From Pseudomonadota bacterium (lineage in GTDB: Bacteria > Desulfobacterota > Desulfobacteria > Desulfobacterales > RPRI01): a stretch of 64,000 nt of DNA. A program made the translations under genes and the position numbers. Shown here piece by piece: positions 1-64,000 of the stretch (positions are counted from its first letter, which is position 1; each line of letters opens with the position of its first letter). The notes beneath the pieces were generated by a model, which saw nothing but the letters and a program-made list of their open reading frames with translations, did not search any database and was not told where the DNA came from. The stretch is taken from the NCBI GenBank assembly GCA_018901125.1, contig JAHIFE010000178.1, forward strand, positions 4,989-68,988, given 5' to 3'.

Positions 1-1818
1 TCCTCCTCCCTGAGCTACCTCGGAATAGGACTGGGAAATCCTTTCTATTTCAAGCTCGGTTTGCAACGTGCGATATAGCGATGTACCCGGCATCATATAA
101 TTTAAAACCAGAACCAATCCCTTATCCTCCATTGGCACCAGACTGGATGGCAGCTTATTAACCAGATGAAATATAAGAAATATCATGATGCCAAAAAGCA
201 TAATATTAATTATTGCAGTTTTTATTACCAGTTTAACAACCTTTGTAAAGTTATTGGTTATTTTATCAAACATAACCAGAAACATCCTGATCGGCAGGAT
301 AGGTTTTGAATGTGTCTCTTTTAAAAAGAGTACACAAAGGGCCGGAGTTAGAGTAAGAGCTACAATGCCGGAGATAAAAACCGATATTGCAATTGTGATG
401 GCAAACTGCTGATACATCTTGCCGCTGAATCCACCTATAAAGGAAGCGGGTATAAACACTGCAGAAAGAACAAGAACTATTGCTATAACAGGTGAAGTGA
501 TTTGCTGCATGGCTTTTATAGTTGCTTCTTTTACCGTAAGCTTTTCTTCCCTTAAAATACGCTCCACATTTTCTATAACCACGATGGCATCATCAACCAC
601 AAGTCCTATTGCAAGAATAAGCCCGAACAGAGTTAACAGATTTATAGAAAATCCCGCTGAATAGATACCCGCAAAGGTACCTATAATTGAAACGGGTATT
701 GCCATTACAGGAATAAATGTAGCCCTGAAGTTTCCCAAAAAAACATAAATCACCAGAGTAACAAGAAAAATTGAGATAACAAGAGCAATTATAACTTCTT
801 TTATTGATTCTCTTACAAATCTGGTAATATCATCAACCAGGTTGTATTTTACATCCGGAGGAAAGTTTTTAGACATTTCAGCAAGTTTTTTATTTACCGC
901 ATCTCCAACGGCTACTGCATTAGCACCGGGACTCAAAAAAATACCCATAGCAACACCGGGCTCTCTTTTAAACGAACCTTTCATGCTGTAGTCTTCTGCT
1001 GCAAGTTCCACCCTGGCGACATCTTTTAACCTTAAAGATGAACCATCCCGGCTTGAATGTATAATAATGTTTTCAAATTCTCCAATTGTTTTTAATCTGC
1101 TTTCAGCTCTTACACTGTATGTATAAATCTGTGCCGTTGAGCTGGGCTCCTCGCCGATTCCGCCTGCTGTAAACTGGGCATTCTGACCCTTGATAACATC
1201 GCTTATATCCGAAGGCGTAAGCCCGAAAACAGCCAATTTGTCGGGGTTGAGCCATACTCTCATTGAGTATTTCTTTTCTCCATAAAGAAAAACATCACCA
1301 ACTCCGGGTACTCTTTTCAGATCATCTACCACATTTATCGCAACATAATTTGAAAGAGAGATTATATCCCGCTTTTGATTTTCAGAGATCCAGCACAATA
1401 CTGCAAGCATATCCGGAGAACGTTCACGAACTATAACTCCCTGCTTTTGTACTTCTTCGGGTAAAGTGCTGAGAGCTATCTGTACCCTGTTGTTTACATC
1501 AACGCTTGCCATAGCCGGATCAGTGCCTACATTAAAAAAAATGCTCATCGTCAGTGATCCGTCGGAAGATGCAGTGCTTGATATATAAATCATATCCTTT
1601 ACACCGTTTAGAGAATCTTCAAGCGGTATTGCTACTGTTCTTGAAACGGTATCTGCATCCGCTCCGGGATATACAGCTCTGACTATTATCTGAAGAGGCG
1701 TCAGGGCAGGATACTCCTGGACGGCTAATTCCTTTAGAGCAATGATTCCCGCAAGGGTTATGACAATCGCAATAACTGTGGATAGTAACGGCCTTTCTAT
1801 GAAAAATTTAGAAAACAT
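1..1818 (-). CDS. RND efflux permease subunit (AcrB/MexB HAE1 family), partial: 3' part runs off the left edge
   Basis: Absent from the ORF track because it has no stop in the window. ATG at 1818 reads MFSKFFIERPLLSTVIAIVITLAGI..., with QEYPALTPLQIIVRAVYPGADA and YSMRVWLNPDKL motifs typical of AcrB-family N-termini. Directly downstream of the adaptor gene. Confidence 0.93.
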   Translation of the reverse strand, partial: MFSKFFIERPLLSTVIAIVITLAGIIALKELAVQEYPALTPLQIIVRAVYPGADADTVSRTVAIPLEDSLNGVKDMIYISSTASSDGSLTMSIFFNVGTDPAMASVDVNNRVQIALSTLPEEVQKQGVIVRERSPDMLAVLCWISENQKRDIISLSNYVAINVVDDLKRVPGVGDVFLYGEKKYSMRVWLNPDKLAVFGLTPSDISDVIKGQNAQFTAGGIGEEPSSTAQIYTYSVRAESRLKTIGEFENIIIHSSRDGSSLRLKDVARVELAAEDYSMKGSFKREPGVAMGIFLSPGANAVAVGDAVNKKLAEMSKNFPPDVKYNLVDDITRFVRESIKEVIIALVISIFLVTLVIYVFLGNFRATFIPVMAIPVSIIGTFAGIYSAGFSINLLTLFGLILAIGLVVDDAIVVIENVERILREEKLTVKEATIKAMQQITSPVIAIVLVLSAVFIPASFIGGFSGKMYQQFAITIAISVFISGIVALTLTPALCVLFLKETHSKPILPIRMFLVMFDKITNNFTKVVKLVIKTAIINIMLFGIMIFLIFHLVNKLPSSLVPMEDKGLVLVLNYMMPGTSLYRTLQTELEIERISQSYSEVAQGGG

Positions 1819-1823
1819 AACCC

Positions 1824-2987
1824 TTATGCCTCTTTATTTATAATTTTATCTGTTTTTACCGGCATATCCGGCCTTATTTTGAAGAAATTGTTTACTACAA
1901 CCAGATCGCCCTGATTTAACCCCTTTTCAATAATAAAATCTCCCCCGGAACTTTCACCTACCACAACAGGCCTTATGGCTACTTTCCCATCTTTAACAAT
2001 AAATACAATAGTACCTCCTGGATTTTGAATAACGGCCTGTTGAGGTACAGAAACAGTATTTTTTCTTTTCAGGCCTTCTATCTTGATTCTTACGAACTGC
2101 CCGGGAAGTATTTCTCCTTCCGGATTTGAAAAAATTGCCCTTGCTTTTACGGAAGCAGTTTTTTCATTAATATTTGTATCAACAAAATTGATTACACCTT
2201 TTTTGCTGTATTTCCCATTGTCTGTGATAATCCAGGCCGAAAGCATTTTCCCTGTTTTTGACCAGGAACCGCTTTTTATTTCATATTGTGTTTTAAGAAA
2301 ATCTATATCCGGCAGTGAAAAATCAATATATATTGGATCTGTCTGTGTCAGTGTAACCAGAGGCATGCCGGGTCCGACAAAATTTCCAACATCTACAGAT
2401 CTCAGTCCCGTAACCCCGGATGATGTTGCCCGCACATCGGTATAATTTAGATTAATAGTAGTTTGCAGTAAACGCGCCTTTGCCGCCATAGCTGATGCTT
2501 TGGCTATCTCATATGCTGAAAGAGCCGTATCCCGATCCTGTTCACTAACCACACGATCGTTGAACAGAGCATGGATTCTTTTCCAGTCTCTTTCCGTTTT
2601 ATTTAACTGAGCAAGGGCCTGTTCCAGCAGTGCCTGCGCATTAGCTGTTTCAGCTTCATACATATTCGGTTCAATTTTAAACAGCGGGGCATCTTTTAAA
2701 ACAGATTGGCCTTCCGTAAAAAATTTTTCCTGCAGAATTCCGGAGATCCTTGCCACAAGAGTAACACTGCTCATGCTTTTTGTTCTTGCTGGGTATTCCA
2801 ATTCCACCGGGATATCTTTTAGTTTCGGTACCTGATAAACATCAACAGACACTACGGGCAGCGAATCCATTTTCTTCTGTTCGGATTTAGCTGTTTTATC
2901 CGTTTTCGAACAGGCTGCACCGGATAAAACAAAAAAAATAAGTATGAAAACGGTAAATATGTTTATTGGTAAAATATTTACTCTCAT
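1824..2987 (-). CDS. RND efflux periplasmic adaptor (membrane fusion protein, AcrA/MexA-like)
   Basis: Hydrophobic N-terminus with lipobox-like GAAC, VARISGIL, coiled-coil hairpin, LPGQFVRIKI and VPQQAVI motifs. Start placed at ATG 2987 behind SD AGGAAGGAGA; the ORF track extends to 3044. Confidence 0.92.
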   Translation of the reverse strand: MRVNILPINIFTVFILIFFVLSGAACSKTDKTAKSEQKKMDSLPVVSVDVYQVPKLKDIPVELEYPARTKSMSSVTLVARISGILQEKFFTEGQSVLKDAPLFKIEPNMYEAETANAQALLEQALAQLNKTERDWKRIHALFNDRVVSEQDRDTALSAYEIAKASAMAAKARLLQTTINLNYTDVRATSSGVTGLRSVDVGNFVGPGMPLVTLTQTDPIYIDFSLPDIDFLKTQYEIKSGSWSKTGKMLSAWIITDNGKYSKKGVINFVDTNINEKTASVKARAIFSNPEGEILPGQFVRIKIEGLKRKNTVSVPQQAVIQNPGGTIVFIVKDGKVAIRPVVVGESSGGDFIIEKGLNQGDLVVVNNFFKIRPDMPVKTDKIINKEA

Positions 2988-3037
2988 GATTCTCCTTCCT
3001 AATTGTTCAATATTTTTATAAACTGCGAAGAGTATTT

Positions 3038-3703
3038 TCAACACTCCAATTTTTTAATTTGCGGCTCGTTTTCATCTTTACTGCTTTTAATACTGGTTAA
3101 AAAGAGATCCAGAATTGTTGCTGCATTTTTCGTATAAGGATGCTGCTTGGGATCTCGGAGCCAAAGCAGCAGGAAAGAGCTTATAATACTGTTAAGCGAA
3201 ATTGCGAGATAATATGGAGTGAGCAGCGGTTTAAAAAGTCCTGCTTTAATACCAGCTTCAAAAACATCAGCAAGTTTCATCAGTAGTTTTTCATACAAAA
3301 GCTGGATATCTTCATTAAAGCTGGCGGTTATATATGTGCTTGCCAAATGAGTTCTATCTATATACAGTTTCAAAGTAGCTTCATTTTCCATCAGCACTTC
3401 TCCTTTGACTTTAACATAGTTACGTATTTTTTCAATTTCATTACCCGGTATTTCCAAAGCTTCTATAAAAACGGCATTAGCTTTTTCTGAAAATTCCATA
3501 ATCATTTCAAGGTATAATTCTTCTTTGTTAGGGAAAAATTTATACATCGTCCCGATTGCAAACTCAGCCTTCTTTGCAATTTTATGCATTGAAACATTGT
3601 GGTATCCAAACTCTGAAAAAAGGTCGAGCGCAGCTTTGATTATGTCGTGACGTTGCCGCAACTTCTCCCTTTCCCGTCTTGAGAGTACCTTATTTTTCAT
3701 CAA
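3038..3703 (-). CDS. TetR/AcrR family transcriptional regulator
   Basis: N-terminal HTH IIKAALDLFSEFGYHNVSMHKIAKKAEFAIGTMYKFFPNKEEL; first gene of the efflux operon. Confidence 0.93.
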   Translation of the reverse strand: MMKNKVLSRREREKLRQRHDIIKAALDLFSEFGYHNVSMHKIAKKAEFAIGTMYKFFPNKEELYLEMIMEFSEKANAVFIEALEIPGNEIEKIRNYVKVKGEVLMENEATLKLYIDRTHLASTYITASFNEDIQLLYEKLLMKLADVFEAGIKAGLFKPLLTPYYLAISLNSIISSFLLLWLRDPKQHPYTKNAATILDLFLTSIKSSKDENEPQIKKLEC

Positions 3704-3727
3704 ATAATTTCCTTCTGTTTTAGTTCA

Positions 3728-3783
3728 ATGAGACATTTGTGGAATAGGATGTCACATTATAGAATCAGATGTCACGTTGTCAA
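3728..3783 (-). promoter_or_regulatory. sigma70-type promoter of the tetR-RND operon with overlapping candidate operator
   Basis: Minus strand TTGACA (3783-3778), 16 nt, TATAAT (3761-3756). Imperfect palindrome ATGAGACAT-N12-ATGTCACAT (3728-3757) and direct repeat GATGTCAC (3748, 3768). Confidence 0.55.
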
Positions 3784-3816
3784 TATAAAATACTTCTGGA
3801 ATTAAAATAGATATGA

Positions 3817-3958
3817 GAGCCACTTTCAAAACGTTTCAGTTTGGTCAAGGTCAAGGCGGGTGAAAATTTTAACCGCAGGAATGCATGGGGTATTTCGAGG
3901 ATTATAATTTTCACCCAACGCAGAGATCGGCCAAAATGGGACGTTTTGAAACTGGCTC
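3817..3958 (+). mobile_element. 142-bp MITE-like element, copy 1
   Basis: 18-bp terminal inverted repeat GAGCCACTTTCAAAACGT / ACGTTTTGAAACTGGCTC (1 mismatch), flanked by direct ATGA (3813-3816, 3959-3962). 138/142 identical to the inverted copy at 25216-25357. Confidence 0.85.
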
Positions 3959-4501
3959 ATGATTATATCATTTAATTGTTGTTTTAATGAGATAATTTGG
4001 TTAATCTATTTAAGGAATACTATTTGAAACAAAATTATAATGAGATTTATTATGCCGTTTGATTACACGCTCTGTCAGAAAGATGCTTTAACTCTCGAGT
4101 TGCTTGAAATAAACTCAAGCGGTTCTAATCTCACACCAAGCCATAGCTTGTTTCTCCACCGATCCGTTGTTGAGCTTATTACAAGCGCATCAATTGTAAA
4201 ACTATTGTAAAATTGTTGAAATGTTTTGCAACTAACCTGTTCTTATTTTATAAATTTGCCGATAAGATCGATAAGATATTTAAATTATACTATGAGACCT
4301 TTGCATAACATCCCATTTTTGGCCGATTACTGCCTCAGGCTCAAATCATGTACGAAGAGAAGAGTAAAAGCGACACTCGAAATACTCAATGTATTTATGT
4401 GGTTGCATTTATCGGCTTCTTTGTGCTTGACCCGAACTGGATGTTTTTCAAAGGTTTTACTCTATTAGATAGAATGAATCGCAAAGGAGTTTTTAATTAA
4501 T

Positions 4502-5578
4502 ATGAGTTTTACTTCACTAAAAATCGGTGACCTTGTCAGCCGCATTCCAATTATACAAGGGGGTATGGGGGTTGGCATTTCCATGTCCGGTCTTGCTTCG
4601 GCTGTTGCTAACGAAGGAGGAATAGGAATAATTGCCACCGCCATGATAGGAATTGATGAACCTGACGTTTCCGCCAACCCTTTAGTGGCCAATGTCAGAG
4701 CGCTTAAACGGGAGATAAGAAAAGCACGGTCTATGACTAAAGGGATAATCGGTGTTAACATCATGGTGGCATTAACTCACTATGCCGACCTTGTTAAAGC
4801 ATCTATTGAAGAAGCAGTTGATATAATTATTTCAGGTGCCGGTCTTCCTTTGGATCTTCCAGGGTTCCTTGTTGAGGGTGCTAAAACAAAACTTGTGCCA
4901 ATTGTCTCTTCAGCCCGCGCGGCTAAAATTCTAAGCCAAAAATGGTTATCAAAGTACAATCGTCTGCCTGATGCCTTTGTTGTGGAAGGGCCTAAAGCAG
5001 GAGGACATCTGGGGTTCAAGAAAGAACAGATAAATGATCCGGACTATGCACTTGAAAAACTTGTTAAAGAGGTAATCGAAACCGTTGGACCTATAGCAGC
5101 GAAGTGTAACACTACTATTCCGGTTATAGCAGCGGGCGGAATTTATACTGGTGGGGATATACGTAAGATGTTAGATCTGGGAGCTGCCGGTGTCCAAATG
5201 GGAACCCGGTTTGTAGCAACCTTTGAGTGTGACGCAGCCTTAGACTTCAAGAAAGCATATGTGGATGCAAAGCAAGAAGATCTGATGATAATAAACAGCC
5301 CTGTGGGGATGCCTGGCCGTGCCTTGCATAACAAATTTTTAGATGATGTTGAAAACGGTATCAAAAAACCCTTCAAATGTCCCTACCATTGTATTAAAAC
5401 ATGCGATGTTGAAAACAGTCCTTATTGCATTGCATTGGCTCTTGCAGGAGCCAAGAAAGGAAAATTTAAAAGCGGGTTTGCTTTTGCAGGTTCTAACGCA
5501 TACAGAGTAAATGAGATAGTTTCCGTAAAAGATTTGATACAGACTTTACAACTGGAGTTTTCACAAGCTCAAAGTTGA
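4502..5578 (+). CDS. Nitronate monooxygenase / FabK-like FMN-dependent oxidoreductase
   Basis: PIIQGGMGVG, VEGPKAGGHLG, PVIAAGGI, GVQMGTRF motifs; Cys-rich C-terminal segment (CPYHCIKTC...YC). Confidence 0.88.
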   Translation: MSFTSLKIGDLVSRIPIIQGGMGVGISMSGLASAVANEGGIGIIATAMIGIDEPDVSANPLVANVRALKREIRKARSMTKGIIGVNIMVALTHYADLVKASIEEAVDIIISGAGLPLDLPGFLVEGAKTKLVPIVSSARAAKILSQKWLSKYNRLPDAFVVEGPKAGGHLGFKKEQINDPDYALEKLVKEVIETVGPIAAKCNTTIPVIAAGGIYTGGDIRKMLDLGAAGVQMGTRFVATFECDAALDFKKAYVDAKQEDLMIINSPVGMPGRALHNKFLDDVENGIKKPFKCPYHCIKTCDVENSPYCIALALAGAKKGKFKSGFAFAGSNAYRVNEIVSVKDLIQTLQLEFSQAQS

Positions 5579-5670
5579 TGGGCTCATAAATAAATGCTCT
5601 TTGTCTTCCGGTAAAGCTGATGTTGGAGGGTTATTCTGTGCCTATTGCACATTTTTGTGGCCAATTTTTC

Positions 5671-5699
5671 TTGACATACAAGTTATTTATTCTTATGCT
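5671..5699 (+). promoter_or_regulatory. sigma70-type promoter upstream of the FecR-OmpA-CHASE2 operon
   Basis: TTGACA-17 nt-TATGCT about 120 bp upstream of the ATG at 5818. Confidence 0.5.
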
Positions 5700-5817
5700 T
5701 TTTCCATACAAAAAGTAATGCCTTGTCAAATGTTGTTTAATAATCTATGAGTGAAAACTGATCTGTTCTTTATGGTGCCATAGCGCATATTTTGCTGGCA
5801 ATTGAAAGGAGTAGTGT

Positions 5818-6273
5818 ATGAAAACTCTCTTTTTGATCATATTGTTCTTATCTCTTGTTTTTGTGGGCACTCCGGTGTGCCTGGCGGCAAGTTCAGATCA
5901 TATTGGTATAGTGAAATCACTTGCCGGTGATGTCGTTATTGTGAGGAGTGACAAGACGATAAAGGCAGAGCCGAACATGAAACTTATCAAAGGTGATCTC
6001 GTAATTACGGGAACAGACGGTAAGGTTGGTCTTATCTTTGAAGATGATACCGTCATTTCTATGGGGTCAAACAGCAAGATTCTAATCGAGAACTTCATTT
6101 TTCAACCCAGCGAAAAGAAACTCTCCTTCATAGCCAAATTTTTTAAAGGGACTGCATCAATTTTATCCGGACAGATAGCCACGCTGGCGCCCGAGATGTT
6201 TTGTTTTGAGACACCACTTGCTACTGTTGGTATTAGGGGAACGCATTTCCTGGTTAAGGTAAATCCGGATTGA
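5818..6273 (+). CDS. Secreted FecR-domain protein
   Basis: Signal peptide, then GIVKSLAGDVVIVR...GDLVITGTDG...FEDDTVISMGSNS...TPLATVGIRGTHF (FecR beta-domain pattern); SD AAGGAG. Confidence 0.85.
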   Translation: MKTLFLIILFLSLVFVGTPVCLAASSDHIGIVKSLAGDVVIVRSDKTIKAEPNMKLIKGDLVITGTDGKVGLIFEDDTVISMGSNSKILIENFIFQPSEKKLSFIAKFFKGTASILSGQIATLAPEMFCFETPLATVGIRGTHFLVKVNPD

Positions 6274-6345
6274 GGGTAATCCTCTCGCTTCGTTGCTGTT
6301 CTTTCCAATCACTCCGGACAATTGATTTTTAAGGAGGATAAGAGT

Positions 6346-6948
6346 ATGTATTACAGGCTGCGTCTTGCGTTTCTTTTTATCACGATCCTTCTTGTAAGCG
6401 GTTGTGCTGCACATAAGGATATAATTGTCCTGATCCCTGATTCCGATGGGAAAACGGGAAGCATTACCGTTTCAAATCAGGCAGGAAGTGTTGCAATTGA
6501 CTCTCCTAACCACGCAACGAGCATTATCGATTCAAACAAGCTCCCTTCTCCTCCTGTAAAGCTGGAACAAGATACAATTGATACAATGTTTTCAGAAGCA
6601 CTCTCCATGCAGCCTAAACAACCGCAGCATTTTATTTTGTATTTTGAAAAAGATACACTTCTTACATCGGATTCAAACGAACTTATCCCTGCTATAATTA
6701 CTGCTATCCGGGAACGTAATTCTACAGACATCATGGTGGTGGGACACTGCGATACCTTGGGAAGCAAAGATTACAACATGACTCTTTCAGAAAACAGAGC
6801 TATTTCCGTAAAAGACTTGCTGATTGGCCAGGGTGTTGGCCCGGACAATATCAAGACAACTTCACACGGAAAGGAAAACCCATTGATAAAAACCGGAGAT
6901 AATGTGAGCGAAGCAAGAAACCGCAGAGTGGAAGTTGTAATAAGGTAA
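6346..6948 (+). CDS. OmpA-family peptidoglycan-binding lipoprotein
   Basis: Lipobox LLVSGC; OmpA C-domain motifs VVGHCDTLGS..YNMTLSENRA and RNRRVEV. Start at ATG 6346 after AAGGAGG. Confidence 0.9.
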   Translation: MYYRLRLAFLFITILLVSGCAAHKDIIVLIPDSDGKTGSITVSNQAGSVAIDSPNHATSIIDSNKLPSPPVKLEQDTIDTMFSEALSMQPKQPQHFILYFEKDTLLTSDSNELIPAIITAIRERNSTDIMVVGHCDTLGSKDYNMTLSENRAISVKDLLIGQGVGPDNIKTTSHGKENPLIKTGDNVSEARNRRVEVVIR

Positions 6949-6958
6949 AGTTATTAAT

Positions 6959-9889
6959 GTGAAAGAACAGGATTCAAGTATTCAGGCAATCGGATTGACC
7001 AAAAAAATCCTTCTTACAGGGCTTGTAATTAGTCTTTTTATTGTTGCAGCCTACCTGATTTATCCCCGCTTTATAAGATCCATTAACAACAGATCAACGG
7101 ATATTATCATGGCCTTTTCTGAAAAAAAGGCTGCATCAGGTTCCGTGGTGGTAGTTGATATCGACGAAAAAAGTCTCGCAGAATATGGCCAATGGCCATG
7201 GCCCCGGTATCGGCTATCACAACTTCTCCAAAAAATTGCCGAAACGGGGGCTACAAGTATAGCTCTGGACATGATTCTTGCCGAGCCTGATCGAACCTCT
7301 CCTGTGAACTGGCAAATATCCGTTGGCCATGAACGAGAATATCCGGTTGACTTGTCAGGCAGCATTCCAGCTGAGACACTTGATCACGACCGATGCCTTG
7401 CAGATACCTTTTCAAAGGGACCTTACGTCCTCGGTTATGAATTTCTCTTTAAAAACAACTCAAAACCTAATACTGAGTGCAGGCTTCATCCGTTTAGGGT
7501 TGTAAGGATGAACAGACCGGATAAGGGAGAACGACAGCCCGGGTTTTTCACTGCCAATGGAGTTGTCTGCAATCTTCGGCTCTTTTCCGATGCCATAAAG
7601 TATTCGGGATTTCTTAATGCTACACCCGATTCAGATGGAGTCCTCAGGAGGGTTCCTCTGGTTATACGGTTTGAGGGCCAACTTTTTCCCTCCCTTGCAC
7701 TGGCAAGTCTAATGCAATGGAAGAACTCAGATCGAATAGATATCATAAAGACGAAAGGCGGTTTTCTGAATTTAAATATCTGTGGGGTAAGCATCCCTGT
7801 CGATAGACAAGGAAATATGATTTTAAATTTCAGTAAAAGTGCTACCACCCCGCAGGTTTCAGCCGGAGATATTCTTGTCGGCAATGTTTTGCCCGGATAT
7901 TTCAAGGATAAAATAGTTCTTGTAGGATCTACCGCCTCCGGCCTGGATCATACTTATCAGACTCCAACCAACCCGGTATATTCACATGTAGACCTGCATG
8001 CACAGATTCTGGAGAATCTGATAAGTGGGCAATCGGTTTTTCGGCCTAGGGAATTTCTGCTATGGGAAGCGATTTTAGGGCTTATCCTGGCGATTTTAAT
8101 ATGCCTGACAATTGCCAAGATGGGAATTCTGGCAAGTGCCGTAGTTGCAGGTGCAGCTATTTCAGGGATCTGGATCGGGACCGGTTTGCTCTTTCGTGCA
8201 TATGGCTGTCTGTTGTCGCCATTATTACCTACAGTTCTGATTGTATCTAACTATACCGTTCTTACTATCCTCAAGGAATGGAAAAATCATCTGGCTGCCA
8301 GAGAAAAGGCTGGCAATGCACTGGTTTTGCTCAAGTCAAGCGAAAAAGAATTGAATTCCATAATCAAAAGCGTTCCGGATATAATTTTCCGGCTTGATTC
8401 CGAAGGCCGAATAACATTTTTAAGTCCGGCTGTTTCAAAATATATAAGCTCTCCCGAACATTTGATAGGACAACCTATATTTAACCTGGTTGCACCCAAT
8501 GATCTGCAGAAAGTAAAGTACAGGATTAATGAAAAGCGAACAGGCAGTAGGGCAACTTACGGGTTGGAAGTTCGCCTCCTGTTGCCTCATAAAAAAGATG
8601 GAACTATTGAAGAGGAAGGATATTTCAGTGTCTCTGCTGAGGGAATCTATCGGAACGAGACTCCATGCTCGGCTGAATTTATTGGGACTCAGGGAATCAT
8701 AAGGGATATTACTGAGCAGAAAAAGCTCGAGGAAAGGTTGCTCCATGCAAAAAAGATGGAAACAATAGGCAATCTGGCGGCAGGGGTGGCCCACGATCTC
8801 AACAACATACTTACCGGGCTGGTATCCTATCCGGATCTGCTTTTGCTGGAACTTCCAGAGGGCAGCCCCATGCGTAAAAAAATTGCTGTTATTCAGAAGT
8901 CCGGCCAAAAGGCTGCGGCAATTGTACAGGATCTTCTAACTCTTGCTCGTCGTGGAGTTAAGGTCAGCAAACCTGTCAACATGAACAATGTCATTTCCGA
9001 CTATATTATATCTCCTGAATACAACGCCGCTAATAAATTCCATCCGGGTGTTATTTTGGAGACCGATCTCGCTTCTGACTTGATGAATGTAAAGGGATCA
9101 CGGGTACATCTTTCCAAGGCTATCATGAACATTCTGAACAACGCTGCCGAGGCGATGCCTGCCGGAGGACATATCCGTCTCTCTTCGTATAATCGTTATC
9201 TTGATATTTCTTTGAACCTCTATGAAGAGATTCCAGCCGGAGAATATGTTTGTATCAGCGTTGCAGACGAAGGGGTAGGAATAGCCGATGAGGACCTCGA
9301 AAAGATTTTTGAGCCGTTTTACAGCAAGAAATCTATGAAACGCAGCGGATCGGGTTTAGGGATGACGGTAGTATGGGCTACTGTCAAAGATCATAAGGGG
9401 TATATAGATCTGAAAAGCACGGAGGGGGAGGGCACCAGGATAGTTTTATATTTGCCTGCTACCCGTGAAAGCGAGGAAATAGATTCACACAGGATTGTCC
9501 TTGAAGAATATCTTGGCACAGAACGAGTGCTTATAGTCGATGACATGCCGGAACAGGTTCAGATCGCCTCAAATATGCTTTCCAAACTTGGGTATAAAGT
9601 GGATACGGTTGGAAGCGGTGAGGCGGCAGTTGAATATATGCAAAAAAATCAAGCAGATCTTATAGTCCTTGATATGGTCATGCCGGGAGGTTTAGATGGT
9701 CTTGAAACTTATCAGCGGATTATAGAAATCCATCCGCGCCAGAAAGCAATAATTGCGAGTGGTTTTTCCGAATCCGACAGAGTTAAAGCACTTCAGGCGC
9801 TTGGCGCAGGAGCCTATATCTCGAAGCCTTATACACTTGAAAAAATCGGTGTTGCGGTAAGAAAAGAGTTGGATCGCAGGCGTATATAG
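6959..9889 (+). CDS. CHASE2-PAS hybrid sensor histidine kinase with C-terminal receiver
   Basis: CHASE2 motifs VVVVDIDEKSLAEYGQWPWPR and DSDGVLRRVPL, three TM helices, PAS, H-box GVAHDLNNIL, HATPase G-boxes, REC LIVLDMVMP. Confidence 0.93.
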   Translation: MKEQDSSIQAIGLTKKILLTGLVISLFIVAAYLIYPRFIRSINNRSTDIIMAFSEKKAASGSVVVVDIDEKSLAEYGQWPWPRYRLSQLLQKIAETGATSIALDMILAEPDRTSPVNWQISVGHEREYPVDLSGSIPAETLDHDRCLADTFSKGPYVLGYEFLFKNNSKPNTECRLHPFRVVRMNRPDKGERQPGFFTANGVVCNLRLFSDAIKYSGFLNATPDSDGVLRRVPLVIRFEGQLFPSLALASLMQWKNSDRIDIIKTKGGFLNLNICGVSIPVDRQGNMILNFSKSATTPQVSAGDILVGNVLPGYFKDKIVLVGSTASGLDHTYQTPTNPVYSHVDLHAQILENLISGQSVFRPREFLLWEAILGLILAILICLTIAKMGILASAVVAGAAISGIWIGTGLLFRAYGCLLSPLLPTVLIVSNYTVLTILKEWKNHLAAREKAGNALVLLKSSEKELNSIIKSVPDIIFRLDSEGRITFLSPAVSKYISSPEHLIGQPIFNLVAPNDLQKVKYRINEKRTGSRATYGLEVRLLLPHKKDGTIEEEGYFSVSAEGIYRNETPCSAEFIGTQGIIRDITEQKKLEERLLHAKKMETIGNLAAGVAHDLNNILTGLVSYPDLLLLELPEGSPMRKKIAVIQKSGQKAAAIVQDLLTLARRGVKVSKPVNMNNVISDYIISPEYNAANKFHPGVILETDLASDLMNVKGSRVHLSKAIMNILNNAAEAMPAGGHIRLSSYNRYLDISLNLYEEIPAGEYVCISVADEGVGIADEDLEKIFEPFYSKKSMKRSGSGLGMTVVWATVKDHKGYIDLKSTEGEGTRIVLYLPATRESEEIDSHRIVLEEYLGTERVLIVDDMPEQVQIASNMLSKLGYKVDTVGSGEAAVEYMQKNQADLIVLDMVMPGGLDGLETYQRIIEIHPRQKAIIASGFSESDRVKALQALGAGAYISKPYTLEKIGVAVRKELDRRRI

Positions 9890-9934
9890 AATTCTTATGT
9901 TTTGCAATTCCAAAATATTGTTGGTGGTACGAAG

Positions 9935-10669
9935 TTATAAATCATTTTCAAAAACATAACCTACCAGCCTGATGCTTTTGAAGTATTTAGGTTTTCTTGA
10001 ATCGTCTTCGAAGTATTTTCTGAACCTTGCCACAAAATTATCCACAGTTCTTGTCGTAATGCTGCCGGTATAACCCCATCCGATTTCAAGGATTTTTCTG
10101 CGCGAAAGTGCCTTTCCTCTGTTTGCAATAAAAAGTTTCAACAGTTTGATTTCCTGTTCCGTTAATGTAACTTTTCCGATTCTGCATAAAGCCGTGGATT
10201 TTTCAAAGTCGATTATATTATCACCAAATTTATATATGTTAGTCAGCAAACCGCCCGCGTCACTTACCGTTATTTCTTCTCTTGATAACCATGAGGCTTT
10301 CACAAGCAAGCGTTCAACTCTTAAGAGAAACTCTTCAAGATTAAATGGTTTTGATAGATAGTCATCAACACCGCAGGAAAGCCCCTTAATTTTATCATTG
10401 GCTTCTGCTTTTGCCGACACAATTAATATAGGGACCCGCTCATCCTCAAGGCGAATGTTTTGAAGAACCGACAAACCGTCAATTCCGGGAAGCATGATAT
10501 CAAGCACTACCAGGTTTGGTCTCCATTTCTTCCATATATGCAGGCCAGATACGCCGTCTTTTGCTATCACTACATCATATCCTTGCAGGGAAAGATTAAG
10601 TTTAAGCCCTTCTGCTATGTGAATATCATCCTCTATTATAAGGATTCGTTTATTTCGCTGATACTTCAT
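9935..10669 (-). CDS. OmpR/PhoB family response regulator
   Basis: RILIIEDD, VVLDIMLPGIDG, DDYLSKPF, winged-helix TRTVDNFVARFRKYFE. Start placed at MKYQ (10669); the ORF track extends to 10762. Confidence 0.93.
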   Translation of the reverse strand: MKYQRNKRILIIEDDIHIAEGLKLNLSLQGYDVVIAKDGVSGLHIWKKWRPNLVVLDIMLPGIDGLSVLQNIRLEDERVPILIVSAKAEANDKIKGLSCGVDDYLSKPFNLEEFLLRVERLLVKASWLSREEITVSDAGGLLTNIYKFGDNIIDFEKSTALCRIGKVTLTEQEIKLLKLFIANRGKALSRRKILEIGWGYTGSITTRTVDNFVARFRKYFEDDSRKPKYFKSIRLVGYVFENDL

Positions 10670-10697
10670 AATAATACTTTTTAATTTTAAAAAATTA

Positions 10698-11648
10698 TCA
10701 TTCTTTATATGGCAATTTAAGGGTAAAAACCGAACCCTTTCCGATTCCGTTGCTTTCAGCAACTACTTTTCCATTATGCGTGTGAGCTATGTTCTGAACA
10801 AGATAAAGGCCAAGACCGCTTCCCTTGGCTGTCATATCCTTGTACTGTCCAACCTGATAAAATTTCCCGAATATTTTCTTTATCTGGTTTTTTTCAATCC
10901 CGATTCCGTTATCCTCAAACTTTAAATGCAAAATATTATTTTGCAAATCAAATGAAATGTCTATTGTTGGTACTTTTGAATCATTGTATTTAACCGCATT
11001 TGTTAATAGATTCATAAGGAGCATTTCAAAAAGATACGTATTTATCGGATAAACATATGGGTTATTCGATAAATTATGAACAGTTATTATGCATTCAGGA
11101 AAAAGATGGCTATTTGTTTTACAAAAAGACTCAACAGCAGCAACAAGATCGGTCTCAATAAAATCTCCCTGATAGCTTTTACTCTCAATCCCGGCAAGAT
11201 CCAGTATGCGTCCTATATTATCAGAAAGTCTAACGACATCCTGTATCATATAATTAATATATTTTATTTGTTCCGGTCTTGAAAGCTCGTGTTTAGAAAG
11301 AGTTTCAAGAAACAATTTTAAGGAGGTTACGGGTGTTTTAAGCTCATGCGTAAAGTTGTTTATAAAGTTTTGCTGAATTCTATACAGCTGGTATGTTTTT
11401 AGATTATACATGAAAATAGTAAATATCCCAAGGAGTATGATTCCGACAAGAACAGATAAGACCAGAATAACTACCCAAGTGTGTGATTCAAGAGCAACCG
11501 ATGGTTCAATGTTAAACCTGGTAACTATCGTCTTGAGACCGGAGCTGACCCTGATATACCAGTATATATACAAAAAAAGCGACGTGGCCAGCGCCATGAC
11601 TGAAAGCATAAAAACAATAATCGGGTAAAACCATTTTGATTGATCCAT
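10698..11648 (-). CDS. Membrane sensor histidine kinase (cognate of the OmpR regulator)
   Basis: Two TM helices, H-box NFTHELKTP, NLLTNAVKY, DNGIGI, GSGLGL. Confidence 0.93.
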   Translation of the reverse strand: MDQSKWFYPIIVFMLSVMALATSLFLYIYWYIRVSSGLKTIVTRFNIEPSVALESHTWVVILVLSVLVGIILLGIFTIFMYNLKTYQLYRIQQNFINNFTHELKTPVTSLKLFLETLSKHELSRPEQIKYINYMIQDVVRLSDNIGRILDLAGIESKSYQGDFIETDLVAAVESFCKTNSHLFPECIITVHNLSNNPYVYPINTYLFEMLLMNLLTNAVKYNDSKVPTIDISFDLQNNILHLKFEDNGIGIEKNQIKKIFGKFYQVGQYKDMTAKGSGLGLYLVQNIAHTHNGKVVAESNGIGKGSVFTLKLPYKE

Positions 11649-11877
11649 AATATTATCTGCTACATCACCTTATAAATAAAGTCAATTTTATAAAATGGTT
11701 ATAGATTCGAAATTAGCTTTGTCGTTTCCTCTTTATTATTGCCTTATTAAAAACTGAAAAACCGACTTTTTACTCGGCGGGAGAGGGTTCCATATTTTTG
11801 AGAAGTCTTATTTATAAAATTATTTAAATAGTGATGAAAGACCAATGTTCATAGATTAACTGATAAAATCGGATTTT

Positions 11878-12999
11878 TTATATGGCAGCGATCATTCTAC
11901 CGGTTTCTTTATTTTCATAGCCTGGAAGTTGAGCAAGTTCATCACGAAATGAACGGGTTTGAAGTATATCAAGCATAGTGCGTATAGCCTGGTGATCCAT
12001 TAAATCGGTTGGAATTATAATATCGCAACGAACCGTTTCCATAGTAATAAAATCAAGCCCCCAGGCGGATGCAATGGCTCTTAGACCCAATGCAGCATCT
12101 GCAAGGCCATAAAGCAGCATCTGTGCTCCTTCTTCGTGGCTCAATACAATGTTATTGTAACCTGCAATTTTATCGGCAGGAATACTTAAACTTTCAAGGC
12201 GATCGTCCAGAAGGGTGCGTAGAGCTGCACCGGCTTCCCGGTTGACAAATCGCACAAATCCTTTGGCAAGATCGGATATACTTTTGATTTTACGAGGATT
12301 TCCCTTTGCTATCATAATGCCCTCCTCAAAATTTGCAAAGGCTATTACATTTGCAGGAGTTCCTCCTAATATTTTCTTTGCAAAAGCAACATTGGATTGT
12401 TCTTTACCTGAATCGTGCATGTGTGTTGCCGCCATATGGGTTTGTCCTGCCGCCAGATGTTTGAGAGACTGCCCGCTGGAAGCAAATCGGCATTTAAGAC
12501 GAACATCCATACATTGTCGGGCAACATGGCTGGCAAGTATTTGTAAAGCCGGATCGCATCCTAAAAGCAAGGCGGTTTTTTCTATCCTGTCGAAATGTTC
12601 AAATAACTTCACTTTCTTTCCGTCGGCTTCAAGCATGCCGTCTGCCGCTTTAAAGCCTTGTCCTAATGACTTTCTTCCTTCAAGAGAGTAACCCACAAAC
12701 TTCTCGCGTATCTTAACAACAGATATTCTACTGTTGGGAGAAATACTTTTGTCCGCAAGAATAATGTCGGCAGAGTGTTCAGGCAGGTTATGATAAAACA
12801 TGTCTTCTACCTTGCAGCCGAGAACTCTTGCCATTTGCAGAGCTACTGTTGTATTAGGGACGTATTTGCCGCTTTCGATGTCATAAACCGCCTGCCTTTT
12901 TATTCCAACCAGAGAAGCAAGCTGAATTTGAGATATTCCTGCTGATTGTCGAATTTCCTTTAGACGGCAAGTTATAGCCGGTTTATCTGATCCGTTCAC
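11878..12999 (-). CDS. XRE-type HTH fused to a PBP-like substrate-binding domain; probable molybdate/tungstate-responsive regulator
   Basis: N-terminal HTH_3 (LKEIRQSAGISQIQLASLVGIKRQAVYDIESGKY); C-terminal PBP-like motifs (FVNREAGAALR, ADAALGL); divergent from modABC. Confidence 0.78.
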   Translation of the reverse strand: MNGSDKPAITCRLKEIRQSAGISQIQLASLVGIKRQAVYDIESGKYVPNTTVALQMARVLGCKVEDMFYHNLPEHSADIILADKSISPNSRISVVKIREKFVGYSLEGRKSLGQGFKAADGMLEADGKKVKLFEHFDRIEKTALLLGCDPALQILASHVARQCMDVRLKCRFASSGQSLKHLAAGQTHMAATHMHDSGKEQSNVAFAKKILGGTPANVIAFANFEEGIMIAKGNPRKIKSISDLAKGFVRFVNREAGAALRTLLDDRLESLSIPADKIAGYNNIVLSHEEGAQMLLYGLADAALGLRAIASAWGLDFITMETVRCDIIIPTDLMDHQAIRTMLDILQTRSFRDELAQLPGYENKETGRMIAAI

Positions 13000-13053
13000 T
13001 GAATATTCTCCGTATACAGCTCATAAAAATTATGCAATTTATAAATTTGTAAT

Positions 13054-13166
13054 TGACAATTATAAACGGCATTTGTATGGTCAAAATCGTTTATGACAAT
13101 TATAAACGTCAAAATATTTATAAGATATTTGCGATTAATTGACAAGATATTTAATATCTATATGTT
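13054..13166. promoter_or_regulatory. Candidate operator repeats and modA promoter
   Basis: 15-bp direct repeat TGACAATTATAAACG at 13054-13068 and 13094-13108; TTGACA (13139)-16 nt-TATGTT with an embedded palindrome AGATATT-T-AATATCT (13145-13159). Confidence 0.6.
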
Positions 13167-13187
13167 TTTAGAAGAAAGGAGCATGAT

Positions 13188-13988
13188 GTGAAAATAAAAT
13201 TTTTGTTAAAGAGTTCTCCCCTGCTGGTTCTTAGCCTTTTTATTCTGGGTATTTATTCAACAATGGCTGTTGCCGGTTCCGGCGCAGAATCTATAACTGT
13301 ATTTGCAGCAGCTTCAACAACCAATGCGATAACAGAAATCGGCAAAATGTTTTCTGAGCAAAATAAGGTTGAATTCATTCCATCTTTTGCATCATCATCA
13401 ACTTTGGCAAAGCAGATCGAAAACCAGGCCCCTGCAAATTTATATATTTCTGCCAATTACAAATGGATGGATTATCTTAAAGAAAAAAAGATAATCAATA
13501 ACTCTTCCCGGTTTGATCTTTTGAGCAATCGGATTGTTCTTATTGTTCCAGCGGACAGCAGCATCAAAAAAATAGATATTAAAGCAAATTTTGATCTTTC
13601 CAAACTTTTGGGAAACGGGTATTTATCCATGGGTGATCCTGATCACGTACCTGCAGGAATTTACGGAAAACAGTCTCTTGAAAATCTGGGTGTATGGGAT
13701 AGCATCAAAGATAAAGTTGCCAGGTCAAAGGATGTTCGTGCAGCCCTTATGCTGGTTGAACGGGGAGAATCGCCCCTGGGCATTATTTATGTCACGGATG
13801 CAGCCATTACAAAAAAGGTAAGAATTGTTGGCACGTTTCCCGAAGAAAGCCACTCTTCTATATTATATTCTGTAGCGCTGGTTGCCGGCAAAGAAACTCC
13901 TGCGGCCCTGGATTTCATGAAATTTCTTAAAACCCAAGAAGCAAAATCCATATTTGAAAAATACGGCTTTACCGTTTTGCAAAATTAA
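13188..13988 (+). CDS. modA: Molybdate ABC transporter substrate-binding protein
   Basis: VFAAASTT, SFASSSTLAKQI, GDPDHVPAGIYG, DVRAALMLVERGE motifs; signal peptide. Confidence 0.95.
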   Translation: MKIKFLLKSSPLLVLSLFILGIYSTMAVAGSGAESITVFAAASTTNAITEIGKMFSEQNKVEFIPSFASSSTLAKQIENQAPANLYISANYKWMDYLKEKKIINNSSRFDLLSNRIVLIVPADSSIKKIDIKANFDLSKLLGNGYLSMGDPDHVPAGIYGKQSLENLGVWDSIKDKVARSKDVRAALMLVERGESPLGIIYVTDAAITKKVRIVGTFPEESHSSILYSVALVAGKETPAALDFMKFLKTQEAKSIFEKYGFTVLQN

Positions 13989-14084
13989 ATACTTCTACAA
14001 TGGATGGCAAACATGGGTTCAATCTGGAATGAAAGGTAAGATTCCGTCAAGGTTTAAATATGGGGCAATGGAGTTTATCTTGCT

Positions 14085-14768
14085 ATGACAGTAATGGAAT
14101 GGGAGGCACTTCGCTTAAGTCTTTGGGTTTCATGCTGTGCCATGACAGGCAGCCTGATTCCAGGGATTTTGGTTGCATGGATTCTTGCGCGCTTTGAATT
14201 TCCAGGCAAATCTATTTTAGACGGATTGGTGCATCTGCCGTTGGTGGTTCCTCCTGTTGTGATAGGATATTTGCTTCTTCTTCTTTTCGGGCAAAGAGGA
14301 ATAATAGGCGCCTGGTTGCTAAAAACTCTTGGTGTTACAGTTGCATTTACCTGGAAGGGCGCTGCAATTGCTGCCGCAGCCATGGCATTTCCTTTGCTTG
14401 TGAGGGCCGTAAGACTTTCTATCGAAGGTGTGGATCAGGGGATAGAAGATGCTGCCCGCACACTTGGCGCAGGACCAGTGAGAGTGTTTTTTACAGTTAC
14501 TCTTCCATTGATTACGCCAGGAATCATTACAGGGCTGATTCTTTCCTTCGCACGAAGCCTCGGTGAATTCGGGGCAACGATCACTTTTGTATCCAACATT
14601 CAGGGGCAGACGCAAACGCTTCCCCTGGCTCTTTACACACTTACTCAGACCCCGGGAGGAGAAGCCGGTGCAATGCGGTTATGTGTAATATCGGTTGCGG
14701 TCGCTATGTCTGCGCTTATCGCTTCCGAAGTTATGTCGAAACGATTTACCGCTTATATAAGGGGTTGA
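14085..14768 (+). CDS. modB: Molybdate ABC transporter permease
   Basis: LPLVVPPVVIGY, EDAARTLGA, FARSLGEFGAT, TLPLA motifs. Confidence 0.96.
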   Translation: MTVMEWEALRLSLWVSCCAMTGSLIPGILVAWILARFEFPGKSILDGLVHLPLVVPPVVIGYLLLLLFGQRGIIGAWLLKTLGVTVAFTWKGAAIAAAAMAFPLLVRAVRLSIEGVDQGIEDAARTLGAGPVRVFFTVTLPLITPGIITGLILSFARSLGEFGATITFVSNIQGQTQTLPLALYTLTQTPGGEAGAMRLCVISVAVAMSALIASEVMSKRFTAYIRG

Positions 14769-15473
14769 TTGGTGATAGATATTCATGTTGAAAAAAAGCA
14801 GGGTGATTTCCGGATTAATGCTACATTTGCTTCTATAGAAACGGGTATTACCGCGCTTTTTGGAAGTTCAGGCGCGGGAAAGACATCTATCATCAACATG
14901 GTGGCTGGACTTCTTCGCCCCGACAAAGGACATATCACTATAGACGGGTGCTGTTTATTTGATTCGGATAAAGGGATAAATGTCTCTCCGGAAAAGCGGC
15001 GTATTGGTTACATATTTCAGGAAGGCCGTCTGTTTCCACATCTTAGCGTACTATCCAACCTTACTTATGGTATGCGTCTGATTCCGCCTTCACAGCGTTA
15101 TGTTAAACTTGATCAGGTCGTTGAGCTTTTGGGTATAGAAAGCTTGCTTTGTCGCAGACCCGCCAAACTGTCGGGAGGTGAAAAACAGCGTGTTGCCATC
15201 GGCAGGGCGCTACTTACAAGCCCTACAATTCTTCTTATGGATGAACCTCTTGCTTCTCTGGACGCTGCCCGTAAGGCAGAAGTTCTCCCATTTATTACTG
15301 CTCTCACCCGAAACCTGTTGATACCTATTCTTTATGTTACCCACGATTTAGAAGAAATCATGACTCTTGCAGATAATGTTGTGTTAATTGAATCAGGCTG
15401 CGCAACTGTTGCAGGATCTCCTGAAGAAGTAATTAACCGAATCAAATTGCAATTTCATAAAGCTAAATTCTGA
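14769..15473 (+). CDS. modC: Molybdate ABC transporter ATPase (short form, no C-terminal TOBE/Mop domain)
   Basis: Walker A GSSGAGKT, YIFQEGRLFPHL, LSGGEKQRVAIGRAL, LLMDEP; only 234 aa. Confidence 0.94.
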   Translation: MVIDIHVEKKQGDFRINATFASIETGITALFGSSGAGKTSIINMVAGLLRPDKGHITIDGCCLFDSDKGINVSPEKRRIGYIFQEGRLFPHLSVLSNLTYGMRLIPPSQRYVKLDQVVELLGIESLLCRRPAKLSGGEKQRVAIGRALLTSPTILLMDEPLASLDAARKAEVLPFITALTRNLLIPILYVTHDLEEIMTLADNVVLIESGCATVAGSPEEVINRIKLQFHKAKF

Positions 15474-15484
15474 AAACAGCAAGG

Positions 15485-16735
15485 TCAGAAGCTTTCCAGC
15501 CAGCGTTTTTCCAGTGATTTGTAATTGACCCCGAACTCCCCGAAAGCGCGGTCGATAGCCTCTGAAATTGTCAATCCATCACCAAGAGCAAAAACAAGTT
15601 TTTGCAGACGATACCAGTCATATTCGTCTCTTAAAAAGCGTACGAAGGAATAGCTTTGCTCATAGGCCAGCATTGCATGCATGCCGGAATAATTTTTAAA
15701 AGACCCCTCAAGGGCGGCAAGTTTTAACAGCTTATTATGCCTTCTGGCCTTCTCAAACAAAACCATCTTCCGATCTTCCTGCTCATACTCTGAAAGTTGA
15801 GCAAGGCCTTCGTTAAGCCAGCAAGGGATGTTAGCTCCGGCAATGTCTCTCAAAATCACATGCATGTATTCATGGGTCAAAAGCTGCTTTACTCTCTTGC
15901 CGACAGTTTCAATGCCACCGATAGGAAGCCGGATTTTCCCGTCATACAGCCCTCCTGACCAGTCGGGTGAATGGGTTATGTCTTTGAATTGCTTGCGGCT
16001 ATATAATATAACCGGAGTTTGCTGCTCAGGATAATAGTCCATCAAAGAACCAAGGTGGGAATAGATATCTTCGAGTGCGTTAAGTACATCCGATCCCAGA
16101 AGATCATTGGCATTTCCTTCGAAGGTAATGGTAAAATGTCTGCCATACTCCTTTTTCATATCCTGTTCTACAGCCAGTTCCCGCTGCACCTTTTTATACA
16201 TATCTTCAATTGCCTTGTTGCCGGAATCAAGCATACGGGCAGATCCAAGAACCTCGAAAGCATCATGCATCCGGTCTGTAGCATAAAATATTTTTCCAAG
16301 CATGAACAGAACTTGCGCATCAGGTTCTCCCATGCTGCGTGCTATTTGCAGGTTAACCTCGGCTTCGTCATATTTATTTAGGCGAAAAAGTGCAAGTCCG
16401 CTCATGACCCGAAACAGACGATTTTTGCCATCAAACTCCTGCGCTTCTAACATAAGAGAGGCCAGTGCTTGATAATCTTTCTTTTGAGACAGAGCGATTC
16501 CGGCTGACAGATAGGCATTCTGAAGGTTTTTGCGGATTACCTCATTCTGGGGAAGCTTCTCACTCAACTGTTTTAGCAACTCGATTGCATCTTTATGCTT
16601 CCCCTGATTCAGCATCTGAACCGCCCTGTTGTTGTCATCGTGATAACTGCGCTGATCTGCCTGTGCTCCAGGGCAATACAGTAGCAGCGCCAACAGCAGG
16701 GACATAAGAATTGTTGCAACTTGTTTGGTTTTCAT
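15485..16735 (-). CDS. Secreted TPR-repeat protein with a peptidase MA-like zinc metallopeptidase domain
   Basis: Signal peptide from MKTKQV (16735), TPR-like helices, DWSGGLYDGKIRLP, HEYMH (HExxH) and WLNEGLAQ downstream Glu motif. Confidence 0.8.
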   Translation of the reverse strand: MKTKQVATILMSLLLALLLYCPGAQADQRSYHDDNNRAVQMLNQGKHKDAIELLKQLSEKLPQNEVIRKNLQNAYLSAGIALSQKKDYQALASLMLEAQEFDGKNRLFRVMSGLALFRLNKYDEAEVNLQIARSMGEPDAQVLFMLGKIFYATDRMHDAFEVLGSARMLDSGNKAIEDMYKKVQRELAVEQDMKKEYGRHFTITFEGNANDLLGSDVLNALEDIYSHLGSLMDYYPEQQTPVILYSRKQFKDITHSPDWSGGLYDGKIRLPIGGIETVGKRVKQLLTHEYMHVILRDIAGANIPCWLNEGLAQLSEYEQEDRKMVLFEKARRHNKLLKLAALEGSFKNYSGMHAMLAYEQSYSFVRFLRDEYDWYRLQKLVFALGDGLTISEAIDRAFGEFGVNYKSLEKRWLESF

Positions 16736-16850
16736 GTTTTTTAATAAGGCCTTTTGCGAGATTATTCGGGATAGAGAGGGTCGCCTTTTTAATCCCGGAA
16801 CCCTCATAGGTTCACTATCTCTTTTGAAGGTGATCTATGGTTTCACTTAT

Positions 16851-19163
16851 TTATTTTCCATATATTACAACTCGGTTTCTTCCTTCTTTTTTGGCTTTAT
16901 AAAGTGCATAATCCGCCGTTTTAATTAAATCTGTAGTATTGTTATCAGTGGCAGGAATTATGGTGCTAACTCCAAAACTCATTGTAACCACGCTGCAATT
17001 TTGAGAGCCGGAATGATTAATTCCAAGAGCTTCAATCTTAGAACGCATCTTATCGGCAATGTTGTCCGCACCCTTTTCATCTATTCCCGGCAACAGGACA
17101 GCAAATTCTTCTCCGCCATAACGTGCTACTAAATCGGCAGGTCTTTTGACGACAATCTTTAAAGTATTTGCCACCTTTTTAAGACAGTCATCACCTTTTT
17201 GATGGCCGTATGTGTCATTATATGCTTTGAAGTAATCGATATCACCCATAATCATTGATACAGGCTTAGATTCACGCATCATACGCTTCCACTCAAACTC
17301 AATAACTTCATCCAGATGTCTTCGATTTGCCACACCGGTTAGCCCATCAAGATAAGAAAGTTTTTTCAACTCTTCTTCCAGTTTCTTCCGATCTGTAATA
17401 TCTCTTATGATTCCAACTGCAAGCCACTTTCCTTTCAACTTAACAGAAGATAATGAAAGTTCAATCGGGAATTCATCGCCGCCTTTTCTTACTGCTTCAA
17501 GTTCAAGGGTTTTCCCAATCGCATTTCCTTTGCCCGTTATTTTAAATTTAGTAAATCCTTTCAGAAAAGCTGCGTGGAATTTTTCAGGAGAAAGCAATTT
17601 ATGAAGATTTTTACCCAACACTTCCTCAGAGGTGTAACCCAGAATTTTTTCCGCAGCAGCGTTCCAGTATGAGATCGCACCATTATCATTCATCATTATA
17701 ACAGCATCGTTTGCAATAGAGGTAATCGTGCTAAACATTTCCTCATTTTCAATAATGGCTGTTTCGCATTGTTTATTTTCAGTTATGTTGGTATAAAGCA
17801 TCATCAGATCAATGATGTTACCTTTTTCATCACTAATATGATCAGCTCTTAGAAGAATATTTAACAGGTCGTTGTCGCGGGTTTTCATTTTAACCTCGCC
17901 CTTCCATGAATTGCCCTGTATGATAGAATTATATACTTCTTTTGCTGTTTTGTAGTCAGCATGCAGTATGGACGGTCCGCCGAGCCTGTTTAATTCCTCT
18001 GTTGTATAACCGAATAATTCCAAAAAAGCATTGTTACTGTAAACAGCTTTTCCCGAAATATCGGCCAATATAATAGCATCACTCGTGCTTTCAACCACTT
18101 TATTGATACGAAGCAGTTCAATATTTTCACTTTCAATCTGCTTTTCAACTCCTCCCAGAAACCTGTAAAATATTGCAAATAAAATTATTGCCAATACTAT
18201 ACAGATCGCCGTGACAATTGCTATTGTTATCTTGTGGTGCATTTTCAAATCGGTAATATCACGTACAATTACCATTGTTCCTATAAGCCGGTTCCCTGCA
18301 TCTGTAACTGGAAAATATTTGCTGTAATAATTCCGATTATTAAATGTAACCTCAACATTGCTGGTTCCAGGGGCGCCGTCTTTATCTATAAAATTCGTGG
18401 CAAGTTTATCCGGAAAAACTTTTGATGTCTGGTCTATGATAACTACAGACGGAAAACGGTCCCACCTTGCTTCGCGGCCCAGCATTTTCATGCCTGTTTC
18501 CCAGTGTTTTCTATCAAGATATTGTTTATTGATCAGAATATAAATATCAAGACCGAATATTTTATTAAATTTTTGTGTGATACTATCTATTTCTTCAGCA
18601 AGTTCCACAAAACCGATTAATTTTTTATCTTCATACCAGGGCATGACAGCCCTTAGGGCAAATGTACCAAACGTACCTAATTCAATCCCGGAAAATTGTT
18701 TCCCTGTTTTTTCAGCATTAATTGTGGTAAATCGATTTGTTATATCACCATACTTATCAGGATTATTAACACGCAGAATGTTTATACGGTCCGGACCTGT
18801 AAAATAAAAATGTGTAATACGAAAGTCTTCTTTAAGTTCTTCAAATAAACTTTTGGTGATATTGAATAATTCAGCCCTATCCTTCTTTATCAAAGCCTTT
18901 TTTATCTCTTTATCTTTAGAAACCACCTTTAATGCTGCACACATCAAGTGAGCATCGCTTTCTATTTGCAAGGTAAACAGATTATGCAAGGATTGTATGT
19001 TATTAAACACATCATTAATAACATAATCTTTATGAAAAATTTGAAAGATATATACAAATGAAATCAAAAAAATGGCCAATGCCAGCATTAACGGAATCAG
19101 AATATGGTATTTCAATTTGAAAATTTTCATTTGTGCAAGGCCAAGTCCTTTCTTCGAATCCAA
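16851..19163 (-). CDS. Membrane diguanylate cyclase (Cache-like periplasmic domain, 2 PAS, GGEEF)
   Basis: Two TM segments, two PAS domains, DGLTGVANRR, DIDYFKAYNDTYGH, RPADLVARYGGEEF (active A-site plus RxxD I-site). Alternative start at 19130. Confidence 0.93.
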   Translation of the reverse strand: MDSKKGLGLAQMKIFKLKYHILIPLMLALAIFLISFVYIFQIFHKDYVINDVFNNIQSLHNLFTLQIESDAHLMCAALKVVSKDKEIKKALIKKDRAELFNITKSLFEELKEDFRITHFYFTGPDRINILRVNNPDKYGDITNRFTTINAEKTGKQFSGIELGTFGTFALRAVMPWYEDKKLIGFVELAEEIDSITQKFNKIFGLDIYILINKQYLDRKHWETGMKMLGREARWDRFPSVVIIDQTSKVFPDKLATNFIDKDGAPGTSNVEVTFNNRNYYSKYFPVTDAGNRLIGTMVIVRDITDLKMHHKITIAIVTAICIVLAIILFAIFYRFLGGVEKQIESENIELLRINKVVESTSDAIILADISGKAVYSNNAFLELFGYTTEELNRLGGPSILHADYKTAKEVYNSIIQGNSWKGEVKMKTRDNDLLNILLRADHISDEKGNIIDLMMLYTNITENKQCETAIIENEEMFSTITSIANDAVIMMNDNGAISYWNAAAEKILGYTSEEVLGKNLHKLLSPEKFHAAFLKGFTKFKITGKGNAIGKTLELEAVRKGGDEFPIELSLSSVKLKGKWLAVGIIRDITDRKKLEEELKKLSYLDGLTGVANRRHLDEVIEFEWKRMMRESKPVSMIMGDIDYFKAYNDTYGHQKGDDCLKKVANTLKIVVKRPADLVARYGGEEFAVLLPGIDEKGADNIADKMRSKIEALGINHSGSQNCSVVTMSFGVSTIIPATDNNTTDLIKTADYALYKAKKEGRNRVVIYGK

Positions 19164-20279
19164 TTTTAGGTTATCTGTTATGAAATACCTAATGGATAAA
19201 AAACAAAATATTGCGAGCCAGTTTCAATTGTTGCATAAAGATCCAAGGCGCAAAAAAGAATAAATTTTTGAGACATTTTGTGGAGAACAATTTTGCTATT
19301 GATTGTGGATTCAAGAGCTAATTTTGTTCATCCGCCAGAGTGCATAAAAATAAAGTGTCAGTTCAATACAAATAGAATGAATGCTGTGATATTAAATAAG
19401 CTCGTGAATATATTACACCATAAAACGATAAGGAGTCAATAGTTAAGCCGGATAATACAGCAATGCGAGCCATGCTAAATAAGGCGGTCATAAAGAGCAT
19501 AACAACATCTTACCTTATAGTACCTTCTGATATTTACAGATGAGATCATTATAGTTAACATCTTAATATATTAAAATATTTATCATCAACGCATTCCACG
19601 CAGACAAGGATAATCTATATTTTAATTATTTTAATTTTATTTTCTTGTCAAAACAAACCGGATGATATATAATACTATAAAATCAGGTTGATGTTTGTTG
19701 ATGATGAGCAACTCTTTTTTGAAAGAATCATTAATAATTTCCATAATGACAAACTTCTTGACAGTTGTAAAATCATATTATAATTAAAAATATCATAAAG
19801 ATATCAAGCCCGCCTTGGAGTGGATACTTAATTTAATCTTCTGATAAAATACCGATAGATGGCAAATATTCCTCCATAGAAATTAATCCTTCTTTATCAA
19901 TGAGTTGTGGATGGTAATTTATATATTTTATTTTTCATACGGCAAGCCACACGCAGCAGGCATATATTCCTTAAGTTTTGGACAAAAAAAACGAAATATA
20001 AGAATATGGCTAAATAATAAGTTGATAGACTTTTTAAAAAGTCTTTATCAGAAGGAGAGAAGTGAAAAACTTCATATACAAGTAACATGAGATCTTTGAA
20101 GAATGTTCATTTTTGCTCAAATTCAAGGAAGGTGATAATTTCAACCGCTGGAATAAATCTTACCGATAGAGGCCCGCTTGTTTGTGTAAACTATTAACCA
20201 ATTATTATAAGCAACTAAATATTTTTTGTATAATAATTTCAGGAAAGATTTTTCTGAAATTAATGAGGTTAAAAGATTA

Positions 20280-21527
20280 ATGAATATAATTGAACTGAAG
20301 AATAAAAAGATTAAGGAGCTGACTCAGCTTGCTAAAAGCCTGAATATTGAAGGTGCAGCCGGCATGCGAAAACAAGAGCTCATTTTTGCTTTGATCCAGA
20401 GCCAAATAGAAAAAAATGGTTTGATCTATGGGGAAGGCACACTTGAGATTCTTCCTGACGGTTTTGGCTTTTTAAGAGCTCCAAGCTATAACTATTTGCC
20501 TGGTCCCGATGATATCTATGTTTCCCCATCACAGATAAGGCGCTTTAACTTAAGAACCGGTGATATTGTATCAGGCCAGATCAGGCAGCCCAAAGAATCT
20601 GAGCGTTATTTCGCCTTGCTGAAAGTAGAAGCTGTAAACCACGAAGATCCTGAAATTTCAAGAGATAAAATACTTTTTGATAATCTGACGCCTCTTTATC
20701 CAAACAGGAAAATAAACATAGAAAATAGTCCTGAAAATTATTCCATGCGGATAATGGATTTAATGATTCCAATAGGATTTGGCCAGAGAGGTCTGATTGT
20801 TTCACCCCCCAGGGCCGGTAAGACAATGTTGTTACAAAATATTGCAAACAGTGTTATAGAAAGCCATAAAGAAGTTGTGCCATTTGTGCTTCTTATCGAC
20901 GAGCGACCGGAAGAGGTTACCGATATGGAGCGTAATGTTAAGGCGGAAGTCATAAGTTCAACTTTTGATGAACCAGCCGAAAGGCACGTACAGGTTGCTG
21001 AAATGGTAATTGAAAAAGCTAAAAGACTGGTTGAGCATAAAAAAGATGTTATTATTCTTTTAGATAGCATTACAAGACTTGCCAGGGCTTATAATTCCGT
21101 TATGCCTCCCAGCGGAAAGATCCTGTCCGGCGGTGTTGATTCAAATGCTCTTCAGCGCCCTAAACGTTTTTTTGGCGCAGCTAGAAATATTGAGGAAGGG
21201 GGAAGCCTTACCATTATTGCAACCGCTCTTGTTGATACCGGAAGCCGTATGGACGAAGTTATTTTTGAGGAATTCAAGGGAACCGGCAATATGGAGATAC
21301 AGCTCGACAGAAAGCTTGCCGATAAACGTGTATTTCCTGCTATTGACATAAAAAAATCGGGTACAAGAAAAGAAGAACTTCTTCTGTCCGAAGAAACTTT
21401 AAACAGAGTATGGATTTTGAGGAAATTTCTTTCTTCATTAAATCCAACAGACAGTCTCGAATTTCTTCTTGAAAAAATGCGCGGAACAAAGAATAATGAA
21501 CAATTTCTTAATTCCATGAATGCATAA
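20280..21527 (+). CDS. rho: Transcription termination factor Rho
   Basis: [50 protein letters not shown]; 415 aa from ATG 20280. Confidence 0.99.
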
Positions 21528-21554
21528 TATATAAATTATAGGGAGTATAAAACA

Positions 21555-21761
21555 ATGAAAAAAGATATTCATCCGAAATATGCAACCGCAACAATAAGTT
21601 GTGCCTGCGGCAATTCTATTGAGGTAGGTTCGACAAAATCAGATATCAAAATTGATATCTGCTCAAAATGTCACCCCTTTTTTACAGGAAAACAAAAGCT
21701 TGTAGATACTGCCGGACGTATTGAACGTTTTCGCAAGAAATACGAAAAATATCAGAAGTAG
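21555..21761 (+). CDS. rpmE: 50S ribosomal protein L31 (zinc-ribbon, C+ form)
   Basis: MKKDIHPKY...CACG...[23 protein letters not shown]. Confidence 0.99.
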
Positions 21762-21833
21762 ACTAATCAGATATAAACAATTTAGAGCTTATTTTTGCGG
21801 GAAAACAACAGACCTTTGTTCGCAAAATCATGA

Positions 21834-21868
21834 AAAAACGCCTCAAGATATATTCAGGAGGCGTTTTT
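21834..21868 (+). terminator. Hairpin / possible intrinsic terminator between rpmE and prfA
   Basis: AAAAACGCCTC-N13-GAGGCGTTTTT inverted repeat ending in a T-run. Confidence 0.55.
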
Positions 21869-21895
21869 ATGCTTATTATATAGCTTGAAGGAATT

Positions 21896-22975
21896 ATGTT
21901 TCAAAAACTTAAAGGCGCAGAAGAGCGTTTTCTGGAGCTTGAAATGCTCTTAAGCGATCCCGATATAATTAAAGACAGGGAAGCATACCAGAAGCATGTT
22001 CGCGAGCACTCTGTTTTATCTAAAATTGTATCTATTTATCGATCGTACAAAAAAAATAATGAGCAGATCGAAGAAAGCATAAGTCTTTTAAAAAATGAAG
22101 ATCCTGAAATAAAAGAGCTTGCCCGTGATGAAATAGAATCTTTAGATATTAAAAAGAAAGATCTTGAAAAAGAATTAAAGTTGCTTCTGATTCCCAAAGA
22201 TGAAAAAGACGAAAAAAATGTTATTCTCGAAATAAGAGCCGGAACAGGCGGGGAAGAAGCAGCGTTATTTGTAACCGATCTTTTCAGGATGTACAGCAGA
22301 TTTGCAGAAAATAGAAATTGGAAAGTCGAAGTTTTAACCCATAATCCCACAGGAGTCGGCGGTCTAAAAGAAATCGTTGCCTTAATTCAGGGCAAAGGTG
22401 CTTACAGTTGCTTGAAATATGAAAGTGGAACCCATCGTGTGCAACGTGTTCCGGTAACGGAGGCACAAGGAAGAATACATACCTCGGCAGTAACCGTTGC
22501 TGTTTTACCTGAAGCCGAAGAAGTGGAAATCGATATAGATCCAGGCGATATTAAAGTTGATGTTTACCGTTCAACCGGACCCGGCGGACAAAGCGTAAAC
22601 ACCACCGATTCAGCTGTGCGAATTACGCATCTTTCCACAGGACTTGTTGTTACCTGCCAGGATGAAAAATCTCAATTCAAAAATAAAAGCAAAGCCATGA
22701 AAGTATTACGGGCCCGCCTTCTTGATAAAATGACAATGGAACAGAATGAAAAAAGATCCGCAGAACGAAAACACCAGATAGGAAGTGGTGACAGAAGCGA
22801 AAGGATCAGAACTTATAATTTTCCTCAGTCCAGAGTTACCGACCACCGGATAGGGCTTACGCTATACAAGCTTGAATATATTCTTGAAGGTAATATCGAC
22901 GAAATAATCAGCGAATTGACATCCCACTATCAGTCTCAGGCCTTACAGCATGCAGAATCGGCAAAATCCAATTGA
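21896..22975 (+). CDS. prfA: Peptide chain release factor 1
   Basis: [22 protein letters not shown] (PxT), GPGGQSVN (GGQ), [16 protein letters not shown]. Confidence 0.99.
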
Positions 22976-23852
22976 CCCTGAATGGACCATAATCAAAATC
23001 CTTCAATGGACAACATCTTATTTTAAAACTAACGAAATAGACAGTCCCAGATCAACAGCTGAAATTATACTCGCACACGCCCTCGGATTAAAAAGAATTG
23101 ATCTTTACTTAAGGCATGACCAGCCCCTTAATATCAAAGAGCGCAATCATTTTAAATCTTTGATAAAAAGAAGGATAAACAATGAGCCTGTTGCATATAT
23201 TGTCGGGAACAAGGAGTTCTGGAGTATTGAGCTTACAGTATCAAAAGACGTTCTTATACCAAGGCCTGAAACCGAATGCCTTGTTGAAGAGGCTTTTTTA
23301 GCTTTTGCCAGAGATAAAGATTCCGCTTCAAAAAAAATTCTGGACTTAGGCACTGGCTCAGGAGCTATTGTATTTGCGCTTGCAACACATGCTTCGGATA
23401 ACCATTATTTTGCATCAGATATTTCATCAAAAGCGCTTGCTGTTGCTTTGAAAAATGCAAAACACCTGGGTCTTGATAAAAAAATCAATTTTGTTTGTGG
23501 CAGCTGGTTTTTGCCTATAAAAGAAAAGAATAATTTATTCGACATTATTATATCCAATCCCCCTTATATAAGAAGATGTGATATAAAAACCTTGCAGCCT
23601 GAAATAAACAGATTCGAACCAATAACTGCGCTTGATGGCGGAGAAGATGGTCTTGGCTGCATAAAACACATAGTAAAATATGCGCATAAATTCCTTAACA
23701 ACTCCGGAGAGCTGTTGCTTGAAATAGGCTACGATCAGAAAAAAGCCGTTGATGAAATCATCAAAGAAACAGGAAAATACGAGCTAGCTTATTTCAGGAA
23801 AGATTACAGCGGGTTTGACAGGGTTGTTTGCGCAAAAAAAGCATATGATTAA
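22950..23852 (+). CDS. prmC: Release factor glutamine methyltransferase
   Basis: [35 protein letters not shown]. Confidence 0.98.
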
Positions 23853-25215
23853 AATAAATCCGGTGATTCCCGAAACAAAAGGCTCTTATCTTGTCGGCGG
23901 ATCTATAAGGGATCTGCTTATAGAGCGGGCTCCTTCCGATTATGATATAGTAGTACTTCGTTTTCCTGAAAAATATGCCTCCGACCTTGCATCGCGCATA
24001 AGAGGGCATGTCGTAAAAATAGGGAAACAAAATCAGATGGTATTCCGGGTTGTTTCGGGGGAAAATATCTTTGATATTTCTGTAATTTCGGGCAAAACCA
24101 TTGAAGACGACCTTTCAAAAAGAGATTTTACTCTAAATGCAATTTGCTACGATCTTTACTCCAAAACATTTATAGATCCATTCGGCGGCATAAAAGATAT
24201 ATTATCAAAAAGAATCAGGATGGTTTCAAAAGAAGTATTCAAAAATGACCCTGTCCGCCTGATAAGAGCTTACAGAATAGGGGCAATGCTTGATTTTGAG
24301 ATAGAACATGAAACCGAAAAGTCTATTTCAAATGATGTCAAGCTTATTGCAAAATCAGCTGTTGAAAGAGTAAAAGCCGAACTTTTCAAAATTTTTTCAA
24401 CTTCTAAATCATATAAGTATATCAATAAAATGTCTGAAGCTGGGCTTCTTTTTGAAATTTTTCCTGAGTTATCGGCACTATCCGGATGCCTACAAAACAG
24501 GTATCATGTGCATGATGTACTTAATCATACCATGATAGCTTATAACCAGCTTGAAATGCTGCTAAACGGTTGTCATGCCAATTCTGAAATATCGGGTTTT
24601 GCAAAACAGGGAATGGATAGTACAAGATCTGCACTGTTAAAATGCTCGATACTCCTGCATGATACAGGCAAACCATCTTCGGTTACAGTTGATAATGGTA
24701 ATGTTCACTTCTTCGGACATGAAAAATTAAGCGCCGATATTTCACGCCGGATAGCAACAAGACTTAAATTTTCTAATCATGAAACAAATTATATAGATTT
24801 TATTATAAGAAACCATATGAAAGCGCTTCATCTTTATGAATCTTTTAAGAAAAAGCCTTTGACTGATAAAAGTATCGCCCGGTTTTTTATTAAGTGTTCA
24901 GATAATGTTCCCGATTTGCTGTTTCATGCAATTGCAGATATGGAAGGCAAGAGAAAAATCGATAATATCGGAAACAGTGATTTTATAAATTTTATATCTT
25001 TTTTAATAAAAAAGCATAACCTGATTTATAAAGTCAAAAAAAAAGAGCCACCGCTTCTTACAGGCTTTGATTTGATTGCAGAGTTTGGCCTTTCACCATC
25101 GCCATTATTTAAAAAGATTTTATACCTTGTTGAAGAATCAAGACTTTCTGATAATATAAATAGCCGTAGCGAAGCACTTTTGCTGGTAAAAGAACTCTTA
25201 AAAAACAAAGCATGA
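23845..25215 (+). CDS. CCA tRNA nucleotidyltransferase / poly(A) polymerase family protein with HD domain
   Basis: YLVGGSIRDLL, DYDI, EDDLSKRDFTLNA, DPFGGIKD, DPVRLIRAYR, LLHDTGK. Start placed at ATG 23845; the stop TGA is part of the MITE target duplication. Confidence 0.9.
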   Translation: MIKINPVIPETKGSYLVGGSIRDLLIERAPSDYDIVVLRFPEKYASDLASRIRGHVVKIGKQNQMVFRVVSGENIFDISVISGKTIEDDLSKRDFTLNAICYDLYSKTFIDPFGGIKDILSKRIRMVSKEVFKNDPVRLIRAYRIGAMLDFEIEHETEKSISNDVKLIAKSAVERVKAELFKIFSTSKSYKYINKMSEAGLLFEIFPELSALSGCLQNRYHVHDVLNHTMIAYNQLEMLLNGCHANSEISGFAKQGMDSTRSALLKCSILLHDTGKPSSVTVDNGNVHFFGHEKLSADISRRIATRLKFSNHETNYIDFIIRNHMKALHLYESFKKKPLTDKSIARFFIKCSDNVPDLLFHAIADMEGKRKIDNIGNSDFINFISFLIKKHNLIYKVKKKEPPLLTGFDLIAEFGLSPSPLFKKILYLVEESRLSDNINSRSEALLLVKELLKNKA

Positions 25216-25357
25216 GAGCCACTTTCAAAACGTCCCATTTTGGCCGATCTCTGCGTTGGGCGAAAATTTTAATCCTCGAAATACCCCATGTATTCCTGCG
25301 GTTAAAATTTTCACCCGCCTTGACCTTGACCAAACTGAAACGTTTTGAAAGTGGCTC
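25216..25357 (-). mobile_element. 142-bp MITE-like element, copy 2 (inverted relative to copy 1)
   Basis: Perfect 18-bp TIR GAGCCACTTTCAAAACGT / ACGTTTTGAAAGTGGCTC; ATGA direct repeats at 25212-25215 and 25358-25361. Confidence 0.87.
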
Positions 25358-25659
25358 ATGATTTTAATTTCTCCCAGGTATTTCACTTAATAAAATCAAA
25401 AAAGGATGAATCTGCAAAAGCACATTATTGAATTTTTTTAATAAATATATTGTCATTGATTACATATTGTTATAAAGATGAAATTCATATTTCTTAATTT
25501 CTTTAAAAGACCTTCAAAAATAGATTAAAAATTTACTCATAAATCTTGTCCGTTTTGACGATATAGTATATTAATACACAATAATTTATACCGTTTTAGA
25601 ACTGTTTTTGGTATATAATATACTGCTGGTGAAAAGCCTTTTATCAAGGAGAAGTTACC

Positions 25660-26031
25660 ATGAATGTAATCATAGCTGATGACTCAAAGGTTGTTCGTTC
25701 TATAGTTGAAAAGGCCATCAAACCACTTGGCTATAGCTCTTTTCAAGCAATTCACGGAGGAGAGGCCATTGAGATTTTGGAAAAAATGGGGAGCAAGGTA
25801 GATTTGATTCTTATGGACTGGAACATGCCTATTATGGATGGTTATAATGCACTGGTTAAGATTAAGGAAGATTCAAGATTCTCTTCAATCCCAATAATAA
25901 TGTTAACCTCGGAATCAGATGACAATAAAGTTAAAATGGCCCGTGACGCCGGGGCAGCCGGCTATGTCAAGAAACCATTTACATCAGATGAGTTGCTTGA
26001 TAATATTCAGCGAGTTATAACCGGATCGTAA
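25660..26031 (+). CDS. Single-domain CheY-like response regulator
   Basis: IADDS, LMDWNMP, LTS, KPF receiver motifs all intact. Confidence 0.92.
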   Translation: MNVIIADDSKVVRSIVEKAIKPLGYSSFQAIHGGEAIEILEKMGSKVDLILMDWNMPIMDGYNALVKIKEDSRFSSIPIIMLTSESDDNKVKMARDAGAAGYVKKPFTSDELLDNIQRVITGS

Positions 26032-26069
26032 TCATTTCTAAAAATGTACACATAATAGGGGGTAATAAT

Positions 26070-26906
26070 ATGGCAAAGGTATTGTTAAATGATTGCAGCC
26101 CCGATGCTTCCCAGAAACTAACCAATGTTTTAAAGGACAGTGCGGAGGTTATTGTTGAGCCGTTCAGTGAGCAAAGAGAGATAACCGATTTCAATCTTGT
26201 CATATTGTATTCGAACAATGGGGATGACCAAAACATTTTACGTAAAATCAAAAATTTGCACTTCAGGACAAAATTTAGAAATATCCCGATTCTTTTGGTC
26301 AAAGATAAATCTGAATATTTTTCTGACCAGCCCTACTTCAATTTCGGAGTTTCCGAGTTTATGGCTCTGGATGAACCGGAACCAATTTTTAATCAAATAC
26401 TTCAGGGTTATCTAAATCCAGGCAGGCAGCCTCTTGACCGGGAATTGATATACCTCAGCCCATTTATTGAAAGCACAAAACAAGTATTAAGCAAGATGGC
26501 GTCTATGGAGGCGGAATTCAGGGGGGTGTATTTTAAAAACAGTTTAAGAGTTCTTGGTGATGTTTCAGGTGTAATCGGCCTTTCCGGTACAACTGAGGGA
26601 ACCGTTATCATTACCTTTCTCTGGAACCTTGCACAACGCGTAATTGCAAATATCATGGATGTTAAACAAAACGAAATCAACGCAGAAATGATACATGACG
26701 GTGTTGGTGAAATAATTAACATGATAAGTGGTTCCGCCAAGAAATCGCTATTAGAAGCATCGTATGATTTTCAGCTTTCAATACCTACTATAATTGTTGG
26801 GTGGGGCCATGAAGTGGGACATCCGGAAAATGCTACTATTGCGGTACTGACGTTTGATGTTGGAGACCAGGCATTTGTATTGCATGTTTCACTGACACAA
26901 AAATAG
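26070..26906 (+). CDS. cheX: CheX-family phosphatase with a degenerate receiver-like N-terminal domain
   Basis: PFIESTKQVL...GDVSGVIGLSG...GEIINMISG (ExxN) and LSIPTII in the C-terminal half. Confidence 0.8.
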   Translation: MAKVLLNDCSPDASQKLTNVLKDSAEVIVEPFSEQREITDFNLVILYSNNGDDQNILRKIKNLHFRTKFRNIPILLVKDKSEYFSDQPYFNFGVSEFMALDEPEPIFNQILQGYLNPGRQPLDRELIYLSPFIESTKQVLSKMASMEAEFRGVYFKNSLRVLGDVSGVIGLSGTTEGTVIITFLWNLAQRVIANIMDVKQNEINAEMIHDGVGEIINMISGSAKKSLLEASYDFQLSIPTIIVGWGHEVGHPENATIAVLTFDVGDQAFVLHVSLTQK

Positions 26907-26979
26907 TTAAATACCGGTTGGCGCAAAGTCTTCCGGAAACCTGATCTTTCTCCAAATGGTCTGAAAGCACCATTAGCAT

Positions 26980-29097
26980 ATGGAAAACACAAAAACTGAC
27001 ATTTTGCTTATCAGCATATCCAAGGAACTTGTCGATTTTGTGGCCGGCGTTCTGGAAAATGAAGGATATTGTGTTCACAAAGCTTCATCTATGAGAGACG
27101 CTTTAACGGCCATAGACTTGAGCCCGGTTGGTTTAATTTTGTGTGGTATTGAACTGGAAGATATTTCAGGAGAGCAGTTTCTATCCTATTTAAAAAAAGA
27201 CCCGAAAAGAGAATCGATTCCGTTTATTTTTCTTCTTTCGACAGAAAGCCAAAAGGAACTTAGTCCTAAGCGTGCAATTGAGATAGGTGCCGAAAATTTC
27301 ATCTTCTTTCCTACAGAAGGGCCGGTTGTGGTTTCATGTATAAAAGACTTTTTGAAACCACCTCTGAAGGCGCAACCTGCCGATTCTTCCTCAATTAACA
27401 AAGACAGTAAAGACTCGCAAGCCAATATAACCAGATCAGGTTTAACCGAATCAGGACAAGTACAGAATAATGAGAGACGAACGGAAAAGAGGGAGCGTTT
27501 CGATGTTCCGATTCCGGTAGAAATATCTCGTGACTGTAAAACCTGGATTAACGGCTTTATATTAAATCGCAGCAAGTCCAGCGCAATGATTGAAACATCT
27601 CTTCGAAGAAGATATGGCGAAGATATCTTTATAAGAGAGCCTAAAGATGAAACCGGAACAACAGTAGCAGGTTCGGTAGTTCATGTTCTGCTTGGAGATG
27701 AAAGCAAACAGATTGGATTCGGCGTTGTTTTCCGTAAAAATAACGGTGTCCCTTGGCAAAGTTTTTCAGAACACATGATGGACAAAACCAGAAGGCAGGC
27801 AATACTACCTATAAGGCGTGATTTCTTTCCCATAGCAGCGGAAGTTTCCCGGGACGGTGTTTTTTGGATTGATGCTCAAATTACTGGTTGCGATGTAATG
27901 AGCGCCAGCCTTAAAACATCGATATTGGCTAAGCCGAAAGACATAATGATTGTAAAGTTTGAGCGTCACGGCATTAAAAATATCGTTAATGGTAAAATAA
28001 AAAAGGTTGAGCTTGACCAAAAAGAATTGCTAGCCATAATAGAGCTTGATTTTGCGGAAGATGAAGGGTGGCTCAAGTTATACACTCATTTTGCTGTTAT
28101 AGCTGGACCCGAATTATCTGACAAGGAAAAGAAAGATAAAATTCAACAAAAACCTCAATACAAGGTAATTAAAGCAGAATCAGCTGAAGACTTAAATATA
28201 AAAAAGAATGATGCTGTTGCTTTGATTCAAAAAAGCGCTCCCAGGAAACCGGAATCCAAGAATAAACGCTTCTACTTAAGCTTAATTGGAAGAAAAATGG
28301 ATAATTACGAAGTGGTTTCATTTATAAGCGCCGGAGGTATGGGTGGAGTATTCAAAGGATGGGATACAGCTCTTGAAAGAGATGTTGCCTTAAAAGTCAT
28401 ATCATGGGAGCTTTCATCTCAGGAAGAATTTGTAAAGATGTTTTTAAAAGAGGCCAGATTCGTTTCCAAGTTGAACCACCCCAATATTGCACAGATTTAT
28501 TATATCGGCAATGCTAACGGGATTATGTATTATGCAATGGAATTTATCCATGGGCAGACATTAGCCGATTTGCTCAAAAGCAATACCCATTTTAAAGTGC
28601 CGCAGATTATAAATTATTTAAAAACCTTGTGCAGCGCTTTGGAGTTTGTCTGGAAAAACGATATTATCCATAGAGATATCAAACCTGCAAATATTATGGT
28701 GACAAACTCTGATGAGTTAAAGCTGGTAGATTTTGGCGTAGCAAAACTTGATAAAAAGAGTGACGTGCAGGAGGAAAACAAAATTGTTGGTTCCCCTTTA
28801 TATCTCAGTCCCGAAGCCATTCGTAATCAGGGGGTAGATAATCGCAGTGACATTTATTCATTAGGAGCAACTTTTTATCATCTGCTTGCAGGAACTCCGC
28901 CTTTTTATGATGATTCGTGCAGCAATATTCTTATCAAACAACTTAACGAACCGGTCCCTTCGTTAAAGAAAAAAGCTCCTGAACTCCCGGATATTTTGTG
29001 TGATACCATAGAAAAAATGATGGCCAAAAGGTGTGAAGAACGTTTCCAGAATTATCAGGAAATTATCGACTGCCTTAATAATTGTTCCTTCAGCTAA
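26980..29097 (+). CDS. Ser/Thr protein kinase with an N-terminal pseudo-receiver and two PilZ-like domains
   Basis: Kinase motifs SAGGMGGVFKG, VALK, IHRDIKPAN, VDFG, GSPLYLSPE, SDIYSLG; ERRTEKRER and NRSKSS (PilZ RxxxR / NxS); receiver-like N-terminus. Confidence 0.85.
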   Translation: MENTKTDILLISISKELVDFVAGVLENEGYCVHKASSMRDALTAIDLSPVGLILCGIELEDISGEQFLSYLKKDPKRESIPFIFLLSTESQKELSPKRAIEIGAENFIFFPTEGPVVVSCIKDFLKPPLKAQPADSSSINKDSKDSQANITRSGLTESGQVQNNERRTEKRERFDVPIPVEISRDCKTWINGFILNRSKSSAMIETSLRRRYGEDIFIREPKDETGTTVAGSVVHVLLGDESKQIGFGVVFRKNNGVPWQSFSEHMMDKTRRQAILPIRRDFFPIAAEVSRDGVFWIDAQITGCDVMSASLKTSILAKPKDIMIVKFERHGIKNIVNGKIKKVELDQKELLAIIELDFAEDEGWLKLYTHFAVIAGPELSDKEKKDKIQQKPQYKVIKAESAEDLNIKKNDAVALIQKSAPRKPESKNKRFYLSLIGRKMDNYEVVSFISAGGMGGVFKGWDTALERDVALKVISWELSSQEEFVKMFLKEARFVSKLNHPNIAQIYYIGNANGIMYYAMEFIHGQTLADLLKSNTHFKVPQIINYLKTLCSALEFVWKNDIIHRDIKPANIMVTNSDELKLVDFGVAKLDKKSDVQEENKIVGSPLYLSPEAIRNQGVDNRSDIYSLGATFYHLLAGTPPFYDDSCSNILIKQLNEPVPSLKKKAPELPDILCDTIEKMMAKRCEERFQNYQEIIDCLNNCSFS

Positions 29098-29179
29098 AGA
29101 TAGTGCCTGTAAGATAAGTATGTTGTCCGGGCTCAATTTAGCGGGGTTTTGAATCGGATGTTATGCAAAGTTTTTTCTT

Positions 29180-30454
29180 TTACTGCAGAAAATGGCCATA
29201 ATGCAGCTGATGATTAATTATTTGCTTCTTAATTTTTTCAATATTTCTCTTTTCCAGTATCAAATAACGGTAAAGACCCGCACGTTCAATGTCTCCTATA
29301 AAAACAGCTCCCACAAGCCGCTTGCCGTCTGAGGAAAATACAAGTTTTCGGAATGCTTTTTGGGTTTCGGCAATATGGGTCTCATAGCCTGCACCTTTTG
29401 TGTGAACTATTCCCATTGAAACAAAAGAAATATCCGCCACCTGGGTTGCGTTCAGAATGCCGGCAACGCCACAGTACCGGGTTTGTTTTCCAGCCATGTT
29501 AAATCCGGCACAACGCCCCATTTCAACGGCATTTGTCCAGAGTCCGCTTATATTTTTTTTGCCGGTAAGCGAATCAATAGTTAAGGCCACATCCCCTGCC
29601 GCATAAACATCTTTGATATTAGCAGCAGTATATTCATCCGTTACAATTCCACGATCAATACTAACATTACTTTTATCGAGAAAACCCACATTAGGCGAAA
29701 CACCTTTGCCGATTAAAAGCATTTCACCTTCTACTTTCTTTTCGTTTGAAAGTACCACTCCTTTTACTCCATCTTTATCCGTCAGGATCTTTTTAATATC
29801 ACAGCCGGTTATAATCTCAAGCCCGGCTCTGTCTAAAGCTTTATGTATAAGTTTTGCATCATCAGGCTCCATTAATTGCGAAAGCACCTGGCCGGAATAA
29901 ACAACAAGACTTACCTTAAGCCCGCGTTCAAGCAAGGCAAAGGCGGTTTTCAGATTCAGCAGTCCTCCGCCCAGCATAATTGCTCTGCGGGTTTTTGATG
30001 AGCGGGCAGCTATTTTTTTTGCATCGCCAAGAGTTCTTAAGGAATAAACGCCTTCCGCACTCATTTTTTTTATTTCGGCAGGAATGAAAGGATTACTTCC
30101 GCTTGCTATAAGCAGTCTGTCATATGAAATGCTGTCTGAATTGCCGACCGTTACCGTTTTATTATCCGTATCAACAGATGTTACTCTTGTGCCGGTGCGG
30201 ATTTGGATTTTTGGTTCTTTAAATGGACCGTTTCCTATAAGCGACATTTCCGGTTCCGACTTTTTGCCGCTTATCAGAAAGGGGATCATAGGCCGAAAAT
30301 ACGGCATTTCCTGCTCCATTGATAAAACCGTGATATCTCCACAGCTATCAGACTCGCGGATAGCTGTGGCAGCAGACATGCAGGCAGCGCTTGCACCGAT
30401 AATCACATAACGGGTTTGTTCTACAGTCACGTCATCCTCCATGACCTGCTGCAA
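29180..30454 (-). CDS. FAD/NAD(P)-dependent oxidoreductase (FNOR-like partner of CooF)
   Basis: VIIGASAA FAD-binding start, LLIASGS, LGGGLL NAD site, VYAAGD; overlaps the cooF stop. True start may be 30442. Confidence 0.88.
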   Translation of the reverse strand: MQQVMEDDVTVEQTRYVIIGASAACMSAATAIRESDSCGDITVLSMEQEMPYFRPMIPFLISGKKSEPEMSLIGNGPFKEPKIQIRTGTRVTSVDTDNKTVTVGNSDSISYDRLLIASGSNPFIPAEIKKMSAEGVYSLRTLGDAKKIAARSSKTRRAIMLGGGLLNLKTAFALLERGLKVSLVVYSGQVLSQLMEPDDAKLIHKALDRAGLEIITGCDIKKILTDKDGVKGVVLSNEKKVEGEMLLIGKGVSPNVGFLDKSNVSIDRGIVTDEYTAANIKDVYAAGDVALTIDSLTGKKNISGLWTNAVEMGRCAGFNMAGKQTRYCGVAGILNATQVADISFVSMGIVHTKGAGYETHIAETQKAFRKLVFSSDGKRLVGAVFIGDIERAGLYRYLILEKRNIEKIKKQIINHQLHYGHFLQ

Positions 30455-30938
30455 GTTCTTTCGACGCAGCTTTTCGGGTATTTGATGAAAAATTTTCTAC
30501 TGTTTCATAAATCAGTGCGTGTGTCGGACATGCTGACACACAGGCAGGAACATCTCTGTCCGGGCAACGGTCGCAGCGGTATGCTTTGCGTTCTTCCATA
30601 TGACGTCCGATCACGCCATATGGACAAACCATAACACAAGTCCAGCATCCTATGCATTTGTCTTTATCGGTCAGAACCACTCCCTCTTCCGTCCGGCTTA
30701 TAGCGCCACTTATGCAGGCATGCATGCAGGGCGCATCTTCACAGTGGCGGCACAATACAGGCATCCGGCTGTCTTGTGACATCCACTCAACATATATGCG
30801 TTTTTTAGGTTCAGGATGTTCCGATATCGCATTGTATAATAATTTGCTTTTGGAATGTTCAAGTGCACAGGCAAGTTCGCAACTATGGCATCCCATACAT
30901 TTATCTATTTTTACAAATATTTCTTTTGGTGTAGTCAT
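30432..30938 (-). CDS. cooF: CooF-like 4x[4Fe-4S] ferredoxin subunit
   Basis: CMGCHSCELAC, CRHCEDAPCMHAC, CIGCWTCVMVC, CDRC..ACVSAC; directly downstream of cooS. Confidence 0.9.
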   Translation of the reverse strand: MTTPKEIFVKIDKCMGCHSCELACALEHSKSKLLYNAISEHPEPKKRIYVEWMSQDSRMPVLCRHCEDAPCMHACISGAISRTEEGVVLTDKDKCIGCWTCVMVCPYGVIGRHMEERKAYRCDRCPDRDVPACVSACPTHALIYETVENFSSNTRKAASKELAAGHGG

Positions 30939-30961
30939 GTTAAACTCCCGTCAGTAAATTA

Positions 30962-32875
30962 TTATAATCCCAGACCGGCACGACGTTCGTCTATTGCAGC
31001 CAGAAGTTTTTGCGCAGCTGATTCAGGGTCAAGATCTACTATAAAATAACCGCCTGTTATATCTTTGATCTTATCCGTAAGTATCTGGGTTACAAGCGCG
31101 CTTCCGGTTACAGGAAGCATAACTCCGACATGAGTCGGAAGTCCTGCGGCAACAGCATATGCACCGATAGATATAGCTTTTTCGGATACGGCTTCTGCCG
31201 CCGACGCCACCACCGGCAGCCGGTCCGTATCAACACCCAAGTAATTTGCAACAGCTACTGCAAGAGCGATTGCTCTTGAATTATCCACACATGAGCCGAC
31301 ATGCAGCACCGGAGGAAGCGGGCCGCCGATACCGTTTGCCTCGCCGATAGCAGTCAGTACTGCTTTAAGACCTTCACCGCAAAGATCATTAACGTTTGAA
31401 GGATCCATAAATCCATGGCGCATTAAAGCTCCGGCTCCACATCCTGTAGCGATAGCAAGCACATTGTTTTTGAGAAGTATGCGGGCAATAGTAATAAAAT
31501 TTTTGTCCTGAGCCACTTTGACATTATTACATCCGGCAAAAAGACAAACTCCGCGGATATTACCTGATTTGATATTATCGACAAGCGGTTTGAGAGGATC
31601 TTTTTCATTCAGCTTTGAAAGTGCCCCCACGATTGCTTCTACGGAAAATCCCGCTACCACATTGGATTTAATGTCCGGAATATCCACAGTCCTGTTCTTG
31701 CGGCGCTTAAAGCTTTTTATGGCGATATCAAATATTTCATCAGCCTTTTCGGCAGCCATCTCCTCATTAAATTCAATGTGCATGGCGTTTGTGATTTTGC
31801 AAAGATCCATAGTTGTAATTACAGGAGTTCCAAAACATTCGGCAACAGACACCACAGACGGCATAATACACTGGTAATCCACAACCATTGCATCAAGCGC
31901 GCCGGTAACAATGGCCATCTCCTGGCTTACTGAATGGGTGCAGGACGGGATGCCGTGGCGCATCATGATTTCACTTCCGGTACAACAAATGCCTACAATA
32001 TTGATACCTGATGCTCCGGCCTCAACAGCTTTATCATTTGCCTTTTCGGCCAATGATACTATAACATCTGAAAGTACGGGATTATGTCCATGCATTGCAA
32101 TATTAACGGCATCAGCTTTTAATACACCCATGTTGGCAGCGCTTGCTTTAGGCTGAGGTATGCCAAAAAGAATATCCGCCAGATCAGTTCCCATATAACA
32201 GCCGGCCAGATCGGCAACAGCGCAGCGCAGTCCGGCAAGAAGAAGACTTACCGGATCGGCATCCACTCCATACAAAGTCCGGTGCATGATTTCAGAAATT
32301 TCATGGTCGATACCTTTAGGCAGCAACCCGAGATCGCCAAGCAATTTTGCGCGGGCCGGAGTTACTACGGTTGCAGCCCACAGTACCGGAGTATCCTTTT
32401 CATGAAAATCAGCAAGAGCTGCTTTTGCAACATCTTTGGCTATATCATTGTCTGAGCGGTCATTTACGGCAATACCAAGGCGCGCAGCTACACTTTTAAG
32501 TTTTTCCGCTTCCTTGATAGAATAGTCTTTTGCCTGTCCGTTTGCTGTCTTTAACAAAGTATGAGCCAGATGTCTTGCATGACCGGAATGAGCAGCAGTG
32601 CCTGCTGCGATTGCTCTGTCCAATCCTCTTGCAACCATCACATCAGCTGAGGCTCCGCAAATTCCCGTTTTCGGGCCTTCACCAAAAGGATCAATCCGGC
32701 ATGGCCCCTGAAGGCAATGTCTGCAGCAAAGGCCTGTGTCTCCGAAACCGCACTGAGGCTTCATGGCCTCGTATCTGTCCCAGACGGTTGTAATATTATT
32801 TTTTTCAGCTTTTGCAAGCATCTGCAAAACTGCCGGATCAGTGCTTTTGTCACGGGATAGTTCCTTATTGGACAT
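30962..32875 (-). CDS. cooS: Anaerobic [NiFe] carbon monoxide dehydrogenase catalytic subunit
   Basis: D/B-cluster CGFGDTGLCCRHCLQGPC..GICG; C-cluster ligands HGHNP, GICCTG, DYQC, AGCNN, TGCG, GSCVD; SEKA lysine. Confidence 0.98.
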   Translation of the reverse strand: MSNKELSRDKSTDPAVLQMLAKAEKNNITTVWDRYEAMKPQCGFGDTGLCCRHCLQGPCRIDPFGEGPKTGICGASADVMVARGLDRAIAAGTAAHSGHARHLAHTLLKTANGQAKDYSIKEAEKLKSVAARLGIAVNDRSDNDIAKDVAKAALADFHEKDTPVLWAATVVTPARAKLLGDLGLLPKGIDHEISEIMHRTLYGVDADPVSLLLAGLRCAVADLAGCYMGTDLADILFGIPQPKASAANMGVLKADAVNIAMHGHNPVLSDVIVSLAEKANDKAVEAGASGINIVGICCTGSEIMMRHGIPSCTHSVSQEMAIVTGALDAMVVDYQCIMPSVVSVAECFGTPVITTMDLCKITNAMHIEFNEEMAAEKADEIFDIAIKSFKRRKNRTVDIPDIKSNVVAGFSVEAIVGALSKLNEKDPLKPLVDNIKSGNIRGVCLFAGCNNVKVAQDKNFITIARILLKNNVLAIATGCGAGALMRHGFMDPSNVNDLCGEGLKAVLTAIGEANGIGGPLPPVLHVGSCVDNSRAIALAVAVANYLGVDTDRLPVVASAAEAVSEKAISIGAYAVAAGLPTHVGVMLPVTGSALVTQILTDKIKDITGGYFIVDLDPESAAQKLLAAIDERRAGLGL

Positions 32876-32942
32876 ATTATAATTCCTCCTTGAAAAGATA
32901 TGTCACGGCCTTCAGGCCGGAATTAATTTTCATATTTATAGT

Positions 32943-33183
32943 CGTGAAATAAACAGTATTATGAAGTAAAATGCAAATACATATATCTGCAATCTAAAGT
33001 TTATTTCCACAACATGCAGAGTATAAATCTTTTCTTTACAAATAAGTCCTTATGACATAATTATATAGAAATAATAGTTTATTTCACGGCAATGAATCAT
33101 AAATAAGACCGTAAACAGGATCATAAATAATTGGAAACAATAATCCGGCAGATTTGTAAATATTTCATAAATATTATGAAATA
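32943..33183. promoter_or_regulatory. Divergent cooS/por control region with palindromic sites
   Basis: CGTGAAATAAAC (32943-32954) and its perfect reverse complement (33077-33088); 10-bp perfect palindrome TATTTCATAA-ATA-TTATGAAATA (33161-33183). Confidence 0.5.
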
Positions 33184-33221
33184 CAGGATGTTATGGTGTG
33201 AATTACGACAATTTTATATAA

Positions 33222-36785
<3,564 letters not shown>

Positions 36786-36793
36786 TGTCTCAG

Positions 36794-36816
36794 GGGGCAA
36801 CACATGTGGTTGCCCC
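36794..36816 (+). terminator. Intrinsic terminator of the PFOR gene
   Basis: GGGGCAAC-ACATGTG-GTTGCCCC followed by a T-rich tract. Confidence 0.75.
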
Positions 36817-36827
36817 TATTGTTATTT

Positions 36828-36910
36828 ATTGTTATAGTGGCAGGCCGTTTAACCTCAATCCTTTGATATTGCCTTCTGTAACCGAGGTATCCAATAACCG
36901 ACCTCCTTTA
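36828..36910 (-). pseudogene. Decayed 5' fragment of a PilZ gene paralogous to 39275-39616
   Basis: Minus strand SD TAAAGGAG, TTG, then ...YRRQYQRIEVKRPATITI versus VDRRQYHRIEVKWPATITL in the intact gene; a 1-nt shortfall puts the TTG out of frame and the rest of the gene is missing. Confidence 0.75.
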
Positions 36911-36999
36911 TCACAGCGCTAAATTCAAATTAAGCCTCACAACAGCCATACGGTAGATAGGTTCTATTTAATAGAGGTATCTTTCGATTTAGACTCTGA

Positions 37000-38832
37000 T
37001 TATTGAGTTTTAAAGCTCCAGAAAATATTCCCGTATACAGGCCCTTTGTACCAATAATATCCTCTTGTCGAGCTGTAGCATTGAGAACCTGATGTTATTT
37101 GTTTTATGACTGGACAAATGACTCCCTTTTCTTTCCAGCAGTCGATGCCACATGTAACGCCAGAGGGGCTTGACATCGGAGTGAATTCCCAGCATGACGT
37201 AAAAGGCCAAACAGGCTCATTGACCCATGTAAGTCTGCCGGCTCGAAATTCAGGACCACTTGACGATGTTGAGAATGAATCCCAGAGTCCCTGCCCACTG
37301 CACGTACCATTGCATGTATCCCCGCTCATGAATCCGTAAACACACGCCCCAGCAATGGGATCAGGTACTCTTCCATTGAAAACATCGTAGTAAACCGCTT
37401 CAGAAGTTGGTGTGTATTGGCCAATAGGTAGACCGGCATAACCGCCACTGTCCATAACGTAATAATACCTTTTGTGAAGGCTGTTAACATCACCGACAGT
37501 AAATGTATAATTGCTTGCATAGTTGAAGCAATATTGGGTTGCACCATAACAGACCCGGTATCCGCTTTTTCTTATGACCCTTGTCCTGATGTTCCATCCA
37601 ACGGCCCGCATCATGCCGATGGTGCCTGGCCCATATGCCCCGGCTTTTTCGGCTTCTCCATTAATGGTCCATACCATATAATAGCGTGCCTTACATGCCC
37701 AATCGGTAGACCCACAATTTGGTGTAGCTCTTACGTCCGTGGCCTGCTGAGCTCCAGATCCTTCAATATCTGAGACATCAAGGCTGAACGGTATGTCTCC
37801 CTGAAGGGTACTGCCTTGGATCTTGTAACGGTTAGGTACTTGGAACATCTTGCTATCCATAGTTATATCTGCGCCATTTTCCCTAAAACCAAGGTATCTT
37901 TTGTATTCGTTTTGAGCCTCATCCAGTCGGCCCAGCCTTTCAAGAGCAACTCCTTTCAAAAAATGAGGATAAAAAGCCCTATCCTCGGATGGTTTCAGCT
38001 GGTAAAGAACGGACAGTGCTTGCCGGTCTTTCTTCCTGTCCAACAAGTACTCTCCATAATAGACAACAGCGTTGATATCTCCTTCGTTGCGCATTGACAT
38101 TGACTTTACATAGAACTGATCAGCCCTATAGTCGTTGAGACGAGCCAGCGCCCGTGCATATTGGAGCGGTATATCACCATTGTGAGAAAACAGTTCAAGC
38201 ATCCGGGAAAAATACGTATCCAAAAGACCTCTTTCACCCAACAATGAAAGGCTGTATGCAACCTCAACATAGTAATGTGGGATACTCACTGGTTGGTCAT
38301 GATATTTGGTGCCTATCTCTTCTGCCGTGATATATGCCTCCGCAGATTTTCGGAGATACACAATATCATCTGTGACCTCGTAAAGCTCACCGTAGATTCT
38401 TGCCAAACCTTCGGTGAGGTGTCGGCTCTCAGGATATTTTGCTTGAGCTTTCCGGATGCGTATGACTGAAGTATTGAGCCACTCTCTTGTTTCTAAGCCC
38501 CCTGTTTCTATCTTTTCACTGAAAACCCGTTCTTTTACCGATTGGCCGATTCGATTCATTGTATCAAGATAGAGACTGAGAATCTCCTGATTCTCATTTA
38601 CATCCACATAATCAGGTCCAATCAGCCTGAACTGGTCAACAACCTGCTTATCGACGTTGTCAATTTCCATGTCAACCTGAATTGCACTGCATTCGATGGT
38701 TCCGTCTCCCCTTTCATCACATTTTTCACAGTTCGTTCCATAAACCACTGGATTATACATGCATATAATAAGGAAGCTTAAAAAACCGATAATGAAACAG
38801 CGGGCAATTCGCAAAAAGTATCTTGTTTTCAT
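37000..38832 (-). CDS. Secreted 610-aa protein: TPR-like helical region plus a Cys-rich C-terminal domain with a SleB/CwlJ (Hydrolase_2)-like motif
   Basis: SD GGAGGTG, signal peptide, TPR-like FLKGVALERLGRLDEAQNEYKRYL, motif MVWTINGEA...GMMRAVGWNIRTRV, 12 Cys in the C-terminal ~240 aa. Confidence 0.7.
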   Translation of the reverse strand: MKTRYFLRIARCFIIGFLSFLIICMYNPVVYGTNCEKCDERGDGTIECSAIQVDMEIDNVDKQVVDQFRLIGPDYVDVNENQEILSLYLDTMNRIGQSVKERVFSEKIETGGLETREWLNTSVIRIRKAQAKYPESRHLTEGLARIYGELYEVTDDIVYLRKSAEAYITAEEIGTKYHDQPVSIPHYYVEVAYSLSLLGERGLLDTYFSRMLELFSHNGDIPLQYARALARLNDYRADQFYVKSMSMRNEGDINAVVYYGEYLLDRKKDRQALSVLYQLKPSEDRAFYPHFLKGVALERLGRLDEAQNEYKRYLGFRENGADITMDSKMFQVPNRYKIQGSTLQGDIPFSLDVSDIEGSGAQQATDVRATPNCGSTDWACKARYYMVWTINGEAEKAGAYGPGTIGMMRAVGWNIRTRVIRKSGYRVCYGATQYCFNYASNYTFTVGDVNSLHKRYYYVMDSGGYAGLPIGQYTPTSEAVYYDVFNGRVPDPIAGACVYGFMSGDTCNGTCSGQGLWDSFSTSSSGPEFRAGRLTWVNEPVWPFTSCWEFTPMSSPSGVTCGIDCWKEKGVICPVIKQITSGSQCYSSTRGYYWYKGPVYGNIFWSFKTQ

Positions 38833-39229
38833 TTATGCACCTCCCAAACAGTAATTTTTGAATATGCTCTTTCTTCCTATAAACCTTTAAAACAACATAT
38901 GATTTTAAATTTTATAATTCCATAAAAAAATGTCAACAAAATCTTTAGAGGTCGAATTTTGAATTACTGTTATTATACGAACCCTATAAACCATCATACC
39001 GAACTTGATCCATATATAGATTGCCGGATAGCACTAAAGCTTGTTTAATGCCCGCATTTGTGGAAATGGCGAAAGGAGTTTGTCCGGCTGTGATTTAAAA
39101 GTACGGAAGAAATCTCCTCACATACAAAGTAACCAGCAATAATTTGAAAATATTTACACTTTGCTTTAGGTTGGAAGTAAATAACTATTTGTTATTGTAT
39201 AGTAATGAACTATAAATTAGGATAGGTGA

Positions 39230-39253
39230 AGGGGCAGCCACAGGGTTGCCCCT
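39230..39253 (+). terminator. GC-rich hairpin with T-tract, paralog of the PFOR terminator
   Basis: AGGGGCAGCC-ACAG-GGTTGCCCCT followed by GTTTTGTTTTT; same GGGGCA.C..GTTGCCCC arms as 36794-36816. Confidence 0.6.
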
Positions 39254-39274
39254 GTTTTGTTTTTAAGGCGAATT

Positions 39275-39616
39275 TCATACAATATTTGCGGAAACAAAAT
39301 CTTCGAAATACTTTTGGTCTTTATCAAATATTTTGACAATACATATTCCGATTCCTACCGTTTTATTCTCATCATCTATTGCACAAAGATCAGACCACAT
39401 AACTTTACCGGAAATTTGTATTACCTCATAATCGGGGGGCATTATCTCTATTGAATATATTTCACCCAAATAGAGAGCTTCATCACAGCATATTGATATA
39501 CCCTGAGCACATATATTATTGATTTCGCACTCAGCAACTTTGCCGTTTAATGTAATAGTGGCAGGCCATTTAACCTCAATCCTGTGATATTGTCTTCTGT
39601 CAACAGGGATACTCAA
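39275..39616 (-). CDS. Stand-alone PilZ-domain protein
   Basis: RRQYHR (RxxxR) and NICAQG (N/DxSxxG variant); TTG start after AAGGAG. Confidence 0.85.
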   Translation of the reverse strand: MSIPVDRRQYHRIEVKWPATITLNGKVAECEINNICAQGISICCDEALYLGEIYSIEIMPPDYEVIQISGKVMWSDLCAIDDENKTVGIGICIVKIFDKDQKYFEDFVSANIV

Positions 39617-39844
39617 TATTAAATCTCCTTTAATAAAGTTCCAAATTGAAAAATCACCAGATTTGTCTGATCCTTATAATTGTAAAATACTGCAAAGTCA
39701 AACAATAAGACTCAATAATTTATACAGATTCATGACAATTGCTGTATGAGTGCGTCAAATTTATTTGACAGTATTTAGATGCCGTTGTATTTTTAAAATA
39801 AACTGCCTATATAAAATGCCTTTTTTAAAACAAATATTATAAGT

Positions 39845-41326
39845 ATGAAAATAAAACTATTTATTCATTTATATACAATATGCCTGTTAACTTTTTTTTT
39901 GCCGCTTGCAACATACGGGGTGGAAAATGTGCGAAAACCCGTATATGCCGGCTCCTTTTACCCATCAGACAAGCACGAATTACAACAAACAATTAACAGT
40001 CTGACAGGCCAGGTCAAAAAAACCGCTTTTGCTGTTCCTTCCCACAAAACATTAAAGGCGCTTATTCTGCCTCATGCAGGTTATATCTATTCCGGGCTTA
40101 CGGCTTCTTATGCATCTTTAGTCCTATCAGAAAATCAATTTTCAAAAGTAATAATAATGGGTCCGGATCACAGAATTGGTTTTAATAATTGCGCTCTTTC
40201 AGATGCCGATGCGTATGAAACACCTCTTGGTTATGCGAGGATTCATAAAGATGCTGAAAAATTGCGCAACAAGAATCAGATGTTCGGATATCTTCCTGTT
40301 TCGGATAAAAACGAGCATTCCATCGAAGTTGTTCTTCCTTTTTTGCAAACTTATCTTAAAAGTTTTGAAATTATTCCTATTGTTATCGGTTCAGGTGATT
40401 ACTGCACAATAGCAGAAGCGATTGGCCCATTGCTTAATGACAAGACACTGCTTGTGGCAAGCTCCGATCTTTCGCATTATCTTGAATACCGGCAAGCTGT
40501 AGAAAAAGATAAAGAAACGATAAACATGGTATTGAACCTCGAAAAAGATAAACTAGTAAAGCGCGATAACAGCGCCTGTGGTAAAATTCCAATTCTTACG
40601 ATCATGGATCTTGCCGGGAAATACGGATGGGAGCCGGTCCTTCTTCATTATGCGAACAGCGGAGAAACAGCCGGGGATCGCTCACGGGTAGTGGGATATG
40701 CAGCAATTGCTTTTTATGGAGAACCTATTATGGAAAAAGAAAGTATTTTAAAAGGACTGAATGAAAAACAGGGGCAAATACTTATCAAACTTGCAAGAAA
40801 AACTATTGCAGACAAGCTTGGTATAAAAAACAAACCCGAACAGGATTTATCCGCTATCAGTGAAGACAAGAGCTTTAAAAGGCTAAGCGGCACTTTTGTT
40901 ACCCTGAAAATTCATGATCAGCTTCGCGGCTGTATCGGGAATCTTGACAACACCGATACAATTACAGAAGGTGTTAAACGTAATGCCATAAATGCGGCAT
41001 TCAATGATTTTCGTTTTTCTCCGCTTACTGCAAAAGAATTTGAAAATGTAGAAATTGAAATAAGCATACTTTCCGAACCAAAACCACTTAAATACAAAGA
41101 TGGCAACGATCTTGTCAAAAAACTACGGCCGAATGTCGATGGTGTGATTATCCGCAAAGGCTTTGCAAGCGCAACTTTTTTGCCTCAGGTGTGGGAACAG
41201 CTGCCGCGTCCCGAAGATTTTCTTACACATCTTTGCATAAAAGCCGGTCTTTCCTCTGATTCATGGAAAAGCTCAAAGCTGGAAGTCCTGACGTATAATG
41301 TTCAATATTTTGAAGAGGAAAAATGA
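39845..41326 (+). CDS. amrB: AmmeMemoRadiSam system protein B (MEMO1) - protein A (AMMECR1) fusion with a signal-peptide-like N-terminus
   Basis: MEMO motifs PHAGYIYSG, GPDH, EHSIEV, SSDLSHY; AMMECR1 motifs FVTL..LRGCIG and FLPQVW. Confidence 0.92.
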   Translation: MKIKLFIHLYTICLLTFFLPLATYGVENVRKPVYAGSFYPSDKHELQQTINSLTGQVKKTAFAVPSHKTLKALILPHAGYIYSGLTASYASLVLSENQFSKVIIMGPDHRIGFNNCALSDADAYETPLGYARIHKDAEKLRNKNQMFGYLPVSDKNEHSIEVVLPFLQTYLKSFEIIPIVIGSGDYCTIAEAIGPLLNDKTLLVASSDLSHYLEYRQAVEKDKETINMVLNLEKDKLVKRDNSACGKIPILTIMDLAGKYGWEPVLLHYANSGETAGDRSRVVGYAAIAFYGEPIMEKESILKGLNEKQGQILIKLARKTIADKLGIKNKPEQDLSAISEDKSFKRLSGTFVTLKIHDQLRGCIGNLDNTDTITEGVKRNAINAAFNDFRFSPLTAKEFENVEIEISILSEPKPLKYKDGNDLVKKLRPNVDGVIIRKGFASATFLPQVWEQLPRPEDFLTHLCIKAGLSSDSWKSSKLEVLTYNVQYFEEEK

Positions 41327-43421
41327 AAGCCGGGTATTACTGGTAGTAATTGCGACAGGCATCTCCTCTGTCGTAACCCAGTTATTGACTATTCGCGAAT
41401 TTTTAGCTCAGTTCCAGGGTAATGAATTCGTAATTGCCCTGATATTATTTTCCTGGCTTGTTCAGGGTGGTATCGGAACTTTCTTCTCACAATTTTATAT
41501 AAAAAGACATTTACCGTCAGCCAAATTTCTTGCTTTTCTTTCCCTGATAGTTGCAGTGCTCCCTGCTTTACAGATTCTTTTAATAAGGCAACTTCGTGAT
41601 GTTCTTTTTATTCATGGAAGTTCAGTAGGATTTTACCCCACATTTGCATTTATTTTTTTAACAACAGCTCCTTACGCTCTTCTTGTAGGTTTTGTCCTTC
41701 CATACAGTCTTTTTGTGTTAAGAGCTTTTCAACCGGACTATCCCGGTACAAACATATATATAGTGGATAATCTTGGAGATATAGCCGGAGGAGCTTTTTT
41801 TTCTTTTTTTCTTGTTTATTTTTTTTCACCGCTTCAATCGGTTTTTATTTCAAACCTTTTTATTCTTGTAGCAACATTTCTTCTTTTAATAAATTCCGGC
41901 ATTTTGCGCATAAAGGCTATTACCTGCGTATGCATTGCCCTTGTAATTCCTGTTTACGCCGTTTTTCTTGAAAATAAATCACTTCTGCCTCGTGAAGGAA
42001 GTCTTGTCTATTATAAGGAGTCAAAATACGGACGAATCGCAGTACATCAGGACAAAGAACAGTTTACTTTAATAGGCGACGGGGTTCCTCTTTTTTCCAA
42101 TCAGAACATTTCAAATGCCGAAGAATCGATTCATTATCCGCTTTCCCAGATATTGCAACCAAAACATATACTTATAATTTCAGCTGAAGGTTCGATTATG
42201 AAAGAAGTGGAGAAATATCATCCGGAAAGCATAGATTATATCGAACTTGATCCGGAAGTATCCGGTGCATTGTTTCGTTTTGGGCTGCTGAAAAAAATTC
42301 CTGGACTCAAGGTGATTAATCAGGATGGCCGCTCGTATCTTGCTCATTCTGATAAAATCTATGATGCGATAATTGTCAACCTGCCTGAGCCTGAAACATA
42401 CCAAATCAACAGATTTTATACCGACGGTTTTTTTGATATAGCAAGAAAACATTTGTCCCAAAATGGGGTTTTAAGCTTTTCAATGCAAGGATATGACAGT
42501 TATCTGGCAGAACCTCAACGCCAGAAAATATCATCGGTTTATAATACCTTGTCAAATCATTTTGACAAAATCCTCCTGCTTCCGGGTGAAAAGGTTTATT
42601 TTTTAGCTTCCAGGTTTTTTCTTGATGCCGATATTCCTTATTTGCTTGATAAAAAGAATATAAAAACCGATTACATCAGCAATTTTTACTACGGCAATCT
42701 TACCGAAGACAGAATCAGTCATTTAAAAGAACTTATTGACCGCACAGCTCCGGTTAATACAGATAATTATCCGCAGCTGATGCGTATTATGTTTGCACAG
42801 TGGTTTTCAAAATTTTCAACATCTCCTTTAGCCTTTATTCTTCTTTTATCGATAGTAAGCATAATATATCTTTTTTATATGAAAAAAGAAGAATTTGTGC
42901 TTTTTTCAACTGGATGTATGGAAATGGGAACCGAGATTCTTGTAATATTTGCTTTTCAGATTTATTTCGGATATATTTATATCAAAATTGGCCTTATTAT
43001 AACCGTGTTTCTTGCAGGCCTCCTTCCCGGGGCCTGGGCAGGAAATAAAACAGCAAATCAATACAGTCATTTTAACAGAGCATCCCTTGCAATAACTGAC
43101 GGAATTCTTATCTTCTTGACAGTACTTTTGATTCTGATCTTTTTAAAGGGCGGGGATAAAATTCCTTTATCCGTTTTTCTGGTATATGGTTTTATAGTAT
43201 CGATGACATGCGGGTTTCAATTCCCAACGGCTCTGAAATTGATGGGAGACAGCAATCCTTCTGTTACAAGGCTTTTTTCCGCCGATCTTATCGGAGCCGC
43301 CGCAGGCACACTTTTAATAAGTGTTGCTATTATCCCCTACTTTGGAATTGTCTGGGCTGCGATTGCGCTGATCGTATTAAAATTGGTCAGTCTGATTTTA
43401 ATGCGCTCTTATAAAGCCTGA
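41298..43421 (+). CDS. Polytopic membrane protein with a central spermidine-synthase-like (SAM-binding fold) domain
   Basis: About 7 N-terminal and 6 C-terminal TM helices, ESKYGRIAV, EESIHYP, IELDPEV, DGR, DAIIVNLPEP, ADLIGAAAG. Start may be TTG 41310. Confidence 0.82.
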   Translation: MFNILKRKNESRVLLVVIATGISSVVTQLLTIREFLAQFQGNEFVIALILFSWLVQGGIGTFFSQFYIKRHLPSAKFLAFLSLIVAVLPALQILLIRQLRDVLFIHGSSVGFYPTFAFIFLTTAPYALLVGFVLPYSLFVLRAFQPDYPGTNIYIVDNLGDIAGGAFFSFFLVYFFSPLQSVFISNLFILVATFLLLINSGILRIKAITCVCIALVIPVYAVFLENKSLLPREGSLVYYKESKYGRIAVHQDKEQFTLIGDGVPLFSNQNISNAEESIHYPLSQILQPKHILIISAEGSIMKEVEKYHPESIDYIELDPEVSGALFRFGLLKKIPGLKVINQDGRSYLAHSDKIYDAIIVNLPEPETYQINRFYTDGFFDIARKHLSQNGVLSFSMQGYDSYLAEPQRQKISSVYNTLSNHFDKILLLPGEKVYFLASRFFLDADIPYLLDKKNIKTDYISNFYYGNLTEDRISHLKELIDRTAPVNTDNYPQLMRIMFAQWFSKFSTSPLAFILLLSIVSIIYLFYMKKEEFVLFSTGCMEMGTEILVIFAFQIYFGYIYIKIGLIITVFLAGLLPGAWAGNKTANQYSHFNRASLAITDGILIFLTVLLILIFLKGGDKIPLSVFLVYGFIVSMTCGFQFPTALKLMGDSNPSVTRLFSADLIGAAAGTLLISVAIIPYFGIVWAAIALIVLKLVSLILMRSYKA

Positions 43422-43423
43422 TT

Positions 43424-43478
43424 AAAGCGAATAACGAATAGCGTATAGCGTACAACGATTTCCGCAATTCACTATCCG
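43424..43478. repeat. Degenerate 7-bp tandem array at a gene junction
   Basis: AAAGCGA ATAACGA ATAGCGT ATAGCGT ACAACGA, then TTTCCGC AATTCAC TATCCG. Confidence 0.7.
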
Positions 43479-43508
43479 GCTTATGATTTGATTAGTAGCC
43501 AGGAGATT

Positions 43509-44705
43509 ATGAACAAAATAAACAGAAGACACTTTATATACAGTACTGCTTTAATTCTTTCGATGCCTGTTGCAGCTCATGCACTTTGGCCTTTAGGTGA
43601 AAAGAAAGCAAATGCTACAGAGTCGGATAATATAAGGGGTACTATATTTAAAGGGGATGCACCGGATAAGCCCGGGAAATGGTCACACGAAGCATTATTA
43701 TATAAAAAGCTTGATAACAATAAGGTGGCATGCGGTATATGTCCTCACAGATGTTTGCTGTCACCGGGAGACAGGAGCGTCTGCCGCTCAAAAGCAAATA
43801 TAGGCGGAATACTTTACAGCCTTTCATACGGAAATCCCTGTACGGTCAATGTTGACCCTGTTGAAAAAAAACCGCTCTTTCACTTTAAACCCCAAACAAA
43901 AGCTTTTTCGGTTGCAGCTGCCGGATGCAATTTCCGTTGTCTGAACTGCCAGAACTGGGAAATTTCACAGGCTAAACCGGGTGAAGTGCGCCACATTGAG
44001 CTTTTTCCCGAAGACGTTGTTAAGGCGGCTTTGAAATCCGGGTCAGAATTAATCGCATGCACATATTCCGAGCCTGTATCCTATATTGAATACATGATGG
44101 ATATAGCACGTATCGCAAAAGAAAAAGGCCTTTCCAATCTTTGGATATCGAATGGTTATATAAACACAAAGCCGCTTCTTGAATTATGCAGATATATTGA
44201 CGGCGCTAATGTTAACCTGAAGTCTTTCAGTGATGAAATATACCAAAAATTAAACGGGGGAAGACTCGAACCTGTTTTAAACACTTTTAAAACCATGAAT
44301 GAGAAAGGCATTCACTTTGAAATGACAAACCTTGTCGTCCCCGGCTATGTCGATGATGTTGAAATGGTTAAACGAATGTGCGGGTGGATTCTGACAAATC
44401 TTGGTCCGGATCATCCTCTTCATTTTCTGCGCTTTTTCCCGCAGTACAAACTTGACAGGCTTGCACCTACCCCCATATCCACTCTTGAAAATTTCAGAAA
44501 CATTGCAATGAATGAAGGCATTCATTACGCATATGTCGGCAATGTCCCGAATCACGAAGGAATGAACACTTACTGTCACAACTGCAAAAAACTGCTTATT
44601 AAACGAAAAGGCTATTTCATACCCGAATACAATCTTTCAGAAAACAGATGCAAATTCTGTAATACTGTTATACCCGGCGTTTGGGGAAAAAATAATAACG
44701 AATAG
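43509..44705 (+). CDS. amrS: AmmeMemoRadiSam radical SAM enzyme with an N-terminal twin-arginine-like signal
   Basis: CNFRCLNC (CxxxCxxC), CGICPHRC, VDPVEKKPLFHF, TYSEP, YVGNV..YCHNC; N-terminus MNKINRRHFIYSTALILSMPVAAHA. Start at 43509 after AGGAG. Confidence 0.93.
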   Translation: MNKINRRHFIYSTALILSMPVAAHALWPLGEKKANATESDNIRGTIFKGDAPDKPGKWSHEALLYKKLDNNKVACGICPHRCLLSPGDRSVCRSKANIGGILYSLSYGNPCTVNVDPVEKKPLFHFKPQTKAFSVAAAGCNFRCLNCQNWEISQAKPGEVRHIELFPEDVVKAALKSGSELIACTYSEPVSYIEYMMDIARIAKEKGLSNLWISNGYINTKPLLELCRYIDGANVNLKSFSDEIYQKLNGGRLEPVLNTFKTMNEKGIHFEMTNLVVPGYVDDVEMVKRMCGWILTNLGPDHPLHFLRFFPQYKLDRLAPTPISTLENFRNIAMNEGIHYAYVGNVPNHEGMNTYCHNCKKLLIKRKGYFIPEYNLSENRCKFCNTVIPGVWGKNNNE

Positions 44706-44743
44706 AGAAATCCGCCATTCACTGTTCGTTGTTTGCTATTCGA
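44695..44743. repeat. Heptamer hairpin supplying the stop codon of the radical SAM gene
   Basis: ATAACGA ATAGAGA AATCCGC CATTCAC TGTTCGT TGTTTGC TATTCGA; forward units followed by reverse-complement units. Confidence 0.7.
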
Positions 44744-44771
44744 ATCTGAATTAAGATGTGGGGGAAAATCC

Positions 44772-47227
44772 ATGAAAACATCTACTCGTCTCTTAATTAT
44801 AAATATCATTGTGTTTATTCTGGCTTTTGCGGTGATAGTTGTGGTTGTTAATCAAAACATGCGCCGACAGGCTCTGTATGAGGCTGAATCCAGGATCAAA
44901 ACAATGGCAGATCAATACTATGCCATTCATACCTATTTTTCGGAAAAATTAAAGCCCGCAATTTTTAAATTAACAGAACCTGTTCGCTCAAAAGAATATT
45001 TTGATCCGGTATGGATGTCTTCAACTCATGCCATTCGCGAGATGGCCAAAGACATAAGAAAACACGGAAATGTAGAATACTATGTAAAAGATGCCGCCAT
45101 CAATGCACGAAATCCAGAAAACGAAGCTACTCCTTTCGAAAAGAAATTTATTATTGAATTAAATATAAATTCAAAACTGCAGGAAAGAAGCAGCATGCAG
45201 GTTTTGGACGGCAAAATTTATTTTATTTATCTTCGCAGGGGCGAACAAATGGAAGAGTCGTGTCTTCGATGCCATAGTATTCCGCAGAATGCGCCAAAAG
45301 ATCTGGTTCAACTTTACGGCTCTTTGCGCGGCTTTAACCGGAAGAAAGGTGATCTGGTATCGCAATTTCTATCCGGGTTCCTTTATCGGCCGCATATGGC
45401 GATGCAAACTATTTTTCATTAAAACTTTCCATATTTTTACTTTTAATAATTATTACGGTTTTTCTTGTTTCTTTATGGTTTAACAGGCGCCATATATATA
45501 AGCCACTTTATGCAATTCATAATAAGGCGCTTGAAATCTCAAACTCACCCGATAAATTGGGGGAAGAAATTCCGCTTCCTTCAGGCAAAGAATTTAAAGA
45601 ACTTGCCATAGCATATAATAAAGTATCGGTCAGGTTGCGATATCATATAGATAACATGGAAAAGCTTATACAGGTACGCACCATAGAGCTTGCAAATGCT
45701 AATGAACAGTTGAAGAATGAAATTAATGAACGAATGCAAATAGATGAGACTTTGCAAAAGACCAATGAATTTCTCGACACGTTAATTAAATCTTCACCTC
45801 TTGCGATATTTTCACTTGATATCAAAGGAACTGTATTATCTTGGAACGAGGCTGCCAAAAAGATATTCGGCTGGCAGAAAAGCGAGGTAATAGGGCGTAT
45901 TGTGCCAAATTTTCATGGTACCGATGGATATGGCCAGCGGGCTTTGCAGGGTGAAGTTTTTACTAATATTGAACTCACTCCACTGAAAAAAGATGGGTTG
46001 CCGACTGATATCAGTTTTTCTACAGCTCCTTTGCGCGATAAAAACGGTAATATTACAGGAATTATCGCTATAATTGCCGATATAACCGAACGCAAAAAAA
46101 TGGAAGAAGAGCTTTTAAAAGCACAGCAGCTTGAATCGATAGGCGTTCTTGCAGGAGTTATGGCACATAATTTTAATAATGTCTTAACTTCCGTTTCAGG
46201 AAATATTCAATTGGCAAAGATGAAGATACAACCGGAAACAAAAGCATTTGATCTGTTAGGCTCGGCGGAAATATCTCTGATCAAGGCTCAGGAACTTTCA
46301 GTCCAATTACTTACCTTTGCCAAAGGCGGCGCTCCGCAAAAGAAAACTATTTCAATTTCAAGTCTTATCAAGGATTCCTGCACTATGGCACAGCAGGGAT
46401 CTAAATCAGAATGTGAATTTTCGATTGAAAAAGATCTGTGGCAGGTAGAAGCAGATAGCGGACAATTAAGCCTTGTATTCAGCAATATTGTTATAAATGC
46501 AAGTCAGGCCATGCCCCAGGGAGGTATTATCAGGGTTGCAGCCAATAATTTAATAGTAGATGCCGGTCAGGATCTGCAATTGGAGCCTGGAAAATATGTT
46601 CATATTTCTGTAGAAGATCAGGGTCCAGGCATACCCGAAAATAATCTTTCGAAGATATTCGATCCTTATTTTACAACAAAAGTTGAGAGTAGCGGCCTTG
46701 GACTTGCAGCGGCTTATTCCATCATAAAAAATCACAACGGGCATATTTATGCTAAATCCCTTCCTGGAGAAGGAACAGTATTTCACATATATTTACCGGC
46801 TTTCGGTGATTTTATTGCGGCAGAAGAAGAAGCAGAACTCTTGACCGGATATGGGAATATTCTTGTAATGGATGATGACAAGATGCTTAAAATAATGGTA
46901 GAAGAGATGCTAAATGTTCTTGGCTATGAGTCCGAGTTTGCAAATGATGGTGATGAAGCTGTTAAAATGTATAAAAAAGCGCTGGAATCAGGCAAACCTT
47001 ACGATGCCGTAATGCTGGATCTTACCATTCCGGGCGGTATGGGAGGAAAGGAAGCTGTGAAAATATTGCTGGAAACAGATCCTAACTTAAAAGCTATTGT
47101 TTTCAGCGGATACTCGGATGATCCGGTTATGTCGAACCATCGCAAATACGGTTTTAAGGGCATGCTGTCAAAACCGTTCAATTTGGAGTCTTTAGGCAAA
47201 GCGCTGCATGATGTTCTTAAAAACTGA
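44772..47227 (+). pseudogene. Frameshifted DUF3365 (CxxCH heme)-HAMP-PAS hybrid histidine kinase/REC
   Basis: ORF 44772-45422 (TM, DUF3365 with CLRCH) continues in the -1 frame from about 45362 as AISIRVPLSAAY..TM2..HAMP, open and in frame with the TTG at 45557. The kinase (AHNFNN) and REC are intact downstream. Confidence 0.8.
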
Positions 47228-47242
47228 TCAAGGGGTTTAATA

Positions 47243-48799
47243 ATGATCTATAATGATTTTTTGATAAATGTCGCTATTACTATTTCACTTAGCGTTCTGT
47301 ATGGAATTTTTATTCGCAAAATAGACGATACTACTACAACCGGTAAAATTGCAGCAGGAATTATTTTCGGTATTGCTGCGATTATAGTAATGTTTAACCC
47401 TTTTCACTATATGCCCGGAATTATTTTTGACAGTCGTTCCATTGTAATAAGCGCAGCCGGTCTTTTTGGAGGTTTTATTCCGGCAATAATCGCCTCAAGT
47501 ATTGCAGCAGCTTACCGTTTGCACATCGGAGGAGCAGGAACCTTGATGGGGGTTTCTGTTATATTCGTATCAGCAGCTATAGGACTTGGATATAAAAGTC
47601 TTGCAGTAAAGAAACCTGAATTTTTACGCCCGGTGTATTTTTATGTTTTTGGAGTTACAGTACATTTATTCATGCTTTTATTGATGCTTACACTACCCGG
47701 AGCATTGGTGTTTGATGTAATAAAAACTGTTGCCGTTCCCGTAATGATAATATTTCCGTTAACAACATTGCTGCTATGCATTTTATTAAGGGATCATAAA
47801 ATTCAAACAGAAACCAGTAAGGCTCTGGTTAAGAGCGAAGAACAATATCGATTAATAGTTGAGACAGCAAACGAGGGAATCTGGAGGATGGACCGCAATT
47901 CCAAAACAGTATATATGAATAGAATGGTTTCTGCCATGCTTGGATATACTGAAGCTGAAATTGCAGGCAGACCGGTTTCCGATTTCATGTTCGAAGAAGA
48001 TCTGGTTGATCATAAATCAAGGATGAACTGCCGTTACACTGGCAAAGCAGATATATACGAAAGAAAACTTAAAAGAAAAGACGGCTCCATTCTCTGGGCC
48101 GGTATTTCGGCTATCCCTCTTTTCGATGAAAATAAACGGTTTGACGGGTCTTTTGGTATGCTTACAGATATAACCTCCCGCAAAGAAGCAGAAGAAGAGT
48201 TAAAGCAGACCACGGAAAAACTGAGAACAGGGCTTATCGGAACAATTAATGTTATATCGCTTACCATAGAAACCCGTGATCCATATACTTCCGGCCACCA
48301 GAAAAGAGTTTCAAAGCTTGCGCGATTAATAGCACAGGAAATTGGATTACCAAATGATACTGTGGAAAACATAAGAATGGCAGGTGTTGTTCATGATATT
48401 GGAAAGATGTCCGTTCCTTCTGAAATATTAAGCAAACCAAGCAGGCTGACGGATATAGAAATGCGCCTTATCAAAACTCATCCGGCGTCAGGGTATGAAA
48501 TTCTAAAGGATGCCTGCCTGCCTTATCCGATAGCAGAGATAGTTCTTCAGCACCACGAAAGAATAGACGGATCAGGATACCCGAACTGTTTAGAAGGAGA
48601 GCAGATTCTTCTTGAAGCAAAAATAATCAGCGTTGCCGATGTAGTCGAAGCTATATCGTCTCATCGTCCTTACAGGCCTGCCTTTGGTGTGGATATAGCT
48701 CTTGAGGAGATCAGGAAGAACAGGGGCATACTCTATGATGCCAAAGTTGTGGATGCATGCCTGCGGCTGTTTAATGAGAAAGGATTTAAGTTTGAATAA
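47243..48799 (+). CDS. 5TM-5TMR_LYT - PAS - HD-GYP c-di-GMP phosphodiesterase
   Basis: FDSRSIVISAAGLFGG membrane sensor, PAS, RDPYTSGHQKRV, HDIGK, HHERIDGSGYP. Confidence 0.92.
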   Translation: MIYNDFLINVAITISLSVLYGIFIRKIDDTTTTGKIAAGIIFGIAAIIVMFNPFHYMPGIIFDSRSIVISAAGLFGGFIPAIIASSIAAAYRLHIGGAGTLMGVSVIFVSAAIGLGYKSLAVKKPEFLRPVYFYVFGVTVHLFMLLLMLTLPGALVFDVIKTVAVPVMIIFPLTTLLLCILLRDHKIQTETSKALVKSEEQYRLIVETANEGIWRMDRNSKTVYMNRMVSAMLGYTEAEIAGRPVSDFMFEEDLVDHKSRMNCRYTGKADIYERKLKRKDGSILWAGISAIPLFDENKRFDGSFGMLTDITSRKEAEEELKQTTEKLRTGLIGTINVISLTIETRDPYTSGHQKRVSKLARLIAQEIGLPNDTVENIRMAGVVHDIGKMSVPSEILSKPSRLTDIEMRLIKTHPASGYEILKDACLPYPIAEIVLQHHERIDGSGYPNCLEGEQILLEAKIISVADVVEAISSHRPYRPAFGVDIALEEIRKNRGILYDAKVVDACLRLFNEKGFKFE

Positions 48800-48842
48800 G
48801 CGGTAATAACTATATCCAAATTATATCCCGGAGATTCTTCAA

Positions 48843-50111
48843 ATGGATTTTATGGATAATATAAATCCAGGCACAAAAAATATTAACCGTTATTTTATAA
48901 TTCTTATCGTGATCTGGACATTAGGAGTCTTTGCAACTCTTGGATGGGATATATATCAGCTTAAACATTCAACTTTCAGGCTTGCCAATATAAGCGCTGA
49001 AATATCCTACAATAAAGATGCTATTTACCGTCATTGGGCGGCAATGCACGGAGGAGTTTATGTGCCGGTTACCGATACTGATCCTCCCAACCCCTACCTT
49101 AATGTTCCCCACAGGGATATTACTACCACAGAAGGACAGAAGTTCACTCTGATAAACCCCGCTCACATGACACGCCAGGTAAATGAAATAAGTGAGGATG
49201 CGGTTGGATTCAAAGGCCATATCACCAGCCTTAATTGTATCCGGCCTGAAAATTATCCGGACACCTGGGAAACTGAGTCTCTTAAATCCTTTGAGCGCGG
49301 TGTAAAAGAAGCAGCATCTTTTGAAATAAAATCAGGCAAAGAATACTTTCGTTTTATGCGGCCCTTTATTACTGATAAAAGTTGCCTTAAATGTCATGCC
49401 GCGCAGGGATATAAGGAAGGGGATATTCGCGGAGGAATCAGTATATCAATACCCATGGAACCCTTAAGGTCTGTAGAACGATCACAAATTAATGATGTGC
49501 TGATCGCTTACGGCTTTTTGTGGCTGCTTGGAATAGGAGGAATTGCAGTCAGCACGCGGCGTTTGTGGAAACAGCTGGTTTATCGTGAGAAAATAGAGAA
49601 AGAAGTTCTCACCCTGTCTATAACCGACCAGCTGACAGGCCTTTACAACAGAAGAGGATTTTTATCTCTTGCCGACAGACAGCTTAAATTGGCAGACAGG
49701 AATAAAAACGGAATAATGCTCTTTTTCGCAGATCTGGATGGTTTAAAGGATATTAACGACAGATTTGGGCATAAGGAAGGAGATAAGGCGCTTATTGAAG
49801 CAGCAACCGTCTTCAAGGAAACTTTCAGAACATCTGATATAATCGCCCGTCTGGGAGGAGATGAATTTGCTGCTCTTGCAATAGATATACAAGAGAAAAA
49901 TTCCGAAATCTTTACTTCCCGATTACAGTACCTGACAGAAATGCAAAATAAACAGGAAAACCGGACATACAAACTGTCAATCAGTATCGGCGGTTCTTTC
50001 CAGGATCCTGAAAATCCCAGGTCAATTGACGAACTTATATCACAGGCTGATAAATTGATGTATGAGCAGAAAAAACAAAAGAAATCATATTCTAATTCGA
50101 GCAACGAATAG
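48843..50111 (+). CDS. DUF3365 heme-c sensor diguanylate cyclase
   Basis: TM-periplasmic domain with WAAMHGGVYV, LINPAHMTR and CLKCH-TM; DQLTGLYNRR, RTSDIIARLGGDEF. Confidence 0.92.
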   Translation: MDFMDNINPGTKNINRYFIILIVIWTLGVFATLGWDIYQLKHSTFRLANISAEISYNKDAIYRHWAAMHGGVYVPVTDTDPPNPYLNVPHRDITTTEGQKFTLINPAHMTRQVNEISEDAVGFKGHITSLNCIRPENYPDTWETESLKSFERGVKEAASFEIKSGKEYFRFMRPFITDKSCLKCHAAQGYKEGDIRGGISISIPMEPLRSVERSQINDVLIAYGFLWLLGIGGIAVSTRRLWKQLVYREKIEKEVLTLSITDQLTGLYNRRGFLSLADRQLKLADRNKNGIMLFFADLDGLKDINDRFGHKEGDKALIEAATVFKETFRTSDIIARLGGDEFAALAIDIQEKNSEIFTSRLQYLTEMQNKQENRTYKLSISIGGSFQDPENPRSIDELISQADKLMYEQKKQKKSYSNSSNE

Positions 50112-50142
50112 CGAATGTCGATATTTCCTGCTCGCTATTCAA
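50094..50142. repeat. Heptamer hairpin supplying the stop codon of the GGDEF gene
   Basis: AATTCGA GCAACGA ATAGCGA ATGTCGA ... TGCTCGC TATTCAA; perfect 9-bp stem GAATAGCGA/TCGCTATTC (50106-50114 / 50132-50140). Confidence 0.72.
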
Positions 50143-50165
50143 AACATGGTTTATGACCTCTCAAA

Positions 50166-51329
50166 CTAAACAGATTTCTGAATAAGCACACGAACAGGTT
50201 CTATTATGCCTTCTGATTTTGCAAAATTATGAAGGCGGCTAAGTAAAACAGAACTGACTTCGTGCCCTCTTGATATAAGCAAACGGCCGGTTTTTGACCG
50301 GACATCTTCATCAAGAATCATACCTGTTTTAAGATCGGCAAATAACACATCCGTTTTTTTACATTTTCCACTGCCGCCGACAAGTGATTCCATGGCAGAC
50401 AGCACATCCGGATCATATTTCCCAGGCAGATCTTTAAGCTGCTTTACAATTTTGATATTTTCGATTCCTTTTGCTTCCATAATATCAAAATCAATAGCCG
50501 CTTTTAAGATTCTTGCACCGATAGGAATATTTTCGCCCTGCAGATTGTCTTTAGGATTACCCGATCCGTCGAAGAATTTCTCCTGATAACGTATAATTTC
50601 AGCTAGTTTATCCAAGCGTGGAATTTTGGAAAGCAGATCGGATGCTATCATAGGATGCATATCAAACAACTGACTTTCCTCTCCGGAAAGTTCCTCTCCT
50701 CTGTAAAGTTTCTTCAATGCTTCTTCCGGCAGGATAACACATCCAATCTGCGAAAGCATGGCAGCCATTTCAAGCCACCATATATTGGAAAGATCGAGCG
50801 TTTCAGCAATCTGCTTTACATGTTGTTTAATTCTGGAAGACCTTCCGAAAGCTACAGGATTTACCAGAGATAGAATTTCATTCAGCACCGAGACGGTACC
50901 TTTAAGGGTTTTTTCAAGAAGTTCCTTTTCGGCAATTACCAATCTATGCTGTTTGATACCGAGATTAATAACATTTTTCAGTGTATCCGGAGAGCAGGGC
51001 TTGGTCAGAAACTGGAATATGTTTCCTTCATTAACTGCACGAATGGTTTTATTGAGATCGGCATTGCCTGTCAACATTATACGCACCGTATCAGGTACAA
51101 TCTCCTTGACTCGTGCAAGAAATTCAATCCCGTTCATATCGGGCATTTGGAGATCGGAAATAATTACTGAATATGGTCTGTTATTTCTGATTGCTGCGAG
51201 TCCCTCATGAGGACCCTGTGCGGTAGCCAGATTAAATTCCTTTCTTAACTGCCGCCTTATCGCATCCAGGAAATTGGTATCATCATCTACAACAAGAATT
51301 GCTTCATCCATCGCTTTTACTTTCATCAT
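50166..51329 (-). CDS. Response regulator with a degenerate HD-GYP-like output domain
   Basis: REC (VVDDD, ISDLQMP, LTKP); SQIGC replaces HDIGK and YQEKFFDGSGNP replaces HHER.DGSGYP. Confidence 0.85.
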   Translation of the reverse strand: MMKVKAMDEAILVVDDDTNFLDAIRRQLRKEFNLATAQGPHEGLAAIRNNRPYSVIISDLQMPDMNGIEFLARVKEIVPDTVRIMLTGNADLNKTIRAVNEGNIFQFLTKPCSPDTLKNVINLGIKQHRLVIAEKELLEKTLKGTVSVLNEILSLVNPVAFGRSSRIKQHVKQIAETLDLSNIWWLEMAAMLSQIGCVILPEEALKKLYRGEELSGEESQLFDMHPMIASDLLSKIPRLDKLAEIIRYQEKFFDGSGNPKDNLQGENIPIGARILKAAIDFDIMEAKGIENIKIVKQLKDLPGKYDPDVLSAMESLVGGSGKCKKTDVLFADLKTGMILDEDVRSKTGRLLISRGHEVSSVLLSRLHNFAKSEGIIEPVRVLIQKSV

Positions 51330-52551
51330 TGATACTGGTGGTGATTTTGTGCCATGCAGCGATTCGTCCGGTTAAACCAAGTTTGTCCAAATAACCGTAA
51401 TCAATACTTTCAATATTTGCTGCCGGCAAATCAGTTTGACTTACACAATGCTCAAGGCCATCGGCTACATGCACAATGGTCAAGGGAACACAATCTTTAA
51501 TAGCATAATCCATAGGAGAATGATGAAATGCGACAGCCTCTGCTATAACATCCGGCATGCCCCAGAGTCCTATTAAATATGCTCCTACTGCAGAATGAGT
51601 TGTTCCGAATATCTGCCGTTCGACTTCAACATCAAAAATATTATTACTTTTTAAACTGTTAAGTACTTCATTATATTGAACCGGCATATTGTCTGCAAGA
51701 ATTAGTTTGCCGACATCATGAAGCACTCCTGACACAAATGCCTCGTCTACAAGATGCTTTGGGAAATTCTCCATGATGGCTAATTTCTTGGCAATCGCGC
51801 CGGTTTTAATGCTATGGTTAAGGAGCGATTCAATTCTGAAAGGAAATGAATTGTTCTTTTCAAATTTAGAAAATATACCCGTTGCAAGAATAAGCGCTTT
51901 TACGGTATCCAAACCAAGAAGGCTGACCGCCTCAACAGGGTGTGTTATGTGTCTCGGTATTCCAAAAAATGAAGAATTGACCAGTTGAAGAATTTTAGCG
52001 GTCATGCCAAGGTCTTTGGCAATTGTTTCTCCAATACTCTGTATGGAACATTCGGGTTGCTCAAGAAGCTCAGCAACTTCAATATACAGAGATGGAGCGC
52101 TTGGCAGTGAATCCATCCCGGAAATAAGCCGCTTAACTTTGTCGTTTCCGATAAGATCGCGTAACGCAATGGATCTGTTTACGGTATTTTTCAACATATC
52201 CGGATCGCATGGTTTGGAAAGATATTGATGAGCCGATTTTATAGATTTTAAGGCAGCTTCTCTATCCGATTGACCGGATAGTATAATTCGGACAATCTGT
52301 GGATATTCTTTTTTAACTCTGCATAGAAGATCCGCCCCGTCCATCTCCTGCATACGCATATCAGAGACTACAACATCAAAGGGCTGTTTTGCCATAAGCT
52401 CCAATGCTTCGGAGCCACTTACGGCAAATGCCATTTCCCAGTTGTCTTTCATAGGTCTTAACATACGTTGAAGACCCTGTAATATCATTACTTCATCGTC
52501 TACAAAAAGTATTTTAGTTTTCACTTTACCTCTGTAAAGTTCAGGCGGCAT
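51304..52551 (-). CDS. REC-HDOD domain protein
   Basis: ILFVDDE, VVSDMRM; LPSAP, AKDLGMTAKILQLVNSSFFG, GVLHDVGKL, HSAVGAYLIGLWG. Confidence 0.92.
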   Translation of the reverse strand: MPPELYRGKVKTKILFVDDEVMILQGLQRMLRPMKDNWEMAFAVSGSEALELMAKQPFDVVVSDMRMQEMDGADLLCRVKKEYPQIVRIILSGQSDREAALKSIKSAHQYLSKPCDPDMLKNTVNRSIALRDLIGNDKVKRLISGMDSLPSAPSLYIEVAELLEQPECSIQSIGETIAKDLGMTAKILQLVNSSFFGIPRHITHPVEAVSLLGLDTVKALILATGIFSKFEKNNSFPFRIESLLNHSIKTGAIAKKLAIMENFPKHLVDEAFVSGVLHDVGKLILADNMPVQYNEVLNSLKSNNIFDVEVERQIFGTTHSAVGAYLIGLWGMPDVIAEAVAFHHSPMDYAIKDCVPLTIVHVADGLEHCVSQTDLPAANIESIDYGYLDKLGLTGRIAAWHKITTSINDESKSDG

Positions 52552-54658
52552 TTTTCAACGGAAGACATATTATAAAGGTGGTTCCGCTTCCTTCTTCAGA
52601 TTCAAAAGTTAAATTACCGCCATGTTTTTGAACTATAATCGAATGCGAAATTGCCAAGCCCTGTCCCGTCCCCTTTCCAACTTCCTTTGTTGTGAAAAAC
52701 GGATCGAAAATTCTGGACCGGATATTTTCAGGTATCCCGCTTCCAGTATCTGTAATACTTATTTCAGCACAATCGTCTTTACTGCGGGTAGACAAAGTAA
52801 TAAGGCCTTTTTTGTCCGGATGTTTCCTGACAACATCAGAAATAGCGTGAGCAGCATTGACTATTATATTTAAAAAAACCTGGTTCAGAGCACCGGCATG
52901 ACCGAAGACCGCAGGAAGTGATAAATCAAAGTCGGTTTTAATTTCCGCTACATATTTCCATTCATTACGGGATACAGTTATGGTGTTTTCAAGGGCATGG
53001 TTTATATCAACTCCTGACTTTTCTTCTTCACCCGGGTGAGAAAAATCCTTTATGGAACGAACAATATTTGCAACATGAGCCACACCTTCCCGGCTTTGTT
53101 GTATTGCCAGCGGAATTTCCTTGATTAGATAATTCAGATCCATTTCTTCCATAGCCTTTTTAGCATCATCGACAATATTATCTGCCTTGTCTCCGTTTTT
53201 AGCGGCATCAATAAATTTGCAGAAATACCCGAGCAACCTTTCTATATCATTAAAGGAATCCCGCAGAAAAAGTATATTATCCCCGACATACTGAACAGGC
53301 GTATTAATCTCGTGGGCAATACCGGCCGCCAGTTGCCCGATTGATTCAAGTTTGCAGGCCTGGGCAAACTGGATCTCCATCTGTTTTCTGTTAGTAATAT
53401 CAGCTCCCATTAATAAAAATCCAGTCTGGTCCGTTCCTTCAACAGACATCGGATTTAATATTATTCCCAAAAACCCTGATTTCCCGTTTTGCTGGGTAAA
53501 AACAACATCATCAACACGGACAGGTTTACGGCTTTCAAGACATTGGCATATTCCTGCTTTTATCTTCTCCCATTCCCACAAACAGCCGCATTCGGCAAAG
53601 TGAAGGCCTTTGACTTTTTCAGATTCGATCCCAAACAGATCCTCCGCTACTCTATTCCAGGTTGTGATTAACCCGTCTGAATCTACTCCTATCAAAAAAG
53701 AAGAAATTGAACGAATTAAGGCTTCATTTTCAATGCCTAATTTAAGCAGGGACTCCTGTATATTTTTAAGGTCGGTTATATCGTTTACTACTCCTATAAG
53801 GCCCGCTACTTTACCGGCTGAATCAGTATAGGTAGCTTTATTGCAAATTATATGATGCCTGCTTCCGTCGCTAAATAGTATTTCGTCTTCTATTTTATGA
53901 CGTCCCGGATTGCTGAATACCGTCAAATCATGTTTATAGTGTTTTTCCGCCTCATCTTTCGGCACTAAGTCGAAGATAGACTTTCCTATAATATTTTCTC
54001 TCTTTTCCCCTATATATTCTTCGAATGCACAGTTGCAACCTATGCATAACCCATCCATGTCTTCGTAAAATATAGGGTTGGGAATGACATCAATGAGTTT
54101 TTGTAAAAAATCAAGCTGTTCTTCCAAGTCATTTTTTGTGTTTTCAATCCGCGATGTCCTTTCGGCAACAAGTTGTTCGAGTTGCTCCCGGTAATGATGC
54201 AACCCGCTTTCAGCTTCTTTACGACCGGTAATCTCTTCGTATGTAATTATGGTTCCAATTATGTTTCCGTCCGGATCTCGCATAGGAATCTTGTTTATAT
54301 CCAACCAGATTTGTTTGCCGTCAGCACGAATTTGTGAGCCTGTAATATTGTATTGTGGAGTATTTATATCCGTTATATTTAAGTCGCTTGCCATATAAAA
54401 ACTTACATTGTCTTTATTACGGGCTAAATCCGGTTTCCCCACAATATTAACTTTATCAATGCCTGCTTCTCGCGCAAACTTTTCATTACACCCTAAATAT
54501 ATACCGTTTAGATCTTTCCAGAAAATACGCTGAGGCATGCTATCAATAACTAATTGAAGCGATTTTATTGTCTTTTCATGATGTTCGATATTTATTTTAA
54601 ACAAATCAAGATCGCAGGTCATTTTCTCTAATTGTTCATAAATTAATTTATTGTCCAT
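52541..54658 (-). CDS. Cytoplasmic multi-PAS sensor histidine kinase (NtrB-like)
   Basis: Three PAS domains, [35 protein letters not shown]. Start placed at MDNK (54658). Confidence 0.92.
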
Positions 54659-55149
54659 AAAGCAAGCCCTCGTAGCACTAAATTTGTTTGGTCGGCATAT
54701 ATCAAAATACCAGACTGCTGGTAAATCCAAGCCTGTTAAAAAGCTTTATATGAACCGGCAACAATAATTTATACAACTTTCATGCCAAGAGCATTGCAAC
54801 AATTACTTCAATATTTACATATAGTTTTGACAGGATATCGAAATGCAACCGTCAAATAAATGGCACTATGCCCAGCTTGGGTTTATTAAACATAACTTTG
54901 CATCCATTCATAAACAGATAGCGGTTTGAAATATCAAAACATATTTCATTGTATATTTGGCATGTTAAGGAAAGGAACGGCCGTTATTTTTGCGGTTTGC
55001 ATACGAACTTACCCACCGATGTTGCTTCAGGCACATATTATGCAAATCTCAGGATATTATATTAATTGTTTGACTTAACTATCATAAAATGTTAAAAAAA
55101 ACTTATCAGTTCTATAAACACTACTATAAGCATCAACGGATACTATGCC

Positions 55150-56595
55150 GTGAAATCACCTTGGTTTAACCTTTGGTTTTCGGAGGGCATTATAAAACCG
55201 CAAATGCAATCGGGAAATACTATCCAACCGCTGAAATCTTCACCTTTCCGCAGGTTCGCAAAAGCGCTTGCAGAAAAATTCAAGATACAAATCTTCGCAG
55301 AAGCCGTTCAGGACGGCTTCGATGGTGCGGTATTATATGCCGATATTATTCAGAAATCATCCCAGCCATTGTTGGTTGCTAATCCGGACGCAACAATAAT
55401 ATCCTGCAATGAAGCTTATCTGAAAATCATGGGCTATACAAAAGAAGAATTTGAGAAAATCGAATGTGCTATAGACTTCACTCCGCCGGAGTGGCAGGAA
55501 ATCACCAGGGATAGCATGGAAGAGTTGCACCGTACAGGCCGTCCGGTAAGGTATGAAAAAGAATATATAAGAAAAGACTCAAAGCGTTTTCCGGTCGAAA
55601 TATTTCTTCATTTTATGAAAGATGAAAATGGCCTGCTGTATTGTTATTACGCTTTTACTACAGATATTACACAACGAAAGCTTGCGGAAGCGGCAATGAT
55701 ACAGGCAAAACTGCGTTATCGCAATTTGTTTGAAGAAGCTCCGGTTATGTATGTTATCACCCGCAACCAGGGTGGCGTGCCTGTTATTGTTGACTGCAAT
55801 GCGCTTTTTTTGAGCACTATGGGATACACAATTTCCGAAGTAATGGAGCATCCTCTGGGCGATTTTTACACGCCGGAATCTTGCGCCGAAATGCTGGAAG
55901 GCGGCGGTTATCAGCGTGCATTGTCGAACCGGTTTACAAGTGAAGAACGCAAGCTTTTAACACGGGATGGCAAAATTAAAGAAACATTGATGAGAGCCGT
56001 TCCGGAAAGTGATGCTGATGGCAACGTAACGGGAACGCGGGCAATGTTTATCGACGTAACTGCGCAGAAGCAGGCAGAAAGACAATTGCTGGCTTTGTCG
56101 TTGCGGCAGGAGGCTATCCTGTCGGCTATTCCCGATATTGTAATCGAAGTGGATGTTGATAAAGTATATACTTGGGCAAACGAAGCCGCTAAGGAATTTT
56201 TCGGCCCAGACGTTATAGGAAAAGAAGCTTCTTTCTATTATGCAGATGAGCAGGACACTTACAATCTGGTGAAACCGCTTCTAAGTGGTATCGAGGATTC
56301 AATTTATCTTGAAAGCCTCCAAATAAGAAAAGATGGCGAGAAACGTCTGCTGGCCTGGTGGTGCCGGGCGTTAAAGGATGAACATGGAAATGTGAGGGGC
56401 GCGCTTTCCACAGCACGCGACATCACCGAGCAAAGGCAGGCAAAAATACAGCTCGGCAGTAAAATCGAGGAGCTGCAGCGCTGGAATAAAGCAGTCATGG
56501 GCCGCGAAATGCGCGTTATTGAACTAAAGCGCGAGGTAAACGAACTTTTGGTAAAATCAGGGCAGCCAAAGCGTTATAATGATAATGAGCAGTGA
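55150..56595 (+). CDS. Three-PAS-domain protein without a catalytic output domain
   Basis: Three PAS/PAC repeats ending in DITQRK / DVTAQK / DITEQR, then the coiled tail ELQRWNKAVMGREMRVIELKREVNELL. Start uncertain. Confidence 0.8.
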   Translation: MKSPWFNLWFSEGIIKPQMQSGNTIQPLKSSPFRRFAKALAEKFKIQIFAEAVQDGFDGAVLYADIIQKSSQPLLVANPDATIISCNEAYLKIMGYTKEEFEKIECAIDFTPPEWQEITRDSMEELHRTGRPVRYEKEYIRKDSKRFPVEIFLHFMKDENGLLYCYYAFTTDITQRKLAEAAMIQAKLRYRNLFEEAPVMYVITRNQGGVPVIVDCNALFLSTMGYTISEVMEHPLGDFYTPESCAEMLEGGGYQRALSNRFTSEERKLLTRDGKIKETLMRAVPESDADGNVTGTRAMFIDVTAQKQAERQLLALSLRQEAILSAIPDIVIEVDVDKVYTWANEAAKEFFGPDVIGKEASFYYADEQDTYNLVKPLLSGIEDSIYLESLQIRKDGEKRLLAWWCRALKDEHGNVRGALSTARDITEQRQAKIQLGSKIEELQRWNKAVMGREMRVIELKREVNELLVKSGQPKRYNDNEQ

Positions 56596-59500
56596 TGACA
56601 TGTACAATAAAACATCTACTGAAAATACTTCCAAACTTCAAAACCCATCCTCTTCCCGCTGGATTGCGATAGCTCCTTTTTTATTGCTGTTTATGCTCAT
56701 TATTATAGCTGCTACCGAATATTTATATATCAGGCAGCAATATCGGGCAGCCAAAAAAGCGGCGCAAACAGAAATTTCTTCTGTAGCCAATCTTAAAGCA
56801 GGCCAGATTGAAAACTGGTATAAAGATCGTATAAAAGATGCCGAGATTGTTTCGAATAATATAATACTTCAAATGAAAGTGCAGCTTTTATTTTCCAACC
56901 CCGACAACGCAGATCTTAAGAAAGAAATACTTCAATGGATGGTAACTCAGCAAAAATATTATGAATACAAGCTGATGGTGCTTTATGACTCTGAGGGCAG
57001 GTCGCTGCTGTCTGTTCCTGAAGGCCTGGCCGCTTTTGATATTTCGCACAACCAATATTTTCAGGCTGCTTTGCGATCAAAAACTATTTTGCCGATTGAT
57101 CTGCACAAGGATCATGATTCCTGGAAATATATTCATCTTAGTATATATATTCCGATCAGAAATAATATTACGATCAGAAATAAACAGGGCGCAAATGATT
57201 TGGCGAAAGGGGCCTGGATGATACAGATTGATCCCTATCAGCTTTTGTATCCTCTGGTTCAAACATGGCCATCAGCAAGACAAAGCGCTGAAACTCTTCT
57301 TGTGCGGCGCGAAGGCGATGATGTCCTGTTTTTAAATGAACTGCGACACCGCCAGAATACAGCACTTGAGTTGCGGTTACCAATTTACCCCGATCGGCGG
57401 CTTCCTGCAGCTATGGCTTTAACGGGCTATGAAGGTATTATTGAGGGTCTTGACTACCGGAATGAGCAGGTACTTGCCGATGTGAGAAAGATAAAAGGGA
57501 CAAACTGGTTTATGGTAGCAAAGATTGATCGCAAAGAAATTTACGCCGGTATGTACCAACAGATATTGCTAAACGGGATCGCGCTTCTTGCCCTGCTTTT
57601 ATCCGCATCACTTGCAATAAGACTGCTGACAAGACAACACGATAACCGGATGCTCAAAGAACAGCTTGCCGCAGAGCAGGAGCGAAACGCCGCCATAGAA
57701 GCTCTTGCAGAAAGCAGGCAAAAAACCGCATTTTTTGCAGATGTGATCGAAAAATCATCGCAGCCTTTTCTTGTTGGTTATCCGGACGGTCGAATCGGCA
57801 TGTTTAACGATGCTTTTACAAAATTGCTTGGTTACAGCAAAGAGGAGATTGAAAAAATAAACCAGGCTCATCATTTTGCTTCAATACGGTCTGCGGATGA
57901 AGTGTCTAAACTGCAGGAATTAAATCGCACAGGTCAACCTGTCCGGTATGAAAAAGAATACATTAGAAAAGACGGCATGTACGCCCCAATCGAACTGTTG
58001 GTGCATCTGGTAAGAAAGGAAAATGGCCAGCCGGACTACTATTATGCTTTTATAACCGATATCACAGAGCGCAAGCTTGCGGAAAAAGCCGTTCTGGAAA
58101 GCAAAGAACGCCTGCAACTGGCACTTACGGCGGCTAATCATGGAATGTATGATCTTGATATAGAAACCGGCGAGGCCAAAACCAATCCTGAATATGCAAT
58201 GATTCTTGGCTATGATCCGGCCACCTTTGTGGAAACAAACGACAAATGGATCGAGCGTCTCCATCCGGATGACCGCGAACGCGTTTCCAAAACATACAGG
58301 GCATACATCGAGGGCAAACTTCCAACCTATCAGGTAGAATTTCGGCAACGAACAAAATCCGGCGATTGGAAATGGATTCTTTCTTTAGGAAAGATTCTTG
58401 AATATAGCGTTGAAGGCAAGCCGCTTCGTATGCTGGGGACGCATACCGACATCACCGAACGAAAACAGGCGGAAGAAAAAATCAGTAACAGCGAAACTCT
58501 TCTTAAACAAACCCAGAGATTAAGCCATGTTGGAGGTTGGGAGTATGATGTGGAAAGCAGGAGCATGTTATGGAGTGATGAAGTCTATAATATCCACGGC
58601 GTATCAAAAGACTATGATCCAAGCAATCCGGACTGGCATATAAACTTTTTCACTCCTGAAAACCGGGAAAAAATAAACAAGGCATTTATGCAGGCCCTCG
58701 AATACGGCGAGCCCTATGACCTTGTTTTGCAGTCAATAAAGGCAGATGGAACGCTGATATGGGTGCGGACGAGCGGACAGGCCGAACGCAAAGAAGGCAA
58801 GATAACCCGTGTGTTCGGCAATATAATGGATATCACGGAACGCATGCAGGCAGAGGAGCAGATGCTTGCCGCTAACGAAGAAATACGGATGCTGCTAAAA
58901 GATGCCGAGCAATCGCGCCTGGCTCTATTAAGCGTTGTTGAGGACCAGAAGGAGGCACAGAGGCAAATCCAGAAATTAAACGCCGAACTGGAGCAGCGCG
59001 TGCAGGAACGTACAGCCAGGCTCGAAACGGTAAATAAGGAACTTGAGGCATTCAGCTATTCCGTTTCTCATGATTTAAGGTCTCCGCTGCAGCACATAAC
59101 CGGTTTTGCAGAACTGCTGAACAAACGAGCGTACCAATCCCTTGATGAAAAGAGCAGACACTATATAAAAATAATAAAGGATTCTACTGGCCGGATGGGA
59201 GCGCTGATTGACGATCTTTTGTCATTTTCGCGAATGGGCCGTGCCGATATGATGAGAAAGAATGTAAACCTTGACAATATAGTAAAGGCAGTATTGGACG
59301 ATTTAAAGACAGAAACAAAAGAAAGAAATATCGAATGGAAAATCAATCCGCTTCCGGAAGTTACCGGAGATCCAGCCATGCTGAAACTTGTTTATGTCAA
59401 CCTTATATCCAATGCAGTTAAGTTTACAAAAGAGTGCGAAAAGGCTGTTATCGAAATAGGAAGTACATTCCGGAATAAAGGTGAAATATTTTTCTATGTA

Positions 59501-59791
59501 AAGGACAATGGAGCAGGTTTTGATATGAAATACGTTGATAAACTCTTTGGCCTTTTCCAGCGCCTTCACCGCTCCGAAGATTTTGACGGCACCGGCCTTG
59601 GTCTGGCCAATGTCCGCAGAATTATATACCGCCACGGAGGAAAAACCTGGGCAGAAGGAGAGGTGGACAAAGGAGCTACGATTTATTTCAGCTTGCCTGG
59701 GGAACAGGGATCAGGGATCGGGGATCGGGGATCGGGGATCGGGGGACAGGGAACAGGGGATCAGGATGTCGGTATCTTGAGGGAAGAGTAG
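56579..59791 (+). CDS. Membrane Cache-PAS-PAS-PAS sensor histidine kinase (phytochrome/CphA-type H-box) with a repeat-derived C-terminal tail
   Basis: Two TM, three PAS, FSYSVSHDLRSPL, NLISNAVKF, DNGAGFD, GTGLGL; tail GEQGSGIGDRGSGIGGQGTGDQ encoded by a 7-bp repeat. Confidence 0.93.
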   Translation: MIMSSDDMYNKTSTENTSKLQNPSSSRWIAIAPFLLLFMLIIIAATEYLYIRQQYRAAKKAAQTEISSVANLKAGQIENWYKDRIKDAEIVSNNIILQMKVQLLFSNPDNADLKKEILQWMVTQQKYYEYKLMVLYDSEGRSLLSVPEGLAAFDISHNQYFQAALRSKTILPIDLHKDHDSWKYIHLSIYIPIRNNITIRNKQGANDLAKGAWMIQIDPYQLLYPLVQTWPSARQSAETLLVRREGDDVLFLNELRHRQNTALELRLPIYPDRRLPAAMALTGYEGIIEGLDYRNEQVLADVRKIKGTNWFMVAKIDRKEIYAGMYQQILLNGIALLALLLSASLAIRLLTRQHDNRMLKEQLAAEQERNAAIEALAESRQKTAFFADVIEKSSQPFLVGYPDGRIGMFNDAFTKLLGYSKEEIEKINQAHHFASIRSADEVSKLQELNRTGQPVRYEKEYIRKDGMYAPIELLVHLVRKENGQPDYYYAFITDITERKLAEKAVLESKERLQLALTAANHGMYDLDIETGEAKTNPEYAMILGYDPATFVETNDKWIERLHPDDRERVSKTYRAYIEGKLPTYQVEFRQRTKSGDWKWILSLGKILEYSVEGKPLRMLGTHTDITERKQAEEKISNSETLLKQTQRLSHVGGWEYDVESRSMLWSDEVYNIHGVSKDYDPSNPDWHINFFTPENREKINKAFMQALEYGEPYDLVLQSIKADGTLIWVRTSGQAERKEGKITRVFGNIMDITERMQAEEQMLAANEEIRMLLKDAEQSRLALLSVVEDQKEAQRQIQKLNAELEQRVQERTARLETVNKELEAFSYSVSHDLRSPLQHITGFAELLNKRAYQSLDEKSRHYIKIIKDSTGRMGALIDDLLSFSRMGRADMMRKNVNLDNIVKAVLDDLKTETKERNIEWKINPLPEVTGDPAMLKLVYVNLISNAVKFTKECEKAVIEIGSTFRNKGEIFFYVKDNGAGFDMKYVDKLFGLFQRLHRSEDFDGTGLGLANVRRIIYRHGGKTWAEGEVDKGATIYFSLPGEQGSGIGDRGSGIGGQGTGDQDVGILREE
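59701..59764 (+). repeat. 7-bp tandem array GGA(T/A)C(G/A)G, about 9 units
   Basis: GGAACAG GGATCAG GGATCGG x4 GGGACAG GGAACAG GGGATCAG. Confidence 0.92.
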
Positions 59792-59797
59792 TAATTT

Positions 59798-59890
59798 ATG
59801 CATATTAATAGTTATCAGGTTATTGCGGCGTGGCAGAAATCAATAAGAAAGAATGTTATAAAATGTTTTCCCTGCCCCCCGTTCTCTTGA
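59798..59890 (+). pseudogene. Internally deleted four-helix-bundle gene (30-aa remnant)
   Basis: MHINSYQVIAAWQK matches the start (MHIKNYQDLEVWQK) and SIRKNV matches the end (LQKSIKKNI) of the intact gene at 60402-60767. Confidence 0.8.
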
Positions 59891-59895
59891 TCCCT
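59868..59895 (-). repeat. Inverted heptamer arm closing the remnant cassette
   Basis: TTCCCTGCCCCCCGTTC matches the reverse complement of 59737-59753 at 15/17 positions. Confidence 0.75.
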
Positions 59896-59910
59896 ATTTA
59901 AGGAAAATCA

Positions 59911-60354
59911 ATGAATATTTCATTAAATAAAATTTTGTTGGTAGAAGACAATATAAATGATGTGGAACTGGCCATGGAAGCTTTTTCAGAAAACAACATT
60001 GCAAACACGGTTGATGTAGTCCGTGATGGGGAAGAAGCTCTAGAATATCTTAAATACAAAGGTAAATTTTCATCACGATCTTCAGGCAATCCCGTGGTTA
60101 TTTTTTTAGATATCAATCTTCCCAAAATAAACGGGATTGAAGTGCTTAAAGCTATCAGAACTGATCACAAGCTGAAATTAATACCCGTGGTTATCTTTAC
60201 ATCCTCCCGCGAGGAAAAAGATCTTTTTGCAAGCTATAGTCTCGGTGTAAATGCTTATGTTGTAAAACCCATAGATTTCAATGAATTTGTAATAGCAGTC
60301 AGGTCGCTTGGATTATTCTGGGCAATCATCAATGAGCCTCCGCCGGAATTGTGA
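59911..60354 (+). CDS. Single-domain response regulator (Rcp1-type)
   Basis: ILLVEDN..D, FLDINLPKINGIEVL, IPVVIFTSS, YVVKP, FWAIINEPP. Confidence 0.93.
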   Translation: MNISLNKILLVEDNINDVELAMEAFSENNIANTVDVVRDGEEALEYLKYKGKFSSRSSGNPVVIFLDINLPKINGIEVLKAIRTDHKLKLIPVVIFTSSREEKDLFASYSLGVNAYVVKPIDFNEFVIAVRSLGLFWAIINEPPPEL

Positions 60355-60361
60355 GAAGAAA

Positions 60362-60391
60362 ATCGGGTGTCAGGGTCCAGGGGGCAGATAG
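60362..60391 (+). repeat. Upstream heptamer arm of the intact four-helix-bundle cassette
   Basis: CGGGTGT CAGGGTC CAGGGGG CAGATAG directly after the REC stop codon and before SD GGAG. Confidence 0.65.
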
Positions 60392-60401
60392 GAGTGTAAA
60401 T

Positions 60402-60767
60402 ATGCATATCAAAAATTATCAGGATCTTGAAGTGTGGCAGAAAGCTATGGATCTGGTAATTATGTGCTATAAGATAAGTGGTACATTTCCCAAGAATGAA
60501 GTATATGGCCTATCAAGCCAGTTACAGCGTGCTGCCGTATCGATACCTGCAAATATTGCTGAAGGCAGGGAAAGGCGCTACAGTAAAGAGTTCCTTCAAT
60601 ATTTATCAATCGCCTATGGCTCTTTGGCCGAAGTGGAAACGCACATTCATATAGCCAAACGGTTAGGCTATATCAACGAAAACCAATTCAACGAAACGCT
60701 GGGAAAAACATCTGAGATAGGGAGAATGTTAAATGGCCTGCAGAAGTCAATTAAAAAAAATATTTAA
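60402..60767 (+). CDS. Four-helix-bundle protein (23S rRNA intervening-sequence protein / bAvd-like family)
   Basis: YQDLEVWQKAMDL, FPKNEVYGLSSQLQRAAVSIPANIAEG, FLQYLSIAYGSLAEVETH, LGYI, MLNGL; 121 aa from ATG 60402. Confidence 0.95.
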   Translation: MHIKNYQDLEVWQKAMDLVIMCYKISGTFPKNEVYGLSSQLQRAAVSIPANIAEGRERRYSKEFLQYLSIAYGSLAEVETHIHIAKRLGYINENQFNETLGKTSEIGRMLNGLQKSIKKNI

Positions 60768-60778
60768 CAAGCGTTTTG

Positions 60779-60813
60779 CCCATGACGCCCGATCCCTGTT
60801 CCCTGGCAACTGA
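60779..60813 (-). repeat. Downstream inverted heptamer arm of the intact cassette
   Basis: CCCATGA CGCCCGA TCCCTGT TCCCTGG CAACTGA; TGACGCCCGAT pairs with ATCGGGTGTCA (60362-60372) with one G-U. Confidence 0.72.
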
Positions 60814-60817
60814 CTAT

Positions 60818-62194
60818 ATGGAACAAAACCTTAATATACTAAACCTTGAAGACAGTCCTAATGATTCTGAGCTGATAAAGGAAATTCTTTTTGATGCAGG
60901 AATTGAATGCGATATTATTCGTGTGGAAAATGAAAAAGACTATCTTTGGGCAATCGAAAATCATAATATAGATATTATACTTGCAGATTACACGCTTCCT
61001 TTATTTGACGGCCTGTCTGCGCTGAAAATTGCGCTGAAAAAATGTCCTGATGTGCCTTTTGTTTTTGTTACCGGTACGCTGGGCGAGGAGATTGCGGTTG
61101 AATCTTTAAAAAGCGGCGCAACAGATTATGTCCTTAAAGACGGGCTTCTGCGGCTTGTCCCGGCAGTTCAAAAGGCTTTAAGGGAAGTAGAATTTAAAAT
61201 AAAGCGAAAGCAAAGTGAAAATGCCTTGCGCGAATCGGAGGAAAAATACCGGGAGCTGGTAGAAAGCATCAGCAGTATTCTTTATACGGTAGATAACAAA
61301 GGAATTGTTACATATATCAGTCCATCGGTGCAGGCATTGATAGGATATAGTTCATCTGAAATTATCGGGCGTTCTTTATTTGTACTTATCTATCCGGAAG
61401 ATATTTCTTATATTGAGAAACAGTTTAAAAAAAGGCTATCAAACAGCCTTGAACCCAGCGAATACAGGATCGTTAAAAAATCAGGAGAAACAATATGGGT
61501 GACTTCTTCAAGCCGCGAGATAATCAGAGAAAAAAAGCTTGTCGGCTTACGCGGCCTGATTGTTAATATAGATGAGGATAAAAAATTTAAAGAAAAACTG
61601 AATGAAAGCCTCGATAGACTCCAAAATGCCAACAGAGGCATTATACAGGCCATGGCATTGACGATAGAAACACGCGACCCTTACACAGCAGGCCATCAGA
61701 GGCGTGTGGCCTGTCTTGCCCGGGCAATTGCCACAGAAATGAATTTGTCTGAACAGCAGATAGAGGGACTCAATATGGCAGGATCAATACACGATCTTGG
61801 CAAGCTGTCGGTTCCTGCCGATATTTTAAGCAAACCATCGAGATTAAGCGAAATTGAATACGAGCTTATAAAGATTCATCCTGAAGCAGGTTATAATATC
61901 TTAAAAGATATAGAATTTCCATGGCCTGTTGCACAAATCATATTACAGCACCACGAAAGGATGGATGGCTCAGGATATCCCAAAGGTTTAATGGGAGAAG
62001 ATATTATCATGGAATCCCGGATATTGAGTGTAGCCGATGTTGTAGAAGCCATATCGTCCCACCGTCCTTATCGTTCTGCTCAGGGAGTTGACAAAGCTCT
62101 GGAGGAAGTTGCCGACAAAAAAGGCATCCTCTATGATCCGGTGGTGGTTGATGCCTGTCTGAGAGTTTTTAAGGAAAAAGGATTTAAGTTCTGA
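60818..62194 (+). CDS. REC-PAS-HD-GYP c-di-GMP phosphodiesterase
   Basis: ILNLEDS, ILADY; PAS; RDPYTAGHQRRV, HDLGK, HHERMDGSGYP. The true start is MEQN (60818); the longer track start runs through the repeat arm. Confidence 0.93.
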   Translation: MEQNLNILNLEDSPNDSELIKEILFDAGIECDIIRVENEKDYLWAIENHNIDIILADYTLPLFDGLSALKIALKKCPDVPFVFVTGTLGEEIAVESLKSGATDYVLKDGLLRLVPAVQKALREVEFKIKRKQSENALRESEEKYRELVESISSILYTVDNKGIVTYISPSVQALIGYSSSEIIGRSLFVLIYPEDISYIEKQFKKRLSNSLEPSEYRIVKKSGETIWVTSSSREIIREKKLVGLRGLIVNIDEDKKFKEKLNESLDRLQNANRGIIQAMALTIETRDPYTAGHQRRVACLARAIATEMNLSEQQIEGLNMAGSIHDLGKLSVPADILSKPSRLSEIEYELIKIHPEAGYNILKDIEFPWPVAQIILQHHERMDGSGYPKGLMGEDIIMESRILSVADVVEAISSHRPYRSAQGVDKALEEVADKKGILYDPVVVDACLRVFKEKGFKF

Positions 62195-62359
62195 CGTCTT
62201 TGTACAATTTTCTCTGCTTCGCTGCGCTTCATTGCTCAAGCTTTGTGCACCTTTCATATGAAGCCTTTATAGAAGACACCAAAATATATTGAAGTTAGCA
62301 TCATGTCCAGATCAAGTCGCAAGTAACGTTTTTATACAAGTACATCAGGATCTATAAAT

Positions 62360-62402
62360 TGAATAGTAAGCAACATATCGATATTCGTTGTTCACTGTTC
62401 GA
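62360..62402. repeat. Heptamer hairpin at a gene junction
   Basis: GAATAGTAAGCAAC (62361-62374) pairs with GTTGTTCACTGTTC (62387-62400) with G-U pairs and one mismatch; same unit family as 44695-44743. Confidence 0.62.
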
Positions 62403-62420
62403 TCAGCAGGAGATTGTGCG

Positions 62421-64000
62421 ATGGAAAACATACCGGTTGAAAAATCAAGTAGCAGCGCCGGGCGCGTCATGGTTGTTGATGACGAAGTCGGGATAATGAG
62501 TTCTATTTGTGAATTGCTGTCCGATGAAGGTTATGAAACAACAGGGTTTTGTGCTGGCTCCGAAGCTATTGAACTTCTGAAAAAACAGGAATTTGATCTT
62601 CTCATAACCGATCTGATGATGCCGGGTATGGATGGAATAGATGTTCTTCGCAAAGGGATAGAAATTGATCCCAATCTTGTTTGCATTATCATGACCGGAT
62701 ATGGAACAGTGCAGACTGCTGTTGAAGCAATGAAGACAGGCGCTTTCGATTATATTCTGAAACCTTTCAAGCCTTCAGGCTTGTTGCCTATCCTTACCCG
62801 CGCCATGCAGGTGCGCAGCCTGCAGGATGAAAATATGCAGTTGCGTGAAACCATCGCTATCCATGAACTGGGAAAAGCCATTGCCTTTTCTTCCGATCTG
62901 AATTCAATTATGAATATGGTTGCCGATGCCGCTCTTTTGCAGTGCAAAGCAGATGAGGTATCTATTATGCTGCCGACTGCAGACGGCAAAGAGCTTTATG
63001 TAGCTGTTGTGCGCGGCAGCGGATGTGCGGAAAAGGTCGGGATACATATACCTTTAGAGCAGGGTATTGCCGGCTGGGTGGCACGCAACAAAGAACCCAT
63101 GGTATTGCGGGGAGAAGTTAATGACCCGGGTATGGCCCCTGTCAAACCGCGTAGTGATATCCACACCGCAGTTTCTATGCCGATGATGTCAAGCGGTAAA
63201 CTGGTTGGTGTGCTGAATGTAAATATAACTCAAAATCACCGCCAGTTTAAAATGGGACAGTTGAAGGTTCTCGGAATTCTTGTCAGTATCATTTCACCGA
63301 TTTTGGAAAAAATGCAACTGTACTTACAGATACGTGAGGGTGAGGAAAAATACCGTTTGATCTTTGAAAACATACTCGATGGAATCTATCAGCGTTTGCC
63401 GGATGGAAGAATAATTGCTGCCAATCCGGCGCTTGCCCGTATATTTGGTTACGATACCCCCCAAGACCTTATGGCAAATATTACTGATTATTTTAACCAG
63501 ATATGCATAAATTGCGATGATTGTGCCGAATTCAACCGTATCATGGGCATATATGGCGAAGTTCGGGATTTTGAATATCCCGTCTATCGCAAAGACAAAA
63601 CTAAAGCATGGGTATCTGACAATGTACGTGCCGTAAAGGATAATAAGGGTATTTTGCTCTACTATGAAGGGATTCTTTCCGACATAAGCAAAAGGAAACA
63701 AGCGGAAGAACAGCTGTTAAAGAGCATTGAAGATACCGTTCGGGCAATGGCTATGATAGTGGAAAAACGGGACATGTATACCGCGGGCCACCAGGAGAGG
63801 GTGGCGAACCTGGCCGTAGCTATTGCTGAAGAAATGAAGCTTTCCGAAAGACAGATCAAGGGGCTAAGAATGGCCGGTATCATTCATGATATCGGCAAAC
63901 TGAATGTGCCATCGGAAATTCTTACCAAACCTGCAAAACTTAATTATATTGAATTTGAACTTGTAAAAATGCATGCTGAAGCAGGCTATAACATTCTTGT
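62421..64000 (+). CDS. REC-GAF-PAS-HD-GYP protein, partial: 3' end runs off the right edge
   Basis: Absent from the ORF track (no stop). ATG 62421 after AGGAGA; VMVVDDE, LITDLMMP, YILKPF; GAF (QGIAGWVA, VGVLNV); PAS; RDMYTAGHQERV, HDIGK. Confidence 0.92.
   Translation, partial: MENIPVEKSSSSAGRVMVVDDEVGIMSSICELLSDEGYETTGFCAGSEAIELLKKQEFDLLITDLMMPGMDGIDVLRKGIEIDPNLVCIIMTGYGTVQTAVEAMKTGAFDYILKPFKPSGLLPILTRAMQVRSLQDENMQLRETIAIHELGKAIAFSSDLNSIMNMVADAALLQCKADEVSIMLPTADGKELYVAVVRGSGCAEKVGIHIPLEQGIAGWVARNKEPMVLRGEVNDPGMAPVKPRSDIHTAVSMPMMSSGKLVGVLNVNITQNHRQFKMGQLKVLGILVSIISPILEKMQLYLQIREGEEKYRLIFENILDGIYQRLPDGRIIAANPALARIFGYDTPQDLMANITDYFNQICINCDDCAEFNRIMGIYGEVRDFEYPVYRKDKTKAWVSDNVRAVKDNKGILLYYEGILSDISKRKQAEEQLLKSIEDTVRAMAMIVEKRDMYTAGHQERVANLAVAIAEEMKLSERQIKGLRMAGIIHDIGKLNVPSEILTKPAKLNYIEFELVKMHAEAGYNIL

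Follow-up and report, generated by a model that had tools for sequence, protein, structure and literature searches.

Proteins of the SleB/CwlJ type form the Hydrolase_2 superfamily (PF07486; structures 4F55 and 4FET). In their core, helix 1 ends in a catalytic Glu, which is essential in SleB (PMC12331253). The equivalent Glu is also essential in a divergent SleB-like T6SS effector (PMC11148199). Members of the family are not confined to spores: a Hydrolase_2 protein of Zymomonas remodels vegetative peptidoglycan and provides a precedent in a diderm (bioRxiv 10.64898/2026.07.21.739787). Nor are they always visible to family models. T6EC3 is a SleB homolog that Pfam does not see and for which Foldseek recovered 4F55; its conserved Glu is essential, and it shows that a domain of this kind can have toxic effects in the periplasm (PMC11148199).

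We describe sequence and evolutionary features of a distant relative of these proteins, encoded in a window of 64,000 nucleotides (the whole stretch of DNA that was analyzed). It belongs to a rare family, without a Pfam or NCBIfam model, that combines a TPR-like domain with a Cys-rich, Hydrolase_2-derived domain. The likeness to Hydrolase_2/SleB-CwlJ lies in a helix 1 that ends in an invariant Glu (GEA versus GEARGE), a helix 2 that reads RAVGW.(I/V)R(T/N)RV versus AVA.V..NRV, a similar core size, and, in a sister clade, a colinear QF motif and helix before D.T.GA. The protein also appears to be exported, like many non-sporulating Hydrolase_2 proteins. The differences are extensive: the Pfam model does not detect it, G/S-Y stands in place of QF, and a Foldseek search does not retrieve SleB. 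Helix 2 is followed by a Cys-bearing insertion of ~30 aa, a Cys-rich beta extension adds ~65 aa, and 12 Cys are conserved. Whereas SleB is fused to a PG_binding_1 domain, this protein is fused to a TPR-like domain of ~320 aa, and, unlike SleB, it has no ypeB-like partner gene.

Other members are instructive for comparison. The Zymomonas mobilis “SleB” and other Gram-negative Hydrolase_2 proteins are, like our protein, exported Hydrolase_2-type proteins of non-sporulating diderms, but they are canonical, whereas ours is far more divergent and has another architecture. The host genome also encodes a canonical copy, a 221-aa lipoprotein on contig 60 that scores 92 bits on PF07486 and is the sole find of a whole-genome scan with that model. 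T6EC3 is similar in having a divergent SleB-like domain without Pfam annotation and a conserved Glu; it differs in its adjacent immunity gene, its T6SS context, and its Foldseek match to 4F55, none of which our protein has (PMC11148199).

The family adds a branch to an enzyme family that is already known; it does not amount to a novel type of system, and the protein opens no long-standing question. It extends the SleB/CwlJ superfamily to Nitrospirota, Chloroflexota, and one Desulfobacterales genome, and it illustrates how far a catalytic scaffold can drift: QF was lost, 12 Cys and two insertions were gained, and the catalytic Glu was kept. It would also provide a clean case of a single gene passing between phyla of groundwater anaerobes, with the marks of its integration still visible. 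To the study of cell-wall enzymes, it contributes a testable candidate for a disulfide-stabilized lytic enzyme of strict anaerobes. On balance, we favor the reading that the protein is a Sec-exported, derived Hydrolase_2 enzyme that cleaves peptidoglycan, is positioned by its TPR-like region, and was gained from a Nitrospirota-type donor.

Sequence features and export

The open reading frame is complete (37000–38832, minus strand; 610 aa plus stop) and encodes what reads as an exported protein with TPR-like and Cys-rich Hydrolase_2-like parts. A first-pass annotation of this DNA had listed a signal, a helical region, a linker, a GEA...RAVGWNIRTRV motif, and a Tyr/Gly/Trp-rich C-terminal domain with 12 Cys; the frame is real, and all of these parts were found in it. 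The same protein in the same arrangement was assembled, identically, from four independent datasets, and the contigs from four groundwater runs carry it with zero differences. None of the RNA runs that were checked contains the gene.

Residues 1–31 (38740–38832, minus strand) form a predicted Sec-type signal peptide, as judged by sequence reading and a hydropathy scan. A K/R-bearing n-region is followed by a 15-residue hydrophobic core at residues 12–26 (Kyte-Doolittle at most 2.56) and then by VYG|TN; sequence reading revealed no canonical lipobox in the signal region. The N-termini of homologs are of the same kind and end in A-x-A/E-like sites, in agreement with the signal peptide proposed earlier. 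Between the two main domains lies a short Ser/Gly/Ala/Thr-rich linker (residues ~351–372; 37717–37782, minus strand), preceded by the conserved segment RYKIxGSxLQ, in which Q344 is invariant.

The N-terminal TPR-like domain

The N-terminal helical domain spans residues ~32–350 (37783–38739, minus strand) and carries the family-specific motifs D/PxNE, KYPESRH, and YAEYLLDR. One or two TPR motifs are detectable within it, at residues ~207–235 and 258–322 (positions 37867–38214 of the window). The label “TPR” given at first holds in part. All matches of the protein itself (TPR_19, TPR_8, and TPR_2) are below the Pfam cut-offs, the best being TPR_19 with 19.4 bits against a cut-off of 25. In its favor, 14 of 18 relatives match TPR families (TPR_14, TPR_8, and TPR_2; best E ~2e-6), and residues 266–322 match MamA and designed TPR chains (E 2e-4 to 0.02). 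E261, L263, L264, F291, G294, E298, A306, and Y310 are invariant. By these sequence criteria, the region can be called TPR-like, and one or two motifs in it are recognizable.

The C-terminal domain

The divergent Hydrolase_2 (SleB/CwlJ)-like core occupies residues ~376–545 (37198–37707, minus strand), an assignment made by hhalign with controls. Helix 1 ends in GEA, which includes E393, and is followed by helix 2, GMMRAVGWNIRTRV, a Cys-bearing hairpin insert of ~30 aa, and a GY at the site equivalent to QF; then come the helix SEAVYYDVFNG and PDPIAGAC. The stretch MVWTINGEA...GMMRAVGWNIRTRV, singled out at first sight, was located at residues 386–419.

Conservation centers on the candidate active site. 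The codon at 37654–37656 (minus strand) encodes Glu393, which aligns with the catalytic Glu of Hydrolase_2/SleB. This residue, within INGEAEK where helix 1 ends, is matched to the E of the canonical (Y/W)xEARGE motif. All close relatives (22/22) and all distant ones (78/78) have it, so it is invariant in 100/100. Near-invariant positions include R418, R416, W413, G406, Y456, and the P-D-P segment. The helix-2 motif, RAVGWNIRTRV versus the canonical AVAxVxxNRV, keeps the Ala, the Val, and R418. At the Asn of NRV, the protein has Thr; the close clade (n = 22) has Thr in 17, Asn in 3, and Ala in 2 members, and Asn is present in 24 of 78 distant relatives. The QF motif has given way to G/S/V-Y in the target clade, with Tyr in 22/22; the Chloroflexota sister clade retains Q in 57/78 and F in 62/78.

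These substitutions bear on whether the domain is still an enzyme. An inactive derivative would be a glycan- or peptidoglycan-binding or scaffold protein, in which the Hydrolase_2-derived helices would serve as a binding surface and the TPR-like region would recruit envelope proteins. The replacement of QF by G/S-Y throughout the close clade (22/22), the changed Asn of NRV, and a divergence so extreme that both the Pfam and the Foldseek signals are lost would suit such a protein, as would the typical role of TPR domains as scaffolds and a Chloroflexota operon with a PD40 propeller that suggests a complex. We nevertheless regard this as improbable. Glu393 is invariant and G-E-A and R-x-R are conserved across 100 sequences and at least 2 phyla, for which catalysis is the simplest explanation; in pseudoenzymes, the catalytic acid is usually the first loss.

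Downstream of the core, the C-terminal Cys-rich, beta-rich extension (residues ~546–610; 37003–37197, minus strand) ends in GPVYGNIFW. Its present form is specific to the Nitrospirota-type clade, as are Cys561 and Cys585. The count of 12 Cys in the last 243 aa was correct, and each is 86–100% conserved in the close clade. Cys accounts for 4.9% of the C-terminal domain versus 1.5% in neighboring genes, and the Tyr/Gly/Trp richness is equally evident (Y 8.6%, G 12.3%, and W 4.1% versus 3.3%, 7.3%, and 0.7% in neighboring genes). Six disulfides would be feasible, since the genome has VKOR genes (homologs at 84 and 75 bits). Disulfides among the 12 conserved Cys probably stabilize the insertion and the C-terminal beta extension.

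Relationship to Hydrolase_2

Direct searches are silent on the SleB/CwlJ relationship. Pfam Hydrolase_2 (PF07486) gives no match at E ≤ 10 with the full protein or the C-terminal domain alone, and the protein does not reach the gathering threshold of 27 bits. When the protein, its C-terminal domain, and two family profiles were searched against Pfam, NCBIfam, and PDB sequences, Hydrolase_2/SleB was not among the matches; HMMER family profiles found no SleB among PDB sequences.

Profile–profile comparison bridges the gap through Chloroflexota. By hhalign, the target clade aligns with a Chloroflexota clade of the same architecture over 126 columns (99.7%, P 4e-27). This bridge clade in turn aligns with 18 canonical Hydrolase_2 domains over 75 columns (97.3%, P 2.3e-11), across four colinear motifs: GEARGE, AVA..V.NRV, QF, and the helix before D.T.GA. 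The whole family aligns with the same 18 domains at 94.9% (P 4.7e-8); reversed and shuffled controls score 8–16, with P 0.1–0.9. The target clade alone reaches only P 0.0025 against Hydrolase_2, with a confident alignment of ~34 columns. Chloroflexota relatives match PF07486 at E 8.5e-4, 0.034, and 0.073 (14–20 bits, sub-threshold). Hydrolase_2 is the sole match, in a search of 24,736 Pfam families, for 3 of 6 Chloroflexota C-terminal domains; of the others, one has a weak, unrelated RsgI_N match (E 0.26) and two have no match. The motif-based link to Hydrolase_2 first proposed is a real homology signal that only profile–profile comparison detects, mainly by way of the Chloroflexota bridge, and it fails as a Pfam match. 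For the C-terminal domain itself, support for the SleB/CwlJ relationship is indirect.

Two confident AF2 models were compared with known structures (pLDDT 87.5 for the 243-aa C-terminal domain and 78.8 for the 177-aa core), with beta strands predicted at residues 161–240 of the 243-aa model. Foldseek against the PDB returned no match for either of them, the best E being 1.3 for the 243-aa model and 1.5 for the core, although 4f55 and 4fet are in the library; the fold comparison with SleB that had been suggested as a check failed to recover these structures. The only structural hint comes from BFVD (viral models), where a phage SleB-domain protein ranks first with an E of 0.45, which is not significant (TMq 0.25). 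For the C-terminal Cys-rich extension, the 243-aa model yielded no structural match.

One could conclude that the domain is unrelated to Hydrolase_2: a new Cys-rich fold with a non-peptidoglycan function, in which the two-helix motif GEA...RAV..R.RV arose by convergence. The ~34 confidently aligned columns of the target's own clade, the lack of a PDB or significant BFVD match for either model, and the absence of Pfam, NCBIfam, and PDB-sequence matches are in keeping with this conclusion. We find it quite improbable in view of the transitive Chloroflexota chain (75 columns, four colinear motifs, P 2e-11, and clean shuffled and reversed controls), the three Chloroflexota members that match PF07486 and no other family by HMMER, and the SleB-domain protein that ranks top in BFVD.

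A bolder and rather unlikely reading takes the domain beyond the SleB fold, as a Foldseek-orphan enzyme family, stabilized by disulfides or metal, that has a different substrate or mechanism and moves between phyla as a mobile single-gene module. The phyla in question would be Chloroflexota, Nitrospirota, and Desulfobacterota, and a modified or non-peptidoglycan glycan of subsurface anaerobes would be an example of a substrate.

Distribution and origin

The host can be assigned from the neighboring genes, which are 85–96% identical to Desulfobacterium sp. N47-type genomes; by this measure, it is an N47-like member of Desulfobacterales, a groundwater relative of sulfate reducers. The protein had been called an orphan. 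This is true within its own genus, order, and phylum, as no member of the family occurs in 16 genomes of the genus, 44 of the order, or 400 of the phylum; it is not true at large, with 17 close and 92 representative relatives (~92 among 1.8 billion). In the family tree, the protein nests, with support of 97/92, among sequences whose named members are all Nitrospirota, a donor phylum that rests on few labels, most family members being unnamed metagenome proteins.

Composition is uninformative on origin. The GC anomaly reported at first, with some lines of the 3' half richer in GC than the AT-rich housekeeping genes sampled, was not borne out: gene GC is 0.448, at the 81st percentile of the genome's long ORFs, with z-scores of +0.76 for GC3 and -0.9 for codon usage, and in the 3' half 6 of 16 lines of 60 nt reach at least 50% GC (median 0.47). 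The GC of the C-terminal domain (0.464 overall) reflects amino-acid composition, because the excess falls at codon position 2 (0.545). We therefore rejected a compositional sign of foreign origin, GC and codon usage being unremarkable. A donor of similar GC content would leave no signature in either.

Genomic neighborhood

The gene appears monocistronic, as had been noted. Its putative expression signals (38838–38936, minus strand) are consensus matches only: a -35/-10-like pair, TTGACA-16-TAAAAT, at 38936–38909 and a Shine-Dalgarno sequence, GGGAGGTG, at 38845–38838. GC-rich hairpins lie on both sides, and the PFOR gene is convergent. Hairpin 1 (36793–36817), one copy of a duplicated element, is located between the PFOR stop and a PilZ' remnant and is likely a bidirectional terminator. 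Hairpin 2 (39230–39253), the second copy, separates the promoter from an intact PilZ-domain gene. In a related genome (G016), a single such hairpin links PFOR straight to the end of a PilZ-like gene.

Just beyond the stop of our gene is a decayed 5' fragment, PilZ' (36825–36945, minus strand), with an upstream region, a Shine-Dalgarno sequence, and ~22 codons; its 55-nt core is 91% identical to positions 39546–39600. The intact upstream gene on the same strand (39275–39616, minus strand; 113 aa; PF07238, E 2.3e-10) is the source or sister of this remnant. The insertion-like context first suspected is borne out by a synteny break, the duplicated hairpin and PilZ fragment, absence from the 400 same-phylum genomes, and nesting among Nitrospirota sequences. 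Cross-phylum transfer is suggested because of the Nitrospirota nesting, the synteny break, the duplicated hairpin, and the decayed PilZ fragment. The gene was probably acquired horizontally from a Nitrospirota-type donor, a direction that we infer; the N47-like Desulfobacterales would have received it together with a promoter and a terminator of its own, and the landing site would be a variable junction next to PFOR. In four metagenome runs, the repeat-bracketed segment showed no presence/absence polymorphism; their contigs can show presence and not absence. A conserved cassette of the enzyme with PilZ was considered and rejected as coincidence: one Nitrospirota locus has a PilZ gene downstream, but the two PilZ proteins share no detectable similarity, and a PilZ gene is missing from the other loci.

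The remaining neighbors, and those of the relatives, speak to function. Beside PFOR and PilZ stands a Memo-AMMECR1 gene; as the first-pass annotation stated, no adjacent gene is a candidate for immunity. Nitrospirota-type loci have no conserved partner gene. In Chloroflexota, the genes of the family share a conserved operon with those of a response regulator and a PD40 beta-propeller lipoprotein; neither these partners nor the gene downstream in loci L004/L005 has a counterpart in the target genome.

A gene that stands alone at a variable junction under its own promoter, is distributed very patchily, and nests across phyla could also encode an exported antibacterial weapon, a bacteriolysin or effector acquired to kill neighbors, not to remodel the producer's own wall. 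SleB-like domains serve as T6SS effectors (PMC11148199), beetles carry horizontally acquired antibacterial Hydrolase_2 genes (PMC7807722), and disulfide-rich domains suit extracellular stability. We consider a weapon unlikely: no immunity gene is adjacent, no secretion-system, toxin-delivery, or phage genes are nearby, and PHROG matches are insignificant. Moreover, a Sec signal alone would, in a diderm, deliver the protein to the producer's own periplasm, and the Chloroflexota operon resembles envelope housekeeping, not a toxin-immunity pair.

A proposed mechanism

We return to the favored reading of a peptidoglycan-cleaving enzyme. The C-terminal domain, a member of the Hydrolase_2 (SleB/CwlJ) superfamily that has diverged strongly, has most likely kept the ability to cut the glycan strands of peptidoglycan, either as a muramidase or as a lytic transglycosylase, with Glu393 as the putative general acid. 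The TPR-like domain probably serves to place the enzyme or to control it, by contacts with proteins or glycans. Soluble lytic transglycosylases of the Slt70 type are also exported; in them, a long helical-repeat domain at the N-terminus precedes a domain that cleaves glycan strands with a single catalytic Glu. The layout of our protein appears analogous, an analogy of architecture only, as the catalytic families are unrelated (SLT/GH23-like versus Hydrolase_2-like).

Gene and N-terminal region

The open reading frame at 37000-38832 on the minus strand encodes a protein of 610 aa, as first described; the first-pass annotation of this gene was largely right in what it observed and is partly supported in how it read those observations. 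At the N-terminus, a K/R-rich stretch leads into a hydrophobic core of 15 residues (hydropathy up to 2.56) and then a VYG|TN site; there is no canonical lipobox. The helical region that follows had been called TPR-like. In the target, every Pfam TPR match falls below cut-off; the proposal stands through the relatives, 14 of 18 of which match TPR families (best E about 2e-6), and through residues 266-322, which are matched by MamA and designed TPR chains. For the target itself, this putative assignment is weak.

The gene looks monocistronic, as had been proposed. It has its own promoter-like pair (TTGACA-16-TAAAAT, 38936-38909), a strong Shine-Dalgarno sequence (GGGAGGTG) ahead of its ATG, GC-rich hairpins on both sides (36793-36817 and 39230-39253), and a convergent PFOR gene downstream.

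A derived relative of Hydrolase_2

The C-terminal domain was described as a divergent SleB/CwlJ-like hydrolase, with the motif MVWTINGEAEKAGAYGPGTIGMMRAVGWNIRTRV, which is present at residues 386-419. Direct searches of Pfam and PDB sequences do not recover this relationship; profile-profile comparison does, mainly through a sister clade from Chloroflexota. Neither the full protein nor the isolated domain matches Hydrolase_2 (PF07486), even at E<=10, and two family HMMs retrieve no SleB among PDB sequences. A PF07486 scan of the whole genome misses the target; its one match is another gene, a canonical one on contig 60 (G000, the window's genome; 46620-47285, locus L001). That gene encodes 221 aa with a lipoprotein-type signal (92 bits), is the only one among 17 genomes of the genus, and follows a hybrid sensor kinase in ordinary chromosomal surroundings.

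Three of six Chloroflexota C-domains match PF07486 alone among Pfam families (E 8.5e-4, 0.034, and 0.073; profile positions 1-69 of 100). Using hhalign, we compared the family with 18 canonical Hydrolase_2 domains drawn from genomes of the same phylum as the window. The 100-sequence family alignment matches at 94.9% (P 4.7e-8), against P 0.1 for a reversed template and 0.22-0.93 for shuffled templates. The Chloroflexota-type clade alone reaches 97.3% (P 2.3e-11) over 75 columns, spanning GEARGE, AVA..V.NRV, the V-strand, QF, and the helix before D.T.GA. The target's own clade, of Nitrospirota type, reaches only P 0.0025 with the register unchanged, and matches the Chloroflexota clade at 99.7% (P 4e-27, 126 columns). 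Since the target's clade matches a clade that in turn matches canonical Hydrolase_2, the homology is transitive, and at the level of sequence profiles we consider it solid.

Glu393 aligns with the catalytic Glu of canonical Hydrolase_2 and does not vary in any family sequence (100/100); G406, W413, R416, R418, Y456, and P490-D491-P492 are nearly invariant. Compared with canonical Hydrolase_2, the target's clade has G/S-Y in place of QF (Tyr in 22/22), mostly Thr for the Asn of NRV, a hairpin of ~30 residues (Cys428/Cys435) inserted after helix 2, and an appended beta-rich extension of ~65 residues bearing further Cys. The target is a new, strongly derived variant inside a known superfamily. 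These motif substitutions could fit an inactive binding or scaffold protein; with the Glu retained throughout the family, we regard that as unlikely.

An AlphaFold2 model of residues 368-610 is confident (pLDDT 87.5, pTM 0.87), and one of the core, 376-552, is fair (pLDDT 78.8). The modelled order of elements (GEA helix, RAVGW..R.RV helix, hairpin, two helices, short strands) is compatible with the order of the Hydrolase_2 motifs. Foldseek searches of the PDB with both models return nothing significant (best E 1.3 and 1.5) from a library that includes the Hydrolase_2 structures 4f55 and 4fet. In BFVD, a phage 'Cell wall hydrolase SleB domain-containing protein' ranks first, though with E 0.45 and TMq 0.25. 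The check that the first description set for itself, against the SleB fold, thus comes out neither as a pass nor as a clear failure. Another SleB homolog invisible to Pfam was picked up by Foldseek in published work (PMC11148199), so the present domain is the more aberrant of the two. A convergent fold unrelated to Hydrolase_2 would account for the structural searches; given the profile matches and their controls, we hold it to be the least probable reading.

The count of 12 Cys within the last 243 residues was correct, as was the richness in Tyr, Gly, and Trp, which are enriched there, together with Cys, relative to neighbouring genes. All 12 Cys are each 86-100% conserved in the close clade; 7 of the 12 also occur in the Chloroflexota clade, and another four or five are confined to the close clade. 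Predicted periplasmic disulfides are feasible because the genome, though without DsbB, carries VKOR-type genes (84 and 75 bits). Alternatively, the Cys may form a metal site.

Family, neighbours, and function

The protein is not an orphan, contrary to the first description. A word-indexed search returned 17 relatives (29-54% identity), of which those with names are Nitrospirota or Nitrospiraceae MAG proteins, and an exhaustive profile search found 92 members among 1.84 billion representatives: a genuine family, though a very rare one. In species-genome scans, close relatives occur in one Nitrospiraceae MAG and in one Thermodesulfovibrionales MAG with two paralogs, which are diverged and lie on separate contigs (loci L004 and L006). 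Distant relatives occur in Chloroflexota (Anaerolineae, Dehalococcoidia, Thermoflexales) and in one bin labelled Bacillota; they share with the target the architecture of signal peptide, PDPNE/YPxSRH N-terminal block, TPR, 'RYRIxGSxxQ' segment, and Cys-rich C-domain. Some distant relatives from the profile search are far longer, at 2354 aa (P0102), 1242 aa (P0076), and 911 aa (P0024). In P0102, the domain is matched in four stretches, and therefore the module is also found in multi-domain or repeated contexts.

Hydrolase_2 enzymes depend on one essential Glu (PMC12331253) and act on vegetative diderm walls (bioRxiv 10.64898/2026.07.21.739787). On balance, we lean towards an exported enzyme whose Glu393 would cleave peptidoglycan glycan strands and whose TPR-like domain would tether or regulate it. 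In Chloroflexota, the family gene is the middle one of three in a conserved operon, preceded by a response regulator and followed by a PD40 (TolB-like) beta-propeller lipoprotein. Across loci L007-L021 (e.g., L008:799-4872 and L016:4172-7817), the regulator is of OmpR or LuxR type and the lipoprotein is secreted. The arrangement loosely recalls sleB-ypeB and may be a functional partner system; with its regulator and propeller, it suggests envelope housekeeping. These partners are absent from the window's genome. Antibacterial effectors are known among Hydrolase_2 enzymes (PMC11148199, PMC7807722); set beside the Chloroflexota operon, a weapon is a doubtful reading of the target.

No neighbour is conserved across the Nitrospirota-type loci. 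Two Nitrospirota-type loci have in common, directly downstream of the homolog, a gene of 210-451 aa without a Pfam match (L004:6807-8162, L005:3620-4324, and L078:3672-4304); in L005 and L078, its sequence overlaps the 3' end of the homolog. This gene could encode a partner or inhibitor, and is absent from the window's genome. Close to one homolog, at L078:6011-8167, lie genes for a reverse transcriptase of group II intron type (RVT_1 and GIIM) and for ORF6N-domain proteins, a hint that the surroundings are mobile in that genome.

Probable horizontal acquisition and local rearrangement

Two neighbouring genes place the host: Memo-AMMECR1 shares 85% identity with its counterpart in Desulfobacterium sp. 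N47, and PFOR shares 96% with that of a relative (G013). They point to an N47-like Desulfobacterales of groundwater or subsurface samples. The family was not found in 16 other genomes of the genus, in 44 of the order, or in a sample of 400 spanning 255 genera of the phylum. A maximum-likelihood tree places the target within a clade (97/92 support) whose named members are all Nitrospirota.

Two blocks, RR-kinase/Pyr_redox/Fer4/prismane/PFOR and Memo-AMMECR1/spermidine-synthase-like, are each conserved in the genus and adjoin only in the window's genome. We compared the junction (36786-39844) with loci L053-L061 and L068-L072: the region after PFOR differs in every relative, and is a rearrangement hotspot within the genus. 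Flagellar genes (flgK, flgL, csrA, fliW) follow in G013, and a transporter-like gene in the relatives G008 and G011. In G016, another relative, a single hairpin separates PFOR from the 3' end of a PilZ-like gene. In the window, the segments 36793-36945 and 39230-39616 each contain a copy of the hairpin, and a direct repeat of 55 nt (36825-36879 and 39546-39600; 91% identity) reaches into the PilZ ribosome-binding site. An intact PilZ gene lies upstream of the target; the repeat, by running into that site, shows that a truncated fragment of the PilZ 5' part, PilZ' (upstream region, Shine-Dalgarno sequence, and about 22 codons), lies directly past the target's stop. Independent assemblies of four datasets give this same arrangement, and four runs show no deletion joints.

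The insertion-like context first noticed is thus borne out by absence from the phylum, tree placement, broken synteny, the doubled hairpin, and the PilZ' remnant. Taken together, distribution, tree, junction, and repeat indicate horizontal transfer with local rearrangement, a well-documented transfer context for a derived superfamily member. The suspected GC anomaly is not confirmed: the gene has a GC of 0.448, where ORFs of the genome average 0.415 +/- 0.041 (81st percentile), with GC3 z +0.76 and codon-usage z -0.9. In the 3' half, 6 of 16 60-nt lines reach 50% GC (median 0.47). The C-domain's excess lies at codon position 2 (0.545), and so mirrors its Gly/Cys/Ser/Thr/Pro-rich composition. 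Either the transfer is old enough, or the donor's GC similar enough, to leave no compositional trace.

A PilZ gene also follows the homolog on the same strand in a Nitrospirota MAG (L077:10398-10712), in a position like that of PilZ'. The two PilZ proteins have no detectable similarity, and the match is probably a coincidence, since PilZ genes are common. The PFOR ortholog of G016 (C64:8747-12283; L064/L070) is a full-length, 92%-identical match with one in-frame TAG, which could be a sequencing error or mark a pseudogene.

Follow-up and report, generated by a model that had tools for sequence, protein, structure and literature searches.

The AmmeMemoRadiSam system is represented in NCBIfam by three models, AmrA/AMMECR1 (TIGR04335), AmrB/Memo (TIGR04336), and the radical SAM component AmrS (TIGR04337), and the function of this Memo/AMMECR1/radical SAM trio has long been unexplained, although a role in RNA-base modification has been proposed (PMC2034487). 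The usual, if implicit, property of these components is that they are soluble cytoplasmic proteins without targeting signals. To our knowledge, radical SAM enzymes in general are treated as strictly cytoplasmic, because they need SAM, a low-potential electron donor, and protection of their clusters; pyruvate formate-lyase activating enzyme (PflA), for example, is cytoplasmic and is reduced by flavodoxin. On the other hand, the twin-arginine (Tat) pathway carries folded, ligand-loaded proteins, including Fe-S proteins such as hydrogenase small subunits, NapG-type ferredoxins, and Rieske proteins, and flavinylated extracytosolic electron-transfer systems (NapH-like/NosR/PceC, DsbD-type) have been described as carrying electrons across the membrane (Meheust et al. 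2021, PMC8238504).

Here we describe a three-gene putative operon from a sulfate-reducer-type bacterium, found in a 64,000-nucleotide stretch of DNA (the window; contig JAHIFE010000178.1, assembly GCA_018901125.1), that encodes a radical SAM enzyme, its Memo-AMMECR1 partner, and a predicted 14-helix membrane protein, the working domains of all three being predicted to lie outside the cytoplasmic membrane. No radical SAM enzyme has been described in that location, and no description of this variant was found, in the literature that we could search. A sequence-only reading of the window had proposed a Tat-type signal on AmrS and a Sec-type signal on the fusion, and inferred from these a periplasmic or membrane-tethered variant acting on an extracytoplasmic substrate. 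The three open reading frames and both N-termini are confirmed, and the inference is supported, in that every computational test that could have rejected it failed to do so. The features of the locus are collected in the table below, with positions numbered from the first letter of the window.

Features of the AmrS/Memo-AMMECR1/membrane protein locus
Positions	Strand	Feature	Residues	Remarks
39765..39793	+	Promoter-like site		TTGACA, 17-nt spacer, TATTTT; about 52 nt upstream of the first gene; 10 of 12 matches, a consensus match only
39845..41326		Memo-AMMECR1 fusion	493 aa	
39845..39919	+	Predicted Sec-type signal peptide of the fusion	1-25	MKIKLFIHLYTICLLTFFLPLATYG; predicted cleavage before VENVRKP
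39932..40714	+	Memo (AmrB) domain	30-290	Nearest solved structure MEMO1, 3bcz
40778..41311	+	AMMECR1 (AmrA) domain	312-489	LRGCIG motif; nearest solved structure 1wsc at 1.9e-31
41298..43421	+	Predicted 14-helix membrane protein	707 aa	Start overlaps the end of the first gene by 29 nt; TM1-7 span aa 8-223 and TM8-14 span aa 511-703
42000..42737	+	Spermidine-synthase-fold domain of the membrane protein, predicted to face the periplasm	235-480	
43422..43508	+	Intergenic spacer		Shine-Dalgarno AGGAG at 43501-43505
43509..44705		AmrS		
43509..43583	+	Predicted twin-arginine signal peptide of AmrS	1-25	MNKINRRHFIYSTALILSMPVAAHA; predicted cleavage before LWPL
43626..43685	+	N-terminal cap specific to the exported clade	40-59	NIRGTIFKGDAPDKPGKWS-type; absent from the signal-less paralogue
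43686..44705	+	AmrS radical SAM core	60-398 plus stop	CNFRCLNC cluster motif, N-terminal Cys group, C-terminal CxxC…CxxC ribbon

In the first gene product, Pfam places Memo at residues 32-288 (PF01875 at 9.7e-54) and AMMECR1 at 315-489, while TIGR04336 and TIGR04335 score 235.5 and 199.3 bits, both above cut-off. AmrS matches TIGR04337 at 339.6 bits against a cut-off of 220, with the radical SAM cysteines C140, C144, and C147 invariant; a haem-c CxxCH motif is absent. The only family hit of the middle gene product is PF01564, over residues 278-398.

The two N-terminal signals are not chance, although their prediction rests on motif, hydropathy, and conservation rather than on a dedicated signal-peptide predictor. 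For AmrS (NRRHFIY…AHA), the RRxF[LI] motif is present in 120 of 120 nearest homologues (67-90% identical), with R6 and R7 invariant in a 36-sequence alignment. AxA or CxA precedes the mature part in 61 of about 100 scored homologues, and other small-x-small pairs occur in a further 10-15. The hydropathy of the h-region is 1.8 here and 1.58 +/- 0.27 across the 120 homologues, lower than in the Sec signals, and the genome encodes TatC (232 bits, above cut-off). An AlphaFold2 model of AmrS separates a signal helix at residues 6-17 and a disordered stretch at 19-39 from a confident core that starts near residue 41. For the Memo-AMMECR1 fusion, the signal reads MKIK / LFIHLYTICLLTFFLPL / ATYG, with a best 12-mer hydropathy of 2.2. 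All 59 related loci with a readable N-terminus show an N-terminal hydrophobic segment ahead of the Memo domain, and in the 47 for which a motif search located the Memo start, the best hydrophobic 12-mer scores 2.3-3.3 (Kyte-Doolittle). Most show a Lys/Arg n-region and a small-x-small (AxA-type) site about 30 residues before the first Memo motif [VI]R[KE]P, although the sequence itself drifts.

One might ask whether these “signals” are simply untranslated leader, with the true starts lying downstream. In-frame GTG codons do exist at residues 26 and 29 of the fusion, just where the Memo model begins, and no clear Shine-Dalgarno sequence precedes the ATG at 39845. However, the upstream frames stay open and keep a signal-like pattern in 59 loci despite sequence drift, and in AmrS both the RR pair and the cap that follows the signal are invariant or nearly so at the protein level (I42, G44, P52, and W58 are invariant, and the cap is modelled with pLDDT 88-93). 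The Shine-Dalgarno sequence precedes the AmrS ATG at 43509, which is the likely start, since homologues begin MKKISRR; the longer TTG open reading frame from 43488 is probably not used. We consider such an annotation artefact very unlikely.

The membrane protein encoded between the two agrees with this picture. AlphaFold2 models it confidently (pLDDT 87, pTM 0.85) as seven membrane helices, a spermidine-synthase-fold domain, and then seven more helices, and Lys/Arg counts over 61 homologues (18.0 inside against 4.4 outside) predict that this domain, too, lies in the periplasm, with the same bias seen in two distant homologues (16/6 and 18/4). An alternative possibility is that the N-terminal segments are membrane anchors or chaperone-binding remnants, like the vestigial twin-arginine motif of NarG, with the catalytic domains remaining on the cytoplasmic face, docked to the membrane protein. 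This would remove the problem of SAM and reductant supply, and the topology does rest on prediction alone. The AMMECR1 of the window is, moreover, the only one found in this genome, so that it might also have to serve the signal-less AmrS and AmrB encoded elsewhere in it, and some relatives carry a Sec-like rather than Tat-like N-terminus ahead of an Fe-S domain, which is hard to reconcile with export of a cluster-bearing enzyme. Against this alternative, a small-x-small site directly follows the hydrophobic core in both proteins, the Lys/Arg n-region precedes the helix, favouring an N-in, C-out orientation, the 7+7 helix count and charge bias place the partner domain outside, and FMN_bind domains with SGAT motifs, found in sister forms of AmrS, are characteristically extracytosolic (PMC8238504). 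We regard this alternative as unlikely.

The three genes travel together, the cassette being complete, in the same order, in 58 of 61 related loci. The system is present in the cultured strains Desulfosarcina widdelii PP31 and Desulfosudis oleivorans, while the sequence itself was found only in groundwater and coal DNA metagenomes. The trio of signal-bearing Memo-AMMECR1, Tat-AmrS, and a Spermine_synth membrane protein recurs in distant lineages with AmrS only 42-49% identical. On a tree of 142 AmrS cores, all 35 Tat forms and all 18 membrane or signal fusions fall on one side of a single branch, albeit with only moderate support (SH-aLRT 85), and the other 81 rows contain none. The statement in the sequence-only reading that such trios are generally regarded as cytoplasmic needs correction: it holds for the canonical half of the family only, about a third of the nearest 142 cluster representatives carrying Tat signals or membrane fusions. 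Among the sister forms are a TM anchor followed by FMN_bind (with the SGAT flavinylation motif) and AmrS, with no helix in between, as well as fusions to NapH-like and DsbD_2 electron-conduit modules. One sister operon encodes a DsbD_2/Fer4_5 membrane protein, an FMN_bind-AmrS, and then a full-length homologue of the 14-helix protein.

The concern of the sequence-only reading over SAM and a low-potential reductant is legitimate and remains unsolved for this clade. No source of either outside the cytoplasm is known, and no electron conduit is encoded in the cassette. A search for a conserved fourth gene, such as an electron donor or chaperone, across 80 loci found none, the next most frequent neighbour, an aldehyde:ferredoxin-oxidoreductase-like gene, occurring in only 24. 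One way around the difficulty is that export is real but that AmrS does not turn over outside. It could leave the cytoplasm with SAM already bound and act once, for example by installing a radical or a modification on the Memo-AMMECR1 partner in the way that PFL-activating enzyme acts on its target, or it could use SAM as a regenerated cofactor, so that no outside supply is needed. AmrS is indeed closest in sequence and fold to that enzyme, which acts on a protein, and no SAM exporter has been demonstrated. However, the dedicated modules fused to or beside AmrS in sister clades point to a repeated electron supply, the conserved adenosyl-type domain predicted on the outside suggests ongoing handling of a nucleoside ligand, and no glycyl-radical-type partner is present among the conserved neighbours. 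This explanation, too, appears unlikely.

We consider it probable, in the absence of experimental data, that the putative operon encodes an AmmeMemoRadiSam system working on the outer face of the cytoplasmic membrane. We infer that AmrS receives its Fe-S clusters in the cytoplasm, crosses folded through TatABC, and is cleaved after AHA or stays tethered; that the Memo-AMMECR1 fusion crosses unfolded through Sec and is cleaved after TYG; and that the three assemble at the membrane protein. The outward domain of that protein keeps the residues that hold an adenosyl group in spermidine synthases (Glu316, Asp343, Gly298-Gly299) but has lost the catalytic aspartate, and it therefore more likely holds or hands over SAM, or a by-product such as 5'-deoxyadenosine or MTA, while the transporter-like helices bring SAM or the substrate across. 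This last step is tentative, the role of the membrane protein in SAM supply being a guess. The glycine loop is degenerate, Pfam searches of the two helical halves at E up to 10 found nothing, a colinear internal repeat scores only E 0.31, and the Foldseek match to the 14-helix PepTSt (E 4.5e-4) has poor rmsd, and we do not claim an MFS fold. Electrons would come, in this view, from periplasmic low-potential carriers of sulfate reducers, and the substrate would be an unknown envelope molecule. A broader reading, possible but somewhat less likely than not, is that a whole branch of the AmrS family catalyses outside the cytoplasm, with the 14-helix partner a dedicated exporter and presenter of SAM (or remover of 5'-deoxyadenosine/MTA), with electrons arriving either through fused FMN_bind/NapH-like/DsbD_2 conduits or from such periplasmic carriers, and with a component of the cell envelope as the target. 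A conserved, widespread set of radical SAM enzymes built for export would imply that SAM or a relative is made available outside the membrane, that low-potential electrons are delivered there, and that the trio has at least one envelope substrate, giving a new handle on the function of Memo and AMMECR1, both of which have human disease-linked homologues.

Compared with the canonical AmmeMemoRadiSam system, the locus matches all three family models, its genes are co-located, and the CX3CX2C, Memo metal-site, and AMMECR1 LRGCIG motifs are all present, but both soluble proteins carry predicted export signals, AmrB and AmrA are fused, and a predicted 14-helix membrane protein is inserted. Canonical forms, such as the 336-aa AmrS of this same genome (which starts MEALLYEQL), have none of these and lie on the other side of the tree, and the proposed RNA-base-modification role cannot apply outside the cytoplasm. 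PflA (PDB 3c8f, 3cb8) is the nearest solved structure to AmrS by sequence (1.7e-11) and by fold (3c8f, E 3.5e-15, target-normalised TM-score 0.78), yet the PflA equivalog score is far below cut-off (54 against 232 bits), and AmrS has extra N- and C-terminal Cys motifs. The flavinylated electron-transfer systems share FMN_bind, Fer4_5, and DsbD_2 modules with sister AmrS clades but not with the cassette described here, and the paper describing them does not mention radical SAM, Memo, or AMMECR1 (PMC8238504). As for membrane-bound spermidine-synthase-like proteins (PRK03612; “fused MFS/spermidine synthase” NF037959), the N-terminal helices plus the aminopropyltransferase fold of the middle protein align to PRK03612 over model positions 18-414, and the fold matches spermidine synthases (Foldseek to 1uir at 5.7e-11; HMM against 2o05 at 6.5e-16). 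The score, however, is far below the equivalog cut-off (94 against 472 bits), a second set of seven helices follows the domain, S-AEGG replaces the GGGDGG dcSAM loop and NLPEP replaces DSSDP, and the domain is predicted to face outward. Finally, Tat-exported Fe-S proteins likewise have a twin-arginine signal on a protein that must acquire its clusters before crossing the membrane, but none of those named above is a radical SAM enzyme, and none needs a nucleoside co-substrate outside the cell.

Three genes lie head to tail on the plus strand, as collected with the other features discussed here in the table below. The first encodes a 493-aa Memo-AMMECR1 fusion, for which Pfam places Memo at residues 32-288 and AMMECR1 at residues 315-489, and for which NCBIfam gives TIGR04336 at 235.5 bits and TIGR04335 at 199.3 bits. 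The second, encoding a protein of 707 aa, overlaps the first by 29 nt, and its only family hit is the spermidine-synthase domain over residues 278-398. The third is AmrS, with TIGR04337 at 339.6 bits against a cut-off of 220; its most likely start is an ATG that is preceded by AGGAG and that matches the MKKISRR starts of homologues. A promoter-like site lies about 52 nt upstream of the first gene. The sequence occurs in groundwater and coal metagenomes, and its nearest named relatives are Desulfobacterium sp. N47 and Desulfonema limicola.

Positions of the cassette, its surroundings and the related loci considered in the text.
Feature	Sequence	Position	Strand
Three-gene cassette (Memo-AMMECR1 fusion, membrane protein, AmrS)	Window	39845-44705	+
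Most likely ATG start of AmrS	Window	43509	+
Spacer before AmrS, with short repeat units	Window	43422-43508	
Junction after AmrS, with short repeat units	Window	44695-44743	
Membrane-anchored Tll0287-like domain (CLRCH)	Window	44733-45422	
Histidine-kinase ORF	Window	45557-47227	
Tll0287-like domain (CLKCH) fused to GGDEF-type output	Window	48843-50111	
Signal-less AmrS of the same genome	L001 (G000:C189)	1501-2511	-
Signal-less AmrB of the same genome	L005 (G000:C101)	1498-2379	-
Aldehyde:ferredoxin-oxidoreductase-like gene near a related cassette	L016	190-2154	
BcrAD_BadFG/DUF2229 protein upstream of the FMN_bind-AmrS operon	L090 / L091	1-2730 / 1-4177	
Tat-AmrS and Memo-AMMECR1 pair with following genes, Desulfatibacillaceae relative	L096	7104-11909	

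The export signals of this cassette are real features rather than chance resemblances. All 120 best AmrS homologues (67-90% identical) keep the RRxF[LI] motif and a hydrophobic stretch, and most keep an AxA-type site. Following the signal is a conserved segment, DIRGxVFKGDAPxKLWKWS, which the canonical enzyme lacks. Because that segment is conserved as protein, and because R6 and R7 are invariant, translation cannot start downstream. An AlphaFold2 model built on a 76-sequence alignment shows a short helix at residues 6-17, a disordered stretch at 19-39, and a confident core beginning near residue 41, which is the picture expected for a signal peptide plus linker. For the fusion protein, the N-termini of 59 homologues from related loci were read. 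All have an N-terminal hydrophobic segment, and most show a Lys/Arg n-region and a small-x-small site about 30 residues before the first Memo motif, although the sequences themselves differ widely. The Tat h-regions are less hydrophobic (best 12-mer 1.58 +/- 0.27) than the Sec ones (2.3-3.3), as is typical of the two pathways, and TatC is present in the genome.

The same genome provides a useful contrast, in that it holds elsewhere a signal-less AmrS of 336 aa, overlapped at its 5' end by a class-I methyltransferase-like gene, and a separate signal-less AmrB of 293 aa, which show what the canonical N-termini look like. No second AMMECR1 was found in this assembly, which is 98% complete rather than closed, so that the cytoplasmic set looks incomplete. 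That the genome's only AMMECR1 should be the exported one is odd if the signal-less AmrS and AmrB also need one, and this argues against the export reading.

The membrane protein points in the same direction as the signals. AlphaFold2 (61 sequences, pLDDT 87, pTM 0.85) gives seven helices, a soluble domain at 235-480, and then seven further helices, a count that would place the N-terminus and the soluble domain on opposite sides of the membrane. Averaged over 61 homologues, the loops on the N-terminal side hold 18.0 Lys/Arg and those on the other side hold 4.4, while two distant homologues give 16/6 and 18/4; by the positive-inside rule, then, the soluble domain is predicted to be periplasmic. 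The modelled domain has the spermidine synthase fold (1uir, E 5.7e-11). Upon alignment to human spermidine synthase, one sees that it keeps the Glu that binds the ribose (E316), the Asp that binds the adenine (D343) and two loop glycines, whereas GGGDGG becomes S-AEGG and the catalytic D-S-S-D-P becomes N-L-P-E-P. It is therefore not an aminopropyltransferase, but it may still hold an adenosyl ligand. The helices carry many invariant polar residues, which argues for a working membrane domain rather than a mere anchor, although the evidence for a transporter fold is weak.

The cassette behaves as a unit. Of 61 related loci with enough upstream DNA, 58 have fusion, membrane protein and AmrS in that order. 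Three relatives (L030/L006 (CP070697), L060 and L084) keep the Tat-AmrS but lack the Memo-AMMECR1 fusion nearby, and in L030 the membrane gene is truncated at its 5' end; these may be decaying copies. No fourth gene is conserved. An aldehyde:ferredoxin-oxidoreductase-like gene of about 600 aa lies near the cassette in 24 of 80 related loci, including L016, but this probably reflects shared synteny rather than function. Nor is the gene just downstream of AmrS in the window conserved next to the cassette in relatives. It encodes a membrane-anchored Tll0287-like domain with a haem-c-type CLRCH motif and ends before a separate histidine-kinase ORF; a paralogous Tll0287-like domain (CLKCH) is fused to a GGDEF-type output. 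The first may be a split sensor. Short repeat units of the CGAAT/ATAGCG type fill the spacer before AmrS and the junction after it. A profile of the AmrS N-terminus finds this type in 20 of 401 genomes of the phylum (19 of 255 genera), while TIGR04337 itself is found in 377 of 401, often in several copies. This type is therefore an extra, patchily distributed paralogue.

To place this form within the wider family, we searched 1.84 billion cluster representatives with AmrS and classified the N-termini of the best 150, of which thirty-five have Tat signals and eighteen have membrane or signal-type fusions. Several of the closest non-self hits are fusions: a TM anchor, an FMN_bind domain with an SGAT flavinylation motif and AmrS, with no helix in between (representatives P0124 and P0143); FMN_bind with NapH-like Fer4_5 helices and AmrS; DsbD_2 with AmrS; a signal and CBM11 with AmrS; and a signal-bearing Memo-AMMECR1-AmrS triple fusion. 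In the operon of P0124 (L090), a DsbD_2/Fer4_5 membrane protein precedes the FMN_bind-AmrS gene, and a full-length homologue of the window's 14-helix protein follows it (22% identity over 715 residues, E 1e-28). FMN_bind, NapH-like and DsbD-type modules are the components described for carrying electrons to extracytosolic enzymes (PMC8238504), in a paper that does not mention radical SAM, Memo or AMMECR1. Upstream of this operon lies a large BcrAD_BadFG/DUF2229 “CoA enzyme activase”-type protein, of a class of ATP-driven low-potential electron donors, so that it may be the cytoplasmic source of electrons for that sister system.

Two distant Tat-AmrS loci (42% and 49% identity) again have signal-bearing Memo-AMMECR1 fusions, and one of these also has a Spermine_synth membrane protein. 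On a tree of 142 AmrS cores built without the N-terminal extensions, all Tat and fusion forms fall on one side of a branch that has only moderate support (SH-aLRT 85), and the 81 rows on the other side contain none. One Tat-bearing representative is from Armatimonadota, so the type is not confined to one phylum. On the other hand, some relatives put a Sec-like or non-RR hydrophobic N-terminus in front of an Fe-S domain, and such a domain should not survive Sec export. The 835-aa representative P0137, for example, is a Memo-AMMECR1-AmrS triple fusion with a Sec-like, non-RR N-terminus (MKNNKFIKILIFTFLTISF…); were it exported by Sec, its Fe-S clusters would have to be inserted outside the cytoplasm, which is unexplained. 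In view of such forms, and of the single AMMECR1, an arrangement in which the proteins are docked to the membrane but face the cytoplasm remains possible, though we consider it unlikely.

On the strength of sequence analysis alone, the system most likely works as follows. AmrS is inferred to be loaded with clusters in the cytoplasm and exported folded by Tat, the fusion to pass through Sec, and the three proteins to meet on the outer face of the membrane. The supply of SAM is the weakest step. Our preferred guess, which is no more than tentative, is that the 14-helix protein brings SAM across, or holds it or its by-products on the outward adenosyl-type domain. The alternative, that AmrS leaves with SAM already bound and acts once or regenerates it, remains possible, although it seems unlikely. 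As for the reductant, sister clades appear to solve the problem with fused flavin and Fe-S conduits, but this clade encodes none; the periplasmic low-potential carriers established for sulfate reducers (hydrogenase, formate dehydrogenase, cytochrome c3) would be the obvious candidates. The substrate is unknown, and the RNA-base-modification idea for AMMECR1 (PMC2034487) cannot hold for an exported form. In the Desulfatibacillaceae relative (locus L096), the Tat-AmrS and signal-bearing Memo-AMMECR1 pair is followed by a GT4 glycosyltransferase, a histidine phosphatase, a START lipid-binding protein and an alkaline ceramidase, which hints at a lipid substrate.

In the literature we searched, no paper describes exported radical SAM enzymes or this cassette, and the reading offered here contradicts a common assumption. 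AmrS is nearest to PFL-activating enzyme in both sequence and fold but is not an equivalog of it. By all sequence criteria the system is a member of the AmmeMemoRadiSam family, but it departs from that family's cytoplasmic habit.

Follow-up and report, generated by a model that had tools for sequence, protein, structure and literature searches.

Four arrays of 7-base units, lying between genes in a window of 64,000 nucleotides (the whole stretch of DNA that was analysed) from a Desulfonema-like bacterium, are, judged by their letters, members of one dispersed, non-coding hairpin repeat family. It is rather probable that they are copies of a genus-wide non-coding repeat, which was inserted between genes and spread mainly in the form of gene-less hairpins. 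Catalogues of the tandem heptamer repeats of filamentous bacteria go back to about 1990. To our knowledge there is no agreement on the origin or function of these repeats, and the 23S rRNA IVS with its four-helix-bundle gene is equally unexplained. The family described here constitutes a clean case for study, being gene-less, present in high copy number and found in one genus only, and bare, filled and gene-carrying states are all seen in close relatives.

Sequence and placement of the hairpin repeats

The four elements (E1-E4) and the features next to them are given below with E values for R1, a sequence-only covariance model of the family from whose training set E4 was left out.

43422..43489, + strand: E1; R1 match at 43428-43486, E 2.8e-15; five forward units (AGCGAAT AACGAAT AGCGTAT AGCGTAC AACGATT), turn CGATTTCCGC, weak reverse arm AATTCACTATCCGG
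43509..44705, + strand: radical-SAM gene (ORF 43488..44705), bracketed by E1 and E2
44686..44743, - strand (best family alignment): E2; R1 match, E 7.4e-12; read on the + strand, short forward arm AATAACGAATAG, turn AGAAATCCGCC, long reverse arm ATTCACTGTTCGTTGTTTGCTATTCGAATC
44703..44705, + strand: TAG stop codon of the radical-SAM gene, from a forward unit of E2 (AAC GAA TAG)
50097..50145, + strand: E3; R1 match, E 7.2e-9
50109..50111, + strand: TAG stop codon of the GGDEF gene, from a forward unit of E3 (AAC GAA TAG)
62195..62354, strand not assigned: second repeat-like insertion, unrelated to the heptamer family, filling the rest of the spacer before E4
62355..62403, - strand: E4, sequence TTGAATAGTAAGCAACATATCGATATTCGTTGTTCACTGTTCGATC; R1 match, E 7.3e-7

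At all four places the sequence shows units in period 7, first of the CGAATAG/CGAATAA/CGTATAG type and then of the CTATTCG type, in agreement with the first-pass annotation of this DNA. In the family consensus, CGAATAG-CGAATAT-CGAACAA-CGTACAT-CGATTTC-CGCTATT-CGCTATT, CG recurs at intervals of 7 bases. The hairpin is 45-70 nt long and composed of in-phase 7-nt units (CG plus 5 nt). Units of the AATAG type give way to the complementary CTATT type at a conserved 12-nt turn (TACATCGATTTC), and in E1-E3 and in the consensus the strict phasing of CG runs on through this turn. The string TCCGC(A/C)ATTCACT, which had been noticed as common to E1 and E2, is present in the sequence and indicates no special link between these two elements, since it represents the conserved turn and first reverse unit of the family (consensus TTYCGCTATTCGCT).

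E1 is located in the spacer that separates the stop codon of the preceding gene (TGA, 43419-43421) from the radical-SAM gene with its Shine-Dalgarno sequence at 43502 and its ATG at 43509, and E2 fills the spacer as far as the Shine-Dalgarno sequence of the next gene; on either side of the radical-SAM gene, E1 is rich in forward and E2 in reverse units. E3, which reads CGAGCAA CGAATAG CGAATGT CGATATT TCCTGCT CGCTATT in 7-base phase, is flanked by convergent GGDEF and HD-GYP response-regulator genes. Directly downstream of the end of E4 follows a REC-GAF-PAS-HD-GYP gene (Shine-Dalgarno sequence 62407, ATG 62421), the 225-nt spacer before it comprising E4 and the insertion at 62195..62354, which is missing in the relatives G007 and G009 and similar to a repeat in relatives' junctions. 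Within positions 1-43000 of the window the R1 scan gave no further match with E < 0.3.

Across the genome R1 detected 56 loci at E <= 0.1, the longest of them 91 nt, and 53 of the 56 lie outside ORF calls compared with 16% expected (p = 2e-38), the gene calls being crude, i.e., longest ORFs. The period-7 pattern is beyond chance: three-unit arms occur 81 times in the genome versus seven times in the reversed-sequence control, and 70 period-7 arrays were counted versus 1-21 for periods 4-12. Relative to the flanking genes 22 copies are co-oriented and 17 opposed, and the distances to the stop and the start codon are symmetric (medians 28 and 24 nt). The junction types match the genome frequency with no preferred type; co-directional genes with a short spacer flank 80% of the copies, the same share as in the genome at large, and there is no excess of convergent junctions. 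No gene or gene remnant was found within any of the 56 loci of this genome. Strict pairing of arrays by regular expression across the genome revealed no forward-gene-reverse arrangement of this family, and a position-weight-matrix scan for arms across the genome found a forward arm followed within 3 kb by a reverse arm in a single case, E1/E2. The same genome contains other heptamer families, namely GGGATCA, AAGGTTC, GTTTCCC, GTTTTGA and TTGAAAA. A literature search on heptamer repeats of Desulfonema found nothing, and the genome paper on D. ishimotonii is silent about them.

Stop codons supplied by the repeat

Two unrelated proteins are closed by AAC GAA TAG within the elements, as had been read before: ORF 43488..44705 (radical SAM) ends in E2 and ORF 48843..50111 (Tll0287-GGDEF) ends in E3. 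The C-terminus of the radical-SAM protein is GKNNNE here versus ...GKNI(K/R)(M/A)(I/V) in relatives, and that of the GGDEF protein is KKSYSNSSNE versus KKASSS, KKTHPA and KTKRL in orthologs. Over the family, the stop codon of a flanking ORF lies inside the element at 13 of 53 loci; about 10 of these are unit-derived, including five that read AAC GAA TAG. As the forward units carry TAG or TAA and the 7-nt period visits all three frames, an ORF entering the element from whichever side meets a stop codon within about 21 nt, and a stop in every frame over three such units explains the shared ...NE ends. Stop donation is a property of the family and an automatic outcome of the unit sequence. The C-termini of neighbouring proteins are rewritten in this way by repeat-supplied stop codons, and for annotation the family accounts for recurrent ...NNE protein ends and for unusually long intra-operon spacers.

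Orthologous junctions and PF05635 cassettes in relatives

In a comparison set of one genome per species the family is present in all 16 same-genus genomes, with 6-95 hits counting both strands versus 100 in this genome (G013 22, G016 6, G007 17 and G009 16 among the nearest relatives). Elsewhere in the order it is mostly absent, with any hit in eight of 24 other families. E1 has a diverged ortholog in the closest relative G013 and is missing in G016, G007 and G009; of E2 a diverged ortholog (reverse arm) is found in G016, and the element is missing in G007 and G009. Downstream of their GGDEF ortholog, G013, G009 and G016 have no E3. At the E4 junction G007 and G009 have a 22-nt spacer only, and both also lack the next element downstream of E4. 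Presence/absence polymorphism of gene-less elements at orthologous junctions was thereby observed. As E3 and E4 are missing in the nearest relatives and E1 and E2 are each common to one relative only, the elements are lineage-specific insertions. The radical-SAM gene is not their cargo, since its synteny is conserved in relatives. No target-site duplication was evident when E4 and the next downstream element were compared with the bare sites of G007 and G009, the flanks of which are about 18% diverged. One copy of the family (C10:50653) is kept in G013 with about 98% identity, its flanks being 95% identical; some copies are old and conserved in this way, which might point to a function.

The first-pass annotation had interpreted the arrays as scars or minimal forms of one cassette architecture, with a four-helix-bundle or similar small gene between the arms, and had proposed to look for such a gene in relatives. 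It was found at three loci in three congeners (L117, L121 and L132), where arms of the CGAATAT/CGAACAT type flank a PF05635 gene, and among 30 PF05635 loci tested exactly these three have R1 matches on both flanks. The PF05635 genes of the three different loci are mutually 83-87% identical. The loaded form is not a simple arrangement of forward arm, gene and reverse arm; instead, a full forward-turn-reverse hairpin stands on each side of the gene, with direct-repeat turns (CGAAGTTCGAT in L117, GAATATCGGAAAGCRAAGTACGA in L132). This likeness partly supports the suggestion that the arms and the PF05635 cassette share one kind of architecture.

The other part of that interpretation, the scar as general origin, did not hold up as well. 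None of the four sites has a PF05635 gene between its arms, an arrangement seen only in the three congeners, and the orthologous junctions of relatives are bare or contain a diverged gene-less element, with no gene between arms at any of the four. Furthermore, the cognate PF05635 subfamily is missing from this genome (best identity <= 45%), which makes the scar unlikely as a general origin. Mapping the flanks of the loaded CGAAT-armed cassettes L117 and L132 to this genome yielded no clean orthologous junction, owing to the many paralogues of the flanking signalling genes. For other arm families, loaded cassettes show presence/absence polymorphism at orthologous junctions, and at C17:17640-17900 a truncated PF05635 remnant is enclosed by GGCACAA arms, the full gene being present in G009. 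The arms of a repeat can be more numerous than the gene that accompanies them elsewhere, and can persist longer than it.

Origin, possible roles and known systems

Insertion of the elements, in one orientation or the other, would have taken place in short spacers between genes and would postdate the split from the nearest relatives. The family has its arms in common with the heptamer-armed PF05635 (23S-rRNA-IVS-type, four-helix-bundle) gene cassettes of congeners; in this genome only gene-less hairpins occur, and multiplication most likely proceeded in that form, in a MITE- or REP-like manner. No transposase or other enzyme linked to the family was found: the genome has 16 matches to Y1-transposases (PF01797), all of them more than 3 kb away from any copy or arm of the family, and a search for an autonomous relative encoding a transposase with the same ends revealed between such ends only PF05635, which is not a known transposase. 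Alternatively, each hairpin could be the scar of a heptamer-armed four-helix-bundle cassette from which recombination between the two flanking hairpin copies removed the gene. The loaded CGAAT-armed cassettes have the order hairpin-gene-hairpin with direct-repeat turns, precise gene loss between such hairpins would leave just this type of empty hairpin, and the cassette at C17:17640-17900 provides a case of internal deletion in another arm family. However, no gene remnant is present at any of the 56 loci, the cognate subfamily is missing, and the nearest relatives are bare, not loaded, at E3, E4 and the next downstream element; 56 complete and traceless losses of one cassette type would be unparsimonious. 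Such an origin is unlikely, and 56 separate deletion scars are less likely than spread as gene-less hairpins. A similarly doubtful proposal, by analogy with REP/RAYT, is that CG-phased hairpins and PF05635 genes form one two-part mobile system. Every bundle lineage would then recognise a 7-nt word of its own, with gene-less hairpins serving as its docking sites or non-autonomous copies, and hairpin pairs around ordinary genes would be substrates for recombination or excision, by which signalling operons gain and lose cistrons. The bracketing of the radical-SAM gene by E1 and E2 fits this proposal, and so does that of the REC-GAF-PAS-HD-GYP gene by E4 and the next element: in G013 this gene is missing and a single hybrid element is found instead. 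The repeats may mediate the loss of whole genes.

A role of the transcribed hairpins in RNA processing was also considered, the elements then being selected either as sites for RNase III, which also cuts the stems of the 23S rRNA IVS, or as stems protecting 3' ends, so that polycistronic mRNAs are split or stabilised. E2-E4, each of which consists of two inverted arrays of one 7-nt unit family, fold as hairpins significantly better than shuffled sequence, E2 and E4 on the + strand (-15.4 kcal/mol, z -3.1, and -15.2 kcal/mol, z -3.7) and E3 on the - strand (-21.8 kcal/mol, z -4.1). E1 folds weakly (z -0.5 on +, -2.3 on -), which bears out the earlier observation of three clear inverted arms and a weak first one; at all four sites the arms are about 12-20 nt apart. 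The elements are placed precisely at the boundary between cistrons, with the Shine-Dalgarno sequence downstream left uncovered, and the tandem-heptamer IVS stem of Coxiella is cut by RNase III (PMC4990558). In addition, the outer arms of E1 (forward) and E2 (reverse) could pair over long range around the radical-SAM cistron, the predicted duplex (-27.7 kcal/mol, z -4.9) containing a 16-bp helix. On the other hand, RNAalifold gave no consensus structure for 24 aligned copies, because the pairing register varies among them, and arm complementarity within a copy (-14.5 kcal/mol) is not better than in chimeras of different copies (-15.8 kcal/mol; 4932 of 5000 permutations equal or better). This lack of copy-specific arm pairing and the unbiased orientation argue against strong selection on RNA structure. 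Nor is any junction type favoured; with 10-16 bp the stems are on the short side for RNase III, E1 has hardly any fold, and an Rfam scan of window positions 40000-64000 gave no match at E <= 1, so that a selected RNA element is quite unlikely. Intrinsic (Rho-independent) termination, to which the position of the E2 and E3 hairpins just past stop codons might point, is extremely improbable: the stems are AT-rich and have no U-tract, a terminator scan called none of the four elements, copies occur in both orientations, and the prevalence of co-directional, short-spacer junctions merely follows the genome, with no convergent enrichment.

The phased CG-N5 units could also be iteron-like sites for a DNA- or RNA-binding regulator of neighbouring genes, for instance a protein of the IHF/HU or cold-shock type or the four-helix-bundle pentamer. 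In favour of such protein-binding arrays are the strict 7-nt CG phasing through the turn, the proposal that paired inverted heptamer and octamer arrays of Geobacter metallireducens serve as sites of a global regulator (PMC2700814), and CspB, which binds one heptamer per protein (cited in PMC4679880). However, the phasing also arises trivially when an array whose unit begins with the self-complementary CG is made palindromic, the neighbouring genes are heterogeneous, elements are missing at the orthologous junctions of close relatives with no conserved regulon apparent, and no candidate protein co-occurs with the family, which makes this reading very unlikely. Integron attC sites were rejected: the copies lack the R'/R'' core (GTTRRRY), and they are scattered one by one instead of forming cassette arrays.

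Spread as gene-less hairpins, the reading preferred here, can be compared with several known systems. In the 23S rRNA IVS of Coxiella and Leptospira an S23p/PF05635 ORF lies in a long tandem-heptamer stem that is cut by RNase III (PMC4990558). Shared features are inverted arms of 7-nt repeats, insertion into transcribed DNA and the same protein family between such arms in the congeners (L117, L121, L132); however, the elements of this genome are gene-less, lie between protein-coding genes and not in rRNA, number about 56, have a conserved turn and form much shorter, imperfect stems. Geobacter metallireducens possesses multicopy, intergenic and gene-less arrays of 4-5 tandem 7-8-nt units in opposite-strand pairs, described as 'global regulator binding sites' (PMC2700814). 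These resemble the present family in being multicopy, intergenic and built from paired inverted short units without a gene, but their unit sequences differ, and here the arms abut around a conserved 12-nt turn and the family is tied to PF05635 cassettes in relatives. REP/REPIN sequences with their RAYT are likewise dozens of dispersed, short, imperfect palindromes, almost all intergenic, in either orientation and with lineage-specific copy number; in contrast, the present family has tandem-heptamer arms, no GTAG head and no Y1-transposase gene flanked by its copies. The cyanobacterial STRR and the TAACTGA repeats of Beggiatoaceae are direct repeats of heptamers, TAACTGA being strongly forward-biased just upstream of start codons (PMC4679880), whereas forward and reverse units form a hairpin here, orientation is 22 versus 17 and stop and start distances are symmetric. 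Common to these systems and the present one are intergenic tandem heptamers in filamentous gliding bacteria, forward-unit stops in all frames and the occurrence of many unit families together in one genome.

A dispersed family of heptamer hairpins

In this genome (4.45 Mb, 241 contigs; the window is contig C1, 4989-68988), whose closest public relative by radical-SAM protein is a Desulfonema limicola MAG (89% amino-acid identity), arrays of period 7 are strongly over-represented (70 vs. 1-21 for periods 4-12) and comprise the unit families GGGATCA, AAGGTTC, GTTTCCC, GTTTTGA, TTGAAAA and CGAATAG. Members of the CGAATAG family are four gene-less hairpins in the window:

E1, 43422..43489 (+): weak fold, z -0.5 on the + strand and z -2.3 on the - strand
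E2, 44686..44743 (-): folds on the + strand, -15.4 kcal/mol, z -3.1
E3, 50097..50145 (+): folds on the - strand, -21.8 kcal/mol, z -4.1
E4, 62355..62403 (-): folds on the + strand, -15.2 kcal/mol, z -3.7

Reading the sequence revealed at all four sites units of the CGAATAG, CGAATAA or CGTATAG type followed by the complementary CTATTCG type. When split in 7-base phase, E1 reads AGCGAAT AACGAAT AGCGTAT AGCGTAC AACGATT TCCGCAA TTCACTA and E3 reads CGAGCAA CGAATAG CGAATGT CGATATT TCCTGCT CGCTATT. The observation made in the first-pass annotation is thereby confirmed as a whole: the period-7 arrays are present with the units described, and E2, E3 and E4 form marked hairpins (z -3.1 to -4.1) while E1 is weak, as it had noted. 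The string it found common to E1 and E2 is real and consists of the family turn plus the first reverse unit. E1, E2 and E4 carry one ATTCACT or GTTCACT unit apiece.

An HMM built from clear copies detected 56 loci at E <= 0.1, E1-E4 among them, and three in-phase units occur 81 times compared to 7 times in a reversed-sequence control. The alignment of 24 copies has the consensus CGAATAnCGAACAACGnACATCGATTTTCGCTATTCGCTATTCG; CG recurs every 7 bases without a break in the array, and the 5-nt spacers, of the AATAG type before the conserved turn TACATCGATTTC, are of the CTATT type after it. The sequence-only family model R1 recovers E4 at E 7e-7, E4 being absent from its building set, finds no further match in window positions 1-43000, and a fifth copy lies just beyond the window end (C1:69279-69338, i.e., 64291-64350). 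E1-E4 are thus members of one dispersed family. There was no Rfam match in window positions 40000-64000 (E <= 1), and a terminator scan found terminator-like character at none of the four window sites. The family itself is new and well-delimited; the kind of element is already known. Geobacter metallireducens contains multicopy, gene-less paired inverted heptamer/octamer arrays (PMC2700814), and TAACTGA and other heptamer direct repeats were described in Beggiatoaceae and cyanobacteria (PMC4679880).

RNAalifold yielded no consensus structure for the 24 aligned copies because the pairing register varies from copy to copy. Complementarity of the arms averages -14.5 kcal/mol within copies vs. -15.8 kcal/mol in between-copy chimeras, and 4932 of 5000 permutations equalled or bettered the within-copy value. 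The potential to form a hairpin is a general property of the family and is not kept up copy by copy.

Placement at gene junctions and donation of stop codons

With gene calls from crude longest-ORF heuristics, which cover 84% of the genome, 53 of the 56 loci lie outside ORFs (binomial p = 2e-38). The junctions of the 49 classifiable loci are co-directional (39), convergent (6) or divergent (4) and thereby occur at genome frequency, the co-directional share being 77% genome-wide. Placement is symmetric, with medians of 28 nt from the upstream stop and 24 nt to the downstream start, and the copies show no preferred orientation with respect to the flanking genes (22 co-oriented, 17 opposed).

At 13 of 53 loci a neighbouring ORF has its stop codon inside the element, with repeat units supplying about ten of these stops. 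This is explained by forward units holding TAG or TAA and by the 7-nt period, which covers all three frames in three units; as the element is a quasi-palindrome, an ORF from either side reaches forward-type units first. AAC GAA TAG ends five proteins at family loci. As stated in the first-pass annotation, two of them are unrelated and end within window elements, namely a radical-SAM enzyme (ORF 43488..44705, in E2) and a Tll0287-GGDEF protein (ORF 48843..50111, in E3; both assigned by Pfam). The C-terminus of the former is GKNNNE* vs. GKNI(K/R)(M/A)(I/V)* in relatives, that of the latter KKSYSNSSNE* vs. KKASSS*, KKTHPA* or KTKRL*.

Orthologous junctions and the relation to PF05635 cassettes

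R1 matches were found in 16/16 same-genus genomes (one genome per species; 6-95 matches, both strands counted, vs. 100 here), with 22 in G013, 6 in G016, 17 in G007 and 16 in G009, the nearest relatives, and none in 16 of 24 other families sampled across the order. In congeners further removed, a sub-variant occurs that has CGTACAT units and another turn.

Family copies at orthologous junctions of the nearest relatives
E1 junction: diverged copy in G013; absent in G016, G007 and G009
E2 junction: diverged reverse arm in G016; absent in G007 and G009
E3 junction: absent in G013, G009 and G016
E4 junction: absent in G007 and G009 (22-nt spacer); the 225-nt spacer here is an unrelated repeat plus E4
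Copy after the next gene downstream of E4, supplying that gene's stop: absent in G007 and G009

The copy at C10:50653 is kept almost base for base in G013. This pattern of presence and absence indicates insertions of various ages together with an expansion in this lineage.

The first-pass annotation had interpreted the elements as scars or minimal forms of a cassette in which heptamer arms flank a gene, an interpretation that is partly supported. In Coxiella, the 23S rRNA intervening sequence carries a PF05635 (four-helix-bundle) ORF within a stem of 28 bp that contains tandem heptamers, and is cut by RNase III (PMC4990558). The window has a cassette at 60351-60813 with GGGATCA/TGATCCC arms on either side of a PF05635 gene. 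At the 30 best PF05635 loci of the genus, the arms come from many unit families; CGAATAT/CGAACAT-type arms occur at three, L117 (G012), L121 (G006) and L132 (G002), and these are the only ones at which R1 matches on both sides of the gene (E 1e-7 to 1e-4). Loaded cassettes thus have the layout [forward-turn-reverse]-gene-[forward-turn-reverse], and their turns are direct repeats. Relatives with a gene between such arms thus exist, at three different loci with proteins of 83-87% mutual identity, and the shared architecture stands to this extent, but at the four orthologous junctions no gene is present. Identity of these proteins to the PF05635 proteins of this genome does not exceed 45%, and none of the 5-6 PF05635 genes here has CGAATAG arms. 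Cassettes of other arm families show clean presence/absence relative to this genome (sites of L130/131, L134, L139 and L123/129). As the orthologous junctions are gene-less and 56 traceless losses are unlikely in a genome without a cognate gene, a scar origin is unlikely as a general account, and spread as gene-less hairpins is favoured.

Across 1.26 kb, pairing between the forward arm of E1 and the reverse arm of E2 is possible (-27.7 kcal/mol, z -4.9), and the radical-SAM gene then has the geometry of a loaded cassette. However, any forward arm of the family would pair with any reverse arm, and the synteny of the gene is conserved in relatives.

The junction of the window cassette (60355-60775), with an Rcp1-type REC gene on one side and an HD-GYP gene on the other, is matched by L120 (G010), L121 (G006) and L127 (G005). 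It looks like an insertion hot spot, holding PF05635 cassettes in at least four species with GGGATCA, CTGATAA-like, CGAATAT and CGTGGAT arms, respectively, and non-orthologous proteins (~45% identity). A truncated PF05635 remnant (33 C-terminal-part codons) with GGCACAA/TTGTGCC arms is located at C17:17640-17900, the full gene being found at this site in G009 (L114). At C33:12960-13085 there is a gene-less AAGGTTC forward/reverse hairpin, and the same junction in G012 (L137) is occupied by a GGCTGAA-armed PF05635 cassette. AGTGAAT/ATTCACT arrays, a single CpG-to-TpG change from AGCGAAT/ATTCGCT, flank PF05635 genes at L130 and L131 (G011, G010) and also occur alone, just 5' of a start codon, after the radical-SAM gene in G005, G006 and G010.

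Mobility, possible recombination and neighbouring repeats

No family copy lies within 3 kb of any of the 16 Y1-transposase matches, and no target duplication is visible at E4 or the next downstream copy in comparison with the bare sites in G007 and G009, where the flanks have diverged by about 18%. In the region 62388-64301 of the window, a REC-GAF-PAS-HD-GYP gene is bracketed by E4 and the copy at C1:69279-69338; G007 and G009 have the gene and lack both elements. G013 (L160/L187), the closest relative, is without the gene and has a single element, with an E4-like left edge and a right flank matching the downstream copy, a state that is consistent with gene loss via recombination between the two flanking hairpins.

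Beside E4, an unrelated repeat of ~160 nt (62195-62354; …TTCGCTGCGCTTCATTGCTCAAGC…), which G007 and G009 lack, resembles one that other relatives (L004, L007, L008) have at the radical-SAM junction. In the type II secretion operon gspF-G-H-I-J-K (C175:10600-12700; L081) the spacers are filled by concatenated heptamer arrays of at least three families (AAGGTTC, TGAGTTG/GTAAGTT, CGAATAG, GGGATCA) with no complementarity between the arrays. Another element, MITE-like and distinct from these, has the inverted ends GAGCCAGTTTCAAAACG … CGTTTTGAAAGTGGCTC and occurs at C175:27395-27590, C184:14889 and C234:3306; it adjoins CGAATAG arms at two loci and also fills a junction where G013 has a CGAATAG hairpin.

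Follow-up and report, generated by a model that had tools for sequence, protein, structure and literature searches.

A heptamer-armed gene cassette of the 23S rRNA intervening-sequence type, probably decayed in place between a histidine kinase gene and a receiver gene

Background

The 23S rRNA of enterobacteria such as Salmonella and Yersinia can contain short intervening sequences (IVSs) of about 90-150 nt that have no open reading frame (ORF). MITEs, for their part, are internally deleted, non-autonomous derivatives of DNA transposons that have kept their inverted ends. In the S23p IVS of Coxiella burnetii, three tandem heptamers (GACAGAT x3), variable in copy number among strains, stand just before the start codon; RNase III cuts this IVS at the first repeat, and its ORF is reported to be under reductive evolution, with deletions (PMC4990558). 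Heptamer repeats have also been described in intergenic regions, with the unit GGGAATC in Xanthomonas, where about 70-75 convergent (inverted) pairs occur per genome, and GGGGA(C/T)T in Nostoc/Anabaena; S23p or four-helix-bundle genes are mentioned nowhere in that paper (PMC4692102). In the searchable library, we found no paper that connects PF05635 genes, outside rRNA, with heptamer arrays at their flanks.

Here we analyze a spacer of about 200 bases that separates a sensor-kinase gene from its receiver gene, situated in a window of 64,000 nucleotides (positions 4,989 to 68,988 of contig JAHIFE010000178.1) from a groundwater metagenome-assembled genome (MAG) of 241 contigs and 4.45 Mb. We conclude that the segment 59699-59895 is probably an in-situ decayed copy of a heptamer-armed gene cassette of the PF05635 (23S-rRNA-IVS-protein) type.

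Results and discussion

Layout of the kinase-receiver spacer

All features described in this section lie on the forward strand. The segment opens with a left arm (59699-59765) of about nine heptamers, starting GGGGAAC, AGGGATC and ending GGGGATC (TRF period 7, 9.3 copies), and closes with a right arm (59868-59895) of about four degenerate reverse-complement heptamers, TTCCCTG, CCCCCCG, TTCTCTT and GATCCC. Positions 59737-59753 and 59868-59884 form an inverted pair (repeat-finder match I8, 15/17 complementary). The histidine kinase upstream (56579-59791; 1070 aa; PAS, HisKA and HATPase domains) runs into the left arm and reads it as a Gly-rich tail: its last 30 codons (GEQGSGIGDRGSGIGGQGTGDQDVGILREE) and TAG stop, at 59699-59791, are supplied by the inserted element.

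Between the arms, a leader with a Shine-Dalgarno-like stretch (59780-59797), homologous to that of an intact gene in an end-to-end alignment, precedes the first 14 codons of a four-helix-bundle gene (MHINSYQVIAAWQK, 59798-59839). These are joined directly to the last six codons of such a gene (59840-59857), encoding SIRKNV where the intact gene has SIKKNI, so that the sequence from 59798 reads ATG CAT ATT AAT AGT TAT CAG GTT ATT GCG GCG TGG CAG AAA TCA ATA AGA AAG AAT GTT. The former stop codon and post-stop spacer follow at 59858-59867. According to the alignment, TAA has become ATA, and the frame therefore extends to a TGA at 59888-59890, yielding a mini-ORF (59798-59890) of 30 aa. The codons, the array and the inverted arm were all found where the preliminary description of this DNA had placed them.

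The two arms pair in the RNA fold: both the MFE and centroid structures contain a predicted stem of about 26 bp around the remnant, with an MFE of -69.3 kcal/mol and a modest z-score of -2.1. An Rfam search of the region matched no family. The spacer shows neither a promoter nor a terminator consensus, which suggests that the kinase and the receiver (REC) gene (59911-60354; 147 aa; PF00072, E 6e-19) are probably co-transcribed by read-through.

An intact twin of the cassette lies about 600 bp downstream of the remnant, beyond the REC gene, which thus stands between the two copies. It spans 60355-60805 and consists of a left arm, a gene at 60402-60767 and a right arm. The gene has 121 codons and belongs to PF05635 (23S_rRNA_IVP) with a score of 146 bits (E 5e-43, cut-off 33.8); its protein also scores 38.2 bits against PF22296 (bAvd), just below the 40-bit cut-off. 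The left array of the remnant pairs slightly better with the far right arm of this intact cassette (17/18, match I3) than with its own right arm.

Homology of the remnant to the intact twin

Two direct matches connect the remnant to its twin. The first (D3) relates 59797-59844 to 60401-60448 over 48 nt with 79% identity, and the second (D4) relates 59833-59857 to 60740-60764 over 25 nt with 80% identity. They are collinear and in frame, and overlap on the GCAGAA(A) at 59833-59839, the junction at which a single copy of this motif is kept. The intact gene contains GCAGAA twice, at 60437-60442 (encoding part of WQK) and at 60740-60745 (LQK), 303 nt apart. Once these 303 nt (101 codons) are taken out, the twin aligns to the remnant from arm to arm, leader and post-stop spacer included, with 109 of 150 positions identical.

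We evaluated this resemblance by scanning 8.9 million positions on both strands of the 4.45-Mb assembly. With the 5' 42-mer of the intact gene (60402-60443) as a query, the first 14 codons of the remnant are the best non-self match (34/42, the runner-up reaching 28/42). With the 3' 25-mer, the remnant scores 20/25, GCAGAA counted in, a value attained at just three non-self sites in the genome. The alignment score of the inter-arm segment was reached by none of 1000 dinucleotide shuffles (z 4.8), and tblastn matched the remnant over residues 1-23.

Profile searches gave a different picture. The remnant peptide has no Pfam match. In six-frame searches of the genome, the family HMM scores it at 7.7 bits (E 39, noise level), and a 20-column HMM built from the ends only of 84 members ranks it fifth genome-wide, with 13.1 bits (E 0.5). 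The significance that the preliminary description had expected for both ends in such searches was thus not obtained; as the pieces amount to 20 residues, which is too short, we consider the test underpowered. In our judgment, homology is better decided by the pairwise nucleotide evidence, combined with the genomic context. Other candidates raised by these searches were rejected: the ends-only matches on C37 and C231 (E about 0.5) are out of frame within other genes and have no arrays, and are considered noise; a weak PF05635 match at C1:21713 (about 16.7 kb in the window) falls in a signal-peptide region, again with no arrays. A cheap-gap local alignment that places the A-rich 3' piece at 60719-60731 (11/13) is at chance level and out of frame, and would require a second deletion.

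A deletion between two short repeats

We propose that the kinase and REC genes were formerly separated by a full-length cassette, a sister of the intact copy that now follows REC. A single in-frame deletion of 303 nt would have removed the gene body, with its endpoints in two GCAGAA direct repeats of which one was left. Replication slippage or microhomology-mediated deletion could have produced such a junction, provided that the parent resembled the present twin. The microhomology (GCAGAA at 60437 and 60740, one copy at 59833) is indeed read from a paralog about 80% identical, used as a proxy for the parent, and the homologs in two related genomes (G006 and G010) have no GCAGAA at the 3' site. 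The repeat pair is also unremarkable in itself, since a gene of 366 nt is expected to hold about 16 identical 6-mer pairs. With the paralog as a proxy, the collinear matches and the 303-nt gap agree with the initial reading of the spacer as an internally deleted twin, with both arms kept and a breakpoint in GCAGAA.

Later decay is visible as point changes: the pieces have diverged by about 20% from the twin, and the TAA stop is lost. The left array now supplies the last 30 codons and the stop of the kinase ORF, and the arms are still able to pair in the predicted fold. The remnant peptide is probably without present function. By analogy with the RNase III stems of rRNA intervening sequences, the hairpin may act as an intercistronic RNA structure.

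Orthologous junctions in related genomes and strains

Nine same-genus genomes have a REC ortholog. The kinase gene is found upstream of REC only in the present genome (G000), G016 and G007, which form one clade in the receiver-protein tree (support 100/99). In G016, the kinase ends in LPER followed by the stop, the kinase-REC junction is bare (TTGCCGGAGAGATAGGAGAATCTATG) and nothing follows REC. In G007, the kinase ends at the same point, in LPGQQGSV and a stop, and two heptamers (GGGCAAC AGGGATC) occupy the exact left boundary of the G000 array. The next 80 nt or so contain no piece recognisable as part of a gene; when the 100-nt G007 spacer is aligned to the remnant, these two heptamers are the part that is clearly shared. 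After REC, G007 has an empty site, TTGTAA followed by CAACTGACTATT ATG, and the intact cassette of G000 is a clean insertion relative to this genome, which reads TTGTAA and then CAACTGACTATTATG. With both junctions empty in G016, and the one after REC empty in G007, both G000 cassettes are insertions relative to the closest relatives.

The preliminary description had gone further in regarding them as two independent insertions. Their status as insertions stands, but their independence is put in doubt by features common only to the remnant and its intact neighbor: a start in ATG CAT AT (MHI) and an end in QKSI(K/R)KN(I/V). At either end, no sequence compared is closer to the remnant than the intact copy of G000, and one copy may thus derive from the other, by copying across the REC gene. 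As the divergence of about 20% matches the level seen between species, either the duplication would be old or the relic would have drifted.

Other members of the genus show such genes around REC in various conditions. In G006, the junction of REC with its upstream gene carries a full-length but frameshifted gene, 76-78% identical to the intact G000 protein, and a gene of a different subtype follows REC. In G002, only the last 27 or so codons of a 5'-truncated gene are left upstream of REC, joined to an smpB region, and an array of CTGATAA-type heptamers comes immediately after REC, with no gene piece. In G010, the hairpin upstream of REC holds no gene and has a right arm similar to the one in G006, and an intact gene stands after REC. 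The junction upstream of REC is therefore a hot spot for such genes, in several states of decay. The relatives thus show other decay states (frameshift in G006, truncation in G002). The full-length allele to be looked for at the exact kinase-REC junction was not found in the G000/G007/G016 clade. At orthologous empty hairpins, decay of a cassette would look the same as insertion of a cassette into a hairpin that was already there.

Metagenome contigs extend this comparison to the strain level. One Logan contig (X4) spans 59813-60162 with 0 mismatches. Another (X9, 707 nt) comes from a coal metagenome that belongs to a different study and matches 59750-60381 without gaps, at 19 mismatches; the deletion is thus shared by a strain with about 97% identity. 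In that strain, the kinase likewise continues into this heptamer array, and the left-arm heptamers of the downstream cassette differ. The fragmentary Logan contigs X1-X10 contained neither a full-length allele nor a clean empty site. When metagenome contigs were scanned with REC, all relatives were at most 61% identical and fell outside the genus.

Alternative explanations

A first alternative holds that the hairpin, perhaps together with the 30-codon mini-ORF, has been selected as an intercistronic element acting in processing, stability or translational coupling. This is compatible with an origin by decay. The arms still pair in the predicted fold, the kinase and REC are probably co-transcribed across a spacer with no terminator or promoter consensus, the structure is kept in the strain at about 97% identity, and in the IVS of Coxiella, RNase III cleaves the stem at the first of the heptamers (PMC4990558). 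However, the remnant differs from the X9 strain by 2 SNPs in 63 nt and the REC gene by 14 in 444 nt, equal densities that give no sign of special constraint; G016 works with no such element, no Rfam family matches, and the mini-ORF has not kept its stop codon in place. We thus regard selection of the hairpin as unlikely.

Alternatively, the unit may have arrived already gutted, the deletion having occurred during copying, by template switching at GCAGAA or by abortive gap repair. In favor of this, the arms and both gene ends are intact and collinear, and no full-length allele was seen at the junction in the G000/G007/G016 clade. The final sequence, however, fits a deletion in situ equally well, and resident genes do decay in place elsewhere, by frameshift in G006 and by truncation in G002. 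A gutted arrival therefore appears rather improbable.

Decay in place is also to be weighed against a non-autonomous, MITE-like element mobilized in trans by intact cassettes, a form suggested by the preliminary description. Inverted arms around an internal deletion do recall the MITE derivatives of transposons, and the genome has many heptamer hairpins that contain no gene. Nevertheless, blastn-short searches of the 4.45-Mb assembly with the remnant returned the remnant itself only, and a single-copy element with no target-site duplication evident relative to the empty G016 site shows no sign of movement after the deletion. No transposase is involved either: the full-length twin encodes a PF05635 protein only, a family with no known catalytic role, and the heptamers in the arms vary from one hairpin to another. 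We consider this form very improbable and did not retain it. Finally, chance resemblance or an assembly artefact can practically be dismissed, even for a MAG of 241 contigs and with profile scores at noise level, given that the nucleotide match has no equal elsewhere in the genome or in 1000 shuffles, that an assembler would not collapse copies about 80% identical, and that contigs from other runs and from another study span the junction.

A second gutted copy and other arrays in the genome

The genome contains a second gutted copy, in agreement with the suggestion that similarly collapsed cassettes be sought elsewhere. It is located at C17:17639-17916, between arms at 17639-17671 and 17884-17916 that are 27/33 complementary. 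Within it, C17:17659-17781 encodes MYYLNRDEFDKLYELSREIERMLSSLIRKLSGK, which matches profile positions 85-118 with an E-value of 0.012 in a six-frame HMM search. The product of one gene bordering its spacer ends in DGYSDVFTIAE; the gene on the other side is presumably gmhB-like. Short-query searches with blastn-short and PAM30 tblastn were too noisy to reveal further remnants.

All five solid PF05635 genes of the genome adjoin period-7 arrays, with a different unit in each. The genome has 124 such arrays in total, about 37 of which have an inverted partner within 1.2 kb, and many bracket small toxin-antitoxin-like genes (on C75, C58, C59 and C152). Decay of four-helix-bundle cassettes thus explains some gene-less hairpins, though not demonstrably the bulk of the arrays. 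Accordingly, the life cycle initially envisaged, from insertion through internal deletion to an empty hairpin, is plausible but partial, considering the minority of arrays with an inverted partner nearby.

Gene and heptamer arms as one unit across phyla

We extended the analysis to 80 homolog loci fetched from many phyla, 75 of which had flanks of usable length. Upstream and downstream flanks were complementary beyond the 95th percentile of mismatched controls in 39 of these 75 loci. A period-7 window was present within the adjacent 110 nt in 62 of 75, as opposed to 0 of 65 control flanks taken 600 nt away, and periods of 5, 6, 8 or 9 were observed in the adjacent 110 nt of just 1-2 loci. Where both flanks were periodic (30 loci), the downstream unit was the reverse complement of the upstream unit in 23. 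Similarity of repeat units also correlates with similarity of proteins, none of 2000 permutations being as extreme, and one unit, AGGTGTC, recurs beside related genes in MAGs labelled as delta- and alphaproteobacteria, Acidimicrobiia and Acidobacteriota. Period-7 flanks, matching units and the correlation of unit with protein together indicate that the gene and its arms behave as one unit across hosts. The remnant shows the same organization, with a period-7 array upstream and its reverse complement downstream.

A broader hypothesis may be put forward with low confidence: cassettes formed of a PF05635 gene and its heptamer arms would constitute a selfish unit, devoid of transposase and distributed across phyla, that inserts at gene junctions or in rRNA helices, loses its gene internally, and leaves gene-less hairpins and solitary arrays behind. 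The present remnant would be an intermediate in this process, and the protein might recognize its own heptamers. If true, this pathway would tie ORF-bearing and ORF-less rRNA IVSs to the intergenic arrays of cyanobacteria (STRR) and Xanthomonas.

Comparison with known systems

By itself, the remnant is no more than the relic of a pseudogene, left by the ordinary decay of an IVS-like cassette. Its value lies in the direct sequence evidence it provides that gene-bearing, heptamer-armed cassettes collapse to gene-less hairpins with their arms kept. Here, the collapse also gave the neighboring kinase a new C-terminus and a new stop codon.

Its closest counterparts are the ORF-bearing IVSs of 23S rRNA in Coxiella burnetii, Leptospira and Brucella, which likewise hold a PF05635/S23p ORF inside a stem of complementary flanks (PMC4990558). 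Whereas these IVSs sit in helix 25 or 45 of the rRNA, the remnant is flanked by two protein-coding genes in an operon for signalling. It further differs from the Coxiella IVS in that both arms are heptamer arrays and that 101 of 121 codons are gone. Our results support treating the 30-year-old orphan gene for the "23S rRNA IVS protein" and its arms as a unit in ordinary operons as well. The ORF-less IVSs of enterobacteria represent the gene-less extended hairpin whose size the remnant would approach on further decay; they differ in being located in rRNA and in having no recognisable gene ends.

Likeness to mobile elements is more limited. Compared with MITEs, the remnant has tandem arrays instead of unique terminal repeats as its arms, and it is single-copy, with no transposase-bearing parent. 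Diversity-generating retroelements have an accessory protein, bAvd, of which the protein encoded by the intact twin is a homolog, but the remnant encodes no such protein, and we saw neither a reverse transcriptase nor a template/variable repeat in the flanking ORFs, read over a few kilobases.

Lastly, the arrays of Xanthomonas, of Nostoc/Anabaena and the STRRs of cyanobacteria are also G-rich intergenic tandems of 7 nt with G-quadruplex potential, and their unit is close to the GGGGATC found here. The arrays studied here bracket a four-helix-bundle gene or its remnant. Taken with the family-wide results, this points to a source, accessible to testing, for some intergenic heptamer repeats at least.

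Decayed genes in relatives and a second gutted cassette in the genome

Relatives of the same genus carry different forms of the four-helix-bundle gene upstream of the ortholog of the receiver (REC) gene, where our genome has the gutted cassette. At this junction, the G006 genome has a full-length, frameshifted gene (locus L015, 1037-1398); in G002, only the last ~27 codons are found, joined to an smpB region (locus L017, 1318-1398). A second gutted cassette lies outside the window, on contig C17 (17639-17916), where a 33-codon fragment of the C-terminal part of a four-helix-bundle gene (family HMM positions 85-118, E 0.012) sits between arms that are 27/33 complementary. It occupies an intergenic spacer: one neighbor encodes a product ending in ...DGYSDVFTIAE, and the other is putatively gmhB-like.

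Period-7 arrays beside PF05635 homologs and small accessory genes

Among PF05635 homologs from many phyla (L042-L121), 62 of 75 have a period-7 array within 110 nt of the gene, compared with 0 of 65 flanks used as controls. Across phyla, the heptamer unit follows protein similarity; AGGTGTC, for instance, is shared by MAGs of deltaproteobacteria, alphaproteobacteria, Acidimicrobiia and Acidobacteriota. Elsewhere in the genome, runs of period-7 arrays with units of the TTTCCCG, AACTCAA and CCTTGAA types occur on contigs C75 (1000-6100), C58, C59 and C152 (12400-15300). Spaced about 0.7-1.3 kb apart, these arrays bracket small accessory genes that we take, from their translations alone, to be toxin-antitoxin-like (HicA/HicB, PIN/VapC, RelE, PemK/MazF). 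The arrays flanking the four-helix-bundle gene of C152 are direct, not inverted.

Effects at the insertion site and variable borders

Insertion of the heptamer array (window 59699-59791) has cost the histidine kinase its native end and given it instead a Gly-rich tail of 30 residues, closed by a new stop codon. In relatives, the kinase ends in ...LPER (G016) or ...LPGQQGSV (G007) before the stop. The left arm of the intact cassette differs in heptamer content from window 60381 onward in a near-identical strain (coal metagenome run X9), and contigs from two other runs, X6 and X7, diverge at 59854, directly past the gene end of the remnant, and at 60815, directly past the intact cassette. These differences suggest that cassette borders are sites of strain-level rearrangement or recombination.

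Possible alternative structures of the left array

The intact cassette's right arm (60788-60805), which lies 1 kb from the remnant, is a better pairing partner for the remnant's left array (59705-59722; 17/18) than the remnant's own right arm (15/17); a long-range alternative stem around the REC gene is therefore possible. Furthermore, the sense strand of the array at 59699-59765 contains at least four GGGG runs, so that, by analogy with PMC4692102, the hairpin could face competition from a G-quadruplex in DNA or RNA.

Follow-up and report, generated by a model that had tools for sequence, protein, structure and literature searches.

Intervening sequences (IVS) of 23S rRNA that carry an open reading frame are among the closest known systems to the element analysed here. 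Examples are those of Leptospira, where the encoded protein family was first found, and of Coxiella burnetii (PMC4990558). In these IVS, the ORF encodes a four-helix-bundle (4HB) protein of the PF05635 family and lies in the loop of a stem, which is formed by terminal inverted repeats. In Coxiella, tandem heptamers (GACAGAT x2-3) sit directly upstream of the start codon and their number varies between strains, the element is about 430-450 nt long, the stem comprises 28 bp and the IVS is excised by RNase III. The Coxiella ORF, however, is reported as decaying and untranslated. These elements have long been suspected to be mobile, although no transposase is present.

A second related group are the GGGNATC-type heptamer simple-sequence repeats of Xanthomonas and Nostoc (Rehm et al. 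2015, PMC4692102) and the heptanucleotide intergenic elements of Geobacter metallireducens (PMC2700814). They prefer gaps between co-oriented genes close to the stop or start codon, their copy number varies, and convergent inverted pairs have been noted (70-75 per Xanthomonas genome). In the passages searched, these papers treat the repeats as quadruplex-forming or regulatory DNA, and neither intervening sequences nor four-helix proteins were found mentioned in either of them. Furthermore, the accessory protein bAvd of diversity-generating retroelements (DGR; PDB 4DWL, 8UB7) shares the four-helix-bundle fold, is small and basic, forms a pentamer and binds RNA and a reverse transcriptase (RT). 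Finally, in the REP/REPIN elements with their RAYT, and in MITEs, one protein gene goes with many short hairpin-forming repeats of a cognate sequence scattered between genes, and gene-less derivatives outnumber the gene.

A heptamer-flanked PF05635 gene inside a signalling operon

The window analysed is a stretch of 64,000 nucleotides from a Pseudomonadota bacterium (GTDB lineage Desulfobacterota, Desulfobacterales, RPRI01; assembly GCA_018901125.1, contig JAHIFE010000178.1, positions 4,989 to 68,988). The original prediction described a 121-aa four-helix-bundle gene between a receiver-type regulator and an HD-GYP gene, flanked by a purine-rich 7-bp array upstream and its pyrimidine-rich reverse complement downstream, including an 11-bp stem with one G-U pair. 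This observation is confirmed. The insert, however, had been placed at 60362-60813, whereas the comparison with the near-empty site of a same-genus genome (G007) shifts it by seven bases (Table 1).

Table 1. Features of the cassette, its upstream sibling and the host operon (window coordinates).
Position	Strand	Feature	Basis
56579-59791	+	PAS/HisKA/HATPase histidine kinase, host gene upstream	Pfam
59699-59768	+	Upstream arm of a second, gutted cassette: 9-10 units of GGGATCA/GGGGATC, including GGGGATC x4 in a row, translated as the last 24 residues of the kinase	TRF: period 7, 9.3 copies, score 67-85; kinase ORF runs through it to the TAG at 59789-59791; the G007 kinase stops after about 2 units
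59699-59895		Whole gutted cassette, one spacer upstream of the full copy	
59798-59860	+	Remnant of a 4HB gene: first ~14 codons joined in frame to the last ~8 codons at a shared GCAGAA	59797-59844 is 79% identical to 60401-60448; 59833-59857 is 80% identical to 60740-60764; the matches overlap on GCAGAA
59868-59895	+	Downstream arm of the gutted cassette (TTCCCTG CCCCCCG TTCTCTT GATCCC)	88% complementary over 17 nt to 59737-59753
59911-60354	+	Stand-alone receiver-domain gene, host gene between the two cassettes	PF00072; orthologues 72-81% identical in relatives
60355-60806	+	Whole insert: upstream arm, Shine-Dalgarno, 4HB gene, downstream arm	Alignment with G007 (REC-TAA-caactgactatt-ATG-HD-GYP): 452 extra bases between the REC stop (60352-60354) and caactgactat (60807-)
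60362-60387	+	Upstream purine-rich arm, about 3-4 degenerate heptamers (ATCGGGT GTCAGGG TCCAGGG GGCAG)	73% identical to the clear GGGGATC array at 59724-59749; pairs with 60780-60793
60362-60372 / 60783-60793		11-bp stem, ATCGGGTGTCA / TGACGCCCGAT, one G-U	Extended by a repeat search to 14 nt at 86% complementarity
60390-60394	+	AGGAG Shine-Dalgarno of the 4HB gene, 7 nt before the ATG	Read from the sequence
60402-60767	+	121-aa four-helix-bundle protein gene (23S rRNA IVS protein family)	Profile searches and predicted structure (see text)
60779-60813	+	Downstream pyrimidine-rich arm (CCATGAC GCCCGAT CCCTGTT CCCTGGC AACTGAC); the last unit, 60807-60813, is also present at the G007 site	Repeat search and alignment; relative G013 keeps only this arm, fused to a truncated receiver gene
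60818-62194	+	REC-PAS-HD_5 (HD-GYP) gene, host gene downstream; no Shine-Dalgarno in the 11 nt before its ATG	PF13487/PF00072/PAS; orthologues in 12 genus genomes

The encoded protein is a clear member of its family. It matches PF05635 (E=4.9e-43; 146 bits, cut-off 33.8) over profile positions 1-106 of 106, TIGR02436 with 138 bits (cut-off 24) and NF008911 with 149 bits (cut-off 137). An AlphaFold model (pLDDT 92) displays four helices. The closest solved structures are 2GSC (TM 0.86, rmsd 1.4 Å) and 2RLD (TM 0.82), both deposited with five chains like the Avd pentamer, followed by bAvd (TM about 0.75-0.8 to 4DWL and 8UB7) at only 11-12% identity. This confirms the structural relation to bAvd that had been proposed. 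Nevertheless, the protein is not recognized as an Avd, since it scores 42 bits against a cut-off of 80 for NF033474 and 38.2 bits against 40 for PF22296. The ORFs within about 4 kb on either side all encode signalling proteins, no transposase, RT, template repeat or variable repeat is nearby, and the two RT genes (RVT_1) of the genome are located on other contigs. A DGR was therefore rejected.

The arms of this copy are short and degenerate, about 3-4 units NCAGGGN upstream and about 5 units CCCTGNN downstream, and are not reported by TRF at score 30. The stem closes the minimum-free-energy RNA fold of the whole insert, which has z = -1.7. The pairing of the arms is far better than that of equally spaced random pairs in the window (2 of 3000), but only marginally better than that of dinucleotide shuffles keeping the purine-rich and pyrimidine-rich composition (-35.1 versus -27.8 +/- 3.9 kcal/mol, 88 of 2000 shuffles as good, p about 0.04). 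In an arm-by-arm matrix of 11 related cassettes, the arms of this copy pair no better with each other than with those of other cassettes. The arms are eroded, and relatives show that they are homologues of clear arrays. The stem of 11-14 bp compares with about 20-30 bp in the stems around the ORF of 23S rRNA IVS and with about 25 bp in the hairpin of the 216-nt gutted sibling (z = -2.1), and related cassettes reach scores of 27-36.

No Rfam family matches positions 55000-64000 at E<=1, and no PADLOC model matches, so that neither a known RNA family nor a defence system was recognized. No promoter-like site was found in or just upstream of the cassette. The only terminator-like match (60689-60701) lies within the gene on the minus strand, and the counts do not exceed shuffles, so the cassette is probably co-transcribed with its neighbours.

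Gain, replacement and decay of cassettes in relatives

At this one junction, relatives are found in very different states. The distant genome G010 carries the same cassette, G002 a gene-less hairpin of the same type, G013 a lone downstream arm and G007 a near-empty site, while G005, G006 and G001 carry other heptamer types with 44-45%-identical 4HB genes or none. At least four heptamer types, three of them seen with their own 4HB gene, occupy the junction across the genus. These types are intermingled on the operon gene tree, so gains or replacements were repeated. It has to be noted that the near-empty site of G007 keeps one arm-like unit (CAACTGA), and it is probably a secondary loss rather than a pre-insertion state.

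Cassettes decay by internal deletion into gene-less hairpins and then lone arrays. The sibling upstream of the receiver gene is such an intermediate, a similar deletion derivative is present in G006, and a gene-less hairpin of the same type lies at another junction, where it is present only in this genome. The array of the sibling has the GGGGATC/GGGATCA unit reported for Xanthomonas and Nostoc and overlaps the kinase stop region, and it therefore fits the described class of tandem GGGNATC units within about 50 bp of a stop or start between co-oriented ORFs. The arms of the full copy are degenerate versions of it.

Of the 27 4HB loci inspected in the genus, nearly all have an array upstream and its reverse complement downstream, each subfamily with its own unit; besides NCAGGGN, arrays of CGAATAT and CGTGGAT occur with other 4HB proteins of the genus. 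Strong-armed cassettes are also carried by cultivable bacteria, for example Xanthomonas campestris (XCC0516) and a Flavobacterium. Proteins 66-83% identical to this one lie in other genera in at least 8 unrelated contexts, some under other phylum labels, with the same NCAGGGN/NCCCTGN unit. Among different-context pairs, protein identity predicts the sharing of arm 6-mers (rho 0.28, 0 of 2000 permutations). In 77 cross-phylum loci, picked by two conserved motifs of this subfamily, 65% have an inverted-arm score of at least 12 in comparison to 0.3% of 770 positional controls, and a period-7 excess is seen in 71% versus 6.5%. These ungapped scores replaced a ranking of all 7,744 ORFs of the genome by 6-mers shared between upstream and reverse-complement downstream flanks, where AT-rich flanks gave too much noise and only one 4HB gene ranked near the top. 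Pairing of TRF period-7 arrays within 3 kb confirmed that the gene-sized (350-450 nt) inverted pairs are the 4HB loci and revealed several empty hairpins, although most arrays are solo.

The gene is under purifying selection (dN/dS 0.12-0.16). Between this genome (G000) and G015, which carries the cassette at a different site, the synonymous divergence of the 4HB gene (pS 0.38 [0.26-0.51]) is well below that of three host genes (0.65-0.68 [0.56-0.76]), so it moved between lineages. In contrast, G000 and G010, with the cassette at the same site, show only a modest deficit (0.59 versus 0.69-0.79) with overlapping intervals. The distribution of the clade-A 4HB gene, the presumed cognate of these arrays, is patchy within the order (6 of 151 genomes, 5 of 109 genera).

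No direct repeat is present at 60355 / 60806 in comparison to the G007 site, hence no target-site duplication was seen. The only ORF of the element is the 4HB gene, and no candidate enzyme acting in trans was identified. The closest copy at a different site is 83% identical at protein level and identical proteins from many samples always have the same neighbours, so no recent jump was caught.

Genomes with an intact clade-A gene have more hits to GGGNNCN x3, which would fit an action in trans. In the genus the counts are 34, 27, 26 and 9 against a median of 4 (Mann-Whitney p=0.004), and in the order the median is 10.5 against 1 (p=0.008). This association is only suggestive, since the pattern is broad and also catches sister unit families (GGGTTCG, GGGTGCT). 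Exceptions are G003 with 22 hits and no clade-A gene, and G047 with 363 hits from sister heptamer types.

Interpretation of the cassette

The original prediction, in which arms plus ORF are a minimal mobile or RNA-processed element, an mRNA analogue of an IVS that inserts at stop/start junctions without breaking operons, is only partly supported. Three conditions had been named in advance that would have spoken against it, and none applies: the gene is not fixed at this position, since a near-empty site exists, the paralogues do have heptamer flanks, and the complementarity of the arms exceeds controls, although narrowly against composition-preserving shuffles. An insertion that leaves operons unbroken is too clean a picture. 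The array of the sibling is translated as a tail of the kinase, one relative lost the 3' two-thirds of the receiver gene together with the cassette, and another lost the whole receiver gene. The processing part rests on analogy to rRNA, and the stem of this copy is short for RNase III.

The best explanation, held with reasonable but not high confidence, is that the region is one copy of a widespread kind of small gene cassette: a PF05635 gene with its own ribosome-binding site, bracketed by an array of short repeats (period 7 here) and its reverse complement, carried at the gap between two genes of an operon and probably transcribed with them. Full-text literature searches found no paper linking PF05635 genes outside rRNA with flanking heptamer arrays. 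The analysis itself establishes that gene plus arms enter and leave junctions as a unit, that each 4HB subfamily travels with its own repeat unit, that the protein is kept by purifying selection, that cassettes decay stepwise and that the cassette has crossed between lineages. Beyond this, it is only inferred that the basic (pI 9.2) Avd-like protein recognizes its cognate array as single-stranded or hairpin nucleic acid and thereby promotes spread or retention of arrays carrying that unit, in cis and in trans. Likewise inferred are an integration via host recombination or replication at hairpins or pre-existing arrays instead of a transposase, and that a long arm pair would be an RNase III substrate in RNA, which for the eroded arms of this copy is doubtful.

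In comparison to the rRNA elements, this cassette shares the protein family, the ORF in the loop, the tandem heptamers and the size, but it lies between two protein-coding genes and not in helix 9, 25 or 45 of 23S rRNA, and its gene is under selection. In contrast to the descriptions of the Xanthomonas, Nostoc and Geobacter repeats, gene and arms co-vary and move together. The logic resembles RAYT with REP/REPIN elements, as hairpin counts track the presence of the gene. However, the protein is not a Y1 (HUH) transposase and has no known catalytic motif, the arms are tandem arrays and not a single palindrome, no target duplication is seen and the gene itself sits inside the hairpin.

A broader reading is possible, although less likely than not. 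Here, PF05635 proteins would be sequence-specific readers of short tandem repeats, and each subfamily with its cognate inverted array would form a minimal selfish element of a new kind without a transposase, colonizing transcribed gaps, both operon junctions and 23S rRNA helices, across bacteria and some archaea. The gene-less hairpins and lone arrays that litter many genomes, including the G-quadruplex repeats of Xanthomonas and Nostoc, would then be non-autonomous or decayed derivatives, mobilized or maintained in trans by the protein.

The function of the very large 23S rRNA IVS protein family, the origin of rRNA intervening sequences and the meaning of the abundant heptamer repeats of many bacterial genomes have been open questions for some thirty years. 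This locus ties the three together and makes them testable, since it offers a protein under selection with its presumed cognate repeat, a gutted sibling next door, a graded series of filled, gene-less, lone-arm and near-empty states at one junction in close relatives, and evidence for transfer between lineages. If the protein reads its own repeat, this would be a new class of minimal mobile element and a new source of operon-junction variation, since arrays add tails to proteins and deletions remove neighbouring genes. It could also be a possible toolkit of small repeat-specific nucleic-acid binders.

Alternative explanations

It is unlikely, but not excluded, that the heptamer arrays are an independent, host-level feature of gene junctions, i.e., G-quadruplex or hairpin elements affecting transcript stability or termination, as described for GGGNATC repeats in Xanthomonas and Nostoc. 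The 4HB gene would merely be tolerated or preferentially retained inside them and its protein would have an unrelated cellular role. In line with this, arrays greatly outnumber 4HB genes (about 110 period-7 arrays against 6 genes in this genome), some array families have no cognate gene here, and many arrays are single-armed and sit just after a stop or before a start codon. Furthermore, GGGGATC is the unit reported as quadruplex-forming and enriched between co-oriented ORFs (PMC4692102). However, this would not explain why each subfamily keeps the same unit across unrelated sites and phyla, the excess of inverted arms over controls, the gutted gene remnants inside hairpins, or why array counts track the cognate gene.

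Slightly less likely still is an element acting mainly in the transcript, where the arm hairpin would be cut by RNase III, thereby separating the upstream and downstream cistrons and releasing the 4HB mRNA, and spread would occur by an RNA intermediate with an RT supplied in trans. The shared protein family, the heptamers in the stem of the excised Coxiella IVS, the probable co-transcription, the hairpin of the sibling, the fold match to bAvd inside the DGR RT ribonucleoprotein (Avd-like proteins are RT partners in DGRs) and the two RT genes elsewhere in the genome would fit. On the contrary, the short stem and the overall fold of this copy (z = -1.7), the lack of RT, template and variable repeats nearby, the Avd score below cut-off and the missing Rfam match argue against it.

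An ordinary, vertically inherited small gene, with repeats arising in place by slippage and only deletions among relatives, would fit the same-junction copy in G010, whose divergence is compatible with vertical descent, the apparent losses in G007 and G013 and the constant neighbours of identical proteins, but is already disfavoured and very unlikely in view of the several intermingled heptamer types at this one junction, the G015 copy at a different site with about half the synonymous divergence of host genes, the patchy distribution in the order, and proteins 70-79% identical under several phylum labels while host orthologues within the genus fall to about 50%.

The four-helix-bundle gene, its arms and a gutted sibling

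The small gene within the insert (positions of this and all other features of the locus are collected in the table below) encodes a protein which matches PF05635 '23S rRNA-intervening sequence protein' over the whole profile (E=4.9e-43) as well as TIGR02436 'four helix bundle protein' and NF008911, both above cut-off. In contrast, it scores below the cut-offs of both Avd models (PF22296, 38.2 bits against 40; NF033474, 42 against 80). An AlphaFold model built on 28 homologues is confident (pLDDT 92) and consists of four helices. The nearest solved structures to this model are 2GSC from Xanthomonas campestris (TM 0.86, 42% identity) and 2RLD, both of which are deposited with five chains, followed by bAvd alone and bAvd inside the DGR reverse-transcriptase ribonucleoprotein (TM 0.75-0.8, 11-12% identity). 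The four-helix-bundle (4HB) protein is basic with a pI of 9.2.

No promoter-like or terminator-like site lies in the cassette on the coding strand. The single terminator-like match is located within the gene on the minus strand and does not exceed shuffles. Furthermore, neither an Rfam family nor a PADLOC model matches.

Features of the locus and their positions in the window
Feature	Position	Strand	Description
PAS histidine kinase	56579-59791		Neighbouring gene
Array of the gutted sibling	59699-59768		9-10 GGGATCA/GGGGATC units, just upstream between the kinase and the receiver gene
Translated array region	59699-59791		Array read as the last 24 residues of the kinase, a Gly/Ser/Asp-rich tail (GSGIGDRGSGIGGQGTGDQDVGILREE)
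5' gene remnant	59797-59844		79% identical to the first 48 nt of the 4HB gene
3' gene remnant	59833-59857		80% identical to the last 25 nt of the 4HB gene; overlaps the 5' remnant on GCAGAA
Pyrimidine arm of the sibling	59868-59895		Follows the gene remnant
Receiver gene	59911-60354		Stand-alone
Insert	60355-60806		Set by alignment with the orthologous junction; no target duplication
Stem	60362-60372 with 60783-60793		11 bp, one G-U; extends to 14 nt at 86% complementarity
4HB gene	60402-60767	+	121 aa; AGGAG 7 nt before the ATG
REC-PAS-HD-GYP gene	60818-62194		Neighbouring gene

The 11-bp stem described in the original prediction is real and closes the minimum-free-energy fold of the insert. 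However, the arms are weak, since only 3-5 degenerate units are present per side and these are not called by TRF. The duplex energy is -35.1 kcal/mol in comparison to -27.8 +/- 3.9 for dinucleotide shuffles, of which 88 of 2000 are as good, and much of the pairing therefore comes from purine-rich against pyrimidine-rich composition. Against equally spaced random pairs in the window, only 2 of 3000 reach this energy. Among 11 related cassettes, the arms of this copy pair no better with each other than with foreign arms (score 8 against 8-12), although the set as a whole prefers its own partner (15.5 against 11.8; 75 of 20000 permutations). So this is an old copy with an intact gene and eroded arms.

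A gutted sibling is present next door. Here, a clear heptamer array is followed by the two ends of a 4HB gene, which represents an in-frame internal deletion at a 6-bp microhomology. The 216-nt element folds into a ~25-bp hairpin (z = -2.1). The orthologous kinases of the two related genomes G007 and G009 stop after about two units of the array, showing that arrays can add or change C-termini of host proteins. The remnant begins MHI(N)(S)YQ, like the full copy (MHIKNYQ) and unlike relatives (MGI.., MRI.., MTI..), which suggests an intragenomic relationship between the two copies.

The same junction in related genomes

Orthologous operons were found in 12 genomes of the genus (designated by G numbers, G000 being the genome of the window), and the gap between the receiver and the HD-GYP gene (REC|HD-GYP) was found in very different states.

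States of the REC|HD-GYP gap in genomes of the genus
Genome	State
G000, G010	Same-type cassette with intact gene (76% identity between the two)
G002	Same-type arms with a short loop, no gene
G013	Only the downstream arm, fused to a receiver gene truncated after ~37 codons
G007	'TAA caactgactatt ATG', i.e. empty apart from one arm-like unit
G009	Whole receiver gene deleted
G005	Cassette with CGTGGAT-type arms and a 44%-identical 4HB gene
G001	CGTGGAT-type arms without a gene
G006	Cassette with CGAATAT/CGTACAT arms and a 45%-identical gene; also a clade-A pseudogene cassette one junction upstream and a deletion derivative of the second type
G012, G008	Remnants of a further (GGCGNGA) type; in G008 mixed with two other arm types

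On the HD-GYP tree the types are intermingled; for example, G001 (C-type) is sister to G002 (A-type), and G008 is sister to G010. Several independent insertions or replacements are needed under any history, whereas G007 is best read as a loss. In two genomes, deletions centred on the cassette removed host sequence: in G009 (locus L019, 4040-4110) the whole receiver gene was lost, while in G013 (locus L020, 2265-2400) its 3' two-thirds were lost together with the 4HB gene at a gCCCaTGA microhomology. The spacer of G008 (locus L015, 1340-1500) is a composite of arms from three different repeat families in a row, which suggests successive insertions and truncations at one junction.

A second junction, on contig C38 of the window's own genome, shows the same turnover. 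Here, G000 alone has a gene-less A-type hairpin, G007 and G009 have a 14-nt spacer, and G013 has a different array.

Association of gene and arms, selection and arrays without genes

Of the 27 4HB loci inspected in the genus, nearly all have an array upstream and its reverse complement downstream, with a unit specific to the subfamily; one subfamily has period 8. Clade A, meaning proteins at least 65% identical to the one studied here, always carries NCAGGGN/NCCCTGN. This holds at REC|HD-GYP (G000, G010), at X|REC (G006), after a hybrid kinase (G015) and at another site in G014. Outside the genus, clade-A genes lie between DUF2065 and queA, Lactamase_B and a binding protein, FlK and a CoA ligase, leuD and leuB, as well as Tail_P2_I and DUF4159. 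In the leuC-leuD-leuB operon of metagenome contigs (loci L070-L079, about 700-870 and 2000-2372), a small PF13366 (PDDEXK_3) gene sits at one junction and a clade-A 4HB cassette at the next, and in one variant the PDDEXK_3 gene lies after leuB instead. Two kinds of small junction cassettes coexist there.

Among 566 pairs in different contexts, protein identity predicts the sharing of arm 6-mers (rho 0.28; 0 of 2000 permutations). Furthermore, in 77 loci from many phyla (43-71% identity), 65% have an inverted-arm score of at least 12 in comparison to 0.3% of 770 positional controls, and 71% show a period-7 excess against 6.5%.

The dN/dS of the 4HB gene is 0.12-0.16. Between G000 and G015, whose cassette lies at a different site, the synonymous difference in the 4HB gene is 0.38 [0.26-0.51], while three host genes give 0.65-0.68 [0.56-0.76]. 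The value of 0.38 is what host genes show between G000 and its nearest relatives (0.32-0.45), and the cassette lineage is therefore younger than the split of the two genomes. For G010, where the cassette is at the same site, the deficit is smaller (0.59 against 0.69-0.79). Hundreds of database proteins are 70-79% identical and carry several phylum labels, whereas host orthologues within the genus fall to about 50%. In the order, the clade-A gene is present in 6 of 151 genomes and 5 of 109 genera. On the contrary, identical proteins sampled 13-20 times always have the same neighbours, which speaks against recent movement.

The genome of the window has a strong excess of period-7 arrays, with 31 at a TRF score of 50 or more against 2 each for periods 6 and 8, and about 110 are found at a lower threshold. 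However, it has only 6 PF05635 genes. A-type arrays occur at about 20 sites, mostly single-armed and next to stop or start codons. Counts of GGGNNCNx3 are higher in genomes with an intact clade-A gene: in the genus 34, 27, 26 and 9 against a median of 4 (p=0.004), and in the order a median of 10.5 against 1 (p=0.008). G000 has 34 hits, while its three closest relatives, which lack the gene, have 2-9. Since there are exceptions and the search pattern is broad, this is suggestive only.

Interpretation, known repeats and further elements

The Coxiella IVS has a 28-bp stem and two or three tandem GACAGAT heptamers before the S23p start; it is excised by RNase III and has been proposed to be mobile (PMC4990558). 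GGGNATC repeats have been described in Xanthomonas and Nostoc, including 70-75 convergent pairs per Xanthomonas genome, as quadruplex-forming elements between co-oriented genes, and a word search of that paper found no mention of intervening-sequence or 23S terms (PMC4692102). Heptanucleotide elements of Geobacter are listed as putative regulatory sites (PMC2700814). Full-text literature searches found no description of PF05635 cassettes with heptamer arms in operons.

Taken together, the original observation of a four-helix-bundle gene held between complementary heptamer arms is confirmed. Its interpretation is supported only in part: the reading as a mobile cassette is supported at the comparative level, while an RNA processing like that of an IVS would be an inference by analogy and is unlikely for this eroded copy. 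The most likely account is a selfish or hitch-hiking gene-plus-repeat unit whose protein would read its own repeat, which would spread by host recombination or replication at hairpins or arrays and which decays into gene-less hairpins and lone arrays. Here, the analysis shows that the gene with its arms enters and leaves junctions as a unit, that each 4HB subfamily travels with its own repeat unit, that the protein is kept by purifying selection, that cassettes decay by internal deletion and that the cassette has crossed between lineages, whereas the recognition of the repeat by the protein and the route of spread are inferred.

Several A-type arrays of the own genome (C12:7808-7850, C38:1133-1155, C144:2357-2390, C78:20342-20400 and C175:~21300-21375(-)) are followed by a recurring ~25-nt motif, ..GG(C/T)TCATGAGTT(G/T)GT(A/G)GGTTC.. 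In C175 this motif begins a 93-aa ORF (MADKLVSSLVHKVKEPLSKRF...), while elsewhere only a few codons remain. It may be a second cargo family or a conserved loop. Another short dispersed repeat, gcagagatYgKccaaaatggggcgttttgaaactggc, recurs near cassettes, namely downstream of the 4HB gene of G007 (locus L052, contig C5) and on C175 of the own genome at about 21100-21200(-).

On contig C221 of the own genome, outside the window at about 47500-47560, a CRISPR array (repeat gtttcaatccacgcgcccgcatggggcgcgac) holds a spacer made of heptamer units, CAGGGTTCAGGGTTCAGGGT, and a weak PF05635 hit lies about 5 kb away on the same contig. Contig C75 (976-6062) carries very long period-7 arrays, up to about 35 copies of TTTCACG/TTTCCCG/GTTTCAC, in several blocks within 6 kb, for which no cognate 4HB gene was found in the genome. 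Finally, two reverse-transcriptase (RVT_1) genes are present in the own genome at C88:503-1126 and C80:3827-4492, neither of them near the window.
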